Source: a virus. From it: a stretch of DNA of 64,000 nt. The translations under genes were made by a program, and so were the position numbers. Positions 1-64,000 of the stretch are shown here, in pieces; positions within the stretch are counted from its first letter, which is position 1, and every line of letters begins with the position of its first letter. The notes below the pieces were generated by a model. The model worked only from the letters and a program-made list of their open reading frames with translations, did not search any database and was not told where the DNA came from. The stretch lies in IMG/VR virus record IMGVR_UViG_3300032323_001868, positions 1 to 64,000 of that record. One strand, 5' to 3'.

Positions 1-837
1 GCAGAAGCAGAAGCACAACAAGCAGAAGCAGATAGGATTGCTGCAGAAGAAGCAGCAGCAGAAGCACAAGCAGAGGCAGAAGCAGAGGCAGAAGCCCAAG
101 CAGAAGCAGAGGCTAAGGCAGAGGCTGAAAGATTAGAGGCTGAAGCAGAGGCTGCTAGAGAGGCTGAAGAAGAAGCCAGGGCAGAAGCAGAACGATTAGA
201 AGAAGAAGCAGAGGCTGCTAGAGAAGCAGAAGAAAAGGCTAAAGAAGAAGCCGAAGCAAAAGAAGAAGAATTAGAAGAAGCAAAGGCTGAAGAAGAAGAG
301 GCTAAAGAAAAAGAAGAAGAATTAAAAGAAATACTTGAAGATGCTAAAGATGGAAAAGAATTAACTGAAGAACAAAAAGAAGTTGTTGTTGAGTCACTAC
401 TAGAAGATCTTAAGCCTGGAGAGGCCATCACTGCAGCAGCAATAGTCGCATCTGGAGTTTCATATGCAGATCTTCCACCATCAACACCAGTTGAACTTCG
501 TACAGATGAGAATGGGAATGCTCTTGTAATTACTGCAGAAGTGGCAGCAAATATTGAGTTGGTTCAAGATCCAGGTGCATTACTTCAGGCAGCATTTACA
601 GACCCAGGAGCAGCACTGGCAGCACTTGGAAGCATTGGTGCTGATATGACAGAAGCAGAAAGAGAAGAAGCCACAGAAATGGTTGTGGCAACAGTTGTAG
701 CAGCAGGAGCAGCAATTAATGCAGCAGCAGTAGCAGCAGGAGGGGCAACTGGAGGTAGCACAGGAGGAGGAAGTTCTGGTGGGGGTGGCGCATCTGGCGC
801 TAATTCACCAGGTTCAAGAGGAGGAAGAAAATGGTAA
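1..837 (+). CDS. 5'-truncated Glu/Ala-rich coiled-coil (TolA-like) protein with C-terminal hydrophobic segment and Gly-rich tail
   Basis: Frame 1 is open from base 1 (AEAEAQQAEADRIAAEEAAAEAQ...) into the tracked 541..837 ORF; low-complexity GCAGAA repeats. Confidence 0.8.
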   Translation, partial: AEAEAQQAEADRIAAEEAAAEAQAEAEAEAEAQAEAEAKAEAERLEAEAEAAREAEEEARAEAERLEEEAEAAREAEEKAKEEAEAKEEELEEAKAEEEEAKEKEEELKEILEDAKDGKELTEEQKEVVVESLLEDLKPGEAITAAAIVASGVSYADLPPSTPVELRTDENGNALVITAEVAANIELVQDPGALLQAAFTDPGAALAALGSIGADMTEAEREEATEMVVATVVAAGAAINAAAVAAGGATGGSTGGGSSGGGGASGANSPGSRGGRKW

Positions 838-1010
838 GAATAATAAAGAATATAATAAAAGATCTAATTGATCAGGCATGGACTCTTCTTGGAATGTTTA
901 TTGCCTGGGTTGTATTAGATGGCAGTGCAAAGACTATCGTAGGCTATGGAATCATGGGAACCCTTGGTCTTTGGATTATAACTAGTCCTATTAGAAACAG
1001 AGAGGAGTAA
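831..1010 (+). CDS. small two-TM membrane protein (59 aa)
   Basis: GGAGG RBS; MVRIIKNIIKDLIDQAWTLLGMFIAWVVLDGSAKTIVGYGIMGTLGLWIITSP; overlaps upstream stop. Confidence 0.7.
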   Translation: MVRIIKNIIKDLIDQAWTLLGMFIAWVVLDGSAKTIVGYGIMGTLGLWIITSPIRNREE

Positions 1011-1012
1011 AC

Positions 1013-1312
1013 ATGAACAGTATCACAAATATTTGGAACATTCTTATGCGTATTGTTGCGGTATTTGCAGCAAATGCACTAGCAGTAATTGGTGCGGGTG
1101 CAATTGCAGGTATCTCAGTAGCAAAGGCTATGACAGTTGCTGGACTTAGTGCAGTCGCAGTTGTAGTTGAGAAGTTGGCTCGTGCATTTATGGATGACGG
1201 CAAACTCACAAGAGATGAGATCAATGCAGCATTTTCTACCACAGATAAAAATGCAGTAACAGTGCAGGATGCAGCAGTAGAAACACGCAGAAAAAGATCA
1301 AAAACAGCATAG
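1013..1312 (+). CDS. membrane protein, two TM helices
   Basis: GAGGAG RBS; hydrophobic N half, DDGKLTRDE loop. Confidence 0.7.
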   Translation: MNSITNIWNILMRIVAVFAANALAVIGAGAIAGISVAKAMTVAGLSAVAVVVEKLARAFMDDGKLTRDEINAAFSTTDKNAVTVQDAAVETRRKRSKTA

Positions 1313-1392
1313 TTAAACATATTTAACCATGTTTGACAGCCCCTTCCAAGGGATGGTATACTTAAATATATCCAATTGGGAGGGGTTTCTGC

Positions 1393-1923
1393 ATGACTTG
1401 TATTGCAGTAGTTCGTGATGATATCAATAACAAGATATTCATGGCTGGTGATAGAGGTGCATCTGACGATGGAACTATTCTAGCACTTGATGCTCCCAAG
1501 GTTTGGAAAATTGGCCCATACTTAATTGGGTATGCAGGTGCAATGGATGGCGAAAGAATTAGATATAACTTTCATCCAACAGCACCGACAATCAAAGATA
1601 CAGATAAGTTTATGCAGACTAAGTTTATTAAAGAACTTAGAGAATTCTATAATGACTACTGGGTAGATACATCAAAAGATGGAGATCTTGGTTTGATTAT
1701 TTGTGTTCGTGGTCAAATCTATGAGCATAGTTCTGCAGATATGTCTTTATCTAAATATACATTGCCATATCTTGCAATGGGGTCAGGTGCAGAATATGCT
1801 TACGGAGTTCTTTATGCAACTGATAAACAAAAAAATGCAAGAAACAGAGTAGTTTCTGCAGTAAGTGCAGCAATTAAATTTAGCCCATCGTGCATGGGTC
1901 CAGTTGACGTAGTAAGCATTTAA
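1393..1923 (+). CDS. HslV/proteasome-beta-like Ntn-hydrolase peptidase
   Basis: N-terminal M-T-C-I-A, AGD..S, IGYAG, AMGSG motifs. Confidence 0.75.
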   Translation: MTCIAVVRDDINNKIFMAGDRGASDDGTILALDAPKVWKIGPYLIGYAGAMDGERIRYNFHPTAPTIKDTDKFMQTKFIKELREFYNDYWVDTSKDGDLGLIICVRGQIYEHSSADMSLSKYTLPYLAMGSGAEYAYGVLYATDKQKNARNRVVSAVSAAIKFSPSCMGPVDVVSI

Positions 1924-1938
1924 GGCTATACTTGTAAT

Positions 1939-2121
1939 ATGATAGACGATGATAACTATTTAGAGTTTGAGATATGGCTAAGTAATGGAATTGAGCGGGG
2001 ATGGGTAACTGAACCGTTTTGTAATACTCATGATGGTGATCCATACATGACAGAAGAAGAGCAAGAAGAGTGGGAAGCAGGGGGCGACCCATGTCAATAC
2101 GTAGTAAAACTAAAGGGGTAA
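1939..2121 (+). CDS. hypothetical protein
   Basis: leaderless start 7 nt after TATACT; CNTHDG..GGDPC motif. Confidence 0.65.
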   Translation: MIDDDNYLEFEIWLSNGIERGWVTEPFCNTHDGDPYMTEEEQEEWEAGGDPCQYVVKLKG

Positions 2122-2123
2122 AA

Positions 2124-2924
2124 ATGAAAAAGGTAGCGTTAGCAGTAGCAGTAGTTCTTGGACTTGTTTTAGTACAGCCAGTTCAAGCATCAAATCAAAA
2201 AGCATTGGTAATCATTGATTCATACTTTGACTCAAAGGTTAGTGCATCAAATATTAAGTGCACCACTATTAAAAATGAAACATGTACAGATATTGTAAAA
2301 GTTTCAAGCCCATCTCTATCTCATGCAATCAACCATGGTAATGCTATGGCAGAGGTAGCAAAGAAGCAGAGCGCAAGCGTTCCAATTATTCTTCTGGTTT
2401 CTGCAGCAGTAAGTTCTAAGTCTGTAGCAGAAGTAAATGCTGGAAACTTTATTGATGCACTTAACTGGGTAAATGTAAATTCAAATTCTGTTGGTGCAGT
2501 ATCAGTCTCACGATTTTTTAACGGTAATGGTACATGCTCTCCAGCATCAACAAACACAGCACCTTATGGTGGAGTATCAAGAGCAGATGCAACGATTAGA
2601 TCTTTAATTGCAACTCTTAAGTCTAAAAATATTCCTGTATTTGTTTCTACTGGAAATAGACCAGGGACAAAGATTGATTATCCAGCATGCATTACGGATA
2701 CAGTGTCAGTAAGCACTGGCTCATTAAATACTGCTGGAGTCTTACAAAGTCTTAACGCATTAGATGCCAATACAGACTATGTAGCAGATGCAAACATAAG
2801 TAATTTTGAATCTGCGGTATTTGGAAGAATTCCTCATACAACATCTTCCGCAACAGTGGCTGTAGCAACACAGTACCTTATTAATGGGGCATCCCCAACA
2901 AAGGTAGTTCGAGTTAATCCTTAA
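2124..2924 (+). CDS. secreted subtilisin-like (S8) peptidase-family protein
   Basis: signal peptide; IIDS, HGN, STGN, YPAC, TTSSAT motifs in S8 order. Confidence 0.6.
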   Translation: MKKVALAVAVVLGLVLVQPVQASNQKALVIIDSYFDSKVSASNIKCTTIKNETCTDIVKVSSPSLSHAINHGNAMAEVAKKQSASVPIILLVSAAVSSKSVAEVNAGNFIDALNWVNVNSNSVGAVSVSRFFNGNGTCSPASTNTAPYGGVSRADATIRSLIATLKSKNIPVFVSTGNRPGTKIDYPACITDTVSVSTGSLNTAGVLQSLNALDANTDYVADANISNFESAVFGRIPHTTSSATVAVATQYLINGASPTKVVRVNP

Positions 2925-2947
2925 TAGGTAAAGGCAGGGGGGTAAAT

Positions 2948-3670
2948 ATGAATCAGATTAAGTTCTATCCATTTGATAAAACTACTGAGATATTTGCCCC
3001 TAGGCCTGTACCAGCATCATCGATGGTGCCTGATTGGTATAAGAGACAGAACTCTGCAGGCAGTGATGAATTAACAACTAGTTTAGGTTTTACTTCATCA
3101 ACAATAAAAAGATGTATGCCAGTATTTGACTTTATGACAAGTGGATACTTAATACTATCACCTTGTGATATATATATAGATGCCAGCAATTTAGATAAAC
3201 TAAAGTATTCTGTTCCAGACGCTATTAGGGATGTTGTAAAAAATATATTTGCATCACATCATCGTGATCAATACTCAGAACTTCCATATGACAAAGAATA
3301 TTACCATAAAGATTTATTGAGGATAAATCCTTTTTGGTCATTATCTACTCCTAGCGGTTATAGCACTTTATTTACTAATCCTATTTATAAAGATCCAACT
3401 CCTCTTGATGCGGTTGGTGCTATAGTAGATACAGATAAGTATATATCTAATGGACACCTATCATTTTATGTAAAAAATGGTTTTGTTGGTGTCATTAAGC
3501 AAGGCACTCCATTGGTTCAGGTTCTACCATTTAAGAGAGATGCTTGGCATATGAATATTGTTGATGCAGATATTGCATCATCAAAAATAGATGATCAATT
3601 TTTAAAGATTCGTAGTACCTTTATTAATGGTTATAAAAATAAAATGAGATCAAAAAAAGAATACAAATAA
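2948..3670 (+). CDS. DUF6065-like hypothetical protein
   Basis: PDWYK..TIKRCMP..D..TSGY..GTPLVQVLPFKR; paralog of 42371..43102. Confidence 0.55.
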   Translation: MNQIKFYPFDKTTEIFAPRPVPASSMVPDWYKRQNSAGSDELTTSLGFTSSTIKRCMPVFDFMTSGYLILSPCDIYIDASNLDKLKYSVPDAIRDVVKNIFASHHRDQYSELPYDKEYYHKDLLRINPFWSLSTPSGYSTLFTNPIYKDPTPLDAVGAIVDTDKYISNGHLSFYVKNGFVGVIKQGTPLVQVLPFKRDAWHMNIVDADIASSKIDDQFLKIRSTFINGYKNKMRSKKEYK

Positions 3671-3674
3671 ATAT

Positions 3675-3750
3675 TGGTCTGTAGTTCAGTTGGTAGAACA
3701 CTCGACTGTTAATCGAGATGTCGCAGGATCGAGACCTGCCAGACCAGCCA
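3675..3750 (+). tRNA. tRNA-Asn(GTT)
   Basis: acceptor TGGTCTG/CAGACCA, anticodon arm CTCGA-CTGTTAA-TCGAG, encoded CCA. Confidence 0.92.
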
Positions 3751-3751
3751 G

Positions 3752-3825
3752 ACACCAGTAGCCAAGTTGGTTAAGGCCCCGAACTCATAATTCGGTTATC
3801 GTAGGTTCAAGTCCTACCTGGTGTA
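3752..3825 (+). tRNA. tRNA-Met or Ile2 (CAT)
   Basis: acceptor ACACCAG/CTGGTGT, CCGAA-CTCATAA-TTCGG, GGTTCAAGTCC; no CCA. Confidence 0.88.
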
Positions 3826-3829
3826 CTAA

Positions 3830-3904
3830 GCGAAAGTAACTCAATGGTAGAGTACTACCTTGCCAAGGTAGATGTTGCGAGTTCGAGCCTCGTCTTTCGC
3901 TCCA
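3830..3904 (+). tRNA. tRNA-Gly(GCC)
   Basis: GCGAAAG/CTTTCGC, CTACC-TTGCCAA-GGTAG, TCCA end. Confidence 0.92.
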
Positions 3905-3905
3905 C

Positions 3906-3978
3906 ACCTCTGTAGTTCAGTGGATAGAACAATGGACTTCTAAGCCATGTGTCGCAGGTTCGATTCCTGCCAGGGGTA
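3906..3978 (+). tRNA. tRNA-Arg(TCT)
   Basis: ACCTCTG/CAGGGGT, loop CTTCTAA, GGTTCGATTCC; 31-39 mismatch, no CCA. Confidence 0.85.
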
Positions 3979-4010
3979 CGTATGGTATAATTATTAAAAT
4001 TGGAGAATCA

Positions 4011-4685
4011 ATGCAAAAGATTTTGTACAAAAATGATATACTAGAAATTAAAGACTTTATTACAAAAGAAGAGTCTCAGGCTTTAGTAGATTATTGGAAT
4101 AGTCTTGATGCATGGCAACCAACATGTTTTTATAATTCTAATGTAATTGGAAATACTGGTAAACCTCATGATGCACATTGGGGAAAAATACTAAACGATA
4201 TTACTGATCGCCTTCATTTAGAAGCAGAAAATCTTTTTAATAGAAAACTTAAACTTTTAGCGCTAAGCACTCATAGATGGGATCACGGTTCGTTTGCAGC
4301 AGATCATGCAGATAATGCTGAATTAGATGGAACCCCTAATGGCTGGATGGCTAATAAACTAGTAACCATTCTTTATTTAAACGATAACTATGACGGTGGG
4401 TTCTTAACATTTAGAGATCATAACATTGCTATTAAGCCAGAAACTGGAACATGCATTATTTTTGATGTTGGTATTGATAATGTTCATGCTGTCACAGAAG
4501 TACAAAATGGTTTTAGATATACTATGTTATTGTCTTATGATTATGCGGACTCAAGTTATGAAGTAGATTTAGAAGAACTAAAACTATCTGAAAAAGAAAT
4601 GCAAGAAATTCAAAAAGAGCAGTGGAAGAACGGCATAGTGATGCCATCAACCAGCGCCACAATGCCAAGCAGCACTACTATATAG
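4011..4685 (+). CDS. 2OG-Fe(II) oxygenase (prolyl-hydroxylase-like)
   Basis: HAD..LYLND.Y.GG..H.V..V..G.RY. Confidence 0.85.
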   Translation: MQKILYKNDILEIKDFITKEESQALVDYWNSLDAWQPTCFYNSNVIGNTGKPHDAHWGKILNDITDRLHLEAENLFNRKLKLLALSTHRWDHGSFAADHADNAELDGTPNGWMANKLVTILYLNDNYDGGFLTFRDHNIAIKPETGTCIIFDVGIDNVHAVTEVQNGFRYTMLLSYDYADSSYEVDLEELKLSEKEMQEIQKEQWKNGIVMPSTSATMPSSTTI

Positions 4686-4695
4686 TGGAGTTGAA

Positions 4696-5253
4696 ATGTT
4701 AGAAAAAAAATTTTTAGGTGGTTATGATATCTTTATGTATCCTAATGTTTTTACTATAAAAGAATGTCAAGAGTATATAGATTATTTTGATTCTGAATAT
4801 TCAAAAAAACAAGAAACAAATTCTGAACTAATAGATGGTATTAAACTTGATATACCAATAGAAAATAATAGTACTGGTATTGATCAACACAAAGTTAATA
4901 CTTTAAATAATAAATTTAAGTATTTAACAGAACATGCACATAATATATCAGCAAAACTTACCACTATGCATGGACTAATATGGCAAACTGAATCTTTTGG
5001 TAACTACCACTCAGATAATTCTGATATAGACGGTAATGATATTGGGGCATCGCAATATAAGTTTTCAACAATTTTATACTTAAATGATGATTATCTCGGT
5101 GGAGAAATACTTTTTAGAGACCATGACCTATCGATAAAACTAAATGCTGGGTCCATTCTATCCTTTCCTGGAGGAATTAAAAACATACATAGGATTAACC
5201 GTGTTGCTGAAGGCAAAAGATACAATATAGTTTCATTTTTTGATGTTAACTAA
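4696..5253 (+). CDS. 2OG-Fe(II) oxygenase
   Basis: HSD..LYLNDDY.GGE..H....V..GKRY. Confidence 0.85.
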   Translation: MLEKKFLGGYDIFMYPNVFTIKECQEYIDYFDSEYSKKQETNSELIDGIKLDIPIENNSTGIDQHKVNTLNNKFKYLTEHAHNISAKLTTMHGLIWQTESFGNYHSDNSDIDGNDIGASQYKFSTILYLNDDYLGGEILFRDHDLSIKLNAGSILSFPGGIKNIHRINRVAEGKRYNIVSFFDVN

Positions 5254-5274
5254 AGCATGTGATATAATATTAAG

Positions 5275-5327
5275 GTACTGCCTTCGGGGGTACACTAACT
5301 TATTCGCTTGAAAGGGGAATAAAAATG
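5275..5327 (+). promoter_or_regulatory. ROSE-like RNA thermometer in hsp20 5'UTR
   Basis: hairpin TTATTC-G-CTT-GAAA-GGG-GAATAA buries the SD; UCGCU motif with bulged G. Confidence 0.55.
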
Positions 5328-5741
5328 GTAACACAATTTGGTCTGGATCTATTTAATGATCCTTTTTTTATTGGCTTTAACAGAGAGTTAAGCCGTCTTA
5401 ATAATGCACATAAAGTAAACTCGCAATCATATCCTCCATATGATCTTATCAAACTAGATGAAGATACATATAGGCTATCTATTGCGGTTGCAGGATTTAC
5501 CAAGGATGATATTGATGTTTCAGTAGATAATGGAACACTTATCATTAAGGGTGAGATTACAGAAGTTACGGACGCAGAAGTGGTACACAAGGGTATTGCA
5601 AGCCGTAAGTTCACACGCTCATTTGCTCTTGGTGAGTACATGGAAGTGACTGGGGCAGATCTAAAGGATGGTATGCTACATATTAATGTAGATCGTATTA
5701 TTCCTGAAGATAAAAAGCCTAGGTCAATTGCAATTAACTAA
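5325..5741 (+). CDS. hsp20: small heat-shock protein Hsp20/IbpA family
   Basis: YPPYD..AVAGF..HKGIA.RKF.RSF.L..A.LKDGML. Confidence 0.92.
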   Translation: MVTQFGLDLFNDPFFIGFNRELSRLNNAHKVNSQSYPPYDLIKLDEDTYRLSIAVAGFTKDDIDVSVDNGTLIIKGEITEVTDAEVVHKGIASRKFTRSFALGEYMEVTGADLKDGMLHINVDRIIPEDKKPRSIAIN

Positions 5742-5761
5742 ATTTCAGGACGCTACCTGGG

Positions 5762-5790
5762 ACAACCTGAGTAAGTTGTAAAACTGCTCA
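5762..5790 (+). ncRNA. H-type pseudoknot repeat, copy A
   Basis: ACAAC-C-TGAGTA-A-GTTGT-AAAAC-TGCTCA. Confidence 0.7.
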
Positions 5791-5830
5791 TTCTTTGCTA
5801 TAATAGATGTAACAAACTTTAGGAGGGTTT

Positions 5831-6616
5831 ATGGCTATCAAAGGCTCATTAGAAGCAATTATTGAAGTTGCTAAGAAAGAAGTTGGAACTATCGAGGGTC
5901 CAAAAGACAACGAAACAAAGTATGGTAAGTGGACAGGTGCAAACTTTCAGCCATGGTGTCAGTCATTTGTTTCTTGGACTGCATTTACATCTGGATTAGA
6001 TCCAAAGAAGTATCCAAAGTCTGCATCTACAGTTGCAGCAGCAGATTGGTTTAAAAAGAATAATCGTTGGGCAGATGCTCGCAACGATGATCCAACTCCA
6101 GGAGACTGGATTTATTTTGATTTCCCAGATGATGGTGTAAATCGTATTTCACATGTTGGTCTTTGCATTAAGAACAATGGCGATGGAACAATTCAAGTTA
6201 TTGAAGGAAACACTTCAGGCACTGCAAAGGGAGACCAACGCAATGGCGGAATGTGTGTAGAGAAGACTCGTGCTTATGTAAAGAACAAAAAGGGACTTCT
6301 TAACGCAGTTGTTGGTTGGGGTCGTCCAGTTTATGCAGGAGAAGAAAACGCTCCACTACTATCAAAGGGTGGTGCTGTATCAGAGTCAGTACCTACAGCA
6401 AAGCCAACAGCAAAGAAGGCTGCAGCATTTAAACCACTTAAGAATGGTTCAAAGGGCGCAGGAGTAAAAACTGTACAAACACTTCTTGGAATTAAAGCAG
6501 ATGGTGCTTTTGGTCCAGGTACTGCAAAGGCTGTTCAAGACTTTCAGAAGAAGTCTGGACTACCAACAACAGGAGTAGTAGATCAGGCAACTCTAAAAGC
6601 ACTAAAGGCCAAGTAG
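5831..6616 (+). CDS. endolysin: CHAP amidase plus peptidoglycan-binding domain
   Basis: PWCQSFVSW, SHVGL, IEGNT; C-terminal ADGAFGPGT..AV..FQ..G.VD..T. Confidence 0.9.
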   Translation: MAIKGSLEAIIEVAKKEVGTIEGPKDNETKYGKWTGANFQPWCQSFVSWTAFTSGLDPKKYPKSASTVAAADWFKKNNRWADARNDDPTPGDWIYFDFPDDGVNRISHVGLCIKNNGDGTIQVIEGNTSGTAKGDQRNGGMCVEKTRAYVKNKKGLLNAVVGWGRPVYAGEENAPLLSKGGAVSESVPTAKPTAKKAAAFKPLKNGSKGAGVKTVQTLLGIKADGAFGPGTAKAVQDFQKKSGLPTTGVVDQATLKALKAK

Positions 6617-6617
6617 T

Positions 6618-6836
6618 ATGGAATCAAAGAAGAGGTCACTCTTAAAAACAATTAGTTGGCCGTTTGTACATTTTATATTTGTTTCTGGAATAATCTATCT
6701 TGTTCTTAAGTATTTTACTGGAGAAGCAGAGTGGGAGTACGTAGGTCTATATGGACTATCATACCTAACACTGGAAATGTTATTTTACTTTACCCACGAA
6801 AGATTGTGGGCTAAGTTTGGAAACAAGGTAAAGTAA
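6618..6836 (+). CDS. DUF2061-like membrane protein
   Basis: ESKKRSLLKTISW...YFTHERLW. Confidence 0.7.
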   Translation: MESKKRSLLKTISWPFVHFIFVSGIIYLVLKYFTGEAEWEYVGLYGLSYLTLEMLFYFTHERLWAKFGNKVK

Positions 6837-6945
6837 TGAAATTTAAAATAATTTCATTTGTTGCCAATCTTCTTGGATACCAACTTGGGAAGCAGTTTCC
6901 AGGATCTCCAGTTTGGCTTTTAAGGGAAAAGAAAAAGTCAAAGTA

Positions 6946-7122
6946 ATGCCAATATATGATTATAGATGCACACAGTGCTCTAGTTCTGTTGAATACAAAA
7001 GAGATTTTGGCGACAGTACTGAGCCTGTGTGCTGTAATGAAATAATGCAGCGTCAATGGCAATCGCCAGGCGTGGTATTTAATGGCTCTGGTTTTTATTC
7101 CACAGATAATAGAAAACGATAG
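6946..7122 (+). CDS. FmdB-family zinc-ribbon protein
   Basis: MPIYDYRC..C...FNGSGFYSTD. Confidence 0.8.
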   Translation: MPIYDYRCTQCSSSVEYKRDFGDSTEPVCCNEIMQRQWQSPGVVFNGSGFYSTDNRKR

Positions 7123-7847
7123 TGACTGACTTTAATAAAGCAAAAAAACTAACAGAAGAGTTAGAGGATGCTGTTGGATATGGAACAGAAGATTTTGCTA
7201 TTTTTTTATATAGTTTAATTAAAATGCGTAAGCCAGAAAACATAGTTGAGTTAGGTACTGGCGTTGGATCAACAATGCTTTGGTCTGCATTAGCCTGCAA
7301 AGAAAATGGTTTTGGCAAAGTTACTACAGTAGATAATGGCCTTCACTGGGTAGAAGATATTCAGCATTACGATAATAGTTTATTTAAAGGTAAAAAATAT
7401 TTTGAATTTATTAATCAAATAATTAGTGAATATGATATAAAAGATTATGTTGTATTTAAAAATGAAAATATTGATATAGAGTCACTTAACAGTATTGACT
7501 TTAAAATAGATATACTTTTTGCTGACTTTGATCATGGTCCTGATACAGTTCAAAATATTATTGTAAGTTGTTTAGATAAAGTATCTGATGAATCAATAAT
7601 ATTTATAGACTCTGCCTCAACCTATTATCCATCTTATCTCTTGTTAGAGTCTTTAGTTAATAAGTTAAACTCAAATACTTTGACAGATAGTTTAAACTTA
7701 AATGATGAGGCAAAAAAGTTTATAGGTAAGTCAAAGTTTAACCTTGTTCATATTATTGAAGATAAGGATAGATCACAAAATAGCACAGCAATGATTGAAA
7801 TTAAACCTAAAAGTGAGTTTCCCAATAGCAAATTTATTAGGTTTTGA
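7122..7847 (+). CDS. class I SAM-dependent methyltransferase (Methyltransf_24-like)
   Basis: VELGTGVG, IDILFADFDH. Confidence 0.75.
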   Translation: MTDFNKAKKLTEELEDAVGYGTEDFAIFLYSLIKMRKPENIVELGTGVGSTMLWSALACKENGFGKVTTVDNGLHWVEDIQHYDNSLFKGKKYFEFINQIISEYDIKDYVVFKNENIDIESLNSIDFKIDILFADFDHGPDTVQNIIVSCLDKVSDESIIFIDSASTYYPSYLLLESLVNKLNSNTLTDSLNLNDEAKKFIGKSKFNLVHIIEDKDRSQNSTAMIEIKPKSEFPNSKFIRF

Positions 7848-7883
7848 TTTGCCTATGCTCTTGATTGGTAGTATAATAGTAGT

Positions 7884-8105
7884 ATGACAACTGATACAAT
7901 GGAAGATATCTGGGTACTAGATGCTACTGATAGATGCGACTCATGCTATGCACAAGCCTATGTTAAGGTAATCGGTAAGGCTGGTGAACTACTGTTCTGC
8001 AGCCATCACTATAATAAAATCATAGACAATGCTGTTGGTTATGATAAAATTATGAAGTTTATGGTAGAAATAATTGATGAAAGAAAGAGGCTAGAAAATG
8101 GGTAA
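7884..8105 (+). CDS. small Cys/His zinc-binding protein, actinobacterial type
   Basis: DRCDSCYAQAYV..LLFCSHH; leaderless. Confidence 0.65.
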   Translation: MTTDTMEDIWVLDATDRCDSCYAQAYVKVIGKAGELLFCSHHYNKIIDNAVGYDKIMKFMVEIIDERKRLENG

Positions 8106-8246
8106 TAATAAGCATCCGTTCAATACTACACAAATTAAAAACGGAAGAATTGTTAAACTAAGAAAAGATGGACGAATAAAGGCAGACCTTGGTCCATACT
8201 ATGTCAATCATAATAAACCTGTAGTTCGTAAGGCTGGTAACTAAAC

Positions 8247-8654
8247 ATGTATCAGTACTATGTTCGTAAGGTAGAGAATGTCGTTGATGGAGATACCATC
8301 GATGTTTTAATTGATTTAGGGTTTGACATTTTGTTTTCATCTCGTGTTCGTCTTGCTGGTATTGATACCCCAGAGTCACGAACAAGAGATCTAAAAGAAA
8401 AAGCGCTAGGCCTTGAGTCTAAAGAGTATCTAAAGAAGGCTTTGAAGGATGCTAAGTCTGTTGTAATTAAGACTGAGAAGATGGATTCATCAGAAAAGTA
8501 TGGTCGTATTCTAGGATGGATTTATATTAATGATGATACCGAATCAATCAATGATAAGATGATTAATGATGGGTATGCTTGGGGATATATGGGAGATACC
8601 AAGGTAAAGGATTTTGAGGCACTTAAAAAGGCTAGAGCAAAGTCTGGTAAGTAA
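8247..8654 (+). CDS. thermonuclease (SNase-like)
   Basis: VVDGDTID, RVRLAGIDTPE, KYGRILG. Confidence 0.9.
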   Translation: MYQYYVRKVENVVDGDTIDVLIDLGFDILFSSRVRLAGIDTPESRTRDLKEKALGLESKEYLKKALKDAKSVVIKTEKMDSSEKYGRILGWIYINDDTESINDKMINDGYAWGYMGDTKVKDFEALKKARAKSGK

Positions 8655-8908
8655 TGAGACACATACTTTACTTTACTGCTGATTGGTGCAACCCTTGTAA
8701 GCGTACCAAGCCTATTGCTGAAGAACTTGATAGAGACAATGTAATTAAGTTTCAGTTTATTGATGCTGATGACAATGGTGATCTTTGCAGGAAGTTTGAG
8801 ATTAAAGCAATACCAACATTTATTTTAATTGAAGACAACAAAGAAGTACGCCGTATGAATGGTGCCAAAACAAGAGAGCAGATTGAGGAGTTTATCAACG
8901 GTGAATAA
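8654..8908 (+). CDS. thioredoxin
   Basis: FTADWCNPCK, IPTF. Confidence 0.9.
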   Translation: MRHILYFTADWCNPCKRTKPIAEELDRDNVIKFQFIDADDNGDLCRKFEIKAIPTFILIEDNKEVRRMNGAKTREQIEEFINGE

Positions 8909-9227
8909 TGAAGATGCTATTATCGATGATTTAATTCTTCAGGGTGCCCTAGAAGTTGCAGGTATTGACAGTAAAACTGGTGAGTTTTTATATTCAGTTA
9001 CACCAAAAATGAAAGATATAATGCCAGATTTATATGAAGAGCACTTAAATACTGTTAACAAGGAGATCATGGCTTTATGGGAAATGGGGTTTGTTGATAT
9101 AGACTTCAGCGAAGATAATCCTTTGGTTAGGCTAAACTTTAAAGCACATGATGACAAAGAGATTGCCGAACTTTCTAAAGATCTTAAGTGGGCTTTAGAT
9201 GAAATTAAGCGTCATTTCATGGGTTAA
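8901..9227 (+). CDS. hypothetical protein
   Basis: GTG start after GAGGAG, coupled to thioredoxin. Confidence 0.65.
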   Translation: MNNEDAIIDDLILQGALEVAGIDSKTGEFLYSVTPKMKDIMPDLYEEHLNTVNKEIMALWEMGFVDIDFSEDNPLVRLNFKAHDDKEIAELSKDLKWALDEIKRHFMG

Positions 9228-9265
9228 ACTCTGATATAATGGTTAGATAGTATAAGGAGGTTCCC

Positions 9266-10312
9266 ATGCCATATAAGGTAGGATCAAAGGGTTCATATGG
9301 TTGTTCTGGCTACCCTGCAGTTAAAGAGGGTGGAGAAGTTATGGGATGCCACAAGACAAGAGCAGAAGCAGCAGCACAAATTTATGCAATAAATCGTAGT
9401 GAGGGTAACATTGGCAAATCTATGCCAAACCTTAAAGAGGGCGATTTTGCTATGACTGCACATGGTGGAGATGAAGAATTTCATATTGGTCAAGTAGTTC
9501 ATGTAATGCGTGAAGGAATGCTTGGCGTTCCAGGTGGCGAATATACACTTGAAGCAACTCCAGATAATCCTGCGGTACTAATTCAGTTATTTGAACAAGA
9601 AGATAGTGGCTTATGGGAAGCAACAAGAACATATTCAGCATGTATGATGAGTTTATTTATTGCAATTGATCCTCTACCAGTTGAACCAGAACTAACAATT
9701 GAAGATATGCCTAATATGAATGCACAACCAGATCTTATGGATGCATATGATAACTCAATTGGAAAGACAGAATGTTGTCCTGATGAAATTTCTAAGCAAG
9801 CACCTTGCTGGGATGGATATGTGCAGCGTGGTATGAAGCCAGGAGATGGTGGAAGAATGGTTCCTAACTGTGTACCTGCAGCAAAAGCAGATGACCTTTG
9901 GGAAGATGATGATACAGTAGTTTATGAAACAGACTCTGTTGAAAAGGCAGAAGGGTACTCACCACCTGCGGGAGCAAGATCTGCAGCAAGAAAAGCAATT
10001 AAATTTAAAGAAGATGGTAAGGCTAAGGGTGCAGGCACAGCAGTAGGTTGGACTCGTGCTGGACAACTTGCAAGAGGAGAAACACTATCTCTTAGTACTG
10101 TTAAAAGAATGTACTCATACTTCTCAAGACATGAAGTTGACAAGAAGGGTAAGAACTGGGCAAACCAGTCTGATCCATCAAATGGTTACATCATGTGGCT
10201 TGCATGGGGTGGAGATGCTGGATTCTCTTGGTCACGAGGCATTGTAGAGCGTGAAAAGAAGAAAGCAGATTCTACTTGGGTAGGAAGCGCATTTAGTTTT
10301 AGAAAGCCATAG
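9266..10312 (+). CDS. multi-domain hypothetical phage protein
   Basis: AAGGAGG RBS; CWDGY..MVPNCVP and RAGQLARGE..SYFSRH..WGGDAG blocks. Confidence 0.75.
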   Translation: MPYKVGSKGSYGCSGYPAVKEGGEVMGCHKTRAEAAAQIYAINRSEGNIGKSMPNLKEGDFAMTAHGGDEEFHIGQVVHVMREGMLGVPGGEYTLEATPDNPAVLIQLFEQEDSGLWEATRTYSACMMSLFIAIDPLPVEPELTIEDMPNMNAQPDLMDAYDNSIGKTECCPDEISKQAPCWDGYVQRGMKPGDGGRMVPNCVPAAKADDLWEDDDTVVYETDSVEKAEGYSPPAGARSAARKAIKFKEDGKAKGAGTAVGWTRAGQLARGETLSLSTVKRMYSYFSRHEVDKKGKNWANQSDPSNGYIMWLAWGGDAGFSWSRGIVEREKKKADSTWVGSAFSFRKP

Positions 10313-10313
10313 C

Positions 10314-10736
10314 ATGATATATTTGCTGGCAATACCTTTGACATTGCTTGTTTTTTGGTCTATAATTGTTATAGTAAAGAAAATAAATAAAAGAAACAAT
10401 TCCTATGTAATATATCGTCAAAGCGATATGCATAATATGTTAAAGTATTTTTTTTCTTTGGGTGTAGAAAATCAAGAAAAACCTTCTTCTCAGTTGACAA
10501 AGCGACTAGAAAAGGATATGATTAGTGTAGTTGTTTATGGAAACCAGGCATACTGGGTTTCAGATAACACATTCTATGTTGCAGATGCTTTCAACGGTGA
10601 AGTAAATACTGAAACCGCAAAGCCAGTAAATGTAGAGTCTATGTCTAAGTTAGAAGTTGAAAAAATGCTATCCATACTGGATAGTTTAAAGAATGGAAAA
10701 GTAAAAAATGATCGTAGCAGTACAGGGAACGAATGA
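10314..10736 (+). CDS. hypothetical protein with N-terminal TM
   Basis: ORF track, operon position. Confidence 0.6.
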   Translation: MIYLLAIPLTLLVFWSIIVIVKKINKRNNSYVIYRQSDMHNMLKYFFSLGVENQEKPSSQLTKRLEKDMISVVVYGNQAYWVSDNTFYVADAFNGEVNTETAKPVNVESMSKLEVEKMLSILDSLKNGKVKNDRSSTGNE

Positions 10737-11058
10737 TTTTGATGATTACAACATCTTCATTCGTGCAATGGGTGTGGCACTATCTGGCATGCCTGAAGAA
10801 GATAAAGAGTTCGTAATCTATTCTGCTGGTCCTGCTCGTATTAATTCTTTTGTTTCAGAGTTCTCAAATTTATCTGAGCGTGGAATGAAAGCAAGGGGTC
10901 GTAAGATAAAGTTTTACAAGGTTGCAAACAATTGGCTTGAAGAAAATATAAATCAAGTTAACTACTTTGCATTTTTAAGTAGACCAAAACAACCTAATTC
11001 AAAGTTAGTTGATATTGCTGAAAAGAATAATATTGAAGTCGGTCTTTTTCGTTACTAA
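10708..11058 (+). CDS. hypothetical protein (SLOG/YspA-like fold possible)
   Basis: MIVAVQGTNDFDDY start resembles SLOG proteins. Confidence 0.45.
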   Translation: MIVAVQGTNDFDDYNIFIRAMGVALSGMPEEDKEFVIYSAGPARINSFVSEFSNLSERGMKARGRKIKFYKVANNWLEENINQVNYFAFLSRPKQPNSKLVDIAEKNNIEVGLFRY

Positions 11059-11070
11059 GTGGGGGATAAA

Positions 11071-11280
11071 ATGATTATAGATAGTTTAGAAACAATGGAA
11101 AAAATTGTTGCATCAAATAGATCTTTAGCCTGGATTGGCTGGGATGTTGCAGAAAGAAAGAAAACCGATATGGGCAGAACTGCTGTCAACGGTATTAGAG
11201 TCAATGGTCAATGGTACACACAACGAGTATTCAAACTTGATCGAAACGGCTGGGATATTCCAAACAGATATAAAGGATAA
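11071..11280 (+). CDS. hypothetical protein
   Basis: GGGGA RBS, operon position. Confidence 0.6.
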   Translation: MIIDSLETMEKIVASNRSLAWIGWDVAERKKTDMGRTAVNGIRVNGQWYTQRVFKLDRNGWDIPNRYKG

Positions 11281-11282
11281 AC

Positions 11283-11564
11283 ATGAAACAGCACATATGG
11301 AAAGATAGTGCTTCATGTTTAGGTCTTGAAACTAACATCTTTTTTGATAAGTATGAAGATGATCCAACATTGCGTCTAGCAATAGATTCAATTTGTAGTT
11401 CATGTCCAGTTGCAAAGCAATGTTTTGCGGTAGGAGTTTCTGGAAAAGAGTGGGGTGTCTGGGGCGGTGTTTATATTGAGGCTGGCGAAATATCTAGAGA
11501 GTTTAATAATCACAAAAGTAAAAACGATTGGGCACAAACATGGAAAACATTGACAATGGATTAA
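11283..11564 (+). CDS. whiB: WhiB-family Fe-S transcription factor
   Basis: four Cys (C..ICSSCPVAKQC) and EWGVWGG. Confidence 0.9.
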   Translation: MKQHIWKDSASCLGLETNIFFDKYEDDPTLRLAIDSICSSCPVAKQCFAVGVSGKEWGVWGGVYIEAGEISREFNNHKSKNDWAQTWKTLTMD

Positions 11565-11724
11565 GAGAAATAAAACTATTTGATACTTTGGATGTGCCAG
11601 TTGTTCTGACTGTTAAAACAAAGGCTCCTGAAAAATGGCTTTTGATTGATAGAGAGACTGGGCAAATATTTCAGGGTAGTCATAGGGGGCACTGGGACAG
11701 ACTAGACCCAGTGATAAAAGACTA

Positions 11725-11955
11725 ATGTATACAGATGCTATGCGTAGAGCGTTTCATTCTATACAGGCTCCAGAAGGTTTTTCTGTTGATATTATTGACA
11801 ACGACTCATTTCTTACTGTAAAATTAGATGAAAAGGTTTTTATGTGGATGAGTCATGATGAAAAGGTTCAGGCCTTACAGTATGTGGTTAATCTAAAGAA
11901 TGCCTTAGAGATGGAAGGTGCGATTGTGCTGGTTACTAGGGAGGCTATAAAATGA
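11725..11955 (+). CDS. hypothetical protein
   Basis: ORF track, translational coupling. Confidence 0.6.
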   Translation: MYTDAMRRAFHSIQAPEGFSVDIIDNDSFLTVKLDEKVFMWMSHDEKVQALQYVVNLKNALEMEGAIVLVTREAIK

Positions 11956-12374
11956 TTACAAATGTAATAATTGCATGTCTTTCTTTAATATCAGTTCTTT
12001 CATTTTTTGCATATTACTTGTCTCTTAAAAAATTATCCAAGTTAACAGAACATTGTGCAAAATTGTTTATTGATAATATGACTTTACAAAAATTTGTTGA
12101 TGACGAGTTATTTAAAAATACAACAGATCAAGAAGTTCACAAAGAAAACTTTATTAAGTTTTTATCTGATTCTAGAGATTGGGCATTCACATACATAGAA
12201 GATGTTCAGTCTGGACTTTCTGAATTTATTGAAGATATAAAACCAGAAATAGAATATTTTAAAGAGTATGGCGACACAGTTTCTATGCAACCAAACTATT
12301 ACTCAATGAAAAAAATCACAGAAGCATATGATAAGTTAGTTAAACTACTGCCAGAAGAAGAAAGCAAGCAGTAA
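11952..12374 (+). CDS. hypothetical protein with N-terminal TM
   Basis: ORF track, coupling. Confidence 0.6.
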   Translation: MITNVIIACLSLISVLSFFAYYLSLKKLSKLTEHCAKLFIDNMTLQKFVDDELFKNTTDQEVHKENFIKFLSDSRDWAFTYIEDVQSGLSEFIEDIKPEIEYFKEYGDTVSMQPNYYSMKKITEAYDKLVKLLPEEESKQ

Positions 12375-12428
12375 AATAACATATGGCTATATGCTATACT
12401 AATACAAAGACAATCCTAGGAGGGAAAT

Positions 12429-12728
12429 ATGTCACATCATAACGAAAAGCAAGCACAACTTAAGGCACTACTGGCTTCATATGGTCGTTCAGTACTTGCA
12501 TCAGGGCTAGCGCTATACATGGCGGGAGTTACAGATCCAAAGGATCTATGGACAGCACTAGTTGCTGCAATTGCTCCAGTAGCCATTAGAGCAATCAATC
12601 CTAATGACAAGGCATTTGGTGTACTTCCAGATGCTGCAACAGTTGATAAGGCTCTGAAGACTGCTAAGGCACCTGCTAAGAAGGCTGCTAAGAAGGTCGC
12701 TAAGAAGGCTGCTCCAAAGAAGAAGTAG
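12429..12728 (+). CDS. holin-like membrane protein with Lys/Ala-rich (PAKKA) tail
   Basis: two TM helices, NPND..FG, AKKAAKK tail. Confidence 0.55.
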   Translation: MSHHNEKQAQLKALLASYGRSVLASGLALYMAGVTDPKDLWTALVAAIAPVAIRAINPNDKAFGVLPDAATVDKALKTAKAPAKKAAKKVAKKAAPKKK

Positions 12729-12741
12729 TTACAAATAGATT

Positions 12742-12772
12742 GGCCAGTCTAGAGATAGGCTGGCCTTTCTTT
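12742..12772 (+). terminator. intrinsic terminator
   Basis: GGCCAGTCTA-GAGA-TAGGCTGGCC followed by TTTCTTT. Confidence 0.8.
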
Positions 12773-12792
12773 GTAATGGTATACTGTTAAAT

Positions 12793-13515
12793 ATGAACAG
12801 TTTGTTATACGAATTTAAAATTAAAGAAAAGTCTAAAATGGCTTTAATTATGTGTACTTATATTAGACTTGAAAATCTTCCAAGAACATATGACGCTTTA
12901 TCAGAACAAACAAATAATAATTTTGATTTTTATATTTGTGATAATTCTAACAATGATCCACACCTATTAAATACATCGAAGAAAAAATCAAAGTTTTTTA
13001 AAAATAATGTTTTTATCAAAGAATATAACAATAAATATAGTATATTTTCAAGATTCTTTTTGGCAAAAGAACTTGCAAAAGAAGGTTACGAAATAATAGT
13101 TTTTATAGATGATGATCAAATTATTGATAAAAACTTTATTGAAAATTGTTATAAACAATATGAGCCAGATACAATCAAATCTTTTTATGCACACTATATA
13201 TCTGGAGATTACTGGAAAAAAGATTTTTGTGGTCCAAATGATGAGGTAAATTATGTTGGTGGTGGTGGACTTATGTGTAATGCTAATTTATTTTTAGATG
13301 AAAAGTTTTTTTCTTGCCCAGAAGAGTACTGGATACTAGATGATTTATGGGTTTCATATTATATTCCTAACTTTACAAACTATAAAATGAAAAAATTAAA
13401 TGTTTACATTAAATTTATTGTTGATAATAAAGCAACAGCAAAAAACTTAAAAGAAATAAAAAGAAAATTTTCTAATGAATATATTTTAAATGGTGGTAAA
13501 CAAATTGCAAATTGA
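12793..13515 (+). CDS. glycosyltransferase, GT2-like
   Basis: IMCTY.R, ICDNS, FIDDD, DDLW. Confidence 0.75.
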   Translation: MNSLLYEFKIKEKSKMALIMCTYIRLENLPRTYDALSEQTNNNFDFYICDNSNNDPHLLNTSKKKSKFFKNNVFIKEYNNKYSIFSRFFLAKELAKEGYEIIVFIDDDQIIDKNFIENCYKQYEPDTIKSFYAHYISGDYWKKDFCGPNDEVNYVGGGGLMCNANLFLDEKFFSCPEEYWILDDLWVSYYIPNFTNYKMKKLNVYIKFIVDNKATAKNLKEIKRKFSNEYILNGGKQIAN

Positions 13516-14113
13516 TCTAAGAGAAATAGACACATACTATATCAATATTAAAAAAGATATTAAAAGAGATAAGTCTATGAAAAATTTAATTGAGGACTTT
13601 GGTTTTCAAAATGCTCAAAGGTCCAATGCTGTAAATAAACCAGGTGATCCACTTTCTGGTTGTGCAACTTCTCATTATAATATATTATCTAATCTTAAAG
13701 ATAAGGCTATTATTCTTGAAGATGATTGCGTTATAAAAAATAAAAAACCTATAATTGAAGTTCCAGATGATGCCGATGCAGTTTATTTAGGTTTATCTGA
13801 ATGGGGTTTTAATCGTGATACTTCTAAGAGAGAAAACTTTACATTTTCAAAACACAAAGATTTTGAAGGAATATATAGGGTAAGTGGAATGCTTGCTACC
13901 CATGCAATTTTATACATAACAGATGAATACATAAATACATGTAAAATTGTTTCTAAATATTCTTCTGAAAACAGTGTACATGTTGATCAAAGTTTTGCTA
14001 GAATCCAAAGATATTTTAATATTTATGCTTTGGCTAATCCAATATTTTATCAAAGCAGCAATCAGAGTGCAACTAATATTATATTAAAAAGAGATAGAAT
14101 TTTTGGGGGATAG
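13490..14113 (+). CDS. glycosyltransferase, GT25-like
   Basis: YYIN..R, GC..SH, ILEDD. Confidence 0.7.
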   Translation: MVVNKLQIDLREIDTYYINIKKDIKRDKSMKNLIEDFGFQNAQRSNAVNKPGDPLSGCATSHYNILSNLKDKAIILEDDCVIKNKKPIIEVPDDADAVYLGLSEWGFNRDTSKRENFTFSKHKDFEGIYRVSGMLATHAILYITDEYINTCKIVSKYSSENSVHVDQSFARIQRYFNIYALANPIFYQSSNQSATNIILKRDRIFGG

Positions 14114-14114
14114 C

Positions 14115-14828
14115 ATGGCTAAGTTTGGATCTTTGTGGGTAGGAAATCCCATGACAAAAATACAAGAAGTATCTTTATCCTCTTTTATATATCATGGACA
14201 CGACCTTACTCTTTATGTCTATGACATGGATATGAAGGTCCCAGAAGGCGTTCAGAAGGCTTTTGCGGGGGACATAATGGACGAGTCAGAGATGTTCTTG
14301 GTACAAGAAACATACGCAGCCTTTTCTGACCTATTTAGATACAGAATGATTAAGAAGACTGGTTTAACATGGGTAGATGCTGACACTATATGTCTATCCC
14401 CTGATTGGGATGGGCTTGGAAACACCTATGCTTGCCTGGAAAATGATACAGTGGTTGGTGGTGTTCTTGCTTTACCGCAAGATTCTCCAGCATTAAATTA
14501 TTTAATTAAGAAATCAACTCAGTTTGATAAAACAAAGATTAAGTGGACTGATGTTGGCCCAGCCCTTGTAGATAAAGCATTTAGATCTTTTGAATTGATG
14601 GAACATGTTCAGCCAATGGAAGTTTTTTGTGGAGTTCACTGGTCACAATGGGAAAAACTGTGGAACCCAAAATATATAAAAGAAATTAAACTATTAGAAA
14701 AAAAATCAAAGAGTGTTTCTGTTTATCATTCAATGACAACTCGTGGAGGAATAGACAAAAATTATTTTCCACCAAAGTCTGCAATGGAATATTTTTATGA
14801 TAAGTTCGTAATGAAAAAGTGGGGATAA
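14115..14828 (+). CDS. glycosyltransferase, GT32/DXD type
   Basis: SLWVG, FSDLFRY, WVDAD, GP. Confidence 0.75.
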   Translation: MAKFGSLWVGNPMTKIQEVSLSSFIYHGHDLTLYVYDMDMKVPEGVQKAFAGDIMDESEMFLVQETYAAFSDLFRYRMIKKTGLTWVDADTICLSPDWDGLGNTYACLENDTVVGGVLALPQDSPALNYLIKKSTQFDKTKIKWTDVGPALVDKAFRSFELMEHVQPMEVFCGVHWSQWEKLWNPKYIKEIKLLEKKSKSVSVYHSMTTRGGIDKNYFPPKSAMEYFYDKFVMKKWG

Positions 14829-14829
14829 T

Positions 14830-15477
14830 ATGAATAAGATAAGTATTGAATATGACAAGGGGGCAAACTTCCTTTCATCATTAATGAAGAATTATGGAAG
14901 CGACAAGGGTTCTCCTCATGAGGTAGATGTAACACCTTCTGGCTGGATAGCAAATAGATACACAGACATTTATCACATACTATTTGCAACAATTCGTGAT
15001 GATGCCAAGAAGATATTTGAATGTGGCATAGGTACAAATAATGAAGATGTAAAATCAAATATGACTGTTAATGGCATACCAGGTGCATCTCTTAGGGGTT
15101 GGAGAGACTACTTCTGGAATGCTCAGATTTACGGTGCAGACATAGATGAAAGAATTCTTTTTGAAGAAGATAGAATTAAAACATATCAAGTTGATCAGAC
15201 TGATCCAGAGTCTATTAAAAATATGTGGGAGCAGATAGGCGAATCAAACTTTGATGTTATGTTAGACGATGGTTTGCATGAAGCACATGCAAATATCACC
15301 CTGTTAGAAAATTCGTGGGATAAGTTAAAGCATAATGGCATATATATCATTGAAGACACATACTATACATATGAACCAATAAAGAAATATCTAAAGGAAA
15401 AAGGATACAACTTTATCTTGGTTACATTTGATAACACTGCTAGTTATTGTTTTGTTATATTTAAAACTACAGTGTAG
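14830..15477 (+). CDS. SAM-dependent methyltransferase-like
   Basis: FECGIG, GASLRGW, GADID, LDDGLH, YIIED. Confidence 0.7.
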   Translation: MNKISIEYDKGANFLSSLMKNYGSDKGSPHEVDVTPSGWIANRYTDIYHILFATIRDDAKKIFECGIGTNNEDVKSNMTVNGIPGASLRGWRDYFWNAQIYGADIDERILFEEDRIKTYQVDQTDPESIKNMWEQIGESNFDVMLDDGLHEAHANITLLENSWDKLKHNGIYIIEDTYYTYEPIKKYLKEKGYNFILVTFDNTASYCFVIFKTTV

Positions 15478-15667
15478 TAGTGCATGTACTAAAATTCCTT
15501 GTCATTATGAATCTTTTAATACAATTACATATCCATTTAATTCAAGATCTAAAATAATCTTATCAACAATAACAGAGTAGTTGATATCCATAATAAAATG
15601 TTTTTCAATTTTATGCATATTGATTGCAGTAGGACCAGACTCTTGTAAGGATTTAGAAATTATTTCT

Positions 15668-16063
15668 TTAACTGACATAATCTATGTATCTAACTTCGTC
15701 AATTATTTTATTTTTTAATGCAGTGTTAATCATTTTTTCTGAATACGATCCTGGCTCTGGTCGTGCAGAAAAATAAACTACATATCGTAATGTATTAGAT
15801 AATTTGATTAAAGAGCCATTGGCAATAGCCTTCTTTACATTATCTGTTCTTTTGGCTCCAGGTCTTTTGTTTTCCCCATCCCTGCCACCTTTGCACTCTA
15901 CATATTCAAATATATCTCCATGTGCTCTAAAATCAACTTCACAGCCTATATTTTTAAAAACATAATTCTTTTCTATATTAGTAAAGCCACGACTTATCAA
16001 GTCTTTGTAGACTATATCTTCAAATTCATCGCCACTCTTCTTAGATTCAGACTGAAAATTCAC
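15668..16063 (-). CDS. PD-(D/E)XK nuclease-like protein
   Basis: G.EFE..V, EVDF, VECKG. Confidence 0.7.
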   Translation of the reverse strand: MNFQSESKKSGDEFEDIVYKDLISRGFTNIEKNYVFKNIGCEVDFRAHGDIFEYVECKGGRDGENKRPGAKRTDNVKKAIANGSLIKLSNTLRYVVYFSARPEPGSYSEKMINTALKNKIIDEVRYIDYVS

Positions 16064-16162
16064 TTATTGTTCAACCTTATATGTCATAGCAATATAGCAT
16101 GCAATATATCCCATAATAAATGCTGGTATTAAAAAAAGTACATGTATCATCTCTGTACCCCC

Positions 16163-16423
16163 TTACTCAAAACTAGTTTGTGTAGCATAGAATTCATCCA
16201 TCTTCTTCTTTTTTTCATCTTTATTCCAATGAAGAAAAGACTTAACATAAACTATACCATATGCAATAGCAGCAAATATAAATCCATATTGATTAGTTGC
16301 AAGGGCATAAGCAATCCAAAGACATTCATTAACACAAAGAACTAGCCATCCCCATATAGTTTTACGACCTACAAGGAATATGCCTGCAACACCAATGGCT
16401 GCCAATATCCAAGACCACCACAT
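16163..16423 (-). CDS. PnuC-like small membrane protein
   Basis: three TM segments, GW..LWI.YA..QYGF. Confidence 0.55.
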   Translation of the reverse strand: MWWSWILAAIGVAGIFLVGRKTIWGWLVLCVNECLWIAYALATNQYGFIFAAIAYGIVYVKSFLHWNKDEKKKKMDEFYATQTSFE

Positions 16424-16722
16424 TTTTACACACCTGCAATCACTGCTAATAAAAATCCAATAATCAAACCACTAAAGCCAAAAACAATGTGGTATGACTT
16501 TTGATAGTGATCGATAATTATTTCATGAATAATATCTTTAGGTATGTTTGTGTATTTATTGTTTCCATTATCAATCTTATACTGTTTCATTAGTCCACTA
16601 TCTCCATCGGTATCATTGCACTACATCTTTCACAATATTGATATGTTGCTCCAGTAAAAGGACATGATCCAGCAGGAACTAAACTATGATTAACTACCTT
16701 GCAAGCAATAATCTTTAGCATG

Positions 16723-16980
16723 CTAAGCATTTTCTATATCTCTTTTTATATTGTGATGCTCTAACTCATGCTTGCCCCATGCGATGGCTGCACAAATGTC
16801 AAAGGCTTTTTGAGTTCGGCGGGACTTGTTTAATCCACTAGACTTCCAAAGGTCAGAGGTAGCAAGAATGTCCATCGCAATGTCATTACGAATTTCTTTA
16901 ACTGTATAAACAATAAAGTTCCACACCTGAGCCTTTTGCTCATCAGTTAAATCTTTAGTCCAGTCTTCATTCATCTTCAT
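16723..16980 (-). CDS. hypothetical protein (one of several small minus-strand ORFs, 15.5-17.5 kb)
   Basis: AAAGGA RBS, ORF track. Confidence 0.55.
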   Translation of the reverse strand: MKMNEDWTKDLTDEQKAQVWNFIVYTVKEIRNDIAMDILATSDLWKSSGLNKSRRTQKAFDICAAIAWGKHELEHHNIKRDIENA

Positions 16981-17472
16981 CCTTTTTTACCTTGTCTTTT
17001 GGAACCCAAACCTTTTTACCATCTTTATAAACTGGCCAATAGTTAAGACTACGCCAGTCCATCTTCATAATTTTAGGTTCTTTATTCATACTAATATTGT
17101 ATTTTTAAAAATTCAATAATGTCGTTATAAATTCCCTGTACCCAACTATATTGAAGTGAGTCTGTTGTTTCTGACAGATTGTTTGCTTCAAGTACCTGAT
17201 CTCGCCTTTGTTCAATTAGTTGAATTAGTTGTTCCATATCTGATTGATCAATCATAATTACCCCATTCTTTTGTTAGTCTTGCTTCTAAAATTATACCCT
17301 ATTTGAGCCCATCATGTCAAATAAGTTCCCACTCAACATTATTTATGCTAAGCCAATCAAGATAGTTAATGATCATAAATCATCCATTATATAGTCAAAG
17401 ACCTTTTCAACTACCTTGTTAATTTCTTCTGGGTACTTAGATTCTAACTGACAAACCCTACAGTCACACATA

Positions 17473-18159
17473 TCAACACTCTTCTGAAGTGCTAAATGGT
17501 ATATTGTTTACATCATTAAATGAATTGCCATAAAGGGTGTGTCTCCATGATCCAGAAGTTATTTTGTTAACCTTATGCGTAAACTCTTTTGTTACTGGAA
17601 CACCAACCATCATTCCAGCCTTTGGCTTTAGTTTATATGGCTTGTACATAAAATCTAACTCTCCACCTTCAAAATCATCATTTAAATAAATACTAAAAGA
17701 TAGGCTGAAAGGTGGAATTGGAGATGTTTCATCCCACTCAGAATGCCAAGGCATTGCAAAATCAACCACATTTCCATTCATGTTGGACCTTAGTTTTGGA
17801 TCTAAATCTCTATCTATTTCTTCATCTGTGCAATATTTAAATGTTTGAATTGCCCCATGTGCTAGACAGGTCGGTGGCATAACATCCCTAATTCTGGATG
17901 CAACTCCATTTTGACCAAAGAAAAACTCTGGTTGAATATATTTGTCACCTTCAATTGGCAGTCTAGAATTACCATTTTCATCAAGTGGGATATCTACCAT
18001 AGGAAATTTATTTAAAATATTTTTATAAGGTGATCTCATTGTTGTATACCAGCCACGCTTATCATTTATATATGGTTTAAACCAGTCCAACTCTTCTTTT
18101 GTAAGAAAGTTTTCAATATACCATAGGTCTTTTTCAATTACTACTTTTTCAGTGTTCAT
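17473..18159 (-). CDS. 2OG-Fe(II) oxygenase (HxE variant)
   Basis: WHSE..IYLNDDFEGGEL..THKV....G.WR. Confidence 0.8.
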   Translation of the reverse strand: MNTEKVVIEKDLWYIENFLTKEELDWFKPYINDKRGWYTTMRSPYKNILNKFPMVDIPLDENGNSRLPIEGDKYIQPEFFFGQNGVASRIRDVMPPTCLAHGAIQTFKYCTDEEIDRDLDPKLRSNMNGNVVDFAMPWHSEWDETSPIPPFSLSFSIYLNDDFEGGELDFMYKPYKLKPKAGMMVGVPVTKEFTHKVNKITSGSWRHTLYGNSFNDVNNIPFSTSEEC

Positions 18160-18189
18160 AGTAACATTATATCACTTAAATTTTTATAT

Positions 18190-18723
18190 CTATCTAAAAA
18201 AATCAGTTATGCAATATCTATTTCCACTAGTAACAGGGTGCACTCCATGCTTATAGTCATTATAAGCAGGATGAACAATAATAGAATTTTCTACAGGCTT
18301 GAGAACTATATCTTTATTTATATAGTTTATCTCACCTCCATCAAAATTATCATTAATGTAAAAAACTAATCCCTTTTTAATATCTGATGTTTCTAAATTG
18401 CCAGAATTATCTGCGTGTGGATTCATTGCCCATTTAGTTGTGTTGTGATCAAATTGATTCGGTATAATTTTTATTATATTTTTTGATCTAGCAATCTTTA
18501 GTCCTGGCTCAACATAATTTTCTATGTAGTCATACAGGGTGTCAAGAATTAAACACAACTCTGTTATGTTTGCACTTTTTTGATATGAGTATGTATATTC
18601 ATTGCGTGAATAGTTGTGCCAATCGGATTCATCTGCTGCATATTCCTGCAAAGTTTTCAATTGATCTAATTTTAAAATATTTTGAATTTGATATATTTCT
18701 TTATCTATATAAACTTTTTCCAT
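18190..18723 (-). CDS. 2OG-Fe(II) oxygenase
   Basis: HAD..YINDNFDGGEI..HGV.PV.SGNRY. Confidence 0.85.
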   Translation of the reverse strand: MEKVYIDKEIYQIQNILKLDQLKTLQEYAADESDWHNYSRNEYTYSYQKSANITELCLILDTLYDYIENYVEPGLKIARSKNIIKIIPNQFDHNTTKWAMNPHADNSGNLETSDIKKGLVFYINDNFDGGEINYINKDIVLKPVENSIIVHPAYNDYKHGVHPVTSGNRYCITDFFR

Positions 18724-18735
18724 TTTATTATTGTA

Positions 18736-19230
18736 TCATAAACCAGAATTACTTTTTAATTTAAGATTATTTTCTACATGGGTAGGCCAATAATATAAAC
18801 ACTTATCACAGCAAGGTTTGGCGGTATATGAACTAAACTCAGCATATATAGTAGAATCTTTTCTATAAAGGTTAGCCTTATGACTATCTACCACACGGTT
18901 TAAATGCTCTGGCTTTTGCCAAATAGGTTTCATGCTACCCCACATACTACTAAACCTAGACTTTAGGTCTTTTAGGTTTGATACATTTTTGTCTGTTCTA
19001 ATGCCACGCCAGTTAGCCTCATAAACCATATGATCAATATAATCCATCAAATGTTCTTCAGAGTTCTTCCACATAAGTACAGCAGGATGATTACGCCAAG
19101 CACCAGACTCAGATGCACCAGATAAAATTTTAAGGATTTGATAGCCTTCTAGAATTTGTTTATTAAGGCGTTTATTGTCTAGGGTTTGGGCTGAGTATTC
19201 GTAATCTGCTGAAGGTAGAAAGGTTTGCAT
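18736..19230 (-). CDS. pyrimidine-dimer DNA glycosylase/endonuclease V family (MSMEG_6728-like)
   Basis: MQTFLP..LDNKRLNKQ..E..QI..WRNHPAV.MW. Confidence 0.8.
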   Translation of the reverse strand: MQTFLPSADYEYSAQTLDNKRLNKQILEGYQILKILSGASESGAWRNHPAVLMWKNSEEHLMDYIDHMVYEANWRGIRTDKNVSNLKDLKSRFSSMWGSMKPIWQKPEHLNRVVDSHKANLYRKDSTIYAEFSSYTAKPCCDKCLYYWPTHVENNLKLKSNSGL

Positions 19231-19542
19231 ATACCTATTATGGCAGATATTGCGGGGTAAGTCAAGACTTATTTACATACTTAGTATAACAACTAGCACA
19301 GTATATAGCCTTAGAGGTAGCCTGGCTTGCCTCTGGCTGACCACAAATAGAGCAGTTGATACCTGTCATGCAGATAGGCCCATAAGAAGGTGGTTCTTGC
19401 ATACTCCAGAAACAGTATATCTAGACTCACCCATAGTTACGACTTGATCGTATTCTGCTTGGTGGTCGCAAAAATAACATTCTTCTTTGGTTTGTGACAT
19501 ATAATGATTATATCATATTGAAAATAATTTTACTTTGTGATT

Positions 19543-19830
19543 TTAAGAAAATCTTGCATCCCAGGTTTCTTGCCAAGATGTTGTATTATAAAATCCAGCG
19601 TCTACTGAGTTTGCTTCTTGATTATATAATCCTGCATCCACATATATTGCAGGAGGCTCTATAAAATTATCATCATAAACAGTGATAATAGGAACACTAT
19701 GCTCAGCCAGGACTGTATCTATTCCCATAAACACTGTTAGTTTTGGTATTGATTGCCTTATTATATTTGTATCTAAACCTAAATTTATATTAAGTTTAGT
19801 GATCTTTTTATCAACCACTAAGGTTGGCAT
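19543..19830 (-). CDS. hypothetical, probable virion-associated
   Basis: C-terminal DAG.YNTTSW..WD shared with 58042..58494. Confidence 0.55.
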   Translation of the reverse strand: MPTLVVDKKITKLNINLGLDTNIIRQSIPKLTVFMGIDTVLAEHSVPIITVYDDNFIEPPAIYVDAGLYNQEANSVDAGFYNTTSWQETWDARFS

Positions 19831-20183
19831 TAGACTGCTCCAGTTACATCATCTACTACGGTTATTGTTCCTGTCAAAACAGTATAAATAACATCTGGAT
19901 CGGGGGTAGTGTCAGTGATCTGAACATCATAAAAATATGTGCCAGCACTTAAGGTTCTACCAACTGCGGGAGTAATAAGGCACCTAACAACAGAAGGCTC
20001 AATCTTGGTGGCACCTGCTGTAGTTTTTGTTCCAGATGCTCCTCTTTGATTAGCGATAGTAAATGCAACAGTTTCATATCCAGTTATACTAAAATCAGTT
20101 CCGTCTTGATTCTTTAAGGAGACATCAAACTCGTGTGTATCACCACGATAATACTTAAAGTCATGATTGCCTGGAAATGCCAT
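19830..20183 (-). CDS. BppU-N/Ig-like virion protein
   Basis: RGDT..F.V..YFYDVQ..GTITV..DVT; paralog of 38700 and 48762. Confidence 0.6.
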   Translation of the reverse strand: MAFPGNHDFKYYRGDTHEFDVSLKNQDGTDFSITGYETVAFTIANQRGASGTKTTAGATKIEPSVVRCLITPAVGRTLSAGTYFYDVQITDTTPDPDVIYTVLTGTITVVDDVTGAV

Positions 20184-20261
20184 GATGCCCCTTTTCTTAA
20201 TCGATTATATCATTGTTTAAATGAGTTGTTTTAAAGCCAAAAATAGGCTTAAAGTTAGGCT

Positions 20262-20801
20262 CTAGACTACCCCTTGTATCTCCGACCTTATTGTAAAACC
20301 TAGGTACTTTTCTATAGCATCCAACTCAGTTCTATCTACAAATAGTCCTTCATAAGTAAACTGCTCAATGTTAAATGATTTTATTTCTGATTGTATTTTT
20401 TTAACATCTTCAAGTTGCTCTTCATACTTATCTAAGATAATCTTTTTATACTCTTCCTCAGAAAGTTTGTGTGCTTTTTGACCCTTACGCCATGAGTTAA
20501 AGTGACTTGCTACAAGATAACTTTTAGTGGCTTCTTCTGTGTTATTTCTAGTCAAACCAATAACCTTATCAAACATTGAAAACAGTTGATTTGGATCTGA
20601 GAATTCTTCCATGCGAGAAAACCAATTGCCAACCGTTTTGACCACTATATTATCTGTATCCTTAAGAAGTTTGTAGTCATCAGCAAATTTATGGCTATCT
20701 CTAAATGGCTCATTTATAATCATTAAATCTGAACTATATCCTACAGCCCTCAGTAGACTAGTCGAGCCAGACCTTGCTTGCGCCACAATTAAAACCTTCA
20801 T
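20262..20801 (-). CDS. sulfotransferase-like P-loop protein
   Basis: AQARSGSTSL, NEPF, TYE. Confidence 0.65.
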   Translation of the reverse strand: MKVLIVAQARSGSTSLLRAVGYSSDLMIINEPFRDSHKFADDYKLLKDTDNIVVKTVGNWFSRMEEFSDPNQLFSMFDKVIGLTRNNTEEATKSYLVASHFNSWRKGQKAHKLSEEEYKKIILDKYEEQLEDVKKIQSEIKSFNIEQFTYEGLFVDRTELDAIEKYLGFTIRSEIQGVV

Positions 20802-20863
20802 GATTATAGTATATCCTATCCTTTGCTTTTAAGTTCGGCGAAAAATAGAGTTAACAAACCACC

Positions 20864-21094
20864 CTAAGCCCTAAAAGGGCTATATCGGTTAATAGCCTGA
20901 TTCGCCATCCTATTAGCATCTTCTTCTGTATGGGTATATCCATATGTCAAAATATCATTACCACTAAGCAAGGTCCACTTCCAAGGTATTGGATCTAACC
21001 TAAAATTGGTTTCAAGTTTCTTGGGGCTTCTACCATTATTTGGACCCTTTTTATATCTAGAAACATGCTCCTCAATTACAACTTTAATATCCAC
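20864..21094 (-). CDS. hypothetical protein
   Basis: ORF track, AGG RBS. Confidence 0.5.
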   Translation of the reverse strand: MDIKVVIEEHVSRYKKGPNNGRSPKKLETNFRLDPIPWKWTLLSGNDILTYGYTHTEEDANRMANQAINRYSPFRA

Positions 21095-21594
21095 CTAAGC
21101 ACACATTTCTAGTATGGTAAAGCCTGCTACTTATCAAAGTTTTGCGGGATGGAGCATAGATAGCCTCATCACAAGCACACTTAAAAGACCATTCCCTACC
21201 AAAGAAATCATATACCGCACCCTTGGCGTTAGCATATTTGTTGGCTACAAAGGTTTCAAATGGATCTGGGATTTCGTAACTATTCAAAGGACACCTGTGT
21301 TTCTTCAATGTGTACATTACAATTTACACAAGTTATCCTGCCATCCAGGTCTGTATCAAATACATGCTTGCACTGCGTCATTTATCGCTCTATCATAATC
21401 CAGACCCAGAATAGGTCTAAGTTTATGGAGTAGCGCTCAATGCTAAAGCCTAGCCCGAAGCGCTTGAAGGAGCCACCGTAGTAGACCCAGTGGTTTTTGA
21501 TTTTAATTTCTTTATACATGTATCTATTGTCTCAAAATTTAGGGTATATGTCAATAGCCAAAAATGTATAATGATGCTGACAAATACTTAAAAC

Positions 21595-22221
21595 CTATCT
21601 TTTAATAAATATACAGTTAGTTTGATTATCGTAGGCAGTAAATTCCCTAGTTAGAACAAACCCATGGATGTCTAAAAAATCTATTACATCTTGCCTTACC
21701 CATTGGTCTTTCCAAAACTGTATATGCTCAACCTCTATATAGATGGTTTGCACTTTTTCTAGTAGATCAGTTGCTCCAAGAAGAACTTCCCTGTTGGCTC
21801 CTTCAACATCCATCCATAAAGATATATTTTCGTCTTTTAAATCATTAAAATATGAGTCTAAAGTTGAACAATACACTTCTACTGGATCGCCATTTACTCT
21901 CCAAGATAGATTAAAATCTTTTATACTATTGTGACCTGCATCTGCTGGATTAAAGGCGGTATCTATATTAAAAGAAATAACTCCATTGTAATCAGCCATA
22001 GCCATATGAACATAATCAAAACCAGAGATAGTATCTTTAAACTTGTTATAGACTGCTGGAGATGCTTCAAAGGCTATTGACTTTATTCCTTTATCAGACA
22101 TCGCCTTAGAATATTCAGCACCATGGGCTCCTACTTCAATAGATAGGGTTGGATTAAAGGATAGTGCTGTTTTAATATATTCGTATAAGGAATGCTCGTG
22201 AGACAGGGACTCTATGTTCAT
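21595..22221 (-). CDS. FkbM-family methyltransferase
   Basis: EVGAHGA, AFEAS, TLDS, MDVEGA..VL.G. Confidence 0.8.
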   Translation of the reverse strand: MNIESLSHEHSLYEYIKTALSFNPTLSIEVGAHGAEYSKAMSDKGIKSIAFEASPAVYNKFKDTISGFDYVHMAMADYNGVISFNIDTAFNPADAGHNSIKDFNLSWRVNGDPVEVYCSTLDSYFNDLKDENISLWMDVEGANREVLLGATDLLEKVQTIYIEVEHIQFWKDQWVRQDVIDFLDIHGFVLTREFTAYDNQTNCIFIKR

Positions 22222-22739
22222 AGAACAAAGTCTATCACAAATTTCGGGGGAGTCAAGAGCCCATCTCTATAATACCCTTAGTATCAAGACATAGTTTGCA
22301 TATCTCAAAGAACATGGTTCCAGAAGCATCTAGCCTATAGTCATAGTCACAGACATGTGGGGTTTTTCTCATATCATTAAAGCGTTTCCATGGGTCGTCA
22401 ATAAATTCATTCATATACTCATTATAGCCCATATGCCCCATAGCCAGAGAACTTTATCCCCTGGTTTATTTACATAGCATGCAGTAGAAGGGTGCTCTTA
22501 AGTTATCTGGTGATGTGACTATAACCTGATTGCATTTAGAGCATTTTGCAGTTACCAAACCATCGTCTTCTAACTTTGATATATGAAGAAATGGGGTTTT
22601 GGTATAGTATAGTTTGCTCATATACCATGTAAATGCTATAAGAATTATTGCTTCCATATGTCTATAGTAGCACATGAAGGTTAACAGAAATGTCCGATTT
22701 GGGTGGTTTGATAGCATAATAAATCTTACTGATATTTTT

Positions 22740-23460
22740 TAGATTTTCTTATGGTGGAGGAAAGTGGAGTGAAATGGAGTATGGAGCGCTTTTATATCTG
22801 GGATCGTAATGTCTTGGGGGCCCCAAACCTCCTATCACAAAACCTTCATATTGTCAAACCTTCATATCCCGATAGCGGATTATACCCCCAAACCATGGTT
22901 TTGTCAAACCTTTATAGCCTAAAAACCCCTATAAATTTTGTAGGATTTTGTGAGATTTTTGTAGGATTTTGCAGAAAAAAATATATAAAGGTTTGGTAAA
23001 TATTTAAAAAACCAGGGAAAAAGGTTTGTCTATCGTAATGTCTTTTATACTAGGGGGTTTGGTACTACTTCGTAATCCCCCGCCAAAAACGCAGGGGATC
23101 GTAATGTCTGATAGGACTATTTGTCTTTGTGAAAGCGGGGGAATTTAAGAGTAGAAACAATCTTACCTATAATAGGAATAGATCCCAAACCTTTATATTC
23201 TGGTTTCTCACTATGCTGACTAAAGGTTTGTCCAACAAAGTAAGGACCACCTTTTCTTGAGAAATAGTTTCTAGTCATAATACCATTATACACCTGGTTT
23301 GACAGAAATAAGGTTTTATGATATAAGGTTTGGCCATGAATGGGGAAAAATATTCGTTCATCGTAATAAAGTTTTGGGGAAAAATTATAACGGATCGTAA
23401 TAAGGTTTTGAGGTTTGATGGTTTGTACGATATGTCCGATTTGATATGATTCGACGTCTG
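22740..23460. repeat. repeat-rich, largely non-coding zone (AAACC/GGTTT about 20x, TCGTAAT 6x)
   Basis: direct reading; contains one probable 53-aa leaderless ORF (23117..23278, minus). Confidence 0.65.
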
Positions 23461-23479
23461 ATCGAACGTCCCGCCCCTA

Positions 23480-23752
23480 CTACCGATTATTCTCGTAGTA
23501 GTAGGTTAGGATTTCTTCTAATGAATCAAACTCATCTTCTTCGTCTGCACCAATAGACTCCATAAACACTCGCCATGTTTCTGCTACATAGCGTTCAGCA
23601 TCTTTGGTTGGTGTGACAAGACCCTCATGGGTTAGATATGCAATCGGCAATCCCAAGTCGTTGTACTGAATAAAATCTTGGAACTCCTCTTCGTCTCTGT
23701 ACTCTGCATACAGTTTGTTAAGGATTTCACACATCTTAGAAAAGTCGGTCAT
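23480..23752 (-). CDS. hypothetical early protein
   Basis: ORF track; FIQYNDLGLPIAY. Confidence 0.65.
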   Translation of the reverse strand: MTDFSKMCEILNKLYAEYRDEEEFQDFIQYNDLGLPIAYLTHEGLVTPTKDAERYVAETWRVFMESIGADEEDEFDSLEEILTYYYENNR

Positions 23753-23969
23753 GGTTATATTCTACTCTCTTTTGTTCTACTAGGTCAAGTTGAAACTCTG
23801 CGGATTCTAATACTTCTAGAGCCCTGCGATAAACTAGATACGGAAGACTGCGTGACATATAGACACCAACTTTTTCTAGGTCAAGATGAAAGTCACTAAG
23901 TAGTACGCCAATCTTCTCTGCAACCTTTTCTTCCTTGCTCTTGGTGTCAGACCTGCTGATTCTATACAT
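23736..23969 (-). CDS. hypothetical early protein
   Basis: GAGGAG RBS. Confidence 0.65.
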   Translation of the reverse strand: MYRISRSDTKSKEEKVAEKIGVLLSDFHLDLEKVGVYMSRSLPYLVYRRALEVLESAEFQLDLVEQKRVEYNHDRLF

Positions 23970-24060
23970 AGTACTCCTCTCAATCCATTATATCAAAAAA
24001 GTGGAGAGGGGGCAAGCCCACCACAAACCTGCCCCCGTCTCATTATGTGGACGGTTGACC

Positions 24061-24432
24061 CTATACCGTCTCTTGCTCAGCGGAAATCATATCCAGGTGA
24101 TAACTAATAAACTTATCAATTGGCTTGGTTAGGTCACCAATAGTAACAGTATTATTAATTAGGTCGACTTCCTTGTACTCATACTGTTCCTCATGATTTA
24201 CTTCCCCAACATAAATACCATAACCAGTCTCAGTGTTATGGTCTTCTTGCAGGGCATTGATAATGATACGGGTAGCATATGCTGTATCATGCATCCGAAT
24301 GCGTGGCATTGCAAGGTCAAGGGCCCGTGCTAGGTCCATGACGCCAGAATCCCCACCCCAATGTGAGTATAGATTAATATTCTGGTTTGGGTCTTCAGTA
24401 GTTACGATAGTGAAATTGGTTCGTGCTCCCAT
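24061..24432 (-). CDS. hypothetical early protein
   Basis: GAAAGGA RBS; MGAR..LYSHWGG..YATRI. Confidence 0.7.
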   Translation of the reverse strand: MGARTNFTIVTTEDPNQNINLYSHWGGDSGVMDLARALDLAMPRIRMHDTAYATRIIINALQEDHNTETGYGIYVGEVNHEEQYEYKEVDLINNTVTIGDLTKPIDKFISYHLDMISAEQETV

Positions 24433-24495
24433 GGTAGGGTCCTTTCGGTAGTGTGGTTTAAATCAATGATATCAAATAGCGCTGCCTGTGTCCAA

Positions 24496-24828
24496 TTACT
24501 CATCAGGATCCAAATCCCCCTCAAAGTCGATAACTACTTTAGTAACTCTGCCTTCGTTATTTACCTGTACAAAAACAGGGTAGACGCCATCGCCGTAGCC
24601 AGTAGAAAATGCAACGGCTAATCCATTAGAAATCTCACCAAACTCATTTTTAACAGTAGTAGCAGATATACCTTGATAAGAGTACTGACCTTCTTTGCCT
24701 TCTAACTCCCATGGTTCGTTATGGCATGTGTCATAGCCATCTAGGTAGCACGGGTCACCTACAATTGCTTGTCCGCTGTCTACATGGAAAGACCCTGCAT
24801 AAGTTAAATCATTTAGTGTGGTGTTCAT
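24496..24828 (-). CDS. DUF4241-like protein
   Basis: VDSGQ..GDPCY...GYGDG.YPV. Confidence 0.6.
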   Translation of the reverse strand: MNTTLNDLTYAGSFHVDSGQAIVGDPCYLDGYDTCHNEPWELEGKEGQYSYQGISATTVKNEFGEISNGLAVAFSTGYGDGVYPVFVQVNNEGRVTKVVIDFEGDLDPDE

Positions 24829-25247
24829 GCTTTCTCCAATTCTAGTAGTTCTTCAAGTGTACAACAATTTGGGCATTTGTCAAACTCGCTGTATCTATCA
24901 TTAATTAGTTGGCCATCGTCTTCAGTCTCTGTACCGCAGCCCTCACAGCAATACCAGTAAGAGCCCATCTTGATTTGAATCGTGGTATTTTCAGGAACAG
25001 GCTTTTCGCTAATAAGATAACCAATCCTATTTACATAGTGCCAGCCTGACCAAATATAGGTGCCACCATCATCGCCATCTCCATACATCCAGATACGGTT
25101 TTCTGGCTTTGACTTGACATACTCTACCTCGTCACCGTAGGTTTCAAACATCAAACCATCTAATGAGGCATACTCATCATAGTTATTAACCATGAATTTG
25201 AATTGCTCATCTGCTTCTTCAAATGTCATTTCGATAAAGTTGTCCAT
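24825..25247 (-). CDS. hypothetical protein with C-terminal zinc ribbon
   Basis: FETYG, GWHYVNRIGY, CEGC..CPNC. Confidence 0.65.
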   Translation of the reverse strand: MDNFIEMTFEEADEQFKFMVNNYDEYASLDGLMFETYGDEVEYVKSKPENRIWMYGDGDDGGTYIWSGWHYVNRIGYLISEKPVPENTTIQIKMGSYWYCCEGCGTETEDDGQLINDRYSEFDKCPNCCTLEELLELEKA

Positions 25248-25418
25248 TATAGTTTCCCCTCAATGTTGGTGGAGTCACAGTCTGCACAGTGCCCATTGGA
25301 TACATCATCATACCAGTCTGTCTCTACATCTTCAAGTTCCCCCGCAGAATTATATATACCTAACTTGTGAGATGTTTCATCATACCAAAACTTATTAGTC
25401 TGGCCACAATCAAGGCAC

Positions 25419-25700
25419 TTAGGCATTCTTGTTAGTCCTATCTGATATAGCAAATGCTAGTTGATATGTAAGGGCATAGACACTAGACAAAGCGTCCATG
25501 TATCCTGAATTATATAAGCGCTCAACGGTGTCTTCATATTCCTCATCAGAACCAAGTTCATCAGAGTTCTCCAGCAGAGGCACGAGTATCTTCTCACACT
25601 CATACATCATATTCTTAAGTTCACCATGGAGGATATCAGTACCTGACTCTCCTAGGTCTACGAGTTTTTGCAGTCTTGGGTTTAGTTGTGTTGTTTCCAT
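25419..25700 (-). CDS. hypothetical early protein, predicted leaderless
   Basis: ATG falls exactly at predicted +1 of promoter 25707-25728. Confidence 0.65.
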   Translation of the reverse strand: METTQLNPRLQKLVDLGESGTDILHGELKNMMYECEKILVPLLENSDELGSDEEYEDTVERLYNSGYMDALSSVYALTYQLAFAISDRTNKNA

Positions 25701-25706
25701 TACTCT

Positions 25707-25728
25707 ATCATATCCTGTGCCACTGACA
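25707..25728 (-). promoter_or_regulatory. PafBC/RecA-NDp-type promoter
   Basis: TGTCAG-TGGCACAGGA-TATGAT. Confidence 0.7.
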
Positions 25729-25860
25729 AAAGGTGGCGGGTATTATAAATCTCAGCCTCTTTAGTCCTATAGAAATGATGACTATTAACATAGTCAATCT
25801 TCTCAAGGTCTTGCATAAGACTTATCTCATGTATCTTCATATACTCAATGAAGGCATGCA

Positions 25861-26043
25861 TTAGATTACTTCTTCATCTAGTTCGACTTCATCTTCTTCA
25901 TACTGTTCATCTACCTCAATAGAATAAACTTCAGGGAATCCGTAGTCCTCGTACTCCCAGCCCATCTTTTCTGCTTCTTCTTCGTTGTCTGCTTCTACTT
26001 CGTAGTTGTATTCTACAATCACCTTCAGGTCATACATTGGCAT
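25861..26043 (-). CDS. acidic hypothetical protein
   Basis: GAAAGGA RBS; EVEADNEEEAE. Confidence 0.65.
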   Translation of the reverse strand: MPMYDLKVIVEYNYEVEADNEEEAEKMGWEYEDYGFPEVYSIEVDEQYEEDEVELDEEVI

Positions 26044-26662
26044 TGTGGGATTTCCTTTCTGTGGTCTTAATATTAATTATAAGGGTTGGTGTTGATTTTT
26101 ACAACTTTTGAGGATGTGATACTAATCACAGGGGCCATCTGTTCTGGCTCTACCGCTGTTCTTACGACAAAGGTATCCAATGAGCAAACACAGGCGGGAT
26201 CGTGATTAGGAGTCTTATTAGTGATAACTTCCATCAGGGCATCACAATCAGTACAAACATAACTATACTTGGTCCACATAGGCAACCTCCATTAAATAAG
26301 CATCAGTATCACATACATCACATAGGTGTACATAATCACTGTCGTCCCAATTAGACATACACATGTTACACCTGGTCATCATCCCTCCCAATATTGCATA
26401 ATGGTATTCATTGTGATATGGAGATTGCAATCACAGTCTTCTCCACCCATGTTCTCATGGAACTCAAAGTGTGATAGGTTGTCCTCATAAATTTCCATTA
26501 CGAGTTCTGATATTGTGTATGGTTTGTAGGTGGTAGTCATATATTAATTGTAGCCTAGAACCTGGGAAAAATCAACTCTATCGTAATTACTTTTTTAATT
26601 GTATTTATTTAGTTACTGATAAGTATGTCCTATTTGTACCATTTTGGAACGTCCCGCATTTG

Positions 26663-26736
26663 CGATCTGTACGGGACTTGAACCCGTGATCTCTACCGTG
26701 ACAGGGTAGCGAATTAACCAACTATTCTAACAGACC
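26663..26736 (-). tRNA. tRNA-Asp(GTC)
   Basis: GGTCTGT/ACAGATC, CTACC-CTGTCAC-GGTAG, GGTTCAAGTCC; no CCA. Confidence 0.9.
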
Positions 26737-26738
26737 AG

Positions 26739-26767
26739 TGAGCAGTTTTATTTCATGCTCAGGAAAT
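26739..26767 (-). ncRNA. H-type pseudoknot repeat, copy B
   Basis: ATTTC-C-TGAGCA-T-GAAAT-AAAAC-TGCTCA. Confidence 0.72.
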
Positions 26768-26771
26768 TGTA

Positions 26772-27788
26772 TCATGCTAGTTGCATGACATTCTGCACAA
26801 CTTTCAGCAGACGATTCTTTTCTGCGTTGATAGCAGGGTCAAATCCACTTGCACTTGCAAGGATAGATTCGTTATTGCCACCTCGTGCTGTACGATACCA
26901 GTCAAGGCGTTCTGTAAGTGCATTGAAAGCGCCCCATGCAGAGCCAGCAATCATGCCGTTAAATTCGCCTGTGTAAATATCGTTGATAATATCTACCTTG
27001 TTCTCCCACTTCTTGACGGCACCCTTAGAATCTTTTTCAGGCTTAGGGTAAGCAGCGAGAATAATATCGTTGAATTGCTTAGCATTGACTTCCTTCTCGA
27101 ACATAGCCTTAGCCATGATGTCAAATTCGTCCATGTATGCATTAGCAAGACCAAGAGTCTCACGAGCAATCTGCACTTTACCATTGGCAGTCTGCGTGTG
27201 GCGAATCTTGAATGATTGCTTGATACCATTCTTCTTCTTGCGTGAGCCTAGTGCAAGATTAAGAGTATTAGCGCACACCACACGAACAGGTGTAATGCTT
27301 GCTTGAATAGCGATTGAGCCATCGTGTGATGTGTTGATGAGCAAATAAGTCTTTACCTTATCTGCAACACCGCTAGGGTCTAGTACAGTCTCACGCTCTA
27401 ATGCAAGAGAGCCGAATACTACACGCCCACCCTTGATAGCGCCAGCGGTTTCCCAACGACCACCACCATCTAGGATATTGTCACCGAATGAGAATAAGTC
27501 TTCATTCTGCAATACATGATAACGCTCACCAACTACACCAAGAACATCTGTCTGGGTATTAGTTGTAGGGTTAGTGCGTACGACATATTGGTATTCTTTG
27601 TCGCTTGTTAAGTGTGATGGAATTGGCATTTCTTCAAGACGAACATTCCAACCATTGAGGTTTGCAGCCTCTAGCATTTCTGCGGTTGTTTTTTCTTCTG
27701 TGAATACAGTACCCAATCCATGCCATGCAGGTTCACGGAAAGATGCAAAAGATGCCTTGCCGTTTTGTGATTCTAGGTCATGTGCCAT
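26772..27788 (-). CDS. DUF932 / TIGR03299-like phage protein
   Basis: REPAWHGLG, Y..LQN, ETAG...GG..VF, SHDGS, TPVRVVCANTL, RHT. Confidence 0.85.
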   Translation of the reverse strand: MAHDLESQNGKASFASFREPAWHGLGTVFTEEKTTAEMLEAANLNGWNVRLEEMPIPSHLTSDKEYQYVVRTNPTTNTQTDVLGVVGERYHVLQNEDLFSFGDNILDGGGRWETAGAIKGGRVVFGSLALERETVLDPSGVADKVKTYLLINTSHDGSIAIQASITPVRVVCANTLNLALGSRKKKNGIKQSFKIRHTQTANGKVQIARETLGLANAYMDEFDIMAKAMFEKEVNAKQFNDIILAAYPKPEKDSKGAVKKWENKVDIINDIYTGEFNGMIAGSAWGAFNALTERLDWYRTARGGNNESILASASGFDPAINAEKNRLLKVVQNVMQLA

Positions 27789-27820
27789 GAGTGTTTCTCC
27801 TTTTTGTTGTTGATAATATA

Positions 27821-27842
27821 ACTATACACCAAGCCAGCGACA
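27821..27842 (-). promoter_or_regulatory. PafBC/RecA-NDp-type promoter
   Basis: TGTCGC-TGGCTTGGTG-TATAGT. Confidence 0.6.
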
Positions 27843-27953
27843 TATGCAAATCAGGATAGTTAGATGTGTACAAATCGGACATTTTTAAGGGTGTCGTAAT
27901 TCACATCGTAAATACTTGACAAGATCAACTTTTGCGGGACGTGCAATAAAAAG

Positions 27954-27984
27954 TGAGCCGTTTACATGGACAATGCTCAGGTCC
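27954..27984 (-). ncRNA. H-type pseudoknot repeat, copy C
   Basis: GGAC-C-TGAGCA-TT-GTCC-ATGTAAAC-GGCTCA. Confidence 0.62.
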
Positions 27985-28030
27985 CTTGCCTAGTTTAAAG
28001 ACATTCGACATGTCTATTAGTAGCCCCCTA

Positions 28031-28483
28031 CTAAATATTATCCTCTGCCTGAATTGAGCGGGTATCAACATTGAAATCATCGATTGAATAATCAAATGAG
28101 TCAACACTGAATTCAAGTGTGTTGGCCACATCATCTGCGTCAACATCAAATGGTACTTCAATCTCAATCTCAAACTCTACAACTGCATTAACAGTTACAG
28201 TCTTGGTTAGTTCAAAGTCACCAATCTGTGCAAACATCTCTGCAACCTCGTGAGTGAACTCACGGTTACCAAGGCATTCAATAACATATTCTTTGATTGC
28301 ATCCTTGGTTGCTTGGTGTGCTCGTTGTTCTGCATACAATGATTGTGAGTGTTCGGATGAACGGTCCTGCAATGAGACAATCATCGCATCCTTCTTCTCA
28401 ATTAATTCCTGCAGCGCTACAGCCTGATTCTGAAGAAATTCTCGTGTCATGTAGTATTCATTGGTTAGTACTGGCTGGTCCAT
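28031..28483 (-). CDS. hypothetical early protein (coiled-coil N half)
   Basis: GAAAGAGG RBS. Confidence 0.7.
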   Translation of the reverse strand: MDQPVLTNEYYMTREFLQNQAVALQELIEKKDAMIVSLQDRSSEHSQSLYAEQRAHQATKDAIKEYVIECLGNREFTHEVAEMFAQIGDFELTKTVTVNAVVEFEIEIEVPFDVDADDVANTLEFSVDSFDYSIDDFNVDTRSIQAEDNI

Positions 28484-28515
28484 GGGGGCCTCTTTCTGTT
28501 GTTGTTATTAATATA

Positions 28516-28537
28516 AGTCTAGCAGCGGGTACCGACA
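28516..28537 (-). promoter_or_regulatory. PafBC-type promoter, full consensus
   Basis: TGTCGG-TACCCGCTGC-TAGACT. Confidence 0.75.
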
Positions 28538-28576
28538 AATGCAACTTAATGGTCTTAATAGTCTTACATATTGGGA

Positions 28577-28592
28577 TGTGATTAATCTCACA
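28577..28592. promoter_or_regulatory. CRP/GlxR-type box
   Basis: TGTGA-TTAATC-TCACA. Confidence 0.7.
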
Positions 28593-28616
28593 CTGCACGT
28601 CGCAAAAAACAGTGAG

Positions 28617-28645
28617 TGAGCAGTTTTATATCATGCTCAGGATAT
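28617..28645 (-). ncRNA. H-type pseudoknot repeat, copy D
   Basis: ATATC-C-TGAGCA-T-GATAT-AAAAC-TGCTCA. Confidence 0.72.
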
Positions 28646-28649
28646 TTAA

Positions 28650-28820
28650 TTACTTAGATGTTTTCACCATTGCAAATCGGTGTGAGCCGTTTGCTAACTT
28701 TAGTGAAACTCTAGTAAGTTTAGAGTTGATAGGTGTGAAGTTGCTAATGCGACCAGTAACACCTGTCTTGCTTGTGGTGAACAGATCACCGATTTGATAT
28801 GTATATCCGCCTAGTGTCAT
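28650..28820 (-). CDS. small beta-rich (SH3/KOW-like) protein, 56 aa
   Basis: MTLGGYTYQIGDLFTTSKTGVTG..; AAAGGA RBS; paralog of 29537..29698. Confidence 0.7.
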   Translation of the reverse strand: MTLGGYTYQIGDLFTTSKTGVTGRISNFTPINSKLTRVSLKLANGSHRFAMVKTSK

Positions 28821-28858
28821 TTGTTTTTTCCTTTTGTTAGTGGTGGTATTAAATTGTG

Positions 28859-28887
28859 TGAGCAGTTTTGGCTCTTACTCAGGAGGT
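28859..28887 (-). ncRNA. H-type pseudoknot repeat, copy E (short stem 1)
   Basis: CTC-C-TGAGTA-A-GAG-CCAAAAC-TGCTCA. Confidence 0.55.
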
Positions 28888-28989
28888 CTGCTTCTTTAGG
28901 TCTGCAGTAACCTTGCTCTATAGTATTTCTATTATCGCCCTAATCAGCCTGGCGAAATGAGTGGGGCTTTTACACCCCACCCAACTTTG

Positions 28990-29412
28990 CTAGAGGTAGC
29001 GAGCCACCGCATTGTATGTTGAAGTATTAACTACTTCTTCATCTGTCATCTTGAGGATACGAATTGCGTTTGTGATTTCTTCCTTCTGCTCACGATATGT
29101 GTGCTGATGGATAACCTCGAAATCCTTAGTTGGCTCTGTTGGCATATCCTTTTCGGATACTGTCAAATCGAAGTCAATGTTAAGGCAGTTATTCCATGAA
29201 CGATATGAAGTGCGGAAGTTTTCTGCCTTCTTGATGTTTGCTACTGCATAGTCAATAAGTTCCTTCTTATACTTCTCATACTGCTTTTGATACTTTGCTT
29301 CGTTGGCTTCTTGTGATGTGTAGTCTGCTTCTAGTTTAGCAAGTGCGCCTTCTAGTGCCTTGATTACCTTTGGTGTTGCGATTTTAACTGAGATTGCTTT
29401 TGCTCTTGACAT
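28990..29412 (-). CDS. hypothetical early protein
   Basis: AAAGGA RBS, strong codon bias. Confidence 0.75.
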   Translation of the reverse strand: MSRAKAISVKIATPKVIKALEGALAKLEADYTSQEANEAKYQKQYEKYKKELIDYAVANIKKAENFRTSYRSWNNCLNIDFDLTVSEKDMPTEPTKDFEVIHQHTYREQKEEITNAIRILKMTDEEVVNTSTYNAVARYL

Positions 29413-29459
29413 GGTGTTCCTTTTCTTTGGTGGTTGATATTTCTATTATAGGGGGTGGA

Positions 29460-29487
29460 TAAGCCTTTTTGCAACTTGCTTAGGTTG
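29460..29487 (-). ncRNA. H-type pseudoknot repeat, variant copy G
   Basis: CAAC-C-TAAGCA-A-GTTG-CAAAAA-GGCTTA (compensated stem 2). Confidence 0.6.
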
Positions 29488-29536
29488 GTTCACGCCTCTT
29501 GTTTATAGTGGCTGTACGCTAACCACTATGAAAGGC

Positions 29537-29698
29537 TTACGCCTTCCAAGTTGTCCAGCGTGTTGAGCCATTTACATCTAACTTAACACGAACTGTGTCC
29601 TTTGATGTTGGTACGATTTCAACGATTGTGCCTGTGACCTTTGACTTCTGTGAAGTGTAAGTGTCGCCGACCTTGTATGTTGCTACTGCTACTGTCAT
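29537..29698 (-). CDS. small beta-rich (SH3/KOW-like) protein, 53 aa
   Basis: MTVAVATYKVGDTYTSQKSKVTG..; GAAAGGA RBS. Confidence 0.7.
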   Translation of the reverse strand: MTVAVATYKVGDTYTSQKSKVTGTIVEIVPTSKDTVRVKLDVNGSTRWTTWKA

Positions 29699-29804
29699 GT
29701 TTTTTCCTTTTCTGTGTTGGTTTGTTATATTTCTAGTATATCCGAGAAATCTCAGAAATACAATTCCTAGCCTAGAGAATCTCATATTTTGAGACCCTTT
29801 CCCC

Positions 29805-29820
29805 TGTGATATAGGTCACA
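29805..29820. promoter_or_regulatory. CRP/GlxR-type box
   Basis: TGTGA-TATAGG-TCACA. Confidence 0.7.
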
Positions 29821-29887
29821 AGTTGCCTGTGATAAATAGGATAAGGAAACATATCCCTAGCCATAGTATGAATTTGTCCATAGTTCC

Positions 29888-30610
29888 CTACTTTTTGGTT
29901 GCACTAAATACTATATCAGATTTCTCATAAATACACAACTTGCAACTAGCGCATGCAGACCCTTTCTGTGAGATAAGTGGAATAGCCTTTTTATTCTCAG
30001 GGCACTTAGCCCCAGGCTTGCCTGTTAACTCCTTCATGTCTTCTTGTCCTATTAAGAAATTTTTGGCAAGGTATGCAAGGGAGATATTATGATCTGCTTT
30101 AAGTCCTATACCTATAGCCTTATTATCGCTATCTGTGGAATAGTATAGTGAAAGATTAGGAATGTCTTTTAGAATAAGCGCTGCAGACTTAACTCTGGTA
30201 TATACCCAGAATTGAATGTCTGGATACTTATCAACAACTACCTTCCATGCATATGCATAAGTATCATTAAAGAAATCTCCGTCCCAGTGGATACGGAATT
30301 GCTTAGGTGCATTGCGCTTATCGCACTCTGCATTAAAATCATTAATCATTTCATTAAGTAGACGGACCATAGTTTCTCCGTCTGCATTGCGTAGTAGTTC
30401 CCAGTTATGCAATAGGTTTTTCTTTACTGTTGGGAATATCTTTTCTAACTTGCCTGCATAGCAAACACTTTCGCAGACACTAGTAGCGCCAGGACATGAA
30501 TAGTTTTTACCTGCAGGTAATCCGAATGTGTTAGCGATACTTGCTTGTTTTCCATTAGGGGTGACGGCATTAGCAACTTTTCTATCTTTAGAGCGTAGTA
30601 GTTTAGTCAT
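29888..30610 (-). CDS. GP88-family protein (Cys-cluster, radical-SAM-like)
   Basis: FGLPAG..CPGAT..C...CYA, FRIHWDGDF, FW.YTR, C..C.LC. Confidence 0.75.
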   Translation of the reverse strand: MTKLLRSKDRKVANAVTPNGKQASIANTFGLPAGKNYSCPGATSVCESVCYAGKLEKIFPTVKKNLLHNWELLRNADGETMVRLLNEMINDFNAECDKRNAPKQFRIHWDGDFFNDTYAYAWKVVVDKYPDIQFWVYTRVKSAALILKDIPNLSLYYSTDSDNKAIGIGLKADHNISLAYLAKNFLIGQEDMKELTGKPGAKCPENKKAIPLISQKGSACASCKLCIYEKSDIVFSATKK

Positions 30611-30755
30611 GGTGGGACCCTCTTTCTTTTTTTAATTTTAGCATTAGCGACTGACATTTCTTTCTGTCATATTTCTTTTTATTAGGTACCGCAGAGGCCG
30701 CATTGCTACGGCGTAATTCCATAAGCCTGCGTAATTCCTCGGGTGTTTTTTTCAT
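30603..30755 (-). CDS. small basic protein (LRRSNAA motif), leaderless
   Basis: TTGTAT-N17-TAAAAT-N6-ATG. Confidence 0.55.
   Translation of the reverse strand: MKKTPEELRRLMELRRSNAASAVPNKKKYDRKKCQSLMLKLKKERGSHHD
30635..30656 (-). promoter_or_regulatory. PafBC/RecA-NDp-type promoter
   Basis: TGTCAG-TCGCTAATGC-TAAAAT. Confidence 0.68.
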
Positions 30756-30826
30756 ATAATAATTTTAGCAAAAATCAGGGAAAAATACAAGTTGGTCTTA
30801 ATTAGGGTAAATCGGACATTTGTGGT

Positions 30827-30840
30827 GCGGGACGTCCCGC
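30827..30840. repeat. perfect palindrome GCGGGACGTCCCGC (cassette-boundary box)
   Basis: half-sites recur at 23466, 26649, 27934, 32135, 33342. Confidence 0.7.
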
Positions 30841-30845
30841 CTTTG

Positions 30846-31088
30846 CTACTCGTCTTTTTCTATATAAACATAGAGGTCAACATATGTGTCGTGTGCAATT
30901 GTTATTGTATCTGGTTCACCATACACATCAACACAATCGATAAAGTAATTGTCTCCAGTTGAATCAGAATTGATATCAATTACTTCGATGAGTTCATCAT
31001 CAATCTTGATTAGATCATCAGGCATCAGAGAACCTGGTGTTAATTTATCTGCCCATACTAGATCCATGTTGTTTATTGTATCAGCCAT
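30846..31088 (-). CDS. hypothetical early protein
   Basis: ORF track. Confidence 0.6.
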   Translation of the reverse strand: MADTINNMDLVWADKLTPGSLMPDDLIKIDDELIEVIDINSDSTGDNYFIDCVDVYGEPDTITIAHDTYVDLYVYIEKDE

Positions 31089-31164
31089 TTATTCGTCCTC
31101 TTCGCTAGAAATACATTCATAACAATCACAATATTTTGAGTGGGGAATAAAAAAATCTTCCATA

Positions 31165-31500
31165 TTACCCCTCATCATATTCTAGTGAGAGTGGGAAGTC
31201 ATCAGACCCATCTTGCCAGTCATCGGCTGGCTCAATAAATACATCAAGGTGATGCTGGTCTACGATAGCGTGTGCAGGTGCTTGAGTTTCTCCACGATAA
31301 AGAATCTGAAAGTCACCAACCTTCGGCATGTCAATCATGCGGTCATAGTCCTCATCATAGAAGGCGTCAATGGCTTCAATGCAAGGTTGCACCATTTCTG
31401 CGGGGACTGGAGGATAGTGATTAGCCTTAAGGTGATAGAGAATCTGAGTCTCCAAGTCAAGGACTTCTTCTTTAATTCCTAGTGCTGTAACTGAACCCAT
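31165..31500 (-). CDS. hypothetical early protein
   Basis: HL.ANHYPPVP..MV.PC.EAI, IVDQHHL. Confidence 0.7.
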   Translation of the reverse strand: MGSVTALGIKEEVLDLETQILYHLKANHYPPVPAEMVQPCIEAIDAFYDEDYDRMIDMPKVGDFQILYRGETQAPAHAIVDQHHLDVFIEPADDWQDGSDDFPLSLEYDEG

Positions 31501-31501
31501 A

Positions 31502-31717
31502 TTACTTACCCCCTACATTTCCATTACGATAAAAGATTTTGGTGTGCATTTTGCCATTAGGCTCTGACAAGTTAATTGTGCGATATTCTTTTGCATCTCC
31601 ATAGTCGTTGCATGCCATGAACGCACCAACGGCAGAAAGAGCATCACTATAGCGACCAACCCATTCAGGGCTAGTGCTATTGTCATTAGTTGAAGTAACT
31701 GAGTATAAGTATTCCAT
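31502..31717 (-). CDS. hypothetical early protein
   Basis: AAGGAG RBS. Confidence 0.65.
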   Translation of the reverse strand: MEYLYSVTSTNDNSTSPEWVGRYSDALSAVGAFMACNDYGDAKEYRTINLSEPNGKMHTKIFYRNGNVGGK

Positions 31718-32008
31718 TAGTTGTAACTCCTTTTACATTCTGAGCATAGATAGTTTAATTTGCAATAGCAACCTACTGCGTTTGGGCGGAGCATATCCGT
31801 TTCATAGTATTCGTCATAGAAATCCATACTAGTTAGCCTCTTTTGTTAGGAATAGTTGGTCAATGTAGTCATAGCCTATCATGGCTTCTACCTCTCGGTC
31901 AAGGTAGCAACGGAAGCAATAGAGTTCGGTTACATCTACTGCATTTTCATTACACTGCATGCATACATGTGCGGTCATGGGAGCCTTCTTTCTTAAGTTG
32001 ATATAAAT

Positions 32009-32030
32009 ATCCTATCATATGGGGGTGACA
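32009..32030 (-). promoter_or_regulatory. PafBC/RecA-NDp-type promoter
   Basis: TGTCAC-CCCCATATGA-TAGGAT. Confidence 0.62.
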
Positions 32031-32069
32031 AAGTGAAGTTCATAAGCCAAGTTCTGCGAAAATTAATGG

Positions 32070-32085
32070 TGTGAACTTAATCACA
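32070..32085. promoter_or_regulatory. CRP/GlxR-type box
   Basis: TGTGA-ACTTAA-TCACA. Confidence 0.7.
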
Positions 32086-32094
32086 CTTAATGCC

Positions 32095-32134
32095 TGTGGA
32101 TAACTACCTGGCTTGTGGATAACCCTGTGGAAAA
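32095..32134 (-). promoter_or_regulatory. three DnaA boxes
   Basis: TTATCCACA at 32095 and 32114, TTTTCCACA at 32126 (minus strand). Confidence 0.72.
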
Positions 32135-32150
32135 CGGGACGTTGAAAATT

Positions 32151-32179
32151 TGAGCAGTTTTAGATCGTGCTCAGGATTT
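32151..32179 (-). ncRNA. H-type pseudoknot repeat, copy F
   Basis: AAATC-C-TGAGCA-C-GATCT-AAAAC-TGCTCA. Confidence 0.68.
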
Positions 32180-32331
32180 TAGTTTATCGCTTTTGATTAA
32201 AACGACTTAGTGTAACCAACTCATTGTGTAGTCTAGAATTTTCTTTGACTAGTTCTATGTTTTGTTTCCAGAATAAAAACATAACTGTTATTGAGCCAGC
32301 AAGTGCAATTATGATTGCAAGTAAATCCCAG

Positions 32332-32523
32332 TTAGTTAGCATTTCTTGTCTCCATTTCCTCGCATGCTTGTGTAAATCTATCACGATTAAAGTTTGGATT
32401 GTCGCTTGCAAAAAAATCTGCAAAGTCATTTACCAAATCTTCCCACCAGTAATTATCTATCATGGCTTTTTGGTATCCTGAAAGAATATCTGCAACTGCT
32501 ACATAGTCTTTGCGTGTCATCAT
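32332..32523 (-). CDS. hypothetical early protein
   Basis: MTRKDY..VA..DNPNF..DRF..AC. Confidence 0.7.
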   Translation of the reverse strand: MMTRKDYVAVADILSGYQKAMIDNYWWEDLVNDFADFFASDNPNFNRDRFTQACEEMETRNAN

Positions 32524-32729
32524 TAGTCTGCCACCTTTAGAATTGCGTACGAGCCGTTTTCGTTGATTTCATCTAACGCAGGCTGAATGCGTGGTGCAAG
32601 AACTTCTTTTAGCAGGCCTTCAAGCATTGTTTTACGCATTGTTGATTCTAGTGCAAGAATCTGCATTCCTACTGGATGAGTTTCGTCAATTTCTGTAACG
32701 AACTTTAGAGAGTGTTCAACTTTTACCAT
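32523..32729 (-). CDS. hypothetical early protein
   Basis: TAATG coupling. Confidence 0.65.
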   Translation of the reverse strand: MVKVEHSLKFVTEIDETHPVGMQILALESTMRKTMLEGLLKEVLAPRIQPALDEINENGSYAILKVAD

Positions 32730-32911
32730 TAGAGTGTAGCCTTTCCACGAAGTGTTCCACGAACGCCGAGTGCGTCACATGATAGTTTTACAGATACGCC
32801 AGCAGGTAGCGTGTTAGGATAAGTGCTGATAAATTGTGCAACTGCACCTCGTGAGGGTAGTTGAATGGTTTTAACTGTACCATTAAAAGTTTCTAGATTT
32901 ACTTTATACAT
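32729..32911 (-). CDS. hypothetical early protein, paralog of 34854..35027
   Basis: shared KV.L..G..I.L.S..V..FI..Y..TL..VK..CD.LG..G.L.G. Confidence 0.7.
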   Translation of the reverse strand: MYKVNLETFNGTVKTIQLPSRGAVAQFISTYPNTLPAGVSVKLSCDALGVRGTLRGKATL

Positions 32912-32912
32912 A

Positions 32913-33128
32913 TTAGTTTTCCTTTCTTACTGCAACTGTACGGAATGTTTTGCGACCCCATGTGTTAGAACCGCTGTAAGGTGCGATTTCTACAAGGTAG
33001 GTGTCGCAATCTGCATACCATACCGCTTTAGGGTGTGGCTCTGCACTTATGATTTCTCCACGCATTGTTTTGGAGATATATTCTTTTCCCACAAGTAGGG
33101 ACTGGACATTGTAGACATTTGCAGACAT
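32913..33128 (-). CDS. hypothetical early protein
   Basis: first gene after promoter 33164-33185. Confidence 0.65.
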   Translation of the reverse strand: MSANVYNVQSLLVGKEYISKTMRGEIISAEPHPKAVWYADCDTYLVEIAPYSGSNTWGRKTFRTVAVRKEN

Positions 33129-33163
33129 AAGTTTGTCTCACTTTCTTTTTTGTTAATATAGCA

Positions 33164-33185
33164 AGTGTAGCATTTTTGGGTGACA
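33164..33185 (-). promoter_or_regulatory. PafBC/RecA-NDp-type promoter
   Basis: TGTCAC-CCAAAAATGC-TACACT. Confidence 0.6.
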
Positions 33186-33223
33186 ATATCAAATTGAGAA
33201 TCGGACATATCAGACAAATTGAA

Positions 33224-33239
33224 TGTGAGGTTGGTCACA
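33224..33239. promoter_or_regulatory. CRP/GlxR-type box
   Basis: TGTGA-GGTTGG-TCACA. Confidence 0.7.
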
Positions 33240-33273
33240 TCGTTTTGCTACTTTATTTAATTTTATAGATAGA

Positions 33274-33314
33274 ATCTTAGCATAAGTAATCTTAAAAGTC
33301 AAGACGACACGCCG
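33274..33314 (-). promoter_or_regulatory. sigma-A promoter with upstream WhiA-type GACAC site
   Basis: CGGCGTGTCG-TC-TTGACT-N17-TAAGAT. Confidence 0.55.
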
Positions 33315-33470
33315 TAAATGTAATGTGATTTACACCACAGGGGGACGTCGTGCACGTCGCATTTTTATGCAATGATCTGCATAGTCATTCAGTCAAGTGT
33401 AACCAGATTGAATAAATAAATAACCCAAATAAAAAAAAGAATGCAGCGTTACCATTTAAATAAAATTCTT

Positions 33471-34163
33471 TCATCGCTCACGCACCTCCGCTAATTCGTT
33501 GCGAAATGATTCCGCAGTCTCATGTTGTTGTTTCAATGTGAGCGAAGCCCACAAGTAACCCATTAGGTAAGCGTTACCACTATCTACATCGCCACGAATA
33601 TCTTGTGACATAGATTTTACATATTGAAGTAATTGCATATCTGCCATTTTTATATCTCCCAACAATTTTCGCAGGTAAATTTTGTGAAGTCTCTATCTTT
33701 CAATAGAATCTCCATGAAGTTGTTATCGCATACAGAGCAAGCGATTAAGTAAGTATCAGCCAGACGATAACGCCATGGCTCTGATTTAGACAAGAGACGA
33801 TTCTCTTGCACTTCTGAAGCGATTAGAATTGACATTAGTGTTGCTCCTCGCAATCTTCTACATAGTTGAATTCGCAGAAGTAGCAACCCATGGTTTCGCC
33901 ATGTGCCTTGCATACATACTTGAACTGTGATTCCTCACAGCAATAACGCATTTCATCTTTGATTAGATAAAATTCATTTTGGTCAATGTAGGTATCTATC
34001 ATCAGTTACCTGCCTTTCTGCAACGAATACCATCGTTGCCTACATAGCGATTTAGACCTGCAACGAAAGTAATTGTTTCGTTACAGTAGAAGCAATCGCC
34101 ATTACGATTAGGGAAGTGCAGAGTAGGCTTAAGGCTATCTGCGGGGGCATATAGTGAGTTCAT
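33471..34163 (-). other. run of four tiny, mostly Cys-rich ORFs (33471..33647, 33650..33835, 33835..34002, 34002..34163)
   Basis: TAATG/TGATG overlaps, GAAAGG RBS. Confidence 0.6.
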
Positions 34164-34193
34164 GTGAACCCCTTTCTTTAACTTGATATAACT

Positions 34194-34215
34194 ATCTTAG
34201 CATGGGGGTCTGACA
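34194..34215 (-). promoter_or_regulatory. PafBC/RecA-NDp-type promoter (leftward)
   Basis: TGTCAG-ACCCCCATGC-TAAGAT. Confidence 0.68.
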
Positions 34216-34428
34216 AATTGACTCAGACATTACGGAATAAAACGGACATTTAGTACAAAACTTTTTATGTGATTAGCGCCACATTTCGGGGGATTCAATA
34301 ACATTTCCATAACAATCTTAACACTATCGGCGTGTCGATTTGACAACGTGCTGGCACGTCCAGTGTGATGTAGAACACATGTGATGCATACCACAAAGTC
34401 CAGAATGTCCGATTTGTACCCCTCAAAA

Positions 34429-34450
34429 TGTCGGTGGTATATGTTAGGAT
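34429..34450 (+). promoter_or_regulatory. PafBC-type promoter, full consensus (rightward)
   Basis: TGTCGG-TGGTATATGT-TAGGAT. Confidence 0.75.
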
Positions 34451-34482
34451 AGTTACTATCAAGATAAAGAAAGGTGGTCTCC

Positions 34483-34659
34483 ATGACTACATTAACACAT
34501 ACACATACACCTAACATGGGTGCAATATCCGAATACAACGAAACTAAGTACACTTTCTGTACAGATTGTGAGCAAAATATAGAATCGTTCTATATTGAAT
34601 CAGACGGAGACCGCTTAGGTATGTGGTCTGATTGGAGATTGTCAAACATATGTTGGTAG
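34483..34659 (+). CDS. hypothetical early protein (CxxC)
   Basis: GAAAGGTGG RBS after promoter. Confidence 0.6.
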   Translation: MTTLTHTHTPNMGAISEYNETKYTFCTDCEQNIESFYIESDGDRLGMWSDWRLSNICW

Positions 34660-34853
34660 ATATTTTTCTCTGCGATGGTTGCGATACACTTGCTAAGGTA
34701 AGTGTTATAGCATCAACTATTTACATAGAGCCATGCCTATGTCAAACGAAATAGAAAGGCGCAGGGCTCACCTTGCAAGCGGGGGAACAATAGCAAACTA
34801 TGACCGCTCTCACTATCCACAATGGCACAAAGATAAATTAGAAAAGGAATCAA

Positions 34854-35027
34854 ATGAAAGTAACACTCACATCAATGTCAGGCAACACACACAACATTAA
34901 CCTCATGTCTAAGCAGGAGGTATATGACTTTATTGACCTTTATAAATCTACACTTTTAAAAAATCAAAGAGTAAAAATTACATGCGATATTTTAGGAATT
35001 GACGGGTATCTACAAGGTACATCGTAG
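34854..35027 (+). CDS. hypothetical early protein, paralog of 32729..32911
   Basis: AAAGGA RBS; MKVTLTSMSGNTHNINLMSKQEV.. Confidence 0.7.
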   Translation: MKVTLTSMSGNTHNINLMSKQEVYDFIDLYKSTLLKNQRVKITCDILGIDGYLQGTS

Positions 35028-35355
35028 ACCGATCCCGTGTGTGCTCACTAATCTTAAGTGATATTTTTTACTGTATTGCGTATCATACATCTGAGAAAAA
35101 TATTCAGATTTTTGGGAAATGAAAAATTTTTCAGATTTTCGGGTATACAAAGGTGCTATAATCTATATATGACAGAAGATACAACTGGTAAAAACTGCTG
35201 TGCTGAATGCACATGCGAGAACCCACATCAATCAAAACCACAAGACTAACCCCTTATGGCAATACTAGACAATTTTGAGAACTCTTGGGACATAGAGTAC
35301 CCAAACCTCATTTCAAAAACATTTTCAGATTTGGTATGCTCAGACTGCCAACAAA

Positions 35356-35559
35356 CTACTGATAAACCTTACATATCCGACAAGCCACAAAGCCATGCTC
35401 ACATTTTGGCAGGGGACGAATAATCTTATACTGATCCAGATAGAACCTAATTAAATCTGGATGAACACCTGCTATCTCAGATATCCACTTAACACTACGA
35501 CCCATAACGATATACTGGTTTTTCAACCATTCTTCACTTTGCCAGTCTCTCATTACCAT
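35356..35559 (-). CDS. small HTH-like protein
   Basis: EWLKNQY...SVKWISEIAGV. Confidence 0.5.
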   Translation of the reverse strand: MVMRDWQSEEWLKNQYIVMGRSVKWISEIAGVHPDLIRFYLDQYKIIRPLPKCEHGFVACRICKVYQ

Positions 35560-35753
35560 TTACCTATCGGACATTTAGCATGAAGCAACTCGGTTTTAAG
35601 TTTCATAAAGCAATGACATTTTTTGCAGCGGGATCCATTCTTCTTAAAGAACTCACATCCAGAACATATTTTTAAGCGGGAGTTAACAACCTCTTCACTG
35701 GCTCTTGGAGAAGAAGGCTTTAACCAATCTCCAAATGTAACATCTTCTGGCAC
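35553..35753 (-). CDS. Cys-rich zinc-binding protein
   Basis: RLKICSGC..CKKCHCFM..K..CPIGKW. Confidence 0.65.
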   Translation of the reverse strand: MPEDVTFGDWLKPSSPRASEEVVNSRLKICSGCEFFKKNGSRCKKCHCFMKLKTELLHAKCPIGKW

Positions 35754-36006
35754 ATTATCTCCAAACCATCATCATAATAACAAATAAAAAAACAATAAAC
35801 TGACTATATGAAAACATTCCCAATATACCGCTATCCACATAACCTATTATAGCCCATACGAAGGTTTGAAGCCACTTGTAGACATAGTTGGGAGTATCTC
35901 CCATAGATTGTCTAGAGGATGGTTTGTATAACCTCTATTTTCGGCTTGACTCGTATCCCGCCGAAATTAAAGACTATTTATCTTAGAACTCTGGTATACT
36001 TCTTGT

Positions 36007-36288
36007 ATGACCCAACACCTACTTACCACTCTTAGCAACACTGAGGCTACACGCCTAACTCCAAACGGAACTCATACTGGTTTGGACATTACTATTCAAA
36101 ATGTACATGAATCAGCATATGTTTATATTGGTGGAATTGGAGTGACTTCCAATAATTATGGATACCGCCTTGCTCCAGGTGCTGCGTGGTCTATTGAACT
36201 TTCAGGTAAAGATTCTTTATATGCAATTACTGACACTAATACTTCCAAAGTGGCAGTTCTTTCTACAAACCTAGAATCAGGAAATTAA
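36007..36288 (+). CDS. hypothetical, probable virion protein
   Basis: leaderless; IQN..VYIGG..V..YG.RL. Confidence 0.65.
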   Translation: MTQHLLTTLSNTEATRLTPNGTHTGLDITIQNVHESAYVYIGGIGVTSNNYGYRLAPGAAWSIELSGKDSLYAITDTNTSKVAVLSTNLESGN

Positions 36289-36290
36289 TT

Positions 36291-37628
36291 ATGGCACGGT
36301 TTACCCAAGCAGGTGGATCAGGTTCGGGAGAACCAGGACCACAGGGCCCAGCAGGAGAAAACGGCACTAATGGCTCAAATGGAGCAGATGGTGCAGATGC
36401 TCTATGGAATTATGTTGGGGAATACAACGGTGGTGCATCATATGCTGTAGGAGATGTTGCAACTTATGATGGACAACTTTGGTACCGTGCTAATGCAAAC
36501 GGTGGAAATGTTGGAGATACACCTTCAGAAGGATTTATCTGGAATTTACTTGCAGCAAAGGGTATTAACGGTGCTGATGGAGCAGATGGCAATGATGGTG
36601 CTCCTGGTGCAGATGGTGCACAGGGAGATACTGGTAGTCCAGGACTTGTTTATTTAGGCAGTTATGTTTCTGGTAATGGATACATTGCAAACATTGCTGT
36701 TGTAAAAGGAAGCGATAACAATCTTTACATAGCAACATCAAGTGGTGGATTAGGAGATCCAGTTGGAAATAGTGCAGAGTGGAGCATATTCCTTCCAAAG
36801 GGTGTTGATGGAGAAGATGCAACTCTTCCACAGGATTTAGGAACAACAGACAGCCCAACATTTAGCAAGATTACACTTACAAGTAACGGGGCAATAGATA
36901 ACATTACAATTGGTGATGATGTACTTATTGGTGATGGAAATATTGCAAACCACTTAGTAATTGTTGGAAATCAAGATTCAACACAAGGTGGAATTGTTCT
37001 TGGTGACAATAAAACTGAACAAGTTTCATCATATGGATCAAATCTTTCTTTATATGCAAACAATGACATTATTCTTAATCCAGCAAGCACATATGCATAT
37101 ATTGGTACACCAACTATCGGTGGAGAAACAAGGATTGCTACTTGGGATTATGTGACAACATCTGTTGGAACAGGTAGCAATGGAGAAGTTACAAGATGGA
37201 CTCCAAACTTTACAGCAACTGGTTTAACATTTACTGGATCAGGTGCTACACATCCAACATACAATTCACACTATGTTAAGAATGGTCGTATGGTATCTTT
37301 TTTTATTGAAATTGATATGGCTACCGTTACAAATTTTGGTACTGGACAATATAAGACAGCGCTTCCATTTGCACCACTTTCTGGAACAATGAATCATTTT
37401 CAGTCATGGTGTCTTGTTGATGAAACTGCTAATCCAGATAATACAGGACATGCTATTTTGCAAGCAGATCATTTAGCAAATACATCAGTTCTTGATTTGC
37501 ACTACATAAAGCAATCTGGTGGAGCAAATTCTCCAGTAATGGAAGCATTGTTTAAGCAGGGTAGCCCAGTAACATTAACTACTGCAACCCATGTTTATAT
37601 CAACGGTACTTACATAACTGCTGAGTAG
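36291..37628 (+). CDS. collagen-like tail fibre protein
   Basis: G-X-Y runs (GEPGPQGPAGENG; GADGADGNDGAPG), Y.VGDV..Y.G..W modules. Confidence 0.75.
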   Translation: MARFTQAGGSGSGEPGPQGPAGENGTNGSNGADGADALWNYVGEYNGGASYAVGDVATYDGQLWYRANANGGNVGDTPSEGFIWNLLAAKGINGADGADGNDGAPGADGAQGDTGSPGLVYLGSYVSGNGYIANIAVVKGSDNNLYIATSSGGLGDPVGNSAEWSIFLPKGVDGEDATLPQDLGTTDSPTFSKITLTSNGAIDNITIGDDVLIGDGNIANHLVIVGNQDSTQGGIVLGDNKTEQVSSYGSNLSLYANNDIILNPASTYAYIGTPTIGGETRIATWDYVTTSVGTGSNGEVTRWTPNFTATGLTFTGSGATHPTYNSHYVKNGRMVSFFIEIDMATVTNFGTGQYKTALPFAPLSGTMNHFQSWCLVDETANPDNTGHAILQADHLANTSVLDLHYIKQSGGANSPVMEALFKQGSPVTLTTATHVYINGTYITAE

Positions 37629-37664
37629 TAGTAAATAGTGATATAGTTATATTTGGGGGTAGAT

Positions 37665-38168
37665 ATGTCATATCAGGTATTTGATAACTTTTTGTTACCT
37701 AACGAATTTAACCAAGTTAAGAACACTGTATGCGATCCAAGATTTCCTTGGGGATATAGTAGTTCTATTACGACTGAAGTAAGCACTGGACCATATGACT
37801 TTCAGTTTGTTCACATGTTTTATCAAAATCATAGAGTTATGTCAGAACACTTTGAATCTATATACCCTTTAATAAACAAAATAAATCCAGCAGCAATCGC
37901 AAGAGTTAAGGCAAATTTAGTTACTAGGAATCCAGTAAGTAACGAGTTTGGATATCACACAGATTTTGAAGATGCACATTTATTGAAGTCAGCGGTATAT
38001 TATTTAGATACAACCGATGGCGTTACCAGGTTTAAGGACGGCACAGAGGTAGAATGCATAGAGAATAGACTATTAGTATTTAACAATAATATGCCACATA
38101 CTTCTACTAGTTGTACGGATCAAAAGGTTAGAAGAGTCATAAATCTCAACTATTATGAACTAATTTAA
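37665..38168 (+). CDS. 2OG-Fe(II) oxygenase (cyanophage-like)
   Basis: RVKANL, YHTD, ENRL.VF, H.S..CTD..R.VIN.NY. Confidence 0.8.
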   Translation: MSYQVFDNFLLPNEFNQVKNTVCDPRFPWGYSSSITTEVSTGPYDFQFVHMFYQNHRVMSEHFESIYPLINKINPAAIARVKANLVTRNPVSNEFGYHTDFEDAHLLKSAVYYLDTTDGVTRFKDGTEVECIENRLLVFNNNMPHTSTSCTDQKVRRVINLNYYELI

Positions 38169-38194
38169 TCTTAAATAATGATATAATAAACCTT

Positions 38195-38410
38195 ATGACT
38201 CCACAAGACTGGGCTGCATTCATTCTTACTGTACTCTCAATAGGCGGAGTTATATTCGGTGTTATTAATTTTCTAATCAAGCACTATCTAAGCGAACTTA
38301 AGCCAAATTCAGGATCATCACTAAAAGATTCAGTCAACAGATTAGAGGATAAGACTGACAAGATGTTCGATCTATTAATTGAACATATTACAGATCATAA
38401 TAAAAAGTAA
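38195..38410 (+). CDS. small membrane protein (holin/lysis-associated type)
   Basis: one TM then ELKPNSGSSLKD.V.RLE. Confidence 0.6.
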   Translation: MTPQDWAAFILTVLSIGGVIFGVINFLIKHYLSELKPNSGSSLKDSVNRLEDKTDKMFDLLIEHITDHNKK

Positions 38411-38699
38411 TCTCTATATATAATATATATAAGTATATAACTTTTACAGTATATTCTTTTCTTTATATATTTTAAGTATACACTACTCAATACCCTGGTT
38501 AATTGTACATAACATTACAAAACGGACATTTAGTATTGTAACGATTAGATAACAATTTAATAAACTCCTGGTTTTATACGTAAATGAATAACTATACAAA
38601 TAATAAGATATAATCTAAGAGTTAGTCCCTAGGTTTGCTACCCCACCCCACCCACTGCTCCTAGGGGCTAACCTTATTTATTATGGTATAATCAATGAT

Positions 38700-39095
38700 A
38701 TGTGCTCTCCTACAATAGAAAAATTTGGAGCCACTCCAGCAAATATACAGTGGACGGTGGTTCGTGGAGACTCTGCCTCATTTACCGTATCCCTTCTTGA
38801 GAACGACGAAGTTACAGAGTTTGACACTGAAGGATGGACATTCTCTGCAACAGCGTATGATCCAGTATTTAACTTTTTAGATGACCTTCCAGTTACAGTT
38901 GATGGAAGTGTCATAACAGTCACTGCCCCATCTGAGACAACAACAAATTGGGGTGCTGAATATAAGTCTGTAGTTGCTGAATTATCATTTGATCTACAGG
39001 CAATTGTCCCAGACGGATCTTCTACAATTACTTGGACTCCAGTCATAGGAACTATATGTGTTCTTGGAGATGTTACTCCTGGAGGCAGTTTGTGA
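38700..39095 (+). CDS. BppU-N/Ig-like virion protein
   Basis: WTVVRGDSA..FDLQ..GTI.V.GDVT. Confidence 0.6.
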   Translation: MCSPTIEKFGATPANIQWTVVRGDSASFTVSLLENDEVTEFDTEGWTFSATAYDPVFNFLDDLPVTVDGSVITVTAPSETTTNWGAEYKSVVAELSFDLQAIVPDGSSTITWTPVIGTICVLGDVTPGGSL

Positions 39096-39179
39096 TAATT
39101 AAAATTAATGACAAAAACACTAAACTCCCACCAGTTATAAAAATAAATGGGACTATATTTAAAGTAAAGAAGTAAGTCT

Positions 39180-39908
39180 ATGGCTATATCAAAGAGCATG
39201 GACTCTCCAGTTAGAAAATCTAATTATGCAGAGCAGGTTGCTCAGTCACAAGGACAAGATCCTACTTTATCTTTCCTACCAGTTCCTGGACCACAAGGAC
39301 CTGCAGGCCCACAAGGTGAAAAAGGTCAACAAGGACCTCAAGGGCCTATTGGTGAAAAAGGTGAAAAGGGTGATCCAGGAAAAGATGGTAAAAATGGAAA
39401 AGATGGCAAGGACGGAAAAAGCGTTTTATCACCTTCTGAGCAACAAATAGGTTGGGCATATTATGAAAATACATCCAAGTCTCAAAAACGGGTAGGAATA
39501 GATCAAGGTGATGATGGCTGGGTTAGGCTTTTAATTGATAGGGTAGGATATAAAAAAAATGAGCAGTACCTGCCAAATGGAGGTGTTTCTCTTTGGAATT
39601 CAACCACAGGCAAGATTAATTTTAAAACCTTAAATATTGGTTCAATCATAACAATACGTTATAATATTTTATTGACTACCTACTCAAACAATACAGAGGT
39701 GTGGTTTAGAACATATGTTGAAGACTCTGATCAAATACCAACCACATATGTAGGCAATCTAAAATACCAGTATGATTATGAATTTACTGTTTCTCAGAAT
39801 ATATTTTTAAATGACTTTGCCATTCAAAATTTTGGTGGTATACCACAGATAAGAACTGATAATGCTGGGGAAGCCCTGCTAAAATCTATATATATATCTG
39901 TATCGTAA
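39180..39908 (+). CDS. collagen-repeat virion protein
   Basis: GPQGPAGPQGEKGQQGPQGPIGEKG..GKDGKNGKDG. Confidence 0.78.
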   Translation: MAISKSMDSPVRKSNYAEQVAQSQGQDPTLSFLPVPGPQGPAGPQGEKGQQGPQGPIGEKGEKGDPGKDGKNGKDGKDGKSVLSPSEQQIGWAYYENTSKSQKRVGIDQGDDGWVRLLIDRVGYKKNEQYLPNGGVSLWNSTTGKINFKTLNIGSIITIRYNILLTTYSNNTEVWFRTYVEDSDQIPTTYVGNLKYQYDYEFTVSQNIFLNDFAIQNFGGIPQIRTDNAGEALLKSIYISVS

Positions 39909-39946
39909 AATAGATAAACTTTAAATAAGTATGCTATAATTCAATT

Positions 39947-40456
39947 ATGCAAAATATCGGTATAACAGACTCCCAGGATGGCCGTAAGCCAGACGCCCCA
40001 ATCATCGGTACAGCAACAGGTGGAAATGCACAAGCATCAGTTGCTTTTACTGCCCCATCAACAACAGGTAAAGGTACTGGAAGTCTTACATATACCGCAA
40101 CATCTAATCCAGGATCTATAACAGGCACAGCATCTTCGTCACCAATTACAGTAACTGGTTTGGCAAATGGAACAGCATATACTTTTACAGTTACACTAAG
40201 TAACGGAACACTTACATCAGATCCATCTTCTGCTTCTAACTCTGTTACTCCAGTTGCTCCACCATTCTTCCCACCATTCTTCCCAGGATTTGGTCCATTC
40301 TTCCCACCGTTCTTCCCACCATTCTTCCCGTTCTTCCCACCGTTCTTCCCATACTTCCCACCGTTCTTCCCGTTCTTCCCGTTCTTCCCACCGTTCTTCC
40401 CGTTCTTCCCACCATCATTTGGACCATGGTTCCCATTCAACGCAACTAGACGATAA
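39947..40456 (+). CDS. fibronectin type III domain protein with (PPFF)n Pro/Phe tail
   Basis: PDAP..ATGGN.QASV.FTAP..Y.AT..VTGL.NGT.YTFTV..S..SNSVTP then 60-aa repeat; leaderless. Confidence 0.82.
   Translation: MQNIGITDSQDGRKPDAPIIGTATGGNAQASVAFTAPSTTGKGTGSLTYTATSNPGSITGTASSSPITVTGLANGTAYTFTVTLSNGTLTSDPSSASNSVTPVAPPFFPPFFPGFGPFFPPFFPPFFPFFPPFFPYFPPFFPFFPFFPPFFPFFPPSFGPWFPFNATRR
40259..40438 (+). repeat. coding tandem repeat of CCR(CCR)TTCTTC units
   Basis: 9/12-nt units; 25 Pro and 29 Phe in 60 codons. Confidence 0.9.
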
Positions 40457-40480
40457 TAGTTTAAATGTAGGGGGTTTGTA

Positions 40481-41053
40481 TTGAATCATATCAATGTGGT
40501 TAAAAACTTTATTGAGCCTGAGCATATAAATAAGTTAACATCTTTTATAGACAACAATATAGAAAAATTTGTGGTATATCAAGATAATAAAAGATATGTA
40601 TGGAGATTTGGTCATGATAATTTTTGGGAAGACTGCAAAAAAGACTTAACACCACTTTCTGAAATTATAGAAATACTTGAAACTAAAATTTTTAACAATA
40701 TGTTAAAAAAAATAAAAGAGTTCTATAATGAAGATCTAGTTATTTCTAGTTTTTGGATATCAAAGCATGAGCCAGGATCCAGAGTCGCTATGCATGAAGA
40801 TACAGATGAGGGTGAAAATACTCATTTTTCTCATAGTGCCGTTCTATACTTAACATCCCTTCAAGATGACGGAGTTATAGAATTTCCTTTTGTTAATTTT
40901 ACTTATACCCCAGTTGCTGGTGAGTTATTGCTTTTCCCATCAAAAGCCATAGACTTTGATTATCAATTTATGCATGAGGTAAAAGAAATAAATAGCCCAA
41001 GGTACAGTATTGCTCTTTGGGCAGCACCAAAAGAATATTCTTTATATGAGTGA
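40481..41053 (+). CDS. 2OG-Fe(II) oxygenase
   Basis: HED..HEV..RY; tandem paralog of next gene. Confidence 0.85.
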   Translation: MNHINVVKNFIEPEHINKLTSFIDNNIEKFVVYQDNKRYVWRFGHDNFWEDCKKDLTPLSEIIEILETKIFNNMLKKIKEFYNEDLVISSFWISKHEPGSRVAMHEDTDEGENTHFSHSAVLYLTSLQDDGVIEFPFVNFTYTPVAGELLLFPSKAIDFDYQFMHEVKEINSPRYSIALWAAPKEYSLYE

Positions 41054-41097
41054 TAAAGATTTAATGTGCTGTGATATAATTAAAAAAGGGGTGTTTT

Positions 41098-41667
41098 TTG
41101 AAACATATTAATGTAATTGAAAACTTTATTGATGATGATACCAATAAACTAATGGTTGACTTCATTAATAATAATCAAGAACTATTTTCGTCAGATCAAG
41201 AGGACAGAAGATTTGCCTTAAGGTTTGGCAAAGATTTTTATTGGCAAGACTCAAATGAAGATATGTCATTGTTAAAGGATTTGTCTAATATCTTTAAAGA
41301 CAAGATTTTTCCTAAAGTTAATAATGTAATCTTTGAACTATACAATGAAAAAAATCTAAAAGTATCTAACGTGTGGCTTTCTAAGCATCTTCCTGGTTCA
41401 ATAGTGCCAATGCACCTAGACCATGATGGATGGAGAAATTCACAGTTTAGATATAGTGCAATACTTTATTTAAGCACATTAGACAATGATGGAATATTGC
41501 AGTTTCCATTTTTAGAGCATAGTTACACACCAGTATCTAATAGTTTAATTATTTTTCCTTCACACGGAATTGATTTTGATGATCAGTTTGCACATCGTGT
41601 AGATAGCATTAATTCTGTAAGATATAGCGTTCCTATGTGGATTTCCGACATAGAATATAGTTTATGA
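41098..41667 (+). CDS. 2OG-Fe(II) oxygenase
   Basis: HLD..HRV..RY. Confidence 0.85.
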   Translation: MKHINVIENFIDDDTNKLMVDFINNNQELFSSDQEDRRFALRFGKDFYWQDSNEDMSLLKDLSNIFKDKIFPKVNNVIFELYNEKNLKVSNVWLSKHLPGSIVPMHLDHDGWRNSQFRYSAILYLSTLDNDGILQFPFLEHSYTPVSNSLIIFPSHGIDFDDQFAHRVDSINSVRYSVPMWISDIEYSL

Positions 41668-41690
41668 TATAATTTAAGAAAGGGGTAATT

Positions 41691-42374
41691 ATGAATACGT
41701 TAGAGCACAAAGGTATAACAGTAAAAGATCTTGGGAGTGGCATTCTTGTTTATAGTAATGTTTTGCCAAGAGATTTAAACATTCCAGAAAGACTAGAAAA
41801 TGTCCTGGGTGGAAATGAAAATATTGTTGACGGCAATCCAGTCAGATATGCCTGGCAACCAGCATATGTAGGGTACCAAGAGTTGATGCCAGACTACAGA
41901 GATTGCGTAGATTTTAAGTATAAGAAGAGTGATCTTTATGATGATGGAACAGAAGAGTATAAGCAACTTGCCAATATCTGGGATGATTGCTATACAACGC
42001 AAAAAGAAGTAGTAGATCATTATTGTGCTAAATTTAATATTCACAACCTAAGATATTGGGAAGCATTTAATTTTATTAAATATGAAAAGGGAGATCACTT
42101 CCAATACCATCACGACCATGGGTTTTCATATAACTGTACAGTTTCTTTAGTTGCATACCTTAATGACAACTATGAGGGTGGAGGTCTTCACTTCCAGCAT
42201 CAAGATATTTTGTATAGACCAGTTGCTGGAGATGTTGTAATCTTTCCTTCAACATATATGTATTCACATAGAGCAATGCCAGTTGAAAATGGAACAAAGT
42301 ATTCTTTGGTTACTATGCTTGATTATAGTGATAAATATCATAAGCCAGAATTTTATCAAGAAACTGGATCATGA
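41691..42374 (+). CDS. 2OG-Fe(II) oxygenase, P4H-like (distal Lys)
   Basis: HHD..YLNDNYEGG..H.A.PV..GTKY. Confidence 0.87.
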   Translation: MNTLEHKGITVKDLGSGILVYSNVLPRDLNIPERLENVLGGNENIVDGNPVRYAWQPAYVGYQELMPDYRDCVDFKYKKSDLYDDGTEEYKQLANIWDDCYTTQKEVVDHYCAKFNIHNLRYWEAFNFIKYEKGDHFQYHHDHGFSYNCTVSLVAYLNDNYEGGGLHFQHQDILYRPVAGDVVIFPSTYMYSHRAMPVENGTKYSLVTMLDYSDKYHKPEFYQETGS

Positions 42375-43102
42375 GCAACACAATAACCTTTACATCAAAC
42401 AAACCTTGGATAACTTTAGACGATTCGTCTTTGCCAACTCCAATTATAAAAACTATTCCAGATTGGTATAGAAAGGCAGACAGATTTGCTAAAAAGCAAG
42501 ATGGAGAATATTGGGAAGATCCAAATGTTGGTGGCAAAATCCCAACATGGAAAGCATGTCCTGCAATATTTGATGTTATGGGTACAGGGTACACTCTTAG
42601 AACTCCTTGCGACATAGAGTTTGTTCAAAGAAGCCCTAACACTATGTCAGTTACAATTGCTGATGCTAAATATAAAGATTTTTGTGTTCCAAGACCAAAA
42701 ATGCCACAGTTTGAACATCCAAGAGGATATTATGAAAATCATTTTGCTTGGTTTTCAGAGTGGGAAATAAAAACACCTACAGGATACAGCATACTGTACT
42801 CACAACCATTTAATAGGTATGAGTTACCATTTTTAACTACATCTGGAATTATTGATAACGATAAGGTTCACTTGCCTGGATCAATGCCTTTCTTTTTAGC
42901 AAAAGGGTTTGAAGGTATTATTCCCGAAGGCACACCTTATGCACAATTAATACCATTTAAAAGAGAAGACTGGAAGTCAGAAGTTAATCTAGAAGATCCT
43001 TCCAAAATTTCTGAAAAAAATTATAAAAATTCTGCCAAGTACAGAGTTCCAGATGGCGGTATATATAAGAATAAAGTGTGGGAACCAAGGAGATACGAAT
43101 AA
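42371..43102 (+). CDS. DUF6065-like protein
   Basis: PDWY..TWKACP..D..GY..GIIDND..GTP.AQ.IPFKR. Confidence 0.55.
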   Translation: MSNTITFTSNKPWITLDDSSLPTPIIKTIPDWYRKADRFAKKQDGEYWEDPNVGGKIPTWKACPAIFDVMGTGYTLRTPCDIEFVQRSPNTMSVTIADAKYKDFCVPRPKMPQFEHPRGYYENHFAWFSEWEIKTPTGYSILYSQPFNRYELPFLTTSGIIDNDKVHLPGSMPFFLAKGFEGIIPEGTPYAQLIPFKREDWKSEVNLEDPSKISEKNYKNSAKYRVPDGGIYKNKVWEPRRYE

Positions 43103-43818
43103 TGAATACCTATGATGAAAATAATAATGTTTGGTTTACAAAAGATAGATCAGAGACAGTATCTAACAGAGTTGTTAGGTCACTTAATGGTGCTATTAAT
43201 GTTGAAAATCCAGGTATAGGTTTAAATATATACACAAATGCTTTTTCTAAAGAAGATGCTGATAGATATATTAATATTCTTGAGTCTAATCTAGGTCAAA
43301 ATAAAAAATACAAGTGGTCAGATGCTACAGTCACAAACTCTCCTAATCCAATTAAAAGGGCAAGAGATTGCGTAGACTTTAAGTATAAGCAAGAAAATTT
43401 AGGGCCAAGAGACAACACAAACGCAGAACTAATAGATTTGCATCAAGAGATATATGAAAAACTAAAGTTGTGTATAGATGACTATGCCAGATACTGGGGT
43501 ATAGAGGTTGTTTATTATGAAGCCTTTAACTTTGTAAAATATGAAGGAGAGGGTACACACTTCAATATCCATGCAGATCATGGTCCAGCATACAACTGCA
43601 CAGTATCTGCAGTTATCTATATTAATGATGACTATGAGGGAGGGGAACTAAAGTTTCCAAGATTAGACAACTATGTTCATAAGCCAAGAGTTGGAGATAT
43701 AGCAGTTTTCCCTTCAAACTATATTTATGAGCATGCATCTCTTCCTATGAAGTCTGGAACTAAATACTGTGTAGTGATTATGACTGATATAAACAAGTTA
43801 GGACATAAAGATTTCTAA
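43102..43818 (+). CDS. 2OG-Fe(II) oxygenase, P4H-like (distal Lys)
   Basis: HAD..YINDDYEGGEL..H...PM..GTKY; paralog of 41691. Confidence 0.87.
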   Translation: MNTYDENNNVWFTKDRSETVSNRVVRSLNGAINVENPGIGLNIYTNAFSKEDADRYINILESNLGQNKKYKWSDATVTNSPNPIKRARDCVDFKYKQENLGPRDNTNAELIDLHQEIYEKLKLCIDDYARYWGIEVVYYEAFNFVKYEGEGTHFNIHADHGPAYNCTVSAVIYINDDYEGGELKFPRLDNYVHKPRVGDIAVFPSNYIYEHASLPMKSGTKYCVVIMTDINKLGHKDF

Positions 43819-44561
43819 TGATTAACTTATCCGCTGAAAAAATGATAGGATGTCCGCTAGTAGTTTCTCCCATGTCTATTAAAAGAGATTGGATGGATGA
43901 AACTCCACAGGGACATGCGTATAGGTGTTTTCCAGTCGGACAGGCCAACATGGTTGGTTGGAGCCTTTCTTGTGTAGACGACATTACCTTTGTTTGGAAC
44001 GGTATAACAGATACTACTTCAGATACAGTGTCTATAGTAGATCAAAAGCCATATCTTTATACTGGTCGTGGTCAATCAACATTAAGTTTTAATACAGGGT
44101 TAGTTTTTAAATCTGACGAAAATATTAGTTTATTAACAATCAACCCAGTAAATTCTTTTAGTTTGGATTTTGAAACTATGTCTTCTTTGATAAGTACATC
44201 ATTTTATGACAACCCGCTACCATTAGCCATTAAAGCCAGGGCTGCTAACAAAGAGGTAACAATAAAAGCAGGAACACCTATAGCAACAATAATTCCTATA
44301 TCATTAACAATGATAAATAACACTACAATCAATATTGTTGATTATTTAGATATAGATAATAAGAGAGCCTTATCAAATCAAGCATACGGTGAGGCAGCAC
44401 AAGTTATCAACCAGTCAGGAAAGTGGACAGACTGGTATAGAGATGCTGTTAATGAAAAGGGTGAGTCAGTCGGACACCATGAGGCAAAAACAATAAAACT
44501 GTCTGTGGTCGATAATACAACTAGTAAAACCAATAATCCTCTAGAGAAAAAAGAGATATAA
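43818..44561 (+). CDS. DUF6065-family protein
   Basis: RDWMD..HAYRCFP...AN..GW..GTP...IIP. Confidence 0.65.
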   Translation: MINLSAEKMIGCPLVVSPMSIKRDWMDETPQGHAYRCFPVGQANMVGWSLSCVDDITFVWNGITDTTSDTVSIVDQKPYLYTGRGQSTLSFNTGLVFKSDENISLLTINPVNSFSLDFETMSSLISTSFYDNPLPLAIKARAANKEVTIKAGTPIATIIPISLTMINNTTINIVDYLDIDNKRALSNQAYGEAAQVINQSGKWTDWYRDAVNEKGESVGHHEAKTIKLSVVDNTTSKTNNPLEKKEI

Positions 44562-44568
44562 TGTAATT

Positions 44569-45297
44569 ATGAACACTAACGAAAACATGCAGGTTGTAAA
44601 GAGGACTGCTTCCCTTACACCTTCTGGATTTTTTGGCAATGGGCCAGAAATGATAGTTGAGTTAGAAAACTTTATGACTCAAGAAGAGATGGATTTTTTA
44701 GAAAAGGCTGCAAAGTCTATAACTATTTGGGATGTTACCCAGAGCCATGTAAATGAGAATGGAACCGTAATATATGATTCAGATTATTGGAAAGATAGGG
44801 TTGCAACTAGCCCAACATTAGATAAAAATGATCCAGCAATTGCTCCAATTATTGCAGGGCTATTTCAAAGACTAAAGCCAATCGTAGAAGAGTTTTATAA
44901 GGTAAAGGTTAACCCAACAGGAACAACCATTGTTAGATGGTTACCTGGACAGTTTCAAAAACCACATGCAGACAAAGAACTACACGAAGGTGTAGACGCT
45001 GGACTTCCAAACGATTTTCCATACTACGATCTGTCAAGTTTGTTTTATTTAAATGAAGACTATGAGGGGGGAGAGTTATACTTTCCGCTACAAGGGGTTC
45101 AGTTTAAACCAAAAAGAGGCGCTGCATATTTTTTCCCAGGGGATATGAACTATATTCATGGCGTTACTGAAATAAAAAGTGGAATAAGATATACCTGTCC
45201 ATTTTTTTGGGAAATTCTAGAACATACTGGAGACAAGCAGCCAGACCCAAATGCTAAGTATCATAGAACACTAATAGATGGAGACATAGAAAAATGA
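44569..45297 (+). CDS. 2OG-Fe(II) oxygenase
   Basis: HAD..YLNEDYEGGEL..HGV..RY. Confidence 0.87.
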   Translation: MNTNENMQVVKRTASLTPSGFFGNGPEMIVELENFMTQEEMDFLEKAAKSITIWDVTQSHVNENGTVIYDSDYWKDRVATSPTLDKNDPAIAPIIAGLFQRLKPIVEEFYKVKVNPTGTTIVRWLPGQFQKPHADKELHEGVDAGLPNDFPYYDLSSLFYLNEDYEGGELYFPLQGVQFKPKRGAAYFFPGDMNYIHGVTEIKSGIRYTCPFFWEILEHTGDKQPDPNAKYHRTLIDGDIEK

Positions 45298-46046
45298 ACT
45301 TAAATAATAAAATTAGATTAACAGAAGATATTCTTTTGTTTGAAAACTTTTTAACAGAAGATGAATCTAAAAAGGCAATTGAGGTTTTAGACCTACAGGC
45401 TACAAACAACACCCTAACCTGGATGCCAATCTCTTTTTATGAGTCATACTCTTCTGTTATCCCGCAAGACAATGATCCCGAATTAGCAGAAATTGGCTTG
45501 CCATTTGACTTTTTTTCAAATGTAAAAAAGGGCATTATCAAAGCAGTTTCATATGTCCATGATATTGATGAGTCTAAACTGGTACAAATCGGATATCATA
45601 CTCAAAAGTGGGAGCCAGGAGCATATGCAACACTACACTCAGACAACACAGACACAGAGGGAAATTCTGGACCATTTGCAAGAAGCAAGTATGCTGCCTT
45701 CTTATACTTAAATGATGATATTGAGGGTGGAGTTTTACAGTTTCCAAGTCACAACATAGTTATTCCACCAAAAACAGGTTTGTTGGCAGCGTTTGCAGGT
45801 GGATTTGATAATATGCATGAAGTAACAATGATAACTAAGGGTGTTAGATATACACTAGGCTCATTTTGGGATGACAAGCAAGAAGAAGAGTACCCAGAAG
45901 AAGTAAGAGCGCAGTGGAAAGAAGAAATGCAAAAGATTAGAGATGCCCAAAAAATAGAAAAAGAAGAGTGGCAAAAGATACTACAAGATGGGTATAAGAT
46001 AGATCAAAATGGAAATAAATATCCTGTCAAGGATTTAGAAAAATGA
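45294..46046 (+). CDS. 2OG-Fe(II) oxygenase
   Basis: HSD..YLNDD.EGG..HEV..RY. Confidence 0.87.
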   Translation: MNLNNKIRLTEDILLFENFLTEDESKKAIEVLDLQATNNTLTWMPISFYESYSSVIPQDNDPELAEIGLPFDFFSNVKKGIIKAVSYVHDIDESKLVQIGYHTQKWEPGAYATLHSDNTDTEGNSGPFARSKYAAFLYLNDDIEGGVLQFPSHNIVIPPKTGLLAAFAGGFDNMHEVTMITKGVRYTLGSFWDDKQEEEYPEEVRAQWKEEMQKIRDAQKIEKEEWQKILQDGYKIDQNGNKYPVKDLEK

Positions 46047-46702
46047 TTCAATCTTTAAAACAAAAAATACAGGATGATGGTTTTGTTGTTAAAGAACCAA
46101 TCAGCGATGTGTTGGTTGTAGAAGATTTTCTTTCTATAGATGAATTGCAACAGTTTAAAAATATTATTAACAATTTAACTGAGGCTGACTGGAACATTGA
46201 ATATACCAAAAACCTAACAAGATTTTGTTTAGAAAAGTTTGGAAGAGACGATGTTGAAAATTTGGTTGCAGAGGGTAAATTTGAAATTACCAGGGGCTGG
46301 GAAGATAAAAACTATAGCATTGCAAATGACCCAATTGTAGAAAACGTTATTACTAAACTAAGTCGTTTAGTTAATTCTGTAGATCCATCGTTAGAGCCTA
46401 GCGGATTAAAAACACTGCAAAGAATGCAAGAAGGTGTTGAACTAAAGGCTCATACAGATCAGCATACAGATCCTTCAATTAGGTATGCTACGATAATTTA
46501 TTTAAATGACAACTATAATGGTGGGGAGTTGTTTTTTAGTGATAAAGATTTGGAGTTAAAGCCAAAGCCAGGTTCTTTAGTCGTGTTTCCAGGAACAGAC
46601 GATTTCAACCATGGTGTAAGGCATGTAGAGGAAGGCCCAATCAGATATGTGCTGGTGGGATTTATAAAAGTTAAAGATTTTTATGAAAATAACAAATACT
46701 AG
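46043..46702 (+). CDS. 2OG-Fe(II) oxygenase
   Basis: HTD..YLNDNY.GGEL..HGV..RY. Confidence 0.87.
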   Translation: MIQSLKQKIQDDGFVVKEPISDVLVVEDFLSIDELQQFKNIINNLTEADWNIEYTKNLTRFCLEKFGRDDVENLVAEGKFEITRGWEDKNYSIANDPIVENVITKLSRLVNSVDPSLEPSGLKTLQRMQEGVELKAHTDQHTDPSIRYATIIYLNDNYNGGELFFSDKDLELKPKPGSLVVFPGTDDFNHGVRHVEEGPIRYVLVGFIKVKDFYENNKY

Positions 46703-46705
46703 GAA

Positions 46706-47347
46706 ATGGAGATAGAAATGGACAAGCAGATACTAGAAGAAAAGGTTTATTACTATACAAAAGTAATTGATGATCCAAAAAAACTTGTTGATGCCATTGA
46801 GAGTGACAATGCAAGCGAATGGGGAGAGTGGGCTGCTTGCAGCGGACAACACTACGTCTACGGTACAGATAAGAGCATTTCTTTGTCTGATGAAAAAGAT
46901 GAATCAAATAACTATATCTACTCTACATTACAAAAGGCTTTTGACGATGTAGCAAGAGACTATGCAAAATCTCAAGGAATTACAGATGAACCAAAACTGT
47001 TTCCTATGTATCCGATTAAAAAGTATCAGGCTGGAACCTTTATGGGTGCACATTTTGACCAACAAGAGGGAGACGAAAGACTAAAGGTTTCTTTTGTTAT
47101 GTATCTAAATGATGATTATGAAGGTGGAGAAATTTCATTTACTATTGCCTCACCAGAAGGCGTACTAAAGACACAGACTCCTCATGCAGATTTTGAAATT
47201 GCCAAAGATGAAGGAAATTATACGTTTTATGTGAAGCCAGAAGCAGGAAGCATTATCGTGTTTCCTCCATCTCCACCATACCACCATACCGCTCATCTGG
47301 TAAAAAGTGGATATAAGTACATGGTTCCACAACACTGGATTCATTAA
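46706..47347 (+). CDS. 2OG-Fe(II) oxygenase (distal Lys)
   Basis: HFD..YLNDDYEGGEI..H.A..V..G.KY. Confidence 0.87.
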   Translation: MEIEMDKQILEEKVYYYTKVIDDPKKLVDAIESDNASEWGEWAACSGQHYVYGTDKSISLSDEKDESNNYIYSTLQKAFDDVARDYAKSQGITDEPKLFPMYPIKKYQAGTFMGAHFDQQEGDERLKVSFVMYLNDDYEGGEISFTIASPEGVLKTQTPHADFEIAKDEGNYTFYVKPEAGSIIVFPPSPPYHHTAHLVKSGYKYMVPQHWIH

Positions 47348-47349
47348 TT

Positions 47350-48018
47350 TTGAAAACTGCAATAGTCACAGGGGCAAGTAAGGGTGTTGGCTATGAAACA
47401 GTCAAACTTTTGTCTAAAAATGGATATAAAGTAATTGCTGTTTCAAGAAACCTTTCTAAAGTTTCTGAGTTAGAGTCTGAAAATGTTGAAACATACAAAC
47501 TAGATATAACAAATTCGGACGAAATAAAAAATTTTTATGAAAAGTATAAAAATATAACATTAGACCTTCTAGTAAACAATGCAGGTGGTGGATCTAGCCC
47601 AACAGACATTATGCACGAAACAATGGCAAACTTTAGAATCGCCTATGACATAAATGTTTCTGGCCCTATGTATCTTTCACAACTGTTTGTGCCATGTATG
47701 AAAAAGTCAAACTCCCCAACTATTATTTTTGTAACATCAATAGGTGGTAATGTTCCATATCCTGGGGGTGGTAACTATACAAATGCTAAACGAGGCGAGA
47801 TAGGTCTTATTGAGACAATGAGGTTAGAGTTTCCATCACACAACATTAAGGTAACAGAGATATGCCCAGGGACTATAGATACTCAACAAGAAAAGAAAGA
47901 TCAAGCGCTTACTGCTGAAGACCTTGCCGAATCTATTTTGTGGGTTTCTTCATTGCCAAGCCATTTTAATGTCAATAGTCTGAATATTAGTCATATCAAT
48001 AATGCAGTTTTTAGATAA
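47350..48018 (+). CDS. short-chain dehydrogenase/reductase
   Basis: TGASKGVG, NNAG, S..YTNAK, CPG. Confidence 0.9.
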   Translation: MKTAIVTGASKGVGYETVKLLSKNGYKVIAVSRNLSKVSELESENVETYKLDITNSDEIKNFYEKYKNITLDLLVNNAGGGSSPTDIMHETMANFRIAYDINVSGPMYLSQLFVPCMKKSNSPTIIFVTSIGGNVPYPGGGNYTNAKRGEIGLIETMRLEFPSHNIKVTEICPGTIDTQQEKKDQALTAEDLAESILWVSSLPSHFNVNSLNISHINNAVFR

Positions 48019-48059
48019 AAAAATACCCTCCTAGCATTGTGCTAAGAGGGTTATTTTTA
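48017..48059. terminator. bidirectional terminator
   Basis: AAAAATA-CCCTC..TAGCA/TGCTA..GAGGG-TTATTTTT between convergent genes. Confidence 0.75.
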
Positions 48060-48065
48060 TTTTAG

Positions 48066-48617
48066 TTAGTGAGGAAATTTTGACATCCAAGACTTAGTTC
48101 TTGGAGTCAACCCCTTCCAAGCGGACCAATCTTCTCCACCATTTGTCATATAATACGCAATCTCTGCATTTTTAACAGGGTTAAAAAGTTCTGCGTTTGA
48201 TTCAAGATCAAACTTAGTTCTGCGATCAGGACCAAGTTGGTCTATCATATTTATTTGAAATACCCCATAAGAAGAATCGCCTGTTCTATGGTTGCCGTTG
48301 TATGCCAAAGGTCGTCCATTAGACTCCTTCTTTGCAACAGCCCAAGCAACCACTAAGTCCCTACCCTCAAATCCAACCAAAGATAGCAAAGTCTTTAGTT
48401 CTGTATCTGTTAGATTTGTCTTATTTTCAAAACGCTCTAATATTTTTACCTTAGAAACCAAAAAAGCCGACTTGTGGTCGGCAGGCTTAACTTCTGAAGA
48501 TTTACTTATTAAATTGTTGTCAGTTGAAAAGTCATCAGCCTTAGCAACATTGCTTACGGGTGCTAACAGTCCAACCAACGATAGGATTCCAATCCAAGCC
48601 ATCTTGTCTCTTCTCAT
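48066..48617 (-). CDS. secreted lytic transglycosylase (lysozyme-like)
   Basis: signal peptide; AVAKKES.G, SYGVFQIN, NP..NA..AY, WSAW. Confidence 0.8.
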   Translation of the reverse strand: MRRDKMAWIGILSLVGLLAPVSNVAKADDFSTDNNLISKSSEVKPADHKSAFLVSKVKILERFENKTNLTDTELKTLLSLVGFEGRDLVVAWAVAKKESNGRPLAYNGNHRTGDSSYGVFQINMIDQLGPDRRTKFDLESNAELFNPVKNAEIAYYMTNGGEDWSAWKGLTPRTKSWMSKFPH

Positions 48618-48761
48618 AAAATATACCTCCTAGAGAACAATTGCTACCGTTTGGTAGCATAATCCAAGTATAACATGTTTTTGCCCTACAAGTCAACTTT
48701 TGTATAACATTTTTATAACTTATTTATTTTATTATATTCAAGTGGTATAATTGTAAATACT

Positions 48762-49166
48762 ATGGCTACTTATAGAGGACAAGAATCAAAAAGCGCTTAC
48801 GATGTTGGTTTAAGACCACCGATGGTAAGTTGGACGATAGTTAAAGGCGATACGGCAGCATTCAGAGTTTATACAACAGACGACAATAAAGATCCGTTGA
48901 TTATTGAGGACTGGAACATCCGTTGTGAGTTCCGCCGTCCAGACATTAGAAACAACATAGACCAAGATTCGGCTGGTACTATTTTTACTATTACCCCAGG
49001 TCCAACTCCAAATGACCAAATTGGAGAATTCACAGTTTCCCTAACTTCTGCCCAGACAATTCAACTTCGTACTGGCGATGTATTTGATGTTGAGTTAAGT
49101 GATGCCGATAGAGTCTGGACAGTTTGCCAGGGTAAAATGATAGTCATTGAGGATGTAACTGACTAA
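48762..49166 (+). CDS. BppU-N/Ig-like virion protein
   Basis: WTIVKGDTA..FDVEL..GKM.V.EDVT. Confidence 0.6.
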   Translation: MATYRGQESKSAYDVGLRPPMVSWTIVKGDTAAFRVYTTDDNKDPLIIEDWNIRCEFRRPDIRNNIDQDSAGTIFTITPGPTPNDQIGEFTVSLTSAQTIQLRTGDVFDVELSDADRVWTVCQGKMIVIEDVTD

Positions 49167-49390
49167 TGGCAACTGCTGTAATTATTGACGATTACAGTAA
49201 GAGGGTAGCAATTCCTAGTGCCGTTAATTATCCAATAACACAAATAGAGTACTCTGCACCACTAACTACAGTTGAGTCTATACTTCCATTTAGAGTTCGA
49301 TTTAGTACAATAATTATTGAAGGGTACTCTTCTTCAAACCCACCAGGAATTGGTATTCAGATTATTGGTTTTTCTAACTGGATTATTTAA
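49166..49390 (+). CDS. hypothetical virion-associated protein
   Basis: TAATG coupling; PPGIG..IIG. Confidence 0.6.
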   Translation: MATAVIIDDYSKRVAIPSAVNYPITQIEYSAPLTTVESILPFRVRFSTIIIEGYSSSNPPGIGIQIIGFSNWII

Positions 49391-49436
49391 TAATCTGATA
49401 TAATCTATTCATAACCCCAGCGAAGGAGAAAACATT

Positions 49437-50969
49437 ATGGGCGTAAGTATATCTGGTAAAGGGGTCCTTTCTGGACTTGCATCTCTTGTAGCAGGGGTAG
49501 TTAATAATTTTAATCTTTTAATAACACGAATCATTGGTTACACAAACACTGGTGGTGGTGGAAGTTCCTATTACACAACTATGGTTGGATCAACAGGTCC
49601 TGGATATGTTGCTGGAGGATATGGTAGTGTTCTTGCACACTCATTAGACGGTATAGACTGGTCTCCATCTACTTTGTTAGGAGCAGAGGGTTCTTGGCTT
49701 TTTCCAAATAGTTTTAACTATGCTAATGGAAAATTTGTATCGGCACTTGGGGATGGATCTGCATACTCAACAGATGGAGTAACTTGGCAATATGATCCAA
49801 ACGGACCAGGACTGCGTATAGTTTATGGAAGATCTTCTAGTAACCAATATCATTTTGTTGGTATTGAACAGGAAGCAATAAAAACATCAGTAGACGGAAT
49901 TACATGGTCTAATGCATCTGTATCAGGAAATCCAACTATAGAATTGCTTAATTTTCTTACCCTATTGCCTAGAGAGTGGACAACAACTGATTTATACTTT
50001 ATTTCAGATTCGTATAGAAATGATCTCTATAGGTCAACAGATGGTCTATCATGGACTAAAAGTGTAAATGCTAATGGTTTGCGTGATTTTGCTATCTGCA
50101 GTCAAGGGTCTTTTCAGGGAAGAATAGTTGCATCAAATGGAGGCTATAAAACTTTTTACTCAGTAGATAATGGCGACACCTGGACTGAATCACAAACTGA
50201 ACTTATTGGTGTAGGTGGTGGAATACAAGAAGTTATTTATTCACCATACAATGGAATGTTTTTTGCAACAACTCAGTCTCATGTATACTACTCTGCAGAT
50301 GGTTCATCTTGGACTTCGTTTTACTCAACTCCTGAAAACTCATATCTTAGATATATTGCTGATGGAGGAGAAAAGGGAATCGTATTTAGTCGTCAGTTCA
50401 ATTCAGATGTATTCTTTATCCACACCAAAAACTTTACTAATGACTTTCAAGAATATGAAAGAGTTTTAAGTGCTTATTTTAGTGGTCAAAAAGTAATGTT
50501 CCTAAATAATAATTTTATTCATGTTACAACAGATATTTCTGCCATTTCTTCAGATGGAATAAATTGGACAGAATCCTCATCCATTTCTGGATCATATGTC
50601 CTTGCTGGAGAAGGAATTTTAAATACCCTTGTAGAAACTCAAGTTTCAATTGGTAACCAAGGCGAAGAAGGTGCAGAAATTCTTGCTCCAGTAGATGTAT
50701 ATACTGTACCAGCAAATAAAACTGCTAATATAGACGAAGTTAGAGTTAAAAATACTTCAGCAAATACAATTACATATGACCTTGGTGTTTTAAATACTGG
50801 AGTTGAACTAACCGATATAAATGCATTAATTAACGACCAGTCAATTTCTGCGGGAGCAACAGCAACAATAACAAACATATCTAGTCCACTCACCGCTGGA
50901 CAAAGAATTGTTGTATTACCTTCAGCAGTTGATGTTGTTGAAGTTAAAGTTTACGGCACAGAGTCATAA
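49437..50969 (+). CDS. Asp-box/BNR beta-propeller protein (receptor-binding candidate)
   Basis: seven S-x-D-G/N-x-x-W motifs. Confidence 0.72.
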   Translation: MGVSISGKGVLSGLASLVAGVVNNFNLLITRIIGYTNTGGGGSSYYTTMVGSTGPGYVAGGYGSVLAHSLDGIDWSPSTLLGAEGSWLFPNSFNYANGKFVSALGDGSAYSTDGVTWQYDPNGPGLRIVYGRSSSNQYHFVGIEQEAIKTSVDGITWSNASVSGNPTIELLNFLTLLPREWTTTDLYFISDSYRNDLYRSTDGLSWTKSVNANGLRDFAICSQGSFQGRIVASNGGYKTFYSVDNGDTWTESQTELIGVGGGIQEVIYSPYNGMFFATTQSHVYYSADGSSWTSFYSTPENSYLRYIADGGEKGIVFSRQFNSDVFFIHTKNFTNDFQEYERVLSAYFSGQKVMFLNNNFIHVTTDISAISSDGINWTESSSISGSYVLAGEGILNTLVETQVSIGNQGEEGAEILAPVDVYTVPANKTANIDEVRVKNTSANTITYDLGVLNTGVELTDINALINDQSISAGATATITNISSPLTAGQRIVVLPSAVDVVEVKVYGTES

Positions 50970-50994
50970 CAACTATATTGAGTGGGTGGTATAA

Positions 50995-52050
50995 ATGTTT
51001 AGAATGTCTTTATATGCACATCCACATGTAAGAAGATCAGAGTCTTACTTTGGTTATGCATATGCATATAATGAAATTAACAAACACCTAAGAAGATATC
51101 AGCATAACGGAGAAACCATTAATGTTGACATTAATTCTCCAAAGTCAAAAACACAATTATATTTTGGGTCTCCTGATGGATTTTTTTATGACCACCAATA
51201 TAAAATACAAATGACTCAATGGGAATCAACACTTGTTCCCCCACATTGGGTTGATCATGCAAAAAGATATGATGAATGGTGGACGGCCAATCAATTTGGA
51301 GCAGATGCTTTTATAAATGCTGGGGCACCTGCAGAAAAAATACATGTATTTGAACATGGAGTTGATTCATCTATTTGGACTCCAAAAAAACGAGGAACAA
51401 AAGATACAATAAGGTTTTTGCACATAGACTCAGGATCTCCAAGAAAGCGTGGAAGTTTGGCGGTAGAGGCTTTTAAAAAGGCATTTGGAGATAATCCTGA
51501 TTATGAGATAACTCTTAAGTACAGTCATCATGGCGCTTCAGAACAAGATTGGTTCAACGAAAAAGTCTTGGCAAATTATGGAGAGTGGCAAGATATAAAT
51601 GTTCGTCACATTAAAGAAAATTTAACTCTTGAGCATTTGATTAGTTTATTTCATTTTCACGATGTATTAATTTATCCATCAGAAGGCGAAGGGTTTGGAC
51701 TAATTCCACTACAGGCTCTTGCCACTGGAATGCCAGTAATATCAACATCTGATTGGTGCTCTTATGACAAATATTTTCAGGGGAATATAATTGAGTCCCA
51801 CAGAGGAATATCAGATGTAGTAGAAACATATACAAGACACGGAGAGGTCATACTTCCACACCTAGACTCTATGGTTGACCTAATGAAAAAAGCGGCAGAG
51901 AATATTGAAACACAATCAAATTTGTTTTATGGCCAAATATCAGAGGTAGTTAAAGACTATGACTGGCAGTATAGAACAAATATGGCTATAGATTCTTTGA
52001 TTGATAGAATCGGAATAGACATGTTTAAGAATTCTGGGTATTTTCAATGA
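50995..52050 (+). CDS. glycosyltransferase GT4
   Basis: RKRG..AF, YPSEGEGFGL.PLQALATG.PVI. Confidence 0.85.
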   Translation: MFRMSLYAHPHVRRSESYFGYAYAYNEINKHLRRYQHNGETINVDINSPKSKTQLYFGSPDGFFYDHQYKIQMTQWESTLVPPHWVDHAKRYDEWWTANQFGADAFINAGAPAEKIHVFEHGVDSSIWTPKKRGTKDTIRFLHIDSGSPRKRGSLAVEAFKKAFGDNPDYEITLKYSHHGASEQDWFNEKVLANYGEWQDINVRHIKENLTLEHLISLFHFHDVLIYPSEGEGFGLIPLQALATGMPVISTSDWCSYDKYFQGNIIESHRGISDVVETYTRHGEVILPHLDSMVDLMKKAAENIETQSNLFYGQISEVVKDYDWQYRTNMAIDSLIDRIGIDMFKNSGYFQ

Positions 52051-52736
52051 AGTACACCATTATGAAAGTAAATGATCGTGCTATAGAAAACATAAAGCAC
52101 AATCACAATGTATTAAAAAGTTTTGATTACATAGATGATATCAACTTTTTTAATGGAAATACTGAAAATGGCTTTAATGTGTTAAATAATATGGGTATTA
52201 GGCTAGATACATGGCACCCATATGATGGAAGATTAACTGACCCACTTCCAGGAGAATACGGAGTTTGGGTAAGCACTATTAACTTATGGAAATATATTGT
52301 TGATAATAGTATAGAAACTCTATTAGTATTGGAAGACGATATAATTTTGCAAGAAAATTTTTTAGAAAATTTAAATTTATGCTTAAATGATTTGCCAAAA
52401 AACTTTGATTTTTTATCTTTATATTATTTTCAAGGTCAAAACGAAGAATCAGAAATGGTTAACATTGGATCTGAGTTTATTCAAAAATCTAATAACCAGT
52501 ATTCAGCAGCCCAAGCGATGATATATTCTTATGTTGGAGCAAAAAAACTTCTTAAGTTAATAAATAGAAAAGGCATGGAGTATACAAATGATTGTTTTAT
52601 TTATAGACAGTCTTTAGAAGGACTAGTAAATGGGTATTCCATTAAAGGACAAAATGATTTATTTTTAACACATTCTCACAAACAAATAGAGTCAATTATA
52701 GATCCAACAAACTTTAGAAACACAGAGGATGTCTAA
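52047..52736 (+). CDS. glycosyltransferase GT25-like
   Basis: GEYG..S..LW, LVLEDD, GAKKLL. Confidence 0.75.
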   Translation: MKYTIMKVNDRAIENIKHNHNVLKSFDYIDDINFFNGNTENGFNVLNNMGIRLDTWHPYDGRLTDPLPGEYGVWVSTINLWKYIVDNSIETLLVLEDDIILQENFLENLNLCLNDLPKNFDFLSLYYFQGQNEESEMVNIGSEFIQKSNNQYSAAQAMIYSYVGAKKLLKLINRKGMEYTNDCFIYRQSLEGLVNGYSIKGQNDLFLTHSHKQIESIIDPTNFRNTEDV

Positions 52737-53569
52737 TGAATATAACTTTTATAAGTTTTGCAAGCAATTCTTGGAAAAATTCTTTTACCAGAATTAAATC
52801 GCAAATAGATGGATTGGAAATTTTTTCAAATATTGTTTTATTTGATGAGCATATGTTAAAAAATAAAACCAATTTTTATGAAGAAAATAAAACCATATTC
52901 AATGTTTTTCCAAAAGCGTATGGTGGCGGAATATGGAAGCCATACATAATAGAAAAGTGTTTTGAAATTTATCCTGAAACAGATCTATTCTTTTATTCAG
53001 ATAGTGGAAATGAATTTTTTTTTAATGCAGAAAATAAAAATAGATTTAATCAATACACAGAAAAAGCAATAAGAGATTCATTTTTAGCATTTCGTGGCCC
53101 AGTTTTAGAAAATAAGTACAGCCACTGTTCTGTAATTAATGAAATTTATCCTAATGCAAAAGACACAAAGCAGTTCAATTCTGGAACATTGTTTATAAAA
53201 AACAATAAAGTTGGAAAAAAAATAATTGAAGATTGGAAATATTTTTGTATAAAAGATAACTATAGGTTAATTTTGTGTGAAGAAAAATGCTGTGATGATT
53301 TTTATACAAACATATATGATCAATCTATTCTTTCTTGTATATTAAAAAAATATAACATAGAAGGAATTCAAGACGAATGTGATTGGTTTTTAAGTCCCCC
53401 AATGTCTAAAGAAAAAAATATAAAAAAAATACAGGGGTATCCAATTTTTAATGCTAGGAACCCATACAAATACTCTATAATTGATAAATGTTTAAAATAC
53501 CACGACGGAGTTAAGTGTGTTCATTTTGACAACGATAAGTATTGCGAAGACACAGTTATTTTGAGATAA
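52736..53569 (+). CDS. putative glycosyltransferase
   Basis: WKPYII, YSDSG, DQSILS. Confidence 0.55.
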   Translation: MNITFISFASNSWKNSFTRIKSQIDGLEIFSNIVLFDEHMLKNKTNFYEENKTIFNVFPKAYGGGIWKPYIIEKCFEIYPETDLFFYSDSGNEFFFNAENKNRFNQYTEKAIRDSFLAFRGPVLENKYSHCSVINEIYPNAKDTKQFNSGTLFIKNNKVGKKIIEDWKYFCIKDNYRLILCEEKCCDDFYTNIYDQSILSCILKKYNIEGIQDECDWFLSPPMSKEKNIKKIQGYPIFNARNPYKYSIIDKCLKYHDGVKCVHFDNDKYCEDTVILR

Positions 53570-53578
53570 GGATAAATA

Positions 53579-54259
53579 GTGATAGAAAAAATTGTTTATG
53601 ATTTTGGTGCACACAATGGAAGCAATATTCCATACTATCTTGCTATATTTGATAAAGTTATTGCAGTAGAGGCAAACCCAACACTATCTAATGAAATTGT
53701 TAACAAGTTTAAGAACGAAATAGACAGCAATAGGCTGGTTGTTTTAAACAATGTCATATCATTAAAATCAGAAATGGTTGATTTCTATATACATGAGCAC
53801 AACTCTGTTCTTAGTCAATTTCCAGTTCCAAGTGACATTGAAAATTTTAAAAAAATTTATATTGAATCAAAAACCCCATCAGAAATTATAAATACGTATG
53901 GTGATCCAGAATATGTTAAAATAGATGTAGAGCATACAGATGCAGAGATTCTTAAAGATTTATTTATAAATAAAATATTTCCAAGGTATATTTCTGCAGA
54001 AGTTCACGATGTTACTGTTTTTAGCCTACTAACCTCATCTAACGTGTATAACAGTTATAAAATTTTAGATGGAAAAAGTATTAGCAGCATTTATGAAAAC
54101 ATAAACATAAATGAAAAAAAATATAGTTTTCCATTTCATTCAGCAGGACCAATGTTTGAAGACATAAAGTCTCCAGAACTAAATAAAGAACAATTGTTTT
54201 ATTTACTTGCAGAAGAAAGGTTGGGGTGGAAAGACATTCATGCCAAGAGGTCATACTAA
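53579..54259 (+). CDS. FkbM-family methyltransferase
   Basis: DFGAHNG, AVEANP, KIDVE. Confidence 0.78.
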   Translation: MIEKIVYDFGAHNGSNIPYYLAIFDKVIAVEANPTLSNEIVNKFKNEIDSNRLVVLNNVISLKSEMVDFYIHEHNSVLSQFPVPSDIENFKKIYIESKTPSEIINTYGDPEYVKIDVEHTDAEILKDLFINKIFPRYISAEVHDVTVFSLLTSSNVYNSYKILDGKSISSIYENININEKKYSFPFHSAGPMFEDIKSPELNKEQLFYLLAEERLGWKDIHAKRSY

Positions 54260-54260
54260 A

Positions 54261-55166
54261 ATGACACTATCGCTTGTTACTGGTGGTGCAGGGTTTATTG
54301 GGTCTAACTTAGTAGATAAGTTGATTGAATTAGGACATAGGGTTATTGCTATAGACAATGAATCTTCAGAATGCCATGATCAATTTTATTGGAACGAAAA
54401 GGCACAAAATTACAAGTATGATATCTGTGACTACGACTTGATTGCTCCACTATTTGATAAAGTTGATTATGTTTTTCATCTGGCTTCAGATGCAAGAATT
54501 CAGCCAGCAATTGTTAATCCTAAAAAATCTATTGAGTCAAACATTTTAGGTACAACAAATGTAATAGAACTTTCTAGAAAAAATAACATAAAAAGATTTA
54601 TTTATTCAAGTACATCTTCAGCATATGGCAAAAATAATACGGTACCAAATGTTGAGGATCAACATCCAGATCCTTTGACCCCGTATTCTTCTGCAAAAGT
54701 ATTTGGAGAACATCTTTGTAAAATATATAGTAGTTTATACAACCTAAACACAATATCCTTAAGGTATTTTAATGTTTATGGGAATAGACAACCACTTAAA
54801 GGCCAATACGCTCCAGTTGTTGGATTATTTTTAAGGCAAAGAATAGAGGGGGTTCCACTAACAATTGTTGGGGATGGAGAGCAAAAAAGAGATTTTACTC
54901 ATATATCAGATGTTGTAAATGCAAACATTATTGCAGCAATACAGTACTTGCCCGATTCTTGCTACGGTCAAGTTTACAACATAGGAACTGGCAAAAACTA
55001 TTCAATTAATCAGATTGCTGGTTCTATCTCTAGCCTAGTAAAGTTTGTGCCAGAAAGGCCAGGAGAATCCCGTATTACTCTTGCAAATAATGATAAGGCA
55101 AAGGAAATTTTTGGGTGGTACCCAACAGTAGACCTGTTAGACTGGATATACAAACAAAATCATTAA
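54261..55166 (+). CDS. NAD-dependent nucleotide-sugar epimerase/dehydratase
   Basis: TGGAGFIGS, SSTSSAYG, YSSAK, LRYFNVYG, RDFTH. Confidence 0.9.
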   Translation: MTLSLVTGGAGFIGSNLVDKLIELGHRVIAIDNESSECHDQFYWNEKAQNYKYDICDYDLIAPLFDKVDYVFHLASDARIQPAIVNPKKSIESNILGTTNVIELSRKNNIKRFIYSSTSSAYGKNNTVPNVEDQHPDPLTPYSSAKVFGEHLCKIYSSLYNLNTISLRYFNVYGNRQPLKGQYAPVVGLFLRQRIEGVPLTIVGDGEQKRDFTHISDVVNANIIAAIQYLPDSCYGQVYNIGTGKNYSINQIAGSISSLVKFVPERPGESRITLANNDKAKEIFGWYPTVDLLDWIYKQNH

Positions 55167-55194
55167 CAGTATAAATCCATGATATAATTCATAC

Positions 55195-55641
55195 ATGGCA
55201 CAAGTATCAATTCCAACGGTAAAGACCAAGTTCGAGACTGGGGACCGCCCAAGTCAGCAAGATTACATCGATTTAATCGATACCACTGCGGGACAAGCAA
55301 CCAACCTTGGCTCTTTCGGTAATAACGAAAACACAATCAGCGATATTACAAACGTAACTGTTTTTGATAACTTTGATGCAACACAGTGGAGAATGGTGAA
55401 GTACATCATCTCCATAGCAAAGACTTCTGCTGGCGATAATAAGTTCTACGCCACAGAGATGACCATCCTTGTTGACGGAGAAGATGTTTCTGTCAGCGAG
55501 TATGGAACTATAGACACCGATGGGAATATTGGCACCATTAGCGTCTCCAGGGTTAGTAACACGGTTGCCCTCACTGTTACACCAGCCCAAGGAATAACCC
55601 CTATCACCCTACGTTATGCACGTATTGGGTTGAAGGCTTAA
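55195..55641 (+). CDS. virion protein; domain shared with C-terminus of 55658..58024
   Basis: FETGD.P.Q.D..DLID; R..K..I..E....D....EY.TI. Confidence 0.65.
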   Translation: MAQVSIPTVKTKFETGDRPSQQDYIDLIDTTAGQATNLGSFGNNENTISDITNVTVFDNFDATQWRMVKYIISIAKTSAGDNKFYATEMTILVDGEDVSVSEYGTIDTDGNIGTISVSRVSNTVALTVTPAQGITPITLRYARIGLKA

Positions 55642-55657
55642 CTAAAGGAGATAAAAA

Positions 55658-58024
55658 ATGGCAACAGTCAACAAAGACTTTAAAATCAAGCATGGTCTTG
55701 TAGTTGAAGGTACAAAAGGTACAATCAACGGTGAAGACATTCTTACAAAAGCAGTAGCAGATCAAAATTACATTATTGGTCTTATTGGTGGTTCAGCAAC
55801 ACCAGACGCTGATCCAGACACAGTAGTACTTCGTGATGAAAATGCAGATTTCTCTGCAAACATGATTACTTCAGATCTTACTGGTGATGTTACTGGTCAA
55901 GTTTCAGATATTTCAAACCACGATACAGATGATCTTTCAGAAGGTACAACAAACAAGTATTACACAGATTCTCGTGTTAAGGATGTTCTTACAGGAGCAA
56001 CAAAGACAAATATCCAGATTACAAATGTTGCTGGAGAACTTATTATTACCGCTGAAAATGGCGTAGCAGATTCAGATACAGATGATCTCACAGAAGGTAC
56101 CACAAACAAGTACTTTACAGATACTCGTGCTAAGGATGCAGTCGCTGCAGCCCTTGGTGATGGTATTGAGTATACAAATGGATCTTTTGATGTACAGTTT
56201 AGCAATGGTATTACAATTGGTGGCGGTACAGGAAACGAACTTATTGTTGATCGCAATGAAGTAGACAACTGGTACGAAGCATCAGGTGCAGTATCAACAC
56301 ACAATGACCTTACAACTGGAGTACATGGTGTAACTGGCAATGTTGTTGGTACAACTGATACACAGGATCTCTCAAACAAGCGTTTCATTGATACAGTTTA
56401 CTTCACAGATGGAGTAACAATTAACAATGAAGCAGAAATCGCTGTTCGTGCAGAAAGCCATGACTTTGATGTTCAGGCTAACTACGGAGATCTTCACCTT
56501 AAGACAGTAGCAGCAGATTCTGATGTTCAGATTACATCAACATATGGAGATATTCTTCTTAATCCAAATGCTGCTGGAGGAAAGAAAGCATACTACGGCT
56601 CTGCTTCAGCAGAACATGAGATTGCAACTCACTCATATGTAGACAATGCAATTTCTGGTCTTGACTGGAAGAATGCAGCACATGTAAAGATTGATTCAAA
56701 TGTTAACAATCTTTCGGCTGCTGCTGGTACATACGATGGACATACCCTTACAACAGCAGATGCTGGACTTAGAGTACTTCTTGTAGGTCAAACAACAGAT
56801 TCACAAAATGGTATTTATACTATTTCTAATGTTGCAGGAGACGTAGTATTAACTCGTTCAACAGATGCCGATGCATTTGGAGAACTTCTTGGTGCAGCAA
56901 TATACATTGCAGAAGGTACACAGTACGGTGGAACCTCTTGGGTACAAAGCAATGCTTACTTAACTGATTTCTCAGGACAAAACTGGACACAGTTCTCAGG
57001 TCAAGGTTCTGTAACAGCAGGCGACGGAATCACAGTAGATGGTCTTCAAGTTTCAATTGACCGTACAACTGTTGATGACTGGTATGAGGCAGCAGGTGCA
57101 GTTTCAACTCACTCAGCACTCACAACTGGTGTTCATGGTGTATCTGGTGATGTTGTAGGAACTTCTGATTCTCAAACTCTTACAAATAAGTCAATTGATG
57201 CTTCAAGCAATACCCTTTCAAATATTGGTAACTCATCACTTACAAACTCATCAATTGATATCAATGGATACACAACATCACTTGGTGGTACTGTAGACCT
57301 TGATACTGATGATGTTTCTGAGACTGCATCAAACCAGTACTTTACAAACCAAAGAGCGCTTGATGCAACATCAGCAGCATACGACGCAACTGGTACAGCG
57401 CAAAATCTTATTTCTGCACTTAGTACAGATGATATTGAAGAGGGTGCAATTAACGAGTACTTTACAGATGCTCGTGCAGCCGCTGCAGCAGCAGCACTTT
57501 TGACCTCTGCAAATCAGACAAACATCTCAATCACAGGAACAGGTGCAGGACTTACTATCACCGCAGAAAACGGTGTAGCAGATTCTGATACTGATGATCT
57601 AACAGAAGGTACAAACAACCTATACTTCTCAGATCAGAGAGCAATTGATGCACTTCAGAATACAACACCAGTATTCTCAGCAGTTGATATTGACTCAGTT
57701 GCTAAGCAGATTGCAGCAACAGTTTCTGCCCCAACAGGTGGATCACAGATTACTGCTTATGAGTTTGCAAAGGCAGACTATCGTTCAGCAAAGTTCCTTA
57801 TAAAGACCGCATACGGGACACATACAGAACTTACAGAAGTTCTTCTTACACTTGATTCATCTGACAATATTGCAATCACAGAGTATGCAACTATTGGAAC
57901 AAATGGTTCATCAATGACTGTAACAGCAGACATTTATGGTCCAACAAACAACAATGTAAGACTTCGTGTAACACCCGTCAACAATGATTCAACAATCACT
58001 GTTTTCGGAACACTACTAGCATAA
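55658..58024 (+). CDS. long tail fibre-like protein with TDDLxEG..N.YFT repeats
   Basis: five repeats; YVD...GLDWK, GQT...QNGIY. Confidence 0.75.
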   Translation: MATVNKDFKIKHGLVVEGTKGTINGEDILTKAVADQNYIIGLIGGSATPDADPDTVVLRDENADFSANMITSDLTGDVTGQVSDISNHDTDDLSEGTTNKYYTDSRVKDVLTGATKTNIQITNVAGELIITAENGVADSDTDDLTEGTTNKYFTDTRAKDAVAAALGDGIEYTNGSFDVQFSNGITIGGGTGNELIVDRNEVDNWYEASGAVSTHNDLTTGVHGVTGNVVGTTDTQDLSNKRFIDTVYFTDGVTINNEAEIAVRAESHDFDVQANYGDLHLKTVAADSDVQITSTYGDILLNPNAAGGKKAYYGSASAEHEIATHSYVDNAISGLDWKNAAHVKIDSNVNNLSAAAGTYDGHTLTTADAGLRVLLVGQTTDSQNGIYTISNVAGDVVLTRSTDADAFGELLGAAIYIAEGTQYGGTSWVQSNAYLTDFSGQNWTQFSGQGSVTAGDGITVDGLQVSIDRTTVDDWYEAAGAVSTHSALTTGVHGVSGDVVGTSDSQTLTNKSIDASSNTLSNIGNSSLTNSSIDINGYTTSLGGTVDLDTDDVSETASNQYFTNQRALDATSAAYDATGTAQNLISALSTDDIEEGAINEYFTDARAAAAAAALLTSANQTNISITGTGAGLTITAENGVADSDTDDLTEGTNNLYFSDQRAIDALQNTTPVFSAVDIDSVAKQIAATVSAPTGGSQITAYEFAKADYRSAKFLIKTAYGTHTELTEVLLTLDSSDNIAITEYATIGTNGSSMTVTADIYGPTNNNVRLRVTPVNNDSTITVFGTLLA

Positions 58025-58041
58025 TTAACGAGGAGTAAGAG

Positions 58042-58494
58042 ATGGCAACAGTAGACAAAGACTTTAAAGTAAAGAATGGATTGGTCGTATCACTCGGCGG
58101 TTCATTTGGAGGAACAGTCACTGTTGCCACTCCTACCCTTGGAGATCATGCAGCCACTAAAGACTATGTAGATGCTCGTCCAGTATCAATACCTGTAGAC
58201 GATCTACCACCAGTCTCACCATCTAATGGAGACCTATGGTTTGATAGTGTTACCGAAAGAGTTCATGTTTATTACGCAAGCGAGTGGGTAGCCATTGCTA
58301 CACTTGCTGACTCAGAAGTTTTGAGGGATCACATTCATGATACTTCAATTGACGGCACAGGACTAATAGTAAGTACATTCGTTTCTGGTGGTTCATATGA
58401 CGAACCAGGAGTGCTTGTAAGTGCTGGAAGTTACAATACTACAACGTGGGAAGCAGTGTGGGACGGCGGATCGTCAATAGATAATTTTAATTAA
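58042..58494 (+). CDS. tail-associated protein
   Basis: MATVDKDFKVKNGL start shared with 55658; HAATKDYVD; P..GDLWFDS. Confidence 0.7.
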   Translation: MATVDKDFKVKNGLVVSLGGSFGGTVTVATPTLGDHAATKDYVDARPVSIPVDDLPPVSPSNGDLWFDSVTERVHVYYASEWVAIATLADSEVLRDHIHDTSIDGTGLIVSTFVSGGSYDEPGVLVSAGSYNTTTWEAVWDGGSSIDNFN

Positions 58495-58538
58495 TTATCT
58501 GTTATAATATAGTTACTAATATACGGAGGAGTATATAA

Positions 58539-60689
58539 ATGGCAACAAGAATGCAACAGCGCAGAGGTACCGAAGCGCAATGGATTTCCACCAATAATGG
58601 AAACGGACCAGTACTTAATGCTGGTGAAATTGGTTTTGAAACAGACACCAATAGGTTTAAGATTGGTGATGGAGTAAACCACTGGGTAGACCTTAACTAC
58701 TTTGCTGACTCAGTTGAACTTGGTGGCAGCATCGATGACTATATTCCTCTAACACAAAAGGGTGCCAACAACGGTGTTGCAGAACTTGACAATACTGGCA
58801 AAATTCCTTCATCACAAATCCCAGCACTTGTAGGTTTAGATTCAGAAATTACAACTGCTGTTAACAATGCAGTTTCTGCATTGGTAGATGGAGCACCAGG
58901 CGCACTTAATACACTTAATGAACTTGCAGCAGCACTAAATGATGACGCAAATTTTGCTGCAACAGTTGCTACTGCTTTTGGAGACATTGACGCAGCGATT
59001 ACCCTTATTAATAATAACAAGGCTGAGACTTCTGCTGTTGCAGGATTAGCAGTTGATGCGGTAGCAGGAGCATTAACCGAAGGTTCAGGAATTGATATTA
59101 CTCATGATGCTCAAGGGGATATAATTACAATTGATGTTAAATCAACAATTGCAACAAAAACCTACTCAGATGATGCGGTATCAACCCATAATCAAGACAC
59201 CACAAATGTACACGGTATTGATGACACAGCAGTTCTTGTAACATTTAACGGAACACAGACAATTGCCAACAAGACTCTTAATGATCCAACAATTGTTGTA
59301 GATCCTTCAGGAGCAAATATTTCAATTTCATCAACTGAGTTGGGATATCTTAACGGAGTAACATCAAACATTCAAGATCAGTTAGATGATAAAGTATTGT
59401 CTGCAGATATTGCAGCAGCAGCACAGGATGCAGTTGGTGGATCTATTGGAACTGGCCTTGCATACGATACAAATACGAACATACTTTCTGTAGACCAAAC
59501 AGCAATTCAAATTCGTGTAGCAAATGTTTCAGATACCGAAATTGGATATCTTAACGGAGTTACTTCGGGAATCCAAACACAGTTGGATGCTAAGGCATCA
59601 GCAACTAGCCCAACAATTTCATCTTCTTTAACTTTAGATGGCACTGGAGACTTTACAATCTCAGCAGACGCAAACATTGTTTTTGATGCAGATACAGAGG
59701 TATATATTGGTTCTGCAGCATCTGGAAATGAAGTTGCAACAAAGTCATACGTAGACTCAGGGCTTTCAGATAAACTTGACTCAGCAACTGCAGCAACAAC
59801 ATATGCAGAACTCGATGGAGCAAACTTTACAGGTAACGTAGAAGTTGATGGAAATCTTGTAGTAGACGGAGACTTTACTGTAAATGGTACAAACTTCTCA
59901 GCATCTGCAACAACAATTACAATTGAAGATAACCTTGTACAACTTGCTCACCAAAATTCAGCAAACACAGTAGACCTTGGTCTTGTAGTTGCTTATAATG
60001 ATGGTGCAGCAAAGCATGCAGGTATCGTAAGAGACGTATCAGAGGCTAAATGGAAGTTGTTCAAGGGAGTTTCAACAGAACCTTCAACAGTCGTAGCATT
60101 TGGCGAAGGATCGCTTGACGACCTGCAAGTTGCGGGATTTGAAGCATCATCAGCAACTATTGGAGATGTATCAAATACAGAACTTCAGTACCTCAATGGT
60201 GTAACTTCAGCAATTCAGACACAGTTAAATGCTAAGGCACCAACTGCTGACCCAACATTTACTGGTACAGTATCTGGTGTAACAAAGGCTCATGTTGGTC
60301 TTGGTAACGTAGATAACACATCAGATGCTAACAAGCCAGTATCAACTGCAACACAGACAGCACTTGATGCTAAGGCAAACGCACTTGTTACAATCGATCC
60401 AGAGACTGCATCATATACTCTAATTCTTTCAAATCGTGAACAAATGGTTGAAATGAATGTCGGTTCTGCAAATACACTTACAGTTCCTACAAACTCAAGC
60501 GTAGCATTCCCAATCGGAACAAGAATCCACGTCGTTCAAACAGGCTCAGGACAAACCACAATTACCCCAGCATCTGGAGTAACTGTTAACGGTACACCTG
60601 GATTGAAGACAAGAGCACAGTGGTCTGCAGTAACTCTCGTAAAGCGAGGAACAGATACATGGGTTGCTTTCGGAGACTTGACAGCATAG
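58539..60689 (+). CDS. tail fibre with Mtd-N-like N-terminal domain
   Basis: QRRGT..W..PVL..GEIGFETDT..FKIGDG; APGALNTL.ELAAAL; TE..YLNGVTS.IQ.QL x3. Confidence 0.78.
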   Translation: MATRMQQRRGTEAQWISTNNGNGPVLNAGEIGFETDTNRFKIGDGVNHWVDLNYFADSVELGGSIDDYIPLTQKGANNGVAELDNTGKIPSSQIPALVGLDSEITTAVNNAVSALVDGAPGALNTLNELAAALNDDANFAATVATAFGDIDAAITLINNNKAETSAVAGLAVDAVAGALTEGSGIDITHDAQGDIITIDVKSTIATKTYSDDAVSTHNQDTTNVHGIDDTAVLVTFNGTQTIANKTLNDPTIVVDPSGANISISSTELGYLNGVTSNIQDQLDDKVLSADIAAAAQDAVGGSIGTGLAYDTNTNILSVDQTAIQIRVANVSDTEIGYLNGVTSGIQTQLDAKASATSPTISSSLTLDGTGDFTISADANIVFDADTEVYIGSAASGNEVATKSYVDSGLSDKLDSATAATTYAELDGANFTGNVEVDGNLVVDGDFTVNGTNFSASATTITIEDNLVQLAHQNSANTVDLGLVVAYNDGAAKHAGIVRDVSEAKWKLFKGVSTEPSTVVAFGEGSLDDLQVAGFEASSATIGDVSNTELQYLNGVTSAIQTQLNAKAPTADPTFTGTVSGVTKAHVGLGNVDNTSDANKPVSTATQTALDAKANALVTIDPETASYTLILSNREQMVEMNVGSANTLTVPTNSSVAFPIGTRIHVVQTGSGQTTITPASGVTVNGTPGLKTRAQWSAVTLVKRGTDTWVAFGDLTA

Positions 60690-60738
60690 TACTTAATAAA
60701 AACAAAAGCACTTAACCTAAAGTTAAGGTTAAGAAGTT

Positions 60739-60770
60739 AAAACCCCGCATAACAGTGGGGTTTTTTCTTT
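60739..60770 (+). terminator. intrinsic terminator
   Basis: AAAACCCCGC-ATAACA-GTGGGGTTTT followed by TTCTTT. Confidence 0.75.
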
Positions 60771-60850
60771 TGAAATCTGTGATATACTTAACACTACTTT
60801 GGAAATTGCAAAGTACTCAACTAATTTTTGCTATGAAAGGTAAATAATAA

Positions 60851-62884
60851 ATGTCAGAAACCGTATTCTCTTTTCGTCTTTCAGATGAATTTGTAAATAA
60901 ATATAATAATACTCCAGCCCCATTTGGATTCTCAGATGCGGGGTCTAACTCATTAGGAGAGATTACATTTATTCGTACATATTCTCGTGTTAAAGAAGAC
61001 GGAACTAAGGAACGCTGGCATGAGGTTTGCCGTCGTGTAATCGAGGGTATGTATTCAGTGCAGAAGAATCATGCTAAGGATAACCGACTACCATGGAATG
61101 ATAATAAGGCACAGAAATCTGCTCAAGAAGCCTTCCAAAGAATGTTTGAATTAAAGTGGACCCCACCAGGTCGTGGTCTCTGGGCATTTGGTACTCCTAT
61201 GACTATGGAGAAGCGTAACTCTGCTTCCCTTCAAAACTGTGCAATGGTCTCTACTCGTGACATTGATCGTAATGATCCAGGAGCCCTATTTGCATGGGTT
61301 ATGGATGCTCTTATGCTGGGTATCGGAGTAGGGTTTGACACCCTTGGACAAGACAAGCAGATGTCTATTTATGCTCCTACAGAACCAGCCTCAATTTATG
61401 AAATCCCAGACACCCGTGAAGGCTGGGTAGAATCTGTTCGTATTTTGATTAACTCATTTTTACGTCAGAATCAGCCAATTCAAGAGTTTAACTATGACCT
61501 TATCCGTCCTCTAGGAGCCCCTATTAAGGGCTTTGGAGGCGTTGCAAGCGGTCCACAGCCACTTATTGATCTCCATACACGCATTCGTAATGTAATCGGT
61601 TCTAGAGCAGGAGAAGCCTTAGACAGTCGTGCTATTGTAGATATTGTTAATCTTATTGGTACCTGTGTTGTTTCTGGAAATGTTCGTCGTTCTGCTACTC
61701 TTGCTTTGGGTACACCAGAAGATGAGGGTTTTATTAATCTTAAGAATCCAGAAGTATTCCCAGAAAGAAATTCATACGATCCAGAAAAGCCAGGTTGGGC
61801 ATGGATGAGTAATAACTCAATTGCTGCCGAAGTTGGAACTAAGTATGAAGATTATGTAGATTTAATTGCAGACAACGGAGAACCAGGATTTATCTGGCTT
61901 GATGTTGCTCGTAATTATGGCCGTCTTGCGGATGCTCCTGATTATAAGGACACTCGAATTATGGGCTTCAATCCTTGTGCGGAGCAGCCATTGGAAAGTT
62001 ACGAATTGTGTACACTTGTAGAAGTGCATCTTAATCGTCATGAATCCAAGGAGGATTTCCTCAAGACATTGAAGTTTGCTTATCTTTATGGAAAGACTGT
62101 AACACTTATGCCAACACATTGGCAGCAGACAAACGGTATTATGCAACGTAATCGTCGTATTGGTACATCACTTACAGGTATTGCTGCATTTGCTGATGAG
62201 CATGGACTTCCAGTTATTCGTGAATGGATGGACGAAGGATATAATACAATTCGTAAATATGATCATTCATATTCTGAGTGGCTGTGTGTTCGTGAATCAG
62301 TTCGTGTAACAACAGTTAAGCCATCAGGATCTGTGTCACTTCTTTCTGGCGCTACTCCTGGAGTTCACTGGGGACCTGGCGGAGAGTTTTATCTTCGTGC
62401 TATTCGTTTTGGTGACCAAGATCCAATGCTTCATTTGTTTAAAGCAGCAGGGTATAAGATTGAAGCAGACTTGGTATCAGCCAACACATCTGTAGTATAT
62501 TTTCCAGTGGCATCAGGACATAAGCGTTCTGAAAAACAAGTTAGCCTATTTGAAAAAATTGGTTTGGCAGCAACCGCTCAAAAGTACTGGTCAGACAATG
62601 GTGTTTCTGTAACACTTTCATTTGACAAGGAAGAAGAAAAGAAGTTTGTTGCTCCAGCACTGAATATGTACGAGGGACAACTAAAGGCAGTTTCATTCCT
62701 TCCAATGGGTAATAAAACATATCCTCAACAGCCATATACAGAAATCACACGAGAAGAATATAACTCATATGTAGGAACTATCGGTAAAATTGACTGGTCT
62801 GCTATCTATGATGGCAGGGATAACCTTGATGCAGAATCTGAGAAATATTGCTCTACAGATGCCTGCGAAATCAAGTTATACTAG
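60851..62884 (+). CDS. nrdJ: class II (adenosylcobalamin-dependent) ribonucleotide reductase
   Basis: PPGRGLW, NCA, GNVRRSA, NPCAEQ, LC.L.E, TTVKPSG, C-terminal C..DAC. Confidence 0.9.
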   Translation: MSETVFSFRLSDEFVNKYNNTPAPFGFSDAGSNSLGEITFIRTYSRVKEDGTKERWHEVCRRVIEGMYSVQKNHAKDNRLPWNDNKAQKSAQEAFQRMFELKWTPPGRGLWAFGTPMTMEKRNSASLQNCAMVSTRDIDRNDPGALFAWVMDALMLGIGVGFDTLGQDKQMSIYAPTEPASIYEIPDTREGWVESVRILINSFLRQNQPIQEFNYDLIRPLGAPIKGFGGVASGPQPLIDLHTRIRNVIGSRAGEALDSRAIVDIVNLIGTCVVSGNVRRSATLALGTPEDEGFINLKNPEVFPERNSYDPEKPGWAWMSNNSIAAEVGTKYEDYVDLIADNGEPGFIWLDVARNYGRLADAPDYKDTRIMGFNPCAEQPLESYELCTLVEVHLNRHESKEDFLKTLKFAYLYGKTVTLMPTHWQQTNGIMQRNRRIGTSLTGIAAFADEHGLPVIREWMDEGYNTIRKYDHSYSEWLCVRESVRVTTVKPSGSVSLLSGATPGVHWGPGGEFYLRAIRFGDQDPMLHLFKAAGYKIEADLVSANTSVVYFPVASGHKRSEKQVSLFEKIGLAATAQKYWSDNGVSVTLSFDKEEEKKFVAPALNMYEGQLKAVSFLPMGNKTYPQQPYTEITREEYNSYVGTIGKIDWSAIYDGRDNLDAESEKYCSTDACEIKLY

Positions 62885-62899
62885 AGTTATGGTATACTG

Positions 62900-63292
62900 A
62901 TGGTTATGGATGCTTTAATTAACCCAAAAACTGGTAAACCCCTTGTACAAAATGTGCGTCGTCAGGTTATTGAAAAGAAATACAACTGGGGTCTATATGT
63001 GTACAAGAAATCAAATGGTAAGTGGTTTACCGATGGCGAAGGAAATGTTTTAAATATTGAATCCATGAGAGGTGATATTTCAAAAATATCACAACTAAAA
63101 GACGCTGCAAAGTATTACGGAGATGCTGGTGACGGTGAGGCTGTATTTGTTCCTGGGCTTACAAGAGTTTCAGATGAAGAATATTCTGAGCAGTTAGACA
63201 GAATGAATCAAGGACTTATTCCATCTATGAATGACTTAGGCGCATGGCATGCAGCACAACAAACTCATGATAGGTATGGTAGTGATGAGTAA
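62900..63292 (+). CDS. hypothetical protein
   Basis: ORF track, extended -10 upstream. Confidence 0.7.
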   Translation: MVMDALINPKTGKPLVQNVRRQVIEKKYNWGLYVYKKSNGKWFTDGEGNVLNIESMRGDISKISQLKDAAKYYGDAGDGEAVFVPGLTRVSDEEYSEQLDRMNQGLIPSMNDLGAWHAAQQTHDRYGSDE

Positions 63293-64000
63293 CGAATATC
63301 CAATTTTTGCAAAATTAAACACACAGGAAAAAGATCCAAATCCTTTTGCTGCTCAAGACCCATTTAATAAAAATTGGGAAGATTTAAAAGATCTTGGAGG
63401 TATTAATCAAAACTTTAAACGCAGAACAAGTCGTGTTGTTAACAAGGCTGTTGGTGATCCAGCATACCTAGATGCAGCAAACGCCATGCCATCAGGAGAA
63501 GATTCTGCATCAAAGCAGATTAATCCTGGAACCGTATATCGTAATGGATATGGACTGTTTGATGTAATTACACCACCATACAATATGTATGAGTTGGCTA
63601 ACTTTTATGATACATCATTTGCAAACCATGCTGCTATTGATGCCAAGGTAGAAAATATTGTTGGCCTTGGATATAGATTTGATCTAACAGATACCACTGC
63701 TCTTCGTTTTGAAAGTAGTGACGATCAAGAAAAGGTTGCTCGTGCTCGCAAGCGTGTAGAGCGTATGAAGATTGAACTTCGTGATTGGCTAGAAAGTCTT
63801 AACGATGATGATTCTTTTACAAAGATTATGGAAAAAGTTTTTACAGATCTCCAAGCAACAGGTAATGGATTTATTGAAGTAGGTCGTAATGTTGAGGGGC
63901 AGATTGGCTATATTGGACACATTCCAGCAACAACAATTCGTGTTCGTAGACTTCATGATGGTTTCTTACAGATTATTGGAAACAAGATTGTATACTTTAG
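63285..64000 (+). CDS. portal protein (3'-truncated)
   Basis: open to window end; PPYN...LA....NHAAIDAKV.NIVGLG, TGNGFIE.R, HIPA..IRV. Confidence 0.78.
   Translation, partial: MSNEYPIFAKLNTQEKDPNPFAAQDPFNKNWEDLKDLGGINQNFKRRTSRVVNKAVGDPAYLDAANAMPSGEDSASKQINPGTVYRNGYGLFDVITPPYNMYELANFYDTSFANHAAIDAKVENIVGLGYRFDLTDTTALRFESSDDQEKVARARKRVERMKIELRDWLESLNDDDSFTKIMEKVFTDLQATGNGFIEVGRNVEGQIGYIGHIPATTIRVRRLHDGFLQIIGNKIVYF

Follow-up and report, generated by a model that had tools for sequence, protein, structure and literature searches.

The 64,000-nucleotide stretch of lake phage DNA analysed here (the window) carries a 29-nt H-type pseudoknot RNA in seven copies, six of them canonical and one a variant; every copy is in the sense orientation relative to the flanking ORFs. 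The same strand-specific element occurs in hundreds of other phages and in some bacteria. The repeats constitute a genuine, self-sufficient RNA fold, and the family they define is in no RNA catalogue; as had been surmised at the outset, a search of Rfam 15 (71 nt) matched no family at the gathering threshold or at E≤10. We tentatively propose that the knot folds unaided and marks gene boundaries, defining or shielding the ends of messages.

Pseudoknot copies in the phage window

The element opens with a stem of 4–5 bp whose sequence is free but compensated and which has an invariant C-G closing pair. A single invariant C forms loop 1, stem 2 is UGAGCA/UGCUCA, loop 2 is a single variable nucleotide and loop 3 is AAAAC, with AAA invariant; the loop overall reads CUGAGYAN. 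By analogy with the luteovirus and coremin-type knots, this would be a triplex-type knot, in which the loop-1 C would occupy the groove of stem 2 while the adenines of loop 3 would line the minor groove of stem 1.

A degenerate-pattern search of the window returned six exact matches (5767 on the plus strand; 26739, 28617, 28859, 29460 and 32151 on the minus strand), as opposed to 0.41 matches in the shuffled window with two mismatches permitted. The six scored 31.7–55.1 bits with R1, a covariance model built from 138 copies. Thus, the dispersed pseudoknot described in the original prediction is real. Seven copies had been proposed, always on the coding strand; the orientation proved correct in seven of seven, while one of them (copy 5) was accepted only as a variant. 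The rest of the genome, 25.8 kb beyond the window, holds no additional copy.

Copy 1 (5762..5790, plus strand; 45.6 bits) is an exact pattern match with stem 1 ACAAC/GUUGU and stem 2 UGAGUA/UGCUCA, the latter including a U-G wobble. It lies 20 nt 3′ of the stop of an Hsp20-like ORF (5325-5741), with an endolysin ORF (5831-6616) downstream (both PHROG matches). The remaining copies are on the minus strand. Copy 6 (26739..26767; 47.8 bits; stem 1 AUUUC/GAAAU) starts 4 nt past the TGA of a 338-aa ORF (phrog_1221) and ends 2 nt ahead of tRNA-Asp(GUC) (26662..26736, minus strand; ARAGORN and Rfam hits), an arrangement repeated in 26 copies from related phage contigs. Copy 4 (28617..28645; 55.1 bits; stem 1 AUAUC/GAUAU) starts 4 nt past the TAA of a 56-aa ORF and has a U6 run starting 7 nt downstream. 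Copy 7 (32151..32179; 52.3 bits) starts 4 nt past the TAA of an 81-aa ORF and is followed by AAUUUU, which makes three copies at exactly this distance from a stop codon, as claimed. Copy 2 (29460..29488; 31.7 bits) has stem 2 UAAGCA/GGCUUA, with a compensated A14-U34 pair. It lies 48 nt 3′ of the stop of an 82-aa ORF, and its 3′ half is overlapped by a sigma-70-like TTGCAA-18-TATAAT site (29474-29445). A metatranscriptome contig ends 5 nt past this copy and the next begins 35 nt further, which is a weak hint at most. Copy 3 (28859..28887; 44.0 bits) has a weak stem 1 of only three contiguous pairs and is located 102 nt 3′ of the stop of a 140-aa ORF and 38 nt 5′ of the ATG of the same 56-aa ORF that copy 4 follows; its counterpart in relatives lies 4–5 nt past the stop of a gene ending ...RYL.

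Copy 5 (27954..27985; 10.9 bits, E 0.47) combines stem 1 GGAC/GUCC with the stem-2 3′ strand GGCUCA and a U-run directly 3′; its loop 2 is UU (2 nt) and its loop 3 is AUGUAAAC (8 nt). It was accepted because three relatives (L038, L068 and L105) carry the same long-loop variant at apparently the same locus, with scores of 18.8–24.6 bits. A supposed degenerate eighth copy (27987..28015, minus strand) was rejected: it is a hairpin that R1 does not match at E≤10, its counterpart in L038 has lost one stem pair and has a loop G changed to A, and L068 and L105 have no counterpart.

Covariation and occurrence

In the larger alignments (138 and 227 copies), both stems covary. Stem-1 pairs 9-22 and 10-21 were broken in none of the 138 copies, with four and three pair types, respectively, and the covariation score of the stem was reached by 0 of 500 shuffles; in slid registers pairing falls to 25–36%. 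The stem is solid for 4 bp; the fifth pair is at chance level. For stem 2, copies were collected with a model blind to that stem (n=227). Each pair from 14-34 to 17-31 showed no broken cell in the 227 copies, and double compensatory changes amounted to 14 (10+2+1+1). The swap from UGAGC/GCUCA to UAAGC/GCUUA, noticed initially in copy 2, recurs in 10 further copies elsewhere. Pair 17-31 is a U-G wobble in 45 of 227 copies, and such wobbles render the fold specific to the sense strand. The two bases 3′ of the knot are almost never G (1/227 and 4/227); a G at either position would be able to base-pair with the loop-1 C, in competition with stem 1. The sequences of stem 2, loop 1 and loop 3 are strictly conserved across phyla.

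At least 119 IMG/VR phage contigs contain the exact 25-nt conserved core, as do at least 120 genome contigs of bacteria or archaea; cultured phages of Mycobacterium, Synechococcus and Paracoccus carry it too. Its carriers range over phages with many different hosts and over cellular genomes from many phyla; limiting it to actinophages and early mRNAs was too narrow.

Placement and candidate functions

The knot sits after genes, as first described. Measured to the 5-nt stem-1 segment, upstream ORFs of at least 50 codons stop at a distance of 4 nt in 48 copies and of 5 nt in 28; the gap is shorter in four copies only. This sharp spacing holds over 132 unrelated upstream gene clusters and is also seen in the annotated Mycobacterium phage Labelle. 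It is about the minimum distance for the knot to stay folded with a ribosome on the stop codon. Start codons, in contrast, follow at loose distances (many at 14–42 nt, and beyond); some knots lie directly 5′ of a ribosome-binding site and some overlap a stop codon. In 30 copies a tRNA begins 2–13 nt 3′ of the knot, and the knot directly adjoins the 5′ boundary of the DUF2800 RNA. There are 38 copies between convergent genes and about 32 in divergent, 5′ UTR-like contexts; about 20 loci in bacteria have the knot overlapping a tiny ORF's stop codon, with an ordinary terminator next. The 30 nt 3′ of the knot are G-poor and unstructured, folding no better than shuffles. Hairpins abut this side in 23 of 326 copies, versus 54 of 326 in the control region; a small subclass has a stable hairpin directly 3′ of stem 2.

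The reading that we favour, provisionally, is that the knot acts in cis on mRNA and marks gene ends. It would be set as near the upstream stop as folding during ribosome termination permits; the stretch that follows it is unstructured, G-poor and U-rich. As a mechanical roadblock, it could define and shield the 3′ end of the upstream message. The end itself might arise where transcription terminates at an adjoining U-tract; alternatively, the message might be cut a short way 3′ of the knot, RNase P (where a tRNA adjoins) and an endonuclease acting in the single-stranded tract being two examples. Every cistron would thereby get its own protected end. As a by-product, the conserved core may serve as a recombination joint shuffling gene cassettes among related phages. 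We count in favour of this proposal the covariation, the strand-specific wobbles, the near-absence of G just 3′ of the knot, the stop spacing, the bare downstream tract, the U-tracts, the tRNAs, the convergent sites, a count of canonical terminators in the early region that does not exceed chance and the contig joints in relatives at the knot's boundaries, as well as the capacity of coremin-type knots, similar in design, to halt Xrn1 and ribosomes with no protein involved (PMC6546385, PMC10520033, PMC10321173). Against it, a 6-bp stem 2 is a modest barrier to 3′-5′ exonucleases such as RNase R, and a simple 3′ hairpin-type protector could do without the strict sequence constraint on stem 2 and on loops 1 and 3. 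At the tiny-ORF loci a 3′ protector looks redundant with the terminator, and translation must unfold a knot that overlaps the stop. The divergent-context copies, and copy 3 ahead of its start codon, also speak against a gene-end shield, as does the fact that coremin, the nearest analogue, blocks enzymes from the 5′ side and not from the 3′ side.

The knot could instead be a coremin-like roadblock to enzymes arriving from the 5′ side (the 5′-3′ exonuclease RNase J, scanning RNase E, Rho, sliding or read-through ribosomes), protecting or insulating a downstream cistron, tRNA or DUF2800 RNA as the phage and bacterial counterpart of viral xrRNAs. We regard this as unlikely, while acknowledging its attractions. 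The C-G loop-closing pair, pyrimidine first loop base and AAACU(R)C spacer are common with coremin and the Watson-Crick stem 2 with xrRNA-WCC; Xrn1 and scanning ribosomes are halted by these RNAs, which also promote frameshifting, and the frameshift screen that yielded xrRNA-WCC was performed in E. coli (PMC10520033, PMC10321173). The paper in which flaviviral xrRNAs are shown to work without protein cofactors covers RNase J as well (PMC5760640). The closeness of the knot to the DUF2800 RNA, to tRNAs and to many starts suits such a role, the hairpin subclass supplies a coremin requirement, and staying folded behind a terminating ribosome fits equally well. However, most copies are without the second hairpin that coremin needs against Xrn1, the loop departs from both YGAD and YGNNAD, and the loop-1 base is C instead of the G that xrRNA-WCC requires. 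Furthermore, the convergent-end copies have nothing downstream needing protection, tRNAs need no 5′ protection, and it is the upstream spacing that is tight, not the downstream one.

It is improbable that the knot is a pseudoknot-type intrinsic terminator or pause signal for RNA polymerase, with stem 2 forming inside the RNA exit channel as a substitute for the terminator hairpin. A U-tract does begin 0–3 nt past the knot in 46 of 328 copies (14%, about tenfold over a background of ~1%), in association with an upstream A-tract (odds ratio 2.4, p=0.012). In the window, four of seven copies (5762, 27954, 28617 and 32151) have U-rich runs and then promoter-like sites, and canonical terminators in the early region are not above chance. 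Yet 86% of copies have no abutting U-tract, many lie 2–13 nt before a tRNA or 14–20 nt before a start, where a promoter cannot fit, and the tiny-ORF loci have a normal terminator after the knot; nor do terminator hairpins require conserved sequence. The strict conservation of the knot would suit recognition by a conserved protein or the ribosome, for instance as an autoregulatory or nucleating site like that of T4 gene 32, a standby or insulator for translation of the next gene, or an endoribonuclease target. The stop-codon spacing agrees with ribosome geometry, and the unstructured tract separates the knot from the ribosome-binding site. We nevertheless hold a recognition site to be improbable: no gene family co-occurs with the 357 copies, whose neighbours fall into 132 clusters upstream and 129 downstream, a partner would have to be universal to suit phages and cells of so many phyla, and the distance to the next start is broad.

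A variable stem 1 combined with invariant loops and stem 2 is the typical pattern of a ribozyme or riboswitch core, the topology is identical to that of preQ1-I, and the element sits at tRNA and non-coding RNA boundaries. A minimal self-cleaving ribozyme or small preQ1-I-like riboswitch is very unlikely all the same, given the negative Rfam search, a variable loop 2 where preQ1-I keeps its ligand-reading C, flanking genes too varied for a metabolite switch, and the lack of an expression platform or enclosing helix; at 29 nt the element is smaller than any known natural self-cleaver, and none of the hammerheads suspected nearby was confirmed. Least credible of all is a DNA-level element (a promoter, an ssDNA hairpin site or a site-specific recombination site delimiting cassettes): contig joints in relatives fall at the knot and copies 1 and 2 overlap sigma-70-like sites, but the joints occur at both edges, as plain homology predicts, promoter-like sites are as numerous as in shuffles, and the nucleotide-exact stop register, the strand-specific fold that results from frequent G-U pairs and the sense orientation of every copy all count against it.

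Comparison with known RNA elements

Intrinsic terminators, REP elements and retroregulators lie just past stop codons and protect the upstream message from 3′ exonucleases. The phage knot shares their site and, in some copies, the order A-tract, structure, U-tract; they differ as plain hairpins without conserved sequence, and a U-tract adjoins just 14% of the knots. The T4 gene 32 mRNA pseudoknot resembles the phage knot in being a compact phage H-type fold, located in an untranslated region, whose loop 1 is 1 nt long, but it is a single site bound by one protein, unlike the dispersed element. The PeSL cassettes of T4-type phages are likewise short repeated regulatory elements at which (early) gene cassettes are shuffled; each, however, consists of a promoter and a hairpin, is confined to one lineage and lacks pseudoknot covariation. 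Closer in architecture are the luteovirus-type frameshifting pseudoknots (beet western yellows virus), which share with the phage knot a compact size of ~28 nt, a short loop 1 that contains a C, and a loop 3 rich in A. The distance to the decoding site is also similar (5–9 nt, and 4–5 nt for the phage knot). They follow slippery heptamers, whereas the phage knot follows stop codons; it is preceded by no slippery consensus, and no extended reading frame is conserved.

The coremin motif (xrRNA-C) is found in beny-, cucumo- and other plant RNA viruses (PMC6546385, PMC10520033). Both it and the phage knot are small elements of untranslated or intergenic regions, coremin being protein-independent, and coremin, too, is a suspected H-type knot with A-minor contacts. 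Each has a short first hairpin, a C-G loop-closing pair (required in coremin), a pyrimidine as first loop base and a downstream AAACU(A/G)C; in this segment the A's, the C and the U are indispensable to coremin and (nearly) invariant in the phage knot. They differ in the loop (YGAD or YGNNAD versus CUGAGYAN), in stem 2 (a non-canonical contact in coremin, a Watson-Crick helix of 5–6 bp in the phage knot), in the second hairpin, obligatory in coremin and missing in most phage-knot copies, and in their hosts, which are plant RNA viruses on one side and DNA phages and bacteria, without Xrn1, on the other. The Watson-Crick variant of coremin, xrRNA-WCC, known from a selection experiment and two RNA viruses, stimulates −1 frameshifting, and its Xrn1 resistance still depends on the second hairpin (PMC10321173). 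Like the phage knot, it is an H-type fold with a 1-nt loop 1, an A-rich loop 3 and Watson-Crick pairing between loop and spacer (GAG/CUC, versus GAGC/GCUC in the phage knot), but its stem 2 has only 3 bp, as against 5–6 bp, and its loop 1 must be G in place of the invariant C. Coremin and xrRNA-WCC are the nearest relatives of the gene-end pseudoknot family, which is a member of neither.

Copies in the phage genome

The degenerate pseudoknot pattern has six exact matches in the window, compared with 0.41 in shuffled sequences even when two mismatches are allowed. Alignment A1 combined 132 copies from elsewhere with the six window copies and served to build covariance model R1, which encodes stem 1 only. 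R1 scored the six at 31.7-55.1 bits: copy 1 (5762, plus strand) and, on the minus strand, copies 2 (29460), 3 (28859), 4 (28617), 6 (26739) and 7 (32151). The original prediction had counted seven copies. The remaining one, copy 5 (27954-27985, minus strand), reached 10.9 bits because its loops 2 and 3 are longer; since the same long-loop variant is found in relatives, apparently at the same locus, we retain it as a seventh copy of variant type only. A degenerate eighth copy, also proposed in the adjoining sequence (27987-28015, minus strand), turned out to be a hairpin only: R1 did not match it, its counterpart in the related phage L038 has a stem mismatch and a G-to-A change in the loop, and it is missing in relatives L068 and L105. 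A coremin-like form of this sequence was also discarded, as CGAA-N5-TTTAAACTAG gave 59 matches in IMG/VR with the stem present in only 4, which is chance level. The rest of the genome contains no additional copy; a weak R1 match at 39550-39588 (minus strand), lacking the 5′ strand of stem 2 and lying antisense to an ORF, was rejected.

Two further features were observed near these copies. On the 5′ side of the variant pseudoknot, the conserved sequence UAGUAGGGGGCUAC (28017-28033, minus strand), identical in related phages L038, L068, L105 and L114, contains a GUAG-GGGG-CUAC mini-hairpin over a stop codon. At copy 2, the stop region of an 82-aa ORF, UAAGCCUUU (29531-29539, minus strand), is perfectly complementary to the 3′ half of the pseudoknot, AAAGGCUUA (29460-29468, minus strand), about 60 nt away; this may reflect an alternative pairing or chance.

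The phage record spans 89.8 kb (37% G+C), the window being its first 64 kb. DNA runs containing part of it come from freshwater and lake-water metagenomes of 17 studies and indicate a lake or freshwater source. Megablast found no close relative among deposited phages, and a distant search of the same phages returned only tRNA and DUF945-type gene matches.

Fold and conservation

Both stems were predicted to covary, and they do. In A1, whose search pattern left stem 1 unconstrained, pairs 9-22 and 10-21 are formed in 138/138 copies with 4 and 3 pair types, respectively; pair 8-23 is formed in 85%, and pair 7-24 is at chance level. The stem-1 covariation score was reached by none of 500 shuffles, and sliding the partner segment by 1-3 columns lowered pairing to 25-36%. 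Stem 2 was analyzed in the 227 unique copies recovered with the stem-1-only R1, so that the recovery could not favour compensation in stem 2. Pair 14-34 is GC in 209 copies, AU in 10, GU in 8 and broken in none; pair 15-33 is AU in 225 and GC in 2; pair 16-32 is GC in 226 and AU in 1; pair 17-31 is CG in 181, UG in 45 and UA in 1. Hence pairs 14-34 to 17-31 are never broken. Compensatory double changes were found in 14 cells, and all 10 copies with A14 have U34. A 150-row alignment, A4, left the stem-2 picture unchanged. The outer pairs of this stem are dispensable: 13-35 is unpaired in 42 copies and 18-30 is A-G in 16, always together with a change of C29 to A. This linked CU to AG change at the loop 3/stem 2 junction, AAAAAGGCUCA, seen for example at L040:13515-13559 and L024:4512-4556 (loci elsewhere) and at 29450-29494 in the window, removes A18-U30 with no visible compensating partner.

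The C of loop 1 and the AAA of loop 3 (A26-A28) are present in 227/227 copies, and the pair closing stem 1, C11-G20, in 226/227 (150/150 in A4). The first two positions 3′ of stem 2 carry G in just 1 and 4 of the 227. Pairing of such a G with the loop-1 C would compete with stem 1, and the rarity of G is therefore read as negative design for the pseudoknot. More generally, the first six bases of the 3′ flank are G-poor and those that follow U-rich, and over the first 30 nt folding is no better than in shuffled sequence. Hairpins abut the 3′ end in 23/326 copies, as compared to 54/326 at +60 nt and 36/326 in shuffles. A larger enclosing structure was dismissed, since the flanks are just as complementary in cross-paired controls. 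U-G pairs in stem 2 imply that the complementary strand cannot form the same fold. Together with the stop codon spacing described below, these results show a self-contained H-type pseudoknot on the sense strand that is strongly selected, is coupled to the upstream ORF's end and has single-stranded RNA on its 3′ side. We infer a compact, triplex-type fold that would act as a mechanical boundary.

Distribution and genomic setting

An exact-match scan of IMG/VR with CCTGAGYA-N6-AAAACTGCTCA identified at least 119 loci with 139 copies, and a second scan, of species-representative bacterial and archaeal genomes, at least 120 loci. Applying R1 to the viral loci brought the total up to 241 matches, 227 of them unique, among the matches listed. 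The cellular matches listed are mostly in metagenome-assembled genomes and include many Saccharibacteria and other Patescibacteria, along with Clostridia, Actinomycetes, Aminicenantes, Cyanobacteria, Desulfobacterota-type lineages, Bacteroidia and one Bathyarchaeia bin; Gammaproteobacteria are scarce among them. Each of five whole genomes has 1-3 copies. Among cultured phages, Mycobacterium phage Labelle (Patiencevirus), Cyanophage S-RIM4 and Paracoccus phage ParKuw1 carry one copy each, scoring 32-47 bits; the copy in Labelle lies 4 nt downstream of gene 85 and precedes tRNA-Gln.

Gene context was examined in 357 copies (viral and cellular loci plus the window; relaxed core pattern, among the matches listed). 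The genes flanking them form 132 clusters upstream and 129 downstream, and no gene family co-travels with the pseudoknot. By a crude ORF classification both neighbours are mostly co-oriented, with 38 copies between convergent and 32 between divergent genes. Spacing to the upstream gene is far more regular. Considering ORFs of at least 50 codons and measuring to the 5-nt stem-1 segment, 48 copies have a stop codon that ends 4 nt 5′ of the stem and 28 have one that ends 5 nt from it, with a decaying tail beyond and only 4 copies closer than 4 nt. The motif's own UGA supplies the stop in 8 copies and the UAA at the stem 1/loop 3 junction in 2. Conservation does not extend to the sequence of the spacer, and unrelated genes show the same pattern, as does the annotated phage Labelle. 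When the stop codon occupies the A site (+4 to +6), stem 1 has its first solid pair at +12. In the ribosomal mRNA channel, about +12 is the earliest point where an mRNA duplex can exist; the pseudoknot thus appears parked at the nearest position at which it stays folded while the ribosome terminates. The predicted sense-strand placement after genes is borne out.

On the downstream side, a U-tract begins 0-3 nt from the pseudoknot in 46/328 copies (14%), against a background of about 1%, and is linked to an upstream A-tract; U-rich runs come next at window copies 5762, 27954, 28617 and 32151. Many copies are followed, after a variable 14-42 nt, by a start codon that has a ribosome-binding site. 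tRNA genes begin 2-13 nt away in 30 copies; 26 are tRNA-Asp and probably represent one recurring locus, window copy 6 included. A CCA-ending, tRNA-like minihelix was rejected as a general feature, CCA being next in only 21/206 copies, many of them at one tRNA-Asp locus. In phage-like regions of Firmicutes, the DUF2800 RNA (RF02960, 135-160 bits) follows the pseudoknot with no intervening base. Rfam confirmed this RNA at five loci (L011:285-445, L028:1616-1771, L134:5432-5592, L142:5051-5208 and L167:912-1071), and three more loci share that downstream sequence; the pseudoknot may mark the 5′ boundary of the DUF2800 RNA. A separate subclass (L013:130-174, L042:891-935, L054:1396-1440, L009:4957-5001, L027:5274-5318 and L100:187-231) has lost the last stem-2 pair and carries a small stable hairpin immediately 3′, CCC-GCAA-GGG or UCCC-UUCG-GGGA, reminiscent of the second hairpin needed by coremin. 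Candidate hammerheads (CUGAYGAG) neighbouring the copies at L002, L074 and L195 were dropped, as none matched Rfam at gathering score.

Some bacterial copies belong to a stand-alone unit comprising a promoter, a ribosome-binding site and a conserved, roughly 20-codon ORF whose stop is the internal UGA of the pseudoknot, usually with an ordinary terminator next. The unit occurs at L131, L136, L138, L151, L158, L159, L176, L182, L200, L207, L213, L218, L221 and L237, and in variant form at L194, L209 and L232, in bins of several phyla (for example Aminicenantes, Acidimicrobiaceae, Myxococcales, Deltaproteobacteria, Syntrophorhabdus and Thermodesulfobacteriota). Changes at third codon positions show that the ORF, encoding M-K-R-F/Y-x-V/I-P-R-x-A-H-C-S-E-G-C-x3-S, is under selection. 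The peptide matched no NCBIfam family, and the neighbours are unrelated housekeeping genes. Selenocysteine insertion or read-through at this UGA was discounted because several of these copies read UGA-GCA-UGA, which leaves no conserved extension.

At the DNA level, contigs of relatives are joined at the edges of copies 2, 4, 6 and 7 (window 26737-32178), bringing together different genes (26737 to 28618, 28644 to 29530 and 26765 to 29537). Early-gene cassettes are thus exchanged at the conserved core, and the breakpoints fall at both of its edges. A CRISPR array in Candidatus Tepidiaquacella proteinivora (CP054675.1; L233:2400-6400), in which a 30-nt repeat occurs more than 50 times, includes at least 3 spacers containing the core, and a second, array-like repeat in a Leptolyngbyaceae bin (L143) has one. 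Identity of the core across phages would account both for its use as a recombination joint and for its presence in spacers; spacers over a core common to many phages could give broad immunity.

Proposed function and comparison with known RNAs

Tentatively, we rank first a role in defining and protecting the 3′ end of the upstream message, for which the pseudoknot would serve as a mechanical boundary. We prefer this reading because coupling to the stop codon is tight and coupling to downstream elements loose, because a subset of copies has a U-tract, because some copies lie between convergent genes, and because the early region of the window phage has no other terminators (terminator-like sites there are not above chance). 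The tRNA cases point the same way, as RNase P would place the new 3′ end 2-13 nt from the pseudoknot. RNA evidence came from assembled contigs, including one true metatranscriptome holding 7% of the sampled words: one contig stops 5 nt past copy 2, the next one starting 35 nt further downstream, and another runs through copy 3. The ends near copy 2 are at most a hint of an RNA boundary.

The main rival, which we judge unlikely, is a coremin-like block to 5′-3′ enzymes or ribosomes that would shield the downstream sequence. Its resemblance to coremin, the abutting DUF2800 RNA and the 5′ UTR-like copies speak for it; the loose downstream coupling led us to place 3′-end definition ahead of it. 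Four other readings rank lower still: termination or pausing of transcription, recognition by a protein or by the ribosome, ribozyme or riboswitch activity, and a role at the level of DNA. A standard intrinsic terminator was rejected because an immediate U-tract, while enriched, marks a minority of copies, and a promoter because, apart from copies 1 and 2, none has a −10 box at the right spacing, and promoter-like sites are as numerous in shuffles. The preQ1-I riboswitch (RF00522) gave no covariance-model match, and the flanking genes are unrelated to queuosine. Pseudoknots that stimulate −1 frameshifting are found within overlapping reading frames, 5-9 nt downstream of a slippery heptamer. 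Such a role was excluded, as the element follows stop codons and the preceding sequences have neither a slippery pattern nor an extended frame: in the most frequent register, continued reading in frame usually meets the stem 1/loop 3 UAA, and the +1 frame is closed by the motif's UGA.

A broader proposal, doubtful as a whole, is that the element is a phage and bacterial counterpart of coremin-type RNAs: a universal, protein-independent roadblock of about 29 nt that would punctuate cistrons at the ribosome-footprint limit behind stop codons, halt exonucleases of the RNase J type, Rho or ribosomes, and fix the ends and lifetimes of individual messages. A roadblock role, if true, would explain how early phage messages have defined, stable ends with no canonical terminators, carry the xrRNA concept over from the RNA viruses of eukaryotes to prokaryotes, and offer synthetic operons a 29-nt insulator between cistrons. 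The nucleotide-sharp stop spacing is itself a natural readout of the ribosome's downstream footprint. We know of no structured RNA family that punctuates bacterial or phage operons in this manner. The element is tiny, extremely conserved and spread over hundreds of phages of many phyla, and its occurrence in cultured Mycobacterium, Synechococcus and Paracoccus phages makes it testable. New here are the unbiased stem-2 covariation test, the footprint-limited stop spacing, the unstructured G-poor 3′ tract with its U-tract subclass, the breadth in cellular genomes, the DUF2800 RNA adjacency, the tiny-ORF context, the cultured-phage examples and the CRISPR spacers.

That the element matches no named family held up in Rfam 15, where no family was found at gathering score or at E≤10 (5.7 kb and 71 nt searched). 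Neither Rfam 15 nor the literature searched describes it: the core sequence gave primers only, nothing on phage xrRNAs was found there, and the paper on phage Patience contains no transcript mapping. The closest parallels are coremin and xrRNA-WCC. Coremin has a short first hairpin whose loop-closing C-G pair is obligatory, G-C abolishing function (PMC6546385), and whose loop, of 4 nt (YGAD) or 6 nt (YGNNAD), has an invariant G as its second base (PMC10520033). Its spacer reads ...AAACUAC, with A15-A17, C18, U19 and A20 essential, and Xrn1 is resisted only when a second hairpin, 4 bp or longer, abuts the spacer on its 3′ side (PMC6546385, PMC10520033). Our pseudoknot shares the C-G closing pair (226/227 unique copies) and the pyrimidine as first loop base. 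Its AAACU(R)C sequence resembles the coremin spacer in part: AAA is found in 227/227 copies and C and U in 211 each, the next base being a stem 2-paired G instead of A. Unlike coremin, it has an 8-nt loop, CUGAGYAN, with U at position 2 and G third, and a second hairpin abuts only 23/326 copies, the CCC-GCAA-GGG type being confined to a small subclass. In xrRNA-WCC, a selected variant, the loop GAG pairs with the spacer CUC, and the loop-1 nucleotide must be G (PMC10321173). Watson-Crick pairing of loop and spacer is likewise a property of our pseudoknot, with stem 2 unbroken at its four core pairs, whereas its loop 1 is C in 227/227 copies. Because the loop consensus, the loop-1 identity and the second hairpin fail, it is a member of neither family, yet by analogy it may work like coremin and xrRNA-WCC.

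Follow-up and report, generated by a model that had tools for sequence, protein, structure and literature searches.

The pre-early region of phage T5 and the host-takeover module of SPO1 are early regions that lie in long terminal repeats, and in the KorB-OB regulon of IncP plasmids one dimeric protein reads a short palindrome and controls all operons. Among actinophages, dispersed repressor sites whose consensus varies between related phages are established (PMC6550527, PMC9283540, PMC10276819). The PeSL cassettes of T4-type phages are defined by a promoter and a stem-loop, and recombination between them, mini-circles included, has been shown (PMC2839356, PMC4122927). Coruscant, a Streptomyces phage of the BE cluster, has a 12-kb terminal repeat (PMC7650747).

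Here we compare with these systems an early island in a 64,000-nucleotide stretch (the window) of an 89,761-bp contig from an uncultured lake phage. A preliminary description of the window had read the island as an array of early units, each complete in itself and set off by an ACGT-core box, and had proposed that the box is either an operator or insulator site or a recombination point. All of the boxes that it listed are present where it placed them, and the array reading holds; the two proposed functions are weighed below.

Results

The short GC-rich sequence GGGACGT has seven matches at six sites on the whole contig, all from 23466 to 33348 and none beyond (Table 1), against 1.32 expected per 64 kb, and seven were reached in none of 100 dinucleotide shuffles. 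Together with variants of CGACGTGC, these sites make up eight boxes in total. Every copy of GCGGGACGT (n = 5) and of GACGTC (n = 3) on the contig likewise falls inside the island, and a second box form, TGCACGTCGCA, occurs twice, at 28594 and 33351; GCACGTC alone, with four matches, is not significant (four were reached in 8 of 100 shuffles). The core itself is equally confined. All 11 occurrences of ACGT in 23400-34400 lie inside the eight boxes, when about 39 would be expected from composition, and throughout 16000-38577 ACGT is absent outside boxes. Only one box in the window is a full palindrome, the others being 9-nt half-sites that stand in either orientation 40-160 nt from promoters. 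A collection scan with the 14-bp palindrome returned unrelated contigs only and was uninformative.

Table 1. Positions of the boxes and neighboring elements in the window; box placement relative to ORFs, tRNA and hairpins is by reading of the sequence.
Feature	Position	Strand	Sequence or content	Placement
Early island	23480..34163	-	about 35 small ORFs in at least 8 units; includes DUF932 (26772..27788) and GP88 (29888..30610)	
GGGACGT matches	23466, 26649, 27936, 30829/30832, 32136, 33342	-, -, +, +/-, +, +		
Box 1	23453..23474		GACGTC then ACGTCCCGC (GCGGGACGT on gene strand)	5 nt past stop of ORF 23480..23752
Box 2	26649..26657		GCGGGACGT on gene (minus) strand	4 nt past tRNA-Asp
Box 3	27934..27944		GCGGGACGTGC	about 10 nt past degenerate copy of the TGAGCA-N11-TGCTCA hairpin repeat
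Box 4	28594..28604		TGCACGTCGCA, variant with CGACGTGC core	12 nt past TGAGCA-N11-TGCTCA repeat; abuts CRP-like site TGTGAGATTAATCACA
Box 5	30827..30840		perfect 14-bp palindrome GCGGGACGTCCCGC	5 nt past stop of ORF 30846..31088; 5 nt before motif B
Box 6	32135..32142		CGGGACGT	7 nt past hairpin repeat; between repeat with T-run and DnaA-type boxes
Box 7	33342..33361		double box GGGGGACGTCGTGCACGTCGCA	farther from ORF end
Box 8	34346..34360		ACGTGCTGGCACGTCC (GGACGTGCC on gene strand)	island head, divergent control region; farther from ORF end
tRNA-Asp(GTC)	26662..26736	-		end of one early unit
Hairpin repeat	32150..32176	-	TGAGCA-N11-TGCTCA and T-run	just past stop codon
Further hairpin copies	26738-26764, 28617-28645, 28858-28885		TGAGCA-N11-TGCTCA	
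DnaA-type sites	32095..32134	-	TTTTCCACA then two TTATCCACA	
CRP/GlxR-type site	32070..32085		TGTGATTAAGTTCACA	similar sites beside boxes 4, 7 and 8
Motif B	30809..30819	-	AAATGTCCGATTT, core CGGACAT	
Motif B, other copies	22690, 23432, 27872, 34405			
Motif B, variants	26625, 33199, 34243, 35567			

The island is a plastic region rich in small genes of unknown function, and a near-identity search of it against cultured phages gave no match. Its last ORF (23480..23752) adjoins box 1. Rfam identified tRNAs and nothing else. By reading, promoter-like hexamers lie upstream of unit starts and hairpins with T-runs lie ahead of boxes; a consensus scan of the island gave 39 promoters versus 33.8 +/- 5.7 and eight canonical terminators versus 7.1 +/- 2.9, neither above chance, and "terminator" is therefore used here for a reading of hairpins and T-runs. 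In the relatives and in the BE phages, the hairpin and T-run are plain. The stretch of TTTTCCACA and TTATCCACA, the latter of which we take to be the DnaA-box consensus, directly follows the variable box and is kept in nearly all relatives, and the core of motif B was also found in Streptomyces phages.

Across 80 related lake-phage loci, the box is kept at the same junctions between conserved flanks, and each genome has its own word, among them TTTCGACCCG, TTCCGGGSC, CTCGGGGC, GGGGCCCGA, CCTAGG and GCACGTGSC. The private word is present in 5-9 copies per genome, in both orientations. An automatic choice of a private 7-mer per locus also picked out shared motifs (CCTGAGC, GACACGC, CCACAGG) and was not used for these counts. 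At the box 6 junction, the one that we aligned across 16 genomes, a conserved hairpin arm and T-run lead into the variable box, which is followed by conserved DnaA and CRP-type sites. Words can be quite different even between genomes whose flanks share 87-90% identity (for example TGCACGTGC, TGCCGGCC, CCTAGG..CCTAGG and TCGACCCGC). Two genomes, both complete, have their core word nowhere but in the island of about 11 kb (GACGTC, 8 of 8 in G005; CTCGGG, 8 of 8 in G004). The word is thus uniform within a genome, private between genomes, limited to the island and fixed in position. Gradual drift was rejected as the sole cause of these differences, as the boxes differ at no fewer than half of their positions between flanks that are 87-90% identical. 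The boxes of each genome share one word although the island is otherwise a gene-by-gene mosaic, and selection by something acting in trans is therefore needed.

This layout recurs inside the terminal repeat of cultured Streptomyces phages of the BE cluster, where the boxes are 13-15-bp perfect palindromes found in the repeat only. In Coruscant, each 12.2-kb terminal repeat contains the 13-bp palindrome GGCGCC-S-GGCGCC 16 times, every copy after a GGGCCC-TTCG-GGGCCC hairpin and about 65 nt upstream of a predicted start, and the unique part of the genome (about 109 kb) has none at up to 1 mismatch. The palindrome of Jay2Jay is TGTCCGG-N-CCGGACA. At junctions within one genus, Bmoc has GGGCCG-N3-CGGCCC versus GTCCG-N3-CGGAC in Jay2Jay, a difference that points to a possible parallel change across sites. 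A gene homologous to that for DUF932 sits in the BE-phage repeat (two places per record), and the same region encodes Lsr2-like and ParB-like proteins. The early island probably corresponds to the early region that BE-cluster phages carry in their terminal repeat, and we infer that it is itself a long terminal repeat.

These contexts bear on whether the box could be a structural element without a specific reader, such as a GC clamp, a part of a terminator, or a GC-rich barrier that stops the spread of AT-binding nucleoid proteins such as Lsr2. In most genomes the box begins 0-3 nt past the T-run, short hairpins can be drawn for some copies (GCGGG-ACGT-CCCGC, GGGGC-TCGG-GCCCC and the plus strand of box 7), and GGGCC-N4-GGCCC is common among relatives at the junction that lies upstream of the GP88 operon; the Lsr2-like proteins of BE phages would suit the barrier variant. 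However, an element of this kind needs neither an identical 7-9-nt word at all junctions of one genome nor a different word where the surroundings in the next genome are nearly the same. Hairpins are out of reach for most copies in the window, and BE phages have the terminator hairpin and the palindrome as separate elements. We regard a purely structural role as very unlikely.

The box core is also often a palindrome of which the rest of the same genome has been purged. In one genome (G001) TCGA was observed 9 times versus 218 expected, all nine in boxes as TTCGAC; in a second (G002) CCGG was observed 9 times versus 87 expected, with eight of the nine in boxes; and in a third locus (L058) all eight CTAG are in boxes. 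The strongest TCGA purge is seen in the genomes with TCGA boxes, and CTAG depletion in those with CCTAGG boxes. The 89.8-kb contig has no AGCT, CCGG or CGCG at all, in keeping with extreme restriction avoidance in the family. One explanation is that the boxes are retained targets of a restriction-type enzyme, be it a host restriction/modification enzyme or a phage nuclease, which would cut or methylate at unit boundaries in the redundant terminal repeat, for example for timed inactivation of early units, for recombinogenic ends or as a methylation-state signal. The TCGA, CCGG, CTAG and ACGT cores are classical 4-6-bp palindromes avoided elsewhere in the same genome, as Type II targets would be, and the strength of the purge goes with box type for TCGA and CTAG, although this correlation comes from few independent lineages. 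On the other hand, several lake words (CTCGGGGC, GCCCGACA) are non-palindromic and do not follow the pattern, GGCGCC is only mildly depleted in the rest of Coruscant (7 in about 109 kb), and the 13-15-bp palindromes seen there exceed a typical restriction site. Eight cuttable sites should be costly to keep. The DNA methyltransferase families PF01555 (N6/N4) and PF00145 (C5) were absent in the five genomes searched, of which two are complete, and box type was not tracked by any nuclease. A restriction target is, on balance, an unlikely explanation.

The proposal that the boxes are crossover points for cassette shuffling, either PeSL-like as in T4-type phages or through a site-specific system, was compared with the breakpoints between relatives. 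The ends of indels and replacements lie within 30 nt of a box in 7.9% of 5916 cases versus 2.7% by chance (11.9% versus 6.3% for intergenic ends), a 2-3-fold enrichment that is overstated, since alignments break off at the divergent word itself. The composite of unit end and promoter resembles PeSLs (PMC2839356), units and single genes have moved between junctions (e.g., homologues of the 71-aa and 56-aa ORFs of the window), and contig joints adjoin box 1 (23450/23736) and box 8 (34221/34364). Nevertheless, about 90% of breakpoints lie away from boxes, so that recombination between boxes does not account for the indels and replacements. The island is mosaic gene by gene, with the nearest relative switching at almost every ORF, with or without an intervening box, and genes are gained and lost within operons too. 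Genomes with different private words share no homology at the boxes, and an element of 7-10 nt is too short to support homologous exchange. There was no integrase among the annotated ORFs and no recombinase was seen; boxes occur in both orientations, yet gene inversions were not found. Nor does the island resemble an integron-type array, as each unit has a promoter-like region and gene order is largely syntenic. The earlier expectation that boxes would be conserved and coincide with breakpoints was borne out for box positions; box sequences differ and breakpoints are mostly elsewhere. We consider a crossover function decidedly unlikely.

A protein that reads the word was sought in several ways. 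Pfam searches of about 46 ORFs in and near the island revealed no DNA-binding domain, and ParB_N (PF02195) was absent in five lake genomes. Among 841 protein families, for which the association of presence or absence with box type is confounded by relatedness, none in the 20-kb loci tracked box type cleanly; the sole clean association was with an acidic ORF of 90 aa, which occurs in every TCGA-type locus long enough to include its slot (7 of 7) and which we treat as a lead and not as the reader. The ORFs exclusive to the two GGGACGT-type genomes included nothing convincing, and when early proteins of Jay2Jay-type phages were compared with those of Bmoc, several ORFs were more divergent in Bmoc, with no decisive candidate.

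Discussion

Since the words are private and the positions shared, the box is most likely a putative binding site of a fast-evolving regulator. Of the functions proposed earlier, an operator or insulator site best fits the comparative data, in which the word is uniform, private and replaced in place within conserved surroundings, and in which the cultured relatives clearly have the anatomy of operators, and we see about an even chance that the box would serve as a dispersed operator or roadblock site for a candidate sequence-specific protein. From the sequence comparisons we infer the binding of a protein to the box, its phage origin and the effect of binding, and box specificity appears to turn over fast. 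Four other identities for the box (Chi-like site, phage RNA polymerase promoter, replication iteron, pac site) were rejected, since the boxes are dispersed over junctions, stand in two orientations and have a word purged elsewhere.

Under the operator reading, a sequence-specific DNA-binding protein, most likely an early phage product, would act at all early-unit boundaries. Each boundary would run from the unit end (stop codon, hairpin or tRNA, T-run) through the box to host-factor sites (DnaA-type and CRP/GlxR-type) with motif B, and then to the promoter. Binding at all boxes could control the whole island together, either by shutting off early transcription or by stopping read-through from one unit into the next, much as a dispersed operator or "stoperator" does. 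Turnover of the word could be driven by competition among co-infecting relatives and, because the lake phages purge short palindromes, perhaps be steered by restriction avoidance.

The purge of whole tetranucleotide cores (TCGA, CCGG, CTAG, ACGT) outside boxes counts against the operator model alone, which leaves it unexplained. The negative search for a reader protein and the single full palindrome among the boxes of the window also count against an operator. Restriction avoidance and regulation might be coupled, with the boundary word built on a palindrome otherwise erased from the lake-phage genome, a possibility that we hold as tentative and improbable. Two versions of such coupling fit. 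First, a handful of host restriction/modification sites could be kept only at unit boundaries of the redundant terminal repeat, where cutting or methylation would be put to use. Second, restriction pressure could repeatedly switch all operator copies and their reader to a new word; if true, host defence would be driving an arms race in regulation.

Most of the unknown genes of large virulent phages are found in the early regions, whose control is little understood. Here, one small DNA word appears to link all early units of a phage and switches at all sites together between close relatives, free gene exchange notwithstanding. A protein that reads it, if there is one, would act as master switch for the early programme and could set exclusion between related phages. 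Through the link to purged palindromes, host restriction would be seen to shape regulatory as well as coding sequence. Both the co-switching of private words and this link are new, and the boxes are not mentioned in the published descriptions found in the literature library searched. Coruscant, Jay2Jay and Bmoc are cultured phages in which the word is directly testable.

Among known systems, the T5 pre-early region, the SPO1 host-takeover module and the BE-cluster repeats likewise consist of many short operons of small genes, in which a strong host-type promoter and a unit end go with each operon; the island follows this plan with promoter-like regions. Long terminal repeats are known for those regions, whereas the island would be one by comparison, and related complete assemblies are circular with 123-127-bp overlaps. 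Like KorB-OB sites, the boxes repeat one short palindrome about a dozen times, with variable spacing to many promoters; ParB-like proteins are encoded by BE phages, whereas the lake-phage genomes tested lack ParB_N. PeSL cassettes (PMC2839356, PMC4122927) similarly repeat modules of a unit end and a host-type early promoter (a promoter-like region in the island), and both they and the boxes separate small accessory genes of mosaic content in a plastic region where GC-rich stem-loops are common. Unlike the boxes, PeSLs have no separate genome-private word described, and they recombine with one another, while box breakpoints lie mostly elsewhere; the box phages are actinophage siphoviruses.

The stoperators or operators of Cluster A mycobacteriophages (L5, Bxb1) and of Streptomyces phage R4 (PMC6550527, PMC9283540, PMC10276819) likewise consist of many intergenic copies of one short word. 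Their consensus differs between related phages and tracks each phage's own regulator, and the consensus of the boxes is also phage-specific. Blocking of RNA polymerase between genes and at promoters is the action of stoperators and the one proposed here for the boxes. However, stoperators belong to temperate phages, whose immunity repressor binds them; they are asymmetric, 13 bp long, aligned with the direction of transcription and found all over the genome. The boxes are restricted to the early island (probably a terminal repeat), are palindromic or in either orientation, and follow unit ends, and the cultured relative of the phages that carry them has a predicted virulent lifestyle.

Results

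Boxes in the early island

The contig, an IMG/VR virus record of 89.8 kb with a completeness estimate of 82%, encodes in the window a siphovirus-type structural module, including a tape measure protein of 2532 aa, and a head protease about 50% identical to those of Streptomyces BE-cluster phages (Stanwilliamsviridae). Near-identical pieces are found in many lake and freshwater metagenomes. Between about 16 kb and 34.16 kb the genes are on the minus strand. The early island (23.45-34.36 kb) comprises about 35 small ORFs, most of them without a family assignment; a DUF932 protein, a member of the GP88 family and a protein with a weak RegB-like match stand apart.

The ACGT-core boxes of the preliminary description are present in this island. 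GGGACGT gives seven matches at six sites spanning 23466-33348, where 1.32 are expected and none of 100 shuffles reached seven, and it has no copy in the 25.8 kb of contig beyond the window. GCGGGACGT occurs five times, the palindrome at 30827 among them, TGCACGTCGCA occurs twice, and all eight boxes have the core GACGT in common. ACGT itself is found 11 times in the 11-kb island (about 39 expected), each time within a box, and is absent outside boxes over 16000-38577.

Reading along the gene strand, we also found the order that had been described, with a box between the end of one unit and the next regulatory block. Upstream of each box the unit ends with a stop codon, a tRNA-Asp or a hairpin repeat (TGAGCA-N11-TGCTCA followed by a T-run); downstream lie CRP/GlxR-type sites (TGTGA-N6-TCACA), DnaA-type boxes, the motif AAATGTCCGATTT and promoter-like hexamers. 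Because promoters and terminators in the island did not exceed chance in a simple consensus scan, these labels come from inspecting the sequence and comparing it with relatives. Other features of the region are collected in the table.

Coordinates of boxes and other features in the window
Feature	Position	Strand	Description
Boxes 1-7	~23466, ~26649, ~27934, ~28594, ~30827, ~32135, ~33342		
Box 8	34346-34360		GGACGTGCC as read on the gene strand
Non-coding stretch	22720-23450		~730 bp beside the island, crowded with copies of AAACCTT/AAGGTTT, with GACATTACGATCC-type repeats and with inverted repeats; candidate for an origin or for the boundary of a repeat
Hairpin repeat before box 3	27955-27990	minus	extra, degenerate: CCTGAGCA-N14-GGCTCA and T-run; absent from the repeat-finder list
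56-aa ORF	28650-28820		paralogue-like to the 53-aa ORF
140-aa early ORF	28990-29412	minus	sub-threshold Pfam match to T4 RegB endoribonuclease (E 9e-4, 19.7 bits, cut-off 27)
53-aa ORF	29537-29698		paralogue-like to the 56-aa ORF
Three promoter-like regions	32006-32032, 33160-33190, 34190-34217	minus	in common: TTGTCA-N8-TGnTAnnnT and TATAT(C)AA
71-aa ORF	32913-33128		
Motif GGCGTGTCG	33296-33306, 34326-34336		common to many relatives, not private; 4-9 copies per locus; in relatives it frequently follows the box immediately or adjoins TTGAC

The same junctions carry other words in relatives

A search with the GP88 protein yielded 80 related loci (identity 76-90%), most of them without GGGACGT. 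Each related genome has its own GC-rich word instead, in 5-9 copies, at the same junctions and in either orientation; examples are TTTCGACCCG, TCGAACCG, GGCCCGGC, TTCCGGGSC, TGCCGGCCC, CTCGGGGC and GCCCGACA, and further words are GGGGCCCGA, CCTAGG..CCTAGG, GGCCAGC, GCACGTGSC, GGACGTGSC and GGGACGTCC. At the box 6 junction, alignment of relatives shows the hairpin arm, T-run, DnaA boxes and CRP-type site kept and the word between them swapped. Words can be unrelated even between genomes whose flanks are 87-90% identical, and in two complete genomes of 112-113 kb every copy of the core word falls within about 11 kb (GACGTC, 8/8; CTCGGG, 8/8). That boxes embedded in such a layout are a purely structural element, with words that differ in this way from genome to genome, is highly improbable.

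An acidic ORF of about 90 aa without a Pfam match (e.g. L008:17224-17472 and L063:16095-16370, in two related loci) occupies a slot flanked by the homologues of window ORFs 23736..23969 and 23480..23752; 7/7 TCGA-box loci reaching the slot have it, and no other locus does.

Box cores and purged palindromes

Avoidance of short palindromes is extreme in this phage family. Several are missing from the contig, with no AGCT (about 304 expected from composition), CCGG (106) or CGCG (106) and 62 ACGT against 304 expected. CGCG is nearly absent across all loci, and the genomes split into an AGCT-free and a TCGA-free group. In some family genomes GGCC or GTAC is likewise missing, or CATG is underrepresented. 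The core of the box is often the very palindrome erased from the rest of the same genome: in one related genome (G001, 65 kb) TCGA is observed nine times against 218 expected, 9/9 as TTCGAC in boxes; in another (G002, 80 kb) eight of nine CCGG (87 expected) lie in boxes; and in locus L058 so do all eight CTAG. The strongest TCGA purge is in loci with TCGA boxes, and CTAG depletion in those with CCTAGG boxes.

The boxes may be the last refuge of restricted words, all copies having to change together, or the regulatory word may be drawn towards sequence vacant elsewhere in the genome, or the reader, that is, the putative protein binding the word, may itself be a restriction-type enzyme. The lake-phage genomes searched carry no gene for a DNA methyltransferase of either main family. 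That the boxes are the target of a restriction-type enzyme we consider unlikely.

ACGT density along the contig is uneven: the structural genes (52000-76000) have about 1.2 per kb, and 22.5 kb of early and neighbouring genes have none, boxes aside. The order in which the DNA enters the cell, or an origin of the genes in different pools, could account for this.

Cultured Streptomyces phages

In Jay2Jay, a cultured BE-cluster phage, homologues of the DUF932 and GP88-like genes map to the leftmost 11.4 kb, of which the right end carries a second copy. After each small gene of this repeat come a GGGCCC-TTCG-GGGCCC hairpin, a 15-bp palindrome (TGTCCGG-N-CCGGACA), CGGACAT motifs and a TAGACT-type promoter; CGGACAT is the core of window motif B, a repeated motif, which is therefore conserved from soil to lake phages. 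Jay2Jay gp6 (L227:2799-3239), an early gene in the terminal repeat, encodes a ribosomal L7/L12 C-terminal domain (E 1e-7). Coruscant, with a terminal repeat of 12 kb (PMC7650747), has 16 copies of GGCGCC-S-GGCGCC per repeat and none in its unique sequence, even with one mismatch allowed; each lies about 65 nt upstream of the predicted start, then comes a second palindrome, and the palindrome's hexamer is mildly depleted elsewhere in the genome. Bmoc, of the same genus as Jay2Jay, carries GGGCCG-N3-CGGCCC at its junctions, and the corresponding word in Jay2Jay, Daubenski and NootNoot is GTCCG-N3-CGGAC. Perfect palindromes this long, in 13-16 copies changed in parallel, are the picture expected of the sites of a protein that binds DNA as a dimer.

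To judge from homologous genes and a shared layout, the window island is probably the phage's own terminal repeat, which would have collapsed in assembly, though complete assemblies of relatives are circular and overlap by 123-127 bp. No description of the boxes was found in the literature on BE-cluster phages, of which our coverage was incomplete.

Recombination in the island

The island is a mosaic in which nearly every window ORF has a different locus as its nearest relative and allele-like jumps from about 90% to about 55% identity are frequent. Gene order is broadly syntenic, with gain and loss of genes inside operons as well as at junctions. Two small genes, the 71-aa and 56-aa ORFs, are placed in different units in different genomes, for example in the order '11 12 | 10 16 17 18' in many relatives vs '10 11 12' here.

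The preliminary description had also offered the boxes as recombination points at which synteny would break. We scored 5916 ends of indels or replacements (150 nt or longer), and 7.9% fall no more than 30 nt from a box vs 2.7% by chance (intergenic ends only, 11.9% vs 6.3%), a modest enrichment that is inflated because the divergent word itself ends alignments, and most ends lie elsewhere. Joints in contigs from other lakes are found beside boxes 1 and 8 and also elsewhere. With free exchange one would expect mixed box types in a single genome, and such mixing is not seen. That the boxes are recombination sites we regard as quite improbable. Since box types stay unmixed despite free exchange, something in trans must select one word per genome.

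Discussion

Three things are new here: a genome-private word at junctions conserved among 80 relatives, the co-switching of this word among cultured phages of a single genus, and the connection between the word and purged palindromes. We give an even chance to the box being a dispersed operator or roadblock site for a putative protein that the phage probably makes early. With all boundaries bound, the early programme would be switched as a whole or the units would be shielded from each other, and a private word would preclude cross-regulation between relatives. A weakness of the operator reading is that most window boxes are half-sites at variable distances from promoters. Several searches (Pfam on island ORFs, association of families with box type, phage comparisons) did not reveal the reader.

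Two known systems come close. In architecture, PeSL cassettes of T4-type phages (PMC2839356, PMC4122927) are nearest, but the recombination role that defines them is not borne out for the boxes. In function, the nearest are repressor-stoperator systems, as in R4 and the Cluster A mycobacteriophages, with their many intergenic sites and phage-specific consensus (PMC6550527, PMC9283540, PMC10276819); the boxes lack two features that define stoperators, a spread over the whole genome and a fixed orientation.

Follow-up and report, generated by a model that had tools for sequence, protein, structure and literature searches.

Eight sites within 8.7 kb of a lake phage genome are probably promoters of the PafBC-dependent (RecA-NDp) type, which, judging from their sequence, would be read by the sigma-A RNA polymerase of the host together with host PafBC. 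Promoters of this kind (RecA-NDp, recA P1-type) are found in Mycobacterium and other Actinobacteria, where they are read by a process termed sigma adaptation (PMC8635444, PMC11804915), and their motif, tGTCgg(N10)tA(N3)T, lacks a -35 but contains a -26 element (PMC8635444). The resemblance had been pointed out in an earlier note made from the first 64,000 nucleotides of the phage record (the window), and the motif and geometry of the phage sites are indeed those published. No paper describing these phage promoters was found in the literature.

A cluster of TGTC-type sites in a block of small genes

A search of the window (part of the 89.8-kb record IMGVR_UViG_3300032323_001868) for the pattern TGTCRS-N10-TANNNT recovered all eight sites of the earlier note, at the same positions and on the same strands, between 25707 and 34450, with seven of them on the gene strand. 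They point into genes, as had been observed, with a start codon located 6-35 nt downstream of each. Nine pattern matches were obtained against 2.2 ± 1.6 expected, and at least nine were found in 0 of 100 shuffles. The ninth match, at 38339 on the minus strand, is followed by neither a ribosome-binding site nor a start codon and looks like chance. Beyond the window, the other 25.8 kb of the record had zero matches.

The rightward arm of the divergent control region carries TGTCGG-N10-TAGGAT (34429..34450, plus strand), with the start codon of a small ORF at 34483 (to 34659). All other sites are on the minus strand. On the opposite arm, TGTCAG-N10-TAAGAT with an extended -10 (TGC; 34194..34215; 18.7 bits with the host-derived matrix described below) would drive ORF 34002-34163 and the small ORFs behind it. 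Two TGTCAC sites follow, TGTCAC-N10-TACACT (33164..33185; extended -10, TTGATA -35 at 17 bp) and TGTCAC-N10-TAGGAT (32009..32030; extended -10), predicted to drive ORFs 32913-33128 and 31829-31978, respectively, each with the next ORFs. Further along, TGTCAG-N10-TAAAAT (30635..30656; extended -10; 20.3 bits) is the candidate promoter of a GP88-family gene (29888-30610), TGTCGG-N10-TAGACT (28516..28537; extended -10, TTGCAT -35; 19.9 bits) that of a 150-aa ORF (28031-28483), and TGTCGC-N10-TATAGT (27821..27842; TTGCAT -35) that of a DUF932 gene (26772-27788), with a tRNA-Asp (26662-26736) behind it. The last site, TGTCAG-TGG-N7-TATGAT (25707..25728; 19.1 bits), precedes ORF 25419-25700, whose ATG at 25700 begins 7 nt after the -10, that is, at the expected +1, in agreement with the earlier note. 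The message from this site is therefore predicted to be leaderless, and the layout is that of leaderless host promoters.

The exact TGTCGG hexamer is present at the two sites reported previously (28516 and 34429). Counting against a PafBC reading, two sites have TGTCAC and one has TGTCGC, and TGTCAC was absent from the host sites collected. An exact extended -10 (TGn) was observed at six of the eight sites and a usable -35 (TTGCAT or TTGATA, 17 bp spacing) at three, features with which such promoters might fire without an activator. Canonical TTGACA-N17/18-TATAAT promoters without TGTC were also identified in and beside the block (e.g., at 22907, 17320, 29474, and 26575); those at 22907 and 17320 are perfect and lie on the same strand as the block. 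Additional matches to the host-derived matrix at 24742, 89534, 89086, and 31548 lacked either TGTC or a -10 and were dropped.

The block served by these sites (25419..34659) comprises about 35 small genes, mostly without a known family, and includes, besides the DUF932 and GP88 genes, a weakly RegB-like ORF (28990-29412). Its expression may be early. Comparison of the block with cultured phages by megablast gave no match. The only recognisable transcription factor found in the phage is a WhiB-like protein (11283..11564, plus strand), a marker of an actinobacterial host. Neither a WYL domain nor a sigma-70 region 2 was detected in the record, nor a WYL domain in five complete relatives, so the suggestion that the phage might encode a PafBC mimic of its own outside the window was not borne out. 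In Pfam and PHROG sweeps of 80 small ORFs, WhiB was the sole DNA-binding, sigma, or anti-sigma family among the 25 top-ranked ones of each library.

Conservation of the element in related lake phages

The motif scan was extended from the whole record to 80 related lake-phage loci (884 kb), in which the motif was found 686 times on the gene strand vs 42 times on the other. The distance from TGTC to TANNNT was 16 nt in 784 pairs, in comparison with 20 pairs at 15 nt and 59 at 17 nt. TGTCAG is the hexamer in 90% of the family sites, and the family logo reads TGTCAG...TGnTAnaaT, with all positions upstream below 0.5 bit, i.e., with no conserved -35; TTG occupies the -35 position in only one third of the sites. 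Regarding the TGn before the -10, T is present in 60% and G in 71% of the family sites. When the search was anchored without TGTC, 41% of the candidate extended -10 sites carried TGTC at -16, and 90% of these were TGTCAG. Upstream of the GP88 gene (site 30635), TGTCAG and TAnnnT were invariant in 60 distinct orthologous regions, and in each of three complete relatives the sites were restricted to one block of 10-12 kb. The family is abundant (221 relatives in IMG/VR).

Three other readings of the element were rejected on the family logo: a CRP/GlxR half-site, as the second half-site is absent; a SARP direct repeat, as there is no 11-nt upstream repeat; and an ECF-sigma promoter, as the -10 is of sigma-A type.

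PafBC and recA boxes in candidate hosts

The phage is an actinophage because it carries WhiB and because its GP88, DUF932, and portal proteins best match those of Mycobacterium or Streptomyces phages (384 of the 392 records matched by GP88 come from phages of these two genera, and the portal is 47-48% identical to those of Streptomyces phages). The sequencing runs that contain the phage sequence are lake or freshwater metagenomes, with no RNA run among those listed. We infer that the host is likely an acI/'Ca. Planktophila'-like freshwater actinobacterium with a low GC content. Direct searches gave no host signal: the tRNA cluster showed a uniform 78-87% identity across the phylum, the tetranucleotide (k-mer) signature was not decisive, 15.5 kb of phage DNA matched only tRNAs in five small genomes, and an acI 16S probe had 0 matches in 201 genomes. 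A WhiB scan of species genomes was discarded as a host signal, since all that it matched were misbinned phage contigs in MAGs labelled Acidimicrobiaceae, Methylococcus, Saccharibacteria, or Chitinophaga, and a search of 201 genomes with the WhiB protein (E 1e-12) recovered these contigs alone. The bin labelled Acidimicrobiaceae proved chimeric, with 71% GC vs 34% in its phage-like contigs.

Of the 401 Actinomycetia sampled, 375 had HTH_PafC, among them some 25 with genomes of 1.3-1.5 Mb, and pafB and pafC were adjacent in all five small genomes checked for WYL. One of them looked at further (G559), the sole small genome named by the RecA search, has a RecA 94% identical to that of 'Ca. Planktophila sp.', carries tatC downstream of pafB-pafC, and keeps the DNA-reading 'RMFERDK' arginines. 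Outside the Actinomycetia, many small low-GC Actinomycetota were devoid of WYL genes. One low-GC genome with true pafBC (G024), in which the box precedes recA, an AddB/AdnA-like gene, and a DUF763 gene, was set aside as a host, being Aquicultor-like and not a lake plankter. A WYL gene in another genome (G179) was rejected as PafBC, as it encodes a rare stand-alone YafY-like regulator beside an ERCC4 nuclease.

One TGTC-N12-TANNNT box was found upstream of recA in 25 of 25 small Actinomycetia genomes. Its commonest form, TGTCAG-TGG...TGC-TACCTT, combines TGTCAG with an extended -10 as in the phage, and when a matrix was built from host sites alone, phage sites 30635, 28516, 25707, and 34194 ranked top. 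In number of pattern matches, the phage array is roughly on a par with an entire host chromosome of 1.4 Mb. Likely hosts carry pafBC and have this box in front of recA. Leaderless promoters of the PafBC type were clustered, in two genomes of the 'Ca. Planktophila' type, within 20-40 kb of DNA that looks like a defence island, with genes for a DNA methylase, a GHKL ATPase, an Abi/CAAX protease, and a peptidase.

Discussion

According to the reading we favor, the -10 TAnnnT, mostly extended, and TGTCAG or TGTCGG placed exactly 10 nt upstream would be recognized by sigma-A RNA polymerase, with the upstream element taking the place of a -35 and the host PafBC heterodimer lodged between the -26 element and region 4 of sigma. 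PafBC is active only with single-stranded DNA bound, and transcription of DUF932, GP88, and the roughly 30 very small ORFs of the block would then be coupled to the DNA-damage or foreign-DNA alarm of the cell. The extended -10 may provide some basal activity independent of PafBC.

An unlikely alternative is that some other protein reads TGTCAG, either an adaptor encoded by the phage or a different host factor, in the style of the MotA/AsiA middle promoters of T4: genes with canonical -35/-10 promoters would be expressed first and would supply a product that steers sigma-A polymerase to the -26 element. A box near -30 with a sigma-A -10 and no -35 also fits T4 middle promoters, a parallel drawn in PMC8635444, and the canonical promoters described above, the perfect ones at 22907 and 17320 among them, leave room for a cascade with the TGTC class as an activator-dependent 'middle' set. 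The dozens of small ORFs of unassigned family leave room for a phage-encoded reader, and the phage WhiB belongs to a class that binds sigma region 4. However, apart from WhiB the family sweeps offered no candidate among the top 25 families per library, the divergent region that apparently opens the block has the TGTC class on both arms, and the element equals the host recA box down to TGTCAG-TGG and spacing, which a phage-specific factor need not copy.

Somewhat less probable still is that the sites are ordinary constitutive extended -10 promoters of sigma-A, TGTCAG being the operator of a shut-off repressor or a decoy for host PafBC. A -35 can be dispensable where the -10 is extended, TGn is frequent both here and in the family (60-71% of its sites), and in Streptomyces phage Jay2Jay promoters of the form TTGnnn + TGnTAGACT carry TGTC in only 4 of about 14 cases, so that the frame can work without the element. 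On the other hand, the element amounts to roughly 10 bits and its spacing never slips by 1 nt in >600 sites, a rigidity that indicates a contact tied to polymerase and not a free-standing operator; the host recA promoters join the TGTC element with TGn, and no repressor or integrase was recognised in the phage. The stoperators of Cluster A mycobacteriophages, which are asymmetric, genome-wide, repressor-bound, and not tied to a -10, were dismissed, as the phage sites are restricted to a single block and keep a constant spacing to the -10.

To our knowledge, PafBC and sigma adaptation are known from chromosomal DNA-repair regulons only. If the phage sites depend on PafBC, these abundant lake phages would have borrowed a WYL-type sensor of single-stranded DNA to time their own genes, a strategy distinct from that of phages that bring a sigma factor or adaptor of their own. 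Further consequences would be a connection between PafBC and phage-host conflict in the most abundant freshwater bacteria, a sequence signature by which uncultured actinophages could be assigned to hosts, and a set of natural promoter variants for the study of the -26 element. It seems doubtful that phage and host are wired to one alarm on purpose, with a putative counter-defence block (DUF932, GP88, and orphan ORFs) firing when the cell raises PafBC-driven defences. In that case the dense phage array might also weaken the host response by competing for PafBC in limited supply.

Regarding known systems, the phage sites share with RecA-NDp promoters tGTC(g/a)g exactly 10 nt upstream of TAnnnT, an invariant GTC core, a non-conserved -35, the occurrence of the same box before recA in the likely host group, and, at 25707, a leaderless layout. 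They differ in forming a phage-borne array of 8-10 sites in about 10 kb, in driving small ORFs of unassigned function and not repair genes, and in having TGTCAG instead of TGTCGG as the norm, usually with an extended -10. Like the T4 middle promoters (MotA box at -30 plus sigma-70 -10), they have an upstream box at about -30 that replaces the -35 and serve a distinct gene set. Unlike in T4 'sigma appropriation', the phage box is identical to that of a host regulon, and no MotA- or AsiA-like activator or co-activator was recognised among the top 25 Pfam/PHROG families of the 80 small ORFs, most of which are orphans. Judged by portal and DUF932, the closest relatives in culture are represented by Jay2Jay (Samistivirus, Stanwilliamsviridae), which shares a leftward block of small genes with DUF932, followed by RNR, portal, and capsid genes, and the extended -10 frame TGnTAnnnT. 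In Jay2Jay a TTGnnn -35 is retained and a minority of the promoters carry TGTC in the spacer, whereas in the lake family the -35 has been lost and TGTCAG has become fixed.

Results

A pattern search for TGTCRS-N10-TANNNT in the window returned nine matches, against 2.2 ± 1.6 expected, and none of 100 shuffles reached nine. Eight of them are the promoters of the DUF932/GP88 small-gene block described in the earlier note, recovered with the same coordinates and strands (25707, 27821, 28516, 30635, 32009, 33164, 34194 (−); 34429 (+)), and a start codon lies downstream of all eight, as expected from the claim that they point into genes. The remark that no such sites were noticed outside this island held for the other 25.8 kb of the record (linear, 89,761 bp, 37% GC, completeness estimate 82%), where no match was found, and had to be amended for a ninth match at 38339 (−), which lacks both a ribosome-binding site and a start codon downstream and is probably due to chance. 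At seven of the eight sites a leader of 24–35 nt ends in a ribosome-binding site of the AAAGAAAGG type. The ATG at 25700 starts 7 nt past the −10 of site 25707, which is indeed the expected +1, so that the message from this site would be leaderless.

Canonical-looking promoters without TGTC were also present in the block and beside it: perfect TTGACA-N17/18-TATAAT sigma-A promoters at 17291–17320 (−) and 22879–22907 (−), TTGATT-17-TACAAT, also of the sigma-A type, at 26547–26575 (−), and TTGCAA-18-TATAAT at 29474. Promoters of two classes are thus present in the phage. Several canonical sigma-A promoters of the stretch 15400–30800, to which the one at 30762–30790 (−) belongs, have an ATG about 7 nt past the −10, a leaderless arrangement being typical of actinobacteria. 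A second recurrent word, ATGTCCGATTTGTAC, had 12 matches with up to three mismatches between 22690 and 45596 (1.9 expected), on both strands and mostly upstream of the promoters, as at 27868–27882 (−) and 34405–34419 (+). A conserved TGAGCA...TGCTCA hairpin stands at the head of each cassette in the intergenic gaps of 26540–34200, accompanied by GGGACGT-type and ATTACGA words.

Conservation of the element was examined in 80 loci fetched from the 221 IMG/VR relatives of the block's GP88-family protein. In these loci (884 kb) the pattern occurred 686 times on the gene strand vs 42 times on the other, and 784 pairs of TGTC and TANNNT were 16 nt apart, with 20 at 15 nt, 59 at 17 nt and a background of about 80. 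The logo of 616 distinct sites read a-w-w-TGTCAG-t-S-S-c-nnn-TG-n-TAnaaT; the two hexamer positions left free in the pattern were A in 85% and G in 86%, and no conserved −35 was seen, every upstream position being at or below 0.5 bit. When candidates were anchored on an extended −10 and a downstream start, independently of TGTC, 300 of 728 carried TGTC at exactly −16 (TGTCAG in 269 of the 300), every other 4-mer remaining at or below 3%, and TTG was at the −35 position in only one third. Upstream of GP88, TGTCAG and T-A---T were invariant among 60 distinct sequences, with variable spacer and inner −10 positions. In three complete relatives (112–119 kb) the sites were restricted to a single block of 10–12 kb. 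TGTCAG is a conserved promoter element with rigid spacing.

The phage has actinobacterial affinities. It encodes a WhiB; its GP88 matched 392 records at about 54% identity, including 283 from Mycobacterium phages and 101 from Streptomyces phages; DUF932 matches were for the most part actinophages, and the portal was 47–48% identical to those of large Streptomyces siphoviruses. Runs containing the block came from lake or freshwater metagenomes of 16 studies. Auxiliary genes in 1–15500 and 39947–48018 encode thioredoxin, HSP20, a pyrimidine-dimer glycosylase, a staphylococcal-type nuclease, a PnuC-like transporter, DUF7455 and several 2OG-Fe(II) oxygenases. G001, a MAG labelled Acidimicrobiaceae, contains L090, L091 and further contigs of the phage family, at least four in all; their GC content of about 34%, vs about 71% at pafBC, indicates that the bin is chimeric.

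Of 201 genomes in a phylum-wide sample, 172 had WYL genes, most small genomes being devoid of them, and HTH_PafC was found in 375 of 401 Actinomycetia genomes, about 25 of them of 1.3–1.5 Mb; both tallies take in some genomes flagged as unpublished, none of which is named here. Several low-GC genomes of the phylum-wide sample had no recA box. Two low-GC genomes with WYL genes were discarded as host types: G179, which has only a rare stand-alone regulator, and the Aquicultor-like G024, which has a true pafB-pafC, TGTCAG boxes immediately upstream of AddB/AdnA-like and DUF763 genes, and TGTCGC upstream of recA.

Whether likely hosts have the system, the weakest link up to this point, was settled by the Actinomycetia sampling. 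All 25 small (1.3–1.5 Mb) genomes carry a single TGTC-N12-TANNNT box upstream of recA, most commonly TGTCAG with TGG, an extended −10 TGC and TACCTT, an architecture that the phage promoters share (cf. 25707 and 34429). Adjacent pafB-pafC genes were present in the five small genomes checked. In one of these small acI-type genomes, G559, whose RecA shares 94% identity with a protein of 'Candidatus Planktophila sp.' from a 1,316-member cluster, pafB is followed by pafC and tatC; the best solved relative of its product is M. smegmatis PafB (E 3e-42), and the 'RMFERDK' arginines are conserved. Of the check for pafBC proposed earlier, the host side was borne out in candidate acI-type genomes and the phage side came out empty. 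A matrix built from the 25 host sites only ranked 30635, 28516, 25707 and 34194 highest in the phage (18.7–20.3 bits), and is noisy, since shuffled genomes now and then score similarly.

PafBC-type promoters with an ATG 6–7 nt past the −10 were clustered in one 20–40 kb region each of two further 'Ca. Planktophila'-type genomes (G460:C1:405001-440000, fetched as L203-L204; G428:C1:383001-430000, L205-L207). The genes behind them encode a DNA methylase, a GHKL ATPase, a CAAX/Abi protease, a trypsin-like peptidase and an RNase H-fold protein, and the region has the appearance of a PafBC-controlled defence island. In G559, a PD-(D/E)XK (Cas4/RecB-like) nuclease gene divergent from pafB-pafC (G559:C1:657676-658473; L208 4676-5473 (+)) has a TGTCGG-N10-TAnnnT match at its start.

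Discussion

The best-supported reading, which we regard as probable, is that the phage promoters are read by host sigma-A polymerase together with host PafBC. The host would be an acI-type actinobacterium, the block promoters would be PafBC-dependent and inducible, and the block would be coupled to the alarm by which the cell senses single-stranded DNA.

We think it unlikely that the element is read by a different adaptor, phage-encoded or not, in a cascade like that of T4 MotA/AsiA; canonical promoters close by and numerous orphan ORFs speak for this reading, most of the 80 small ORFs being orphans in Pfam and PHROG, and WhiB is the only transcription factor among the matches listed (best 25 families per library). 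Neither a WYL domain nor sigma-70 region 2 was found in the phage, and none of five complete relatives has WYL, which leaves the phage-borne PafBC mimic once suggested unsupported. An exact extended −10 (TGn) is present in six of the eight window sites and a usable −35 (TTGCAT or TTGATA, 17 bp) in three, and we consider it quite improbable that these are constitutive extended −10 promoters with TGTCAG as an operator or PafBC decoy.

A full-text literature search (PafBC with phage, RecA-NDp) retrieved no published account of promoters of this type in a phage; one study, as cited, has pafBC and phage resistance as its subject. Like the lake phage, the Streptomyces phage Jay2Jay (Samistivirus) has a leftward small-gene block with DUF932, followed by RNR, portal and capsid genes, and this analogy and the gene content suggest that the block may be early. 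Unlike the lake family, Jay2Jay keeps a TTGnnn −35 in its promoters, and only 4 of about 14 carry TGTC at the equivalent place in the spacer, which indicates that the lake family swapped the −35 for a fixed TGTCAG.

Single-stranded DNA switches PafBC on (PMC11804915). The activator is wedged between the DNA and region 4 of sigma-A, and the PafB HTH uses two arginines to recognise the GTC triplet at −28 to −23; the in vivo motif is tGTCgg(N10)tA(N3)T, without a −35 (PMC8635444). The phage sites and PafBC promoters are alike in sequence, in spacing and in the absence of a −35.

Follow-up and report, generated by a model that had tools for sequence, protein, structure and literature searches.

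Phage promoters can be under the control of host regulators, with LexA, CRP and IHF as known examples, and in control regions such as lambda PR/PRM, 186 pR/pL and the LexA- and CRP-wired phage promoters, multiple palindromic operators lie between back-to-back promoters. Class I CRP promoters (Escherichia coli lac type) and actinobacterial Crp/GlxR operators carry a 16-bp TGTGA-N6-TCACA site upstream of the core promoter. In Mycobacterium and other Actinobacteria, PafBC-dependent (RecA-NDp) promoters follow the published motif tGTCgg(N10)tA(N3)T, in which a '-26 element' at -23 to -28 with an invariant GTC is combined with a canonical -10 element, without a -35 element (PMC8635444). PafBC inserts between region 4 of sigma-A and the DNA, a mechanism termed 'sigma adaptation' (PMC8635444), and is activated by single-stranded DNA (ssDNA) (PMC11804915). 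A parallel has been drawn between this promoter design and the middle promoters of phage T4 (PMC8635444), in which a MotA box at -30 accompanies the -10 element and AsiA remodels sigma region 4. Finally, WhiA reads GACAC upstream of the -35 element, on either strand and with variable spacing, and acts together with WhiB on region 4 of sigma-A, as in the sepX-type promoters of Streptomyces (PMC10243135). Here we describe a control region of an uncultured lake phage, hereafter the hub (positions 34164-34482), that resembles each of these systems in part.

The analysed window comprises the first 64 kb of an 89,761-bp IMG/VR virus record with an estimated completeness of 82%. The window has a G+C content of approximately 37%, carries five tRNAs and long runs of small ORFs, and encodes a WhiB-family protein (11283-11564) and a 240-aa protein of the Pfam family GP88 (L5-gp88-like). 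In a tblastn search of cultured phages, the latter matched 392 records, including 283 from Mycobacterium phages and 101 from Streptomyces phages. The presence of the WhiB and L5-gp88-like genes identifies the element as an actinophage rather than a cellular island; the 'island' of a sequence-only reading that preceded our analysis is thus a phage arm, and that reading was right about the actinobacterial connection. Judging from this gene content, the host is an actinobacterium despite the 37% GC. Two other potential clues to the host were discarded. The WhiB sequence produced five matches to genome contigs in metagenome-assembled genomes (MAGs) labelled Acidimicrobiaceae, Methylococcus, Saccharibacteria and Chitinophaga, which are most likely mis-binned phage contigs, and the Nanopelagicales phage isolates (PMC10202952) are 39-kb phages of another group. 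We found 221 related IMG/VR contigs, and the DNA runs that contain parts of the region are labelled as lake or freshwater metagenomes, with no RNA run listed for 31500-36500. Megablast and blastn searches of positions 33000-36000 against cultured phages yielded zero DNA similarity matches.

The hub is the point at which the coding strand switches, between a leftward 53-aa ORF that starts at 34163 and a rightward 58-aa ORF that starts at 34483. Its features, with the two flanking ORFs, are as follows.

34002-34163, minus strand: CxxC-containing 53-aa orphan ORF, first gene of the leftward small-gene block (homologues in loci L004, L012 and L014)
34166-34203, no strand: left arm of an imperfect inverted repeat, comprising the -10 region of P_L, an A-rich leader and the Shine-Dalgarno (SD) sequence GAAAGGGG (34169-34176, minus strand) (repeat search)
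34194-34215, minus strand: leftward PafBC-type promoter P_L, TGTCAG-N10-TAAGAT with a TGc extended -10, predicted start at about 34187 (pattern; PWM score 29.3)
34224-34250, minus strand: two ATGTCYG elements upstream of P_L, ATGTCTG at 34224-34230 and ATGTCCG at 34243-34249 (motif count, 16-mer search)
34268-34283, no strand: CRP-like palindrome 1, TGTGATTAGCGCCACA, with its centre at 60.5 nt from the P_L TGTC (about -88.5) and outside the main phase of the family (pattern)
34294-34314, plus strand: direct repeat TTCAATAACA / TTCCATAACA with an 11-bp period, containing ATAACA at 34298 and 34309 (repeat search)
34328-34359, plus strand: composite module of the 'variant B' type, in which CGGCGTGTCG-AT-TTGACA precedes the GC-rich palindrome ACGTGCTGGCACGT (motif comparison)
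34364-34395, no strand: abutting CRP-like palindromes 2 and 3, TGTGATGTAGAACACA and TGTGATGCATACCACA, starting at 34364 and 34380 (pattern, repeat search)
34404-34419, plus strand: perfect copy of the 16-mer AATGTCCGATTTGTAC, at -53 to -38 of P_R (16-mer search)
34429-34450, plus strand: rightward PafBC-type promoter P_R, TGTCGG-N10-TAGGAT with a TGt extended -10, predicted start at about 34457 (pattern, geometry)
34441-34479, no strand: right arm of the inverted repeat, comprising the -10 region of P_R, a leader and the SD sequence AAGGTGG (34471-34477) (repeat search)
34483-34659, plus strand: CxxC-containing 58-aa orphan ORF, first gene of the rightward unit (ORF list, homologue search)

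Pfam and PHROG searches assigned no family to the 53-aa ORF, and an Rfam search of the whole window detected tRNAs only, with no known RNA element in the hub. The phage encodes dozens of further orphan small proteins, many of them with CxxC pairs. All elements listed in the sequence-only reading were found where it had placed them or within 1-2 nt, including the back-to-back PafBC-type promoters, which match the published motif in both sequence and spacing. P_L and P_R face outward, 214 nt apart, and both contain the TGTCRG hexamer with its invariant GTC (TGTCAG at 34215-34210 on the minus strand, TGTCGG at 34429-34434). The loose pattern TGTCRG-N10-TAnnnT has 13 matches in the window against 6.4 expected, eight of which fall within 25.7-34.5 kb; the spacing between TGTCRG and TAnnnT is exactly 10 nt in both hub promoters and in all eight copies, seven of the eight are co-oriented with genes, and each is followed by a leader, an SD sequence and an ATG. 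Apart from the hub itself, this cassette occurs in six further copies on the minus strand at 25.7-33.2 kb. Because a nearly identical A-rich leader and a strong SD sequence follow each hub promoter, the two cassettes form a 38-nt imperfect inverted repeat (87% complementary), and the sequence GATAGTTA(N0-1)TATCAAG is found in the window only in its two arms. This repeat was absent from the earlier list of elements. No inversion between the two inverted promoter copies was seen in the lake metagenome contigs compared.

At the level of sequence, the phage promoters agree with every feature of the PafBC motif of Mycobacterium and other Actinobacteria. The shared features are TGTCRG at -23 to -28, the 10-nt distance to TAnnnT and the lack of a -35 element, and the TGTCGG of P_R matches the published consensus letter for letter. 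Across 80 related loci, the promoter pattern produced 777 matches on the gene strand but only 159 on the other strand, and information is present at positions that the pattern leaves free, namely A at -3, G at +5 (after TGTCA), CC, the TG of the extended -10 and AA inside the -10 element. By contrast, the family logo contains less than 0.2 bit where a -35 element would stand, and TTGACw occurs there in only 23 of 426 promoters. The position matrix was trained on pattern matches and is therefore circular at the constrained positions, so it was used only to locate sites, and only strand bias, unconstrained positions and box distances were counted as evidence. Canonical sigma-70-type sites were rejected as the main promoter class for lack of enrichment (47 in 25-39 kb against 48.3 expected), with a single good intergenic representative at 33302-33274. 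Several properties distinguish the phage promoters from the host ones. They lie on a phage, form an array of eight or more that drives orphan small genes, have the family consensus TGTCAGtcc rather than TGTCGGtg at -26 along with a strong extended -10, and are preceded by an ATGTCCG-containing 16-mer and phased palindromes that are undescribed for host PafBC promoters. A literature search found no paper describing phage promoters of the PafBC type.

Directly upstream of each hub promoter, in the orientation of that promoter, lies a CGGACAT/ATGTCCG element (24 nt from P_R, 34 nt from P_L). The two CGGACAT motifs reported earlier are present, at 34243 (plus) and 34405 (minus), and the motif, present 10 times in the window against 2.4 expected, proved to be the core of a longer element, the 16-mer AATGTCCGATTTGTAC, with 10 window matches at three or fewer mismatches against 0.61 expected. 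The 16-mer is perfect at 34404 (plus) and 27868 (minus), and the ATGTCCG at 34243-34249 is embedded in a copy with three mismatches (34235-34250). In the family, ATGTCCG is found upstream of 96 of 426 promoters against 8.5 expected, is co-oriented with the promoter in a ratio of 99:18, and shows distance peaks at 23-24, 33-34 and 41 nt upstream of TGTC.

The three CRP-like boxes (TGTGA-N6-nCACA, at 34268, 34364 and 34380) were likewise borne out, each with one mismatch, in the right half-site. The window contains 14 strand-hits of this pattern against 0.72 expected, all within 26.1-34.4 kb, among them five perfect TGTGA-N6-TCACA copies between 26115 and 33224. A palindrome is present 20-120 nt upstream of 312 of 616 distinct family promoters, and the distances between box centres and the T of TGTC have maxima at 36.5, 46.5, 56.5-57.5 and 74.5 nt. 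The periodicity of box positions is maximal at 10 bp (R = 0.54 for the redundancy-reduced set of 426 promoters, n = 244 boxes), a statistic that overstates independence because related promoters share ancestry. With TGTC placed at -28, the family box centres fall at about -64.5, -74.5, -84.5 and -102.5, a class-I-like layout, and, as in class I CRP promoters, the distances step by approximately one helical turn; however, the predicted centres at -64.5, -74.5 and -84.5 are some 3 bp off the E. coli classes. In the hub, palindromes 2 and 3 have their centres 57.5 and 41.5 nt away from the P_R TGTC (about -85.5 and -69.5), the former on phase and the latter at a recurrent half-turn position, and abutting pairs at precisely these distances are common to many relatives; palindrome 1, at 60.5 nt, is off phase. 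The hub departs from CRP/GlxR operators in having a PafBC-type core promoter, an imperfect half-site in each of its three sites and one site out of phase; in addition, pairs of sites that abut at a distance of 16 bp are common. Such abutment of 16-bp sites is unusual for CRP and argues mildly against CRP as the reader of the palindromes. A Rex-type reading was dismissed upon inspection, given that the inner spacing and bases of the boxes do not fit TGTGAA-N4-TTCACA.

The center of the hub is occupied by a module that accounts for what had been listed as separate motif types. The GACAC site (GTGTC, 34332-34336) is part of the 10-mer CGGCGTGTCG (two copies in the window, 0.23 expected) and is located 3 nt before a perfect TTGACA (34340-34345) that is followed immediately by the ACGTGC-type palindrome ACGTGCTGGCACGT (34346-34359). 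The claim that five motif types are stacked in the hub thus stands as far as the presence of the elements is concerned, but GACAC and the palindrome, together with TTGACA, constitute a single module; the palindrome, present as described, is unremarkable on its own and belongs to a recurrent class of GC-rich segments that abut a box. In the 80 related loci, we detected 138 GTGTC-N2-7-TTGACw elements, which are of two kinds. The first, variant A (ACGGCGTGTCGyCTTGACT-17/18-TGnTAnnnT), constitutes a complete canonical promoter and is represented in the window at 33310-33274 on the minus strand (TTGACT-17-TGcTAAGAT) in tandem with a PafBC-type promoter at 33185. Variant B, TATCrGCGTGTCGAyTTGACAA, is followed by a GC-rich, often palindromic segment of variable sequence and then by a TGTGA...TCACA box, and lacks a -10 element; the hub copy with its box spans 34328-34379. 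No TAnnnT is present 16-19 nt after the hub TTGACA, and the promoter scan lists none there, so the module is not a complete promoter at this location. The GC-rich segment maintains its place and character but not its sequence, which suggests a structural or spacer role, or variable specificity. The location of GTGTC 3 nt upstream of a -35-like TTGACA hexamer in a phage that encodes WhiB resembles the WhiA/WhiB promoters of the sepX type (PMC10243135), and the module appears compatible with such a reading. Nevertheless, we did not file it as a WhiA/WhiB promoter because the conserved unit is the 10-mer CGGCGTGTCG rather than the 5-mer and the hub copy has no core promoter; the complete version with both -35 and -10 elements, as WhiA/WhiB promoters need, is found in the sister copy at 33302-33274.

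The ATAACA repeat did not withstand scrutiny to the same extent. Its two copies are indeed spaced by 11 bp, but the OmpR-family interpretation of ATAACA-N5-ATAACA was rejected: the arrangement occurs once, at chance level (three ATAACA in the window against 1.24 expected, a count reached in 13 of 100 shuffles), shows no enrichment in the upstream regions of family promoters (44 against about 39) and has its second copy disrupted in a close variant. The repeat is probably due to chance or strain-specific.

The architecture of the hub is widely shared. We identified 28 distinct equivalent back-to-back hubs in related lake phages, all with 2-4 palindromes (position-matrix scan), 25 with ATGTCCG, 15 with one or two TTATCCACA boxes and 13 with GTGTC-TTGAC, and with a median promoter-to-promoter spacing of 221 nt, close to the 214 nt observed here. 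As had been proposed, the other early intergenic blocks contain the same recurrent catalogue of regulator-site-like motifs, including TTATCCACA, arranged in the order boxes, promoter, gene. In a short-word BLAST comparison with relatives, single modules of the hub matched different loci. The left promoter cassette matches cassettes located elsewhere in the blocks of the relatives, and segment 34392-34432 matches relatives in the opposite orientation, which we read as module shuffling. Furthermore, contigs from lake metagenomes cover the flanking genes but have other sequence in place of the hub core, with breakpoints at module edges (34163/4, 34220/1, 34345/6, 34364, 34384 and 34464-6); among the matches listed, relatives continue after TTGACA with GGCCGGGCCC...TTATCCACA. 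Also among the matches listed is a close variant, an anecdotal case, in which 34225 A>G turns the weaker CAGACAT into a perfect CGGACAT and 34309 A>G breaks the second ATAACA. Taken together, these patterns suggest that the hub is kept as an architecture and rebuilt by exchange of modules between phage strains.

The most plausible explanation of these observations, and in our opinion a probable one, is that the region is the divergence hub of the small, probably early, gene block of the phage, that is, a cis-regulatory region composed of reusable modules. Under this scheme, P_L would fire into the leftward block and P_R into the rightward unit of small ORFs. The sequence shows each promoter laid out as palindromes, then an ATGTCCG-type element at about -40 to -60, then TGTCRG with the extended -10. 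Host RNA polymerase with sigma-A would use these promoters only with an adaptor bound to the TGTC element in place of the -35 contact. The likeliest adaptor would be the ssDNA-activated PafBC of the host, the most economical candidate, to which we give roughly even chances. A dimeric regulator bound to the palindromes, which could be a host CRP-type protein or an orphan phage protein, would tune both promoters from one helical face, and the other modules of the hub would supply further inputs. The combination of the motif catalogue with the lack of a phage CRP, WYL, DnaA or sigma protein makes it plausible that the region integrates signals of the host in cis, and of the two roles proposed in the sequence-only reading, host-state sensor or sponge, the latter is not supported by our data. 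The hub would thus probably tie the small-gene programme of the phage to the state of the host rather than soak up host proteins. A more elaborate scheme, about which we are distinctly doubtful, casts the hub as a multi-input gate built from borrowed host switches, in which PafBC would be obligatory, a CRP-type regulator would set the level, and the GTGTC-TTGAC and ATGTCCG elements, along with the DnaA boxes of sister strains, would be cell-cycle inputs. If so, a virulent lake phage would read several host signals at a single 320-bp node, with the inputs re-wired by module swapping between strains.

The putative readers were sought in both phage and host genomes. Six-frame searches of the whole record detected no WYL domain, CRP-type HTH, DnaA DNA-binding domain or sigma-70 region 2, and neither Pfam searches of all coding-strand frames of 1-34 kb nor PHROG searches of the early block and the rightward unit (34.5-35.8 kb included) revealed any regulator except WhiB. 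The record is only 82% complete, and the true readers of the motifs could be small orphan proteins of the phage. As for potential hosts, WYL genes were detected in 257 of the 301 Actinomycetota sampled, a tally that includes 11 unpublished genomes (G123, G177, G151, G004, G271, G051, G091, G229, G021, G085 and G242; none of these is among the individually named genomes), and are missing from several genomes of 1.3-1.6 Mb. Among six small genomes in which the recA locus has 37-40% G+C, four contain WYL genes. One genome with WYL genes, G023 (1.5 Mb, 38% GC at the recA locus), carries TGTCGC-N10-TATTAT just upstream of recA, which indicates that promoters of the PafBC type function in low-GC, streamlined representatives of the phylum. 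Genes for a CRP-type HTH were found in 33 of 41 sampled Actinomycetota (including two unpublished genomes, G004 and G021) but in none of five small low-GC genomes; the incompleteness of MAGs may explain the absence of CRP and WYL genes in small genomes. Both assignments to host factors, PafBC and CRP-type, are therefore putative.

The rival that survives best, in our estimation an unlikely one, is that phage-encoded factors read the motifs. The TGTC-type promoters would then be 'middle' promoters served by a MotA/AsiA-like phage adaptor, with the phage WhiB, acting on region 4 of sigma-A, perhaps being a part of the mechanism, and the palindromes would be operators of a small phage regulator. 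The T4 middle promoters indeed share the design, a -10 element with an upstream box that replaces the -35 element, as well as the phage context and the predicted dependence on an adaptor, which in T4 is bound some 11-13 bp upstream of the -10 element, a position comparable to that seen here. Further points in favor are that WhiB and dozens of small orphan proteins are encoded by the phage, that operators in abutting pairs are more characteristic of phage regulators than of CRP, that the -26 consensus of the family is TGTCAGtcc instead of TGTCGGtg, and that CRP-type HTH or WYL genes are often missing from the small genomes of candidate hosts. Yet the 89.8 kb contain no recognisable HTH, WYL, sigma or MotA-like protein, and, in contrast to T4, the box, which has the sequence of a host regulator's site, is not accompanied by a recognisable MotA- or AsiA-like gene. 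Moreover, canonical promoters from which such a factor could be expressed first are rare, with only one good candidate (33302-33274); three unrelated motif types match host consensus sequences exactly (PafBC, CRP and the nearby TTATCCACA), which would be unlikely for phage-specific sites; and the boxes lie upstream of the core promoters without overlapping them, an unusual layout for repressor operators. The same layout separates the hub from the lambda and 186 regions, as does the fact that no repressor, Cro or integrase was recognised here. The likeness to LexA- and CRP-wired phage promoters extends to the coupling to a host stress regulator, here putative, but the stress signal would enter through an activator, PafBC, instead of a cleavable repressor.

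It appears improbable that the hub doubles as, or adjoins, a replication origin at which the repeats, palindromes and DnaA boxes serve initiation and transcription activates the origin. One or two TTATCCACA boxes are present in 15 of the 28 related hubs, and three such DnaA-type boxes occur in the window at 32095, 32114 and 32126 (span 32095-32134), but the hub itself (34164-34482) contains no DnaA box even when one mismatch is allowed, has no long AT-rich stretch suitable for unwinding, and carries an ATAACA repeat at chance level. The cumulative GC skew has its minimum at about 34-36 kb, a position equally explained by its coincidence with the coding-strand switch. Also in favor of an origin, Pfam and PHROG scans recognised no replication genes in 1-34 kb. 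An origin function is possible in those relatives that have DnaA boxes in the hub and is not indicated here.

The sponge interpretation, according to which the hub and the other blocks would be mainly decoys that titrate global regulators of the host on entry or after replication, we consider highly improbable. Sites are dense: about 9 kb contain nine palindromes together with 10 sites of the ATGTCCG type, related loci have 7-19 box positions each, and hundreds of copies in a cell after replication could sequester an appreciable fraction of a regulator in short supply. A single entering genome, however, would provide too few sites to titrate a global regulator, and the three boxes of this hub are imperfect ones. 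The sites are constrained in helical phase and orientation with respect to the promoters, neither of which a decoy needs: the phasing of the boxes at 10 bp and the co-orientation of ATGTCCG (99:18) at fixed distances fit cis-regulation, not a decoy, and each block is laid out as boxes, promoter and gene. The notion that short motifs simply piled up by chance in an AT-rich spacer with ordinary promoters, with which the ATAACA repeat and the isolated palindrome are compatible, has a negligible probability and is refuted for the main motifs by their 4- to 20-fold or greater enrichment over shuffles, strand bias, phasing and the conservation of the architecture in 28 distinct hubs.

Beyond the motifs already noted in the sequence-only reading, the present analysis describes how the divergent hub is organized, adds the inverted promoter/leader cassettes, traces CGGACAT to a 16-mer, unites GACAC, TTGACA and the palindrome in a single module of which a sister form bears a promoter, provides population-level evidence of module swapping, and rejects the sponge and OmpR readings. 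The combination of a PafBC-like promoter class, phased palindromes and modules in one two-way hub was not found in the literature searched. The ssDNA alarm signal also triggers anti-phage defences. If host PafBC reads the promoters, a very abundant group of lake phages uses the ssDNA alarm of the cell as its own start signal, and the hub would offer, in a compact natural form, a system for studying sigma adaptation together with activation of the class I type. Module swapping between strains amounts to a natural mutagenesis series, and the short, defined parts lend themselves to reporters in Mycobacterium or Corynebacterium, the practical limit being that the host is uncultured.

Two small proteins encoded beside the hub deserve mention. 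The product of a conserved 57-aa ORF (34854-35024), considered as a reader of the boxes, was rejected in that role: its confidently predicted bb-a-bb fold includes no HTH and has no PDB match at E <= 0.001. It is the most conserved small protein next to the hub. Homologues of the 58-aa ORF are encoded in 48 of the 80 related loci, sometimes on both arms.

The two-way promoter hub at 34164-34482 is flanked by genes for small proteins, the first of which on either side contain zinc-ribbon-like CxxC pairs:

34002-34163, minus strand, first leftward hub gene, zinc-ribbon-like CxxC pairs
34483-34659, plus strand, first rightward hub gene (58-aa protein), zinc-ribbon-like CxxC pairs
34854-35027, plus strand, 57-aa ORF, present in 73 of the 80 related phage loci

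Homologues of the 58-aa protein are encoded on either arm, in some loci in two copies, and CxxC pairs of this kind also occur in many small ORFs near the hub. The 57-aa protein likewise has paralogues on the opposite arm (41-48% identity), and its AlphaFold model shows a bb-a-bb fold (pLDDT 92) for which comparison with the PDB produced no significant match. At the weakest level, the model resembles small phage inhibitor proteins (T4/RB69 Dmd, AcrIF9).

Further promoters and boxes lie in the leftward arm and, in the case of one segment, in the hub itself:

33274-33314, minus strand, complete canonical promoter CGGCGTGTCG-TC-TTGACT-17-TGcTAAGAT
32095-32134, minus strand, three DnaA-box-like 9-mers in the same orientation (TTATCCACA twice, TTTTCCACA)
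27934, 28594, 30827, 32135, 33342-33358 and 34346, GC-rich ACGT-core segments, e.g., GCGGGACGTCCCGC and GCGACGTGCA
25700-25728, minus strand, promoter TGTCAG-N10-TATGAT upstream of the 93-aa ORF 25419-25700

The canonical promoter lies in tandem with, and ~100 nt upstream of, the PafBC-type promoter (TGTCRG-N10-TAnnnT, no -35) at 33185. Because promoters of this type in relatives are followed by a conserved ATAACAATTAAATAA stretch instead of an SD, their transcript may be a small RNA, or may open with a long leader. The DnaA-box-like trio, located upstream of the 32030 promoter, has an ACGT-core box on one side and a perfect CRP-like box (16-bp palindrome) on the other; upstream of PafBC-type promoters in the related loci, TTATCCACA is enormously enriched (139 occurrences vs about 0.3 expected). 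The ACGT-core segments are preceded by a gene-end pseudoknot and T-run and directly adjoined by a CRP-like or DnaA-like box; across strains their sequence varies while the GC-rich, often palindromic character is retained. At 25700-25728, the ATG follows the -10 by only 6 nt, so that, judging from this spacing, the message of the 93-aa ORF is probably leaderless; such messages are common in Actinobacteria.

In positions 1-34 kb, Pfam searches recognised neither a DNA polymerase nor a primase nor a helicase. The phage encodes two UV-repair glycosylases:

37653-38168, denV-like gene
near 19 kb, Pyr_excise gene

It also encodes several 2OG-Fe(II) oxygenases, HSP20, thioredoxin and a PnuC-like transporter. 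Close homologues of the phage WhiB (60-87% identity) are encoded on contigs L083-L087 of genome_contigs. The MAGs to which these contigs are assigned bear the labels Acidimicrobiaceae, Methylococcus, Saccharibacteria and Chitinophaga; the contigs probably represent phage contamination of the respective bins.
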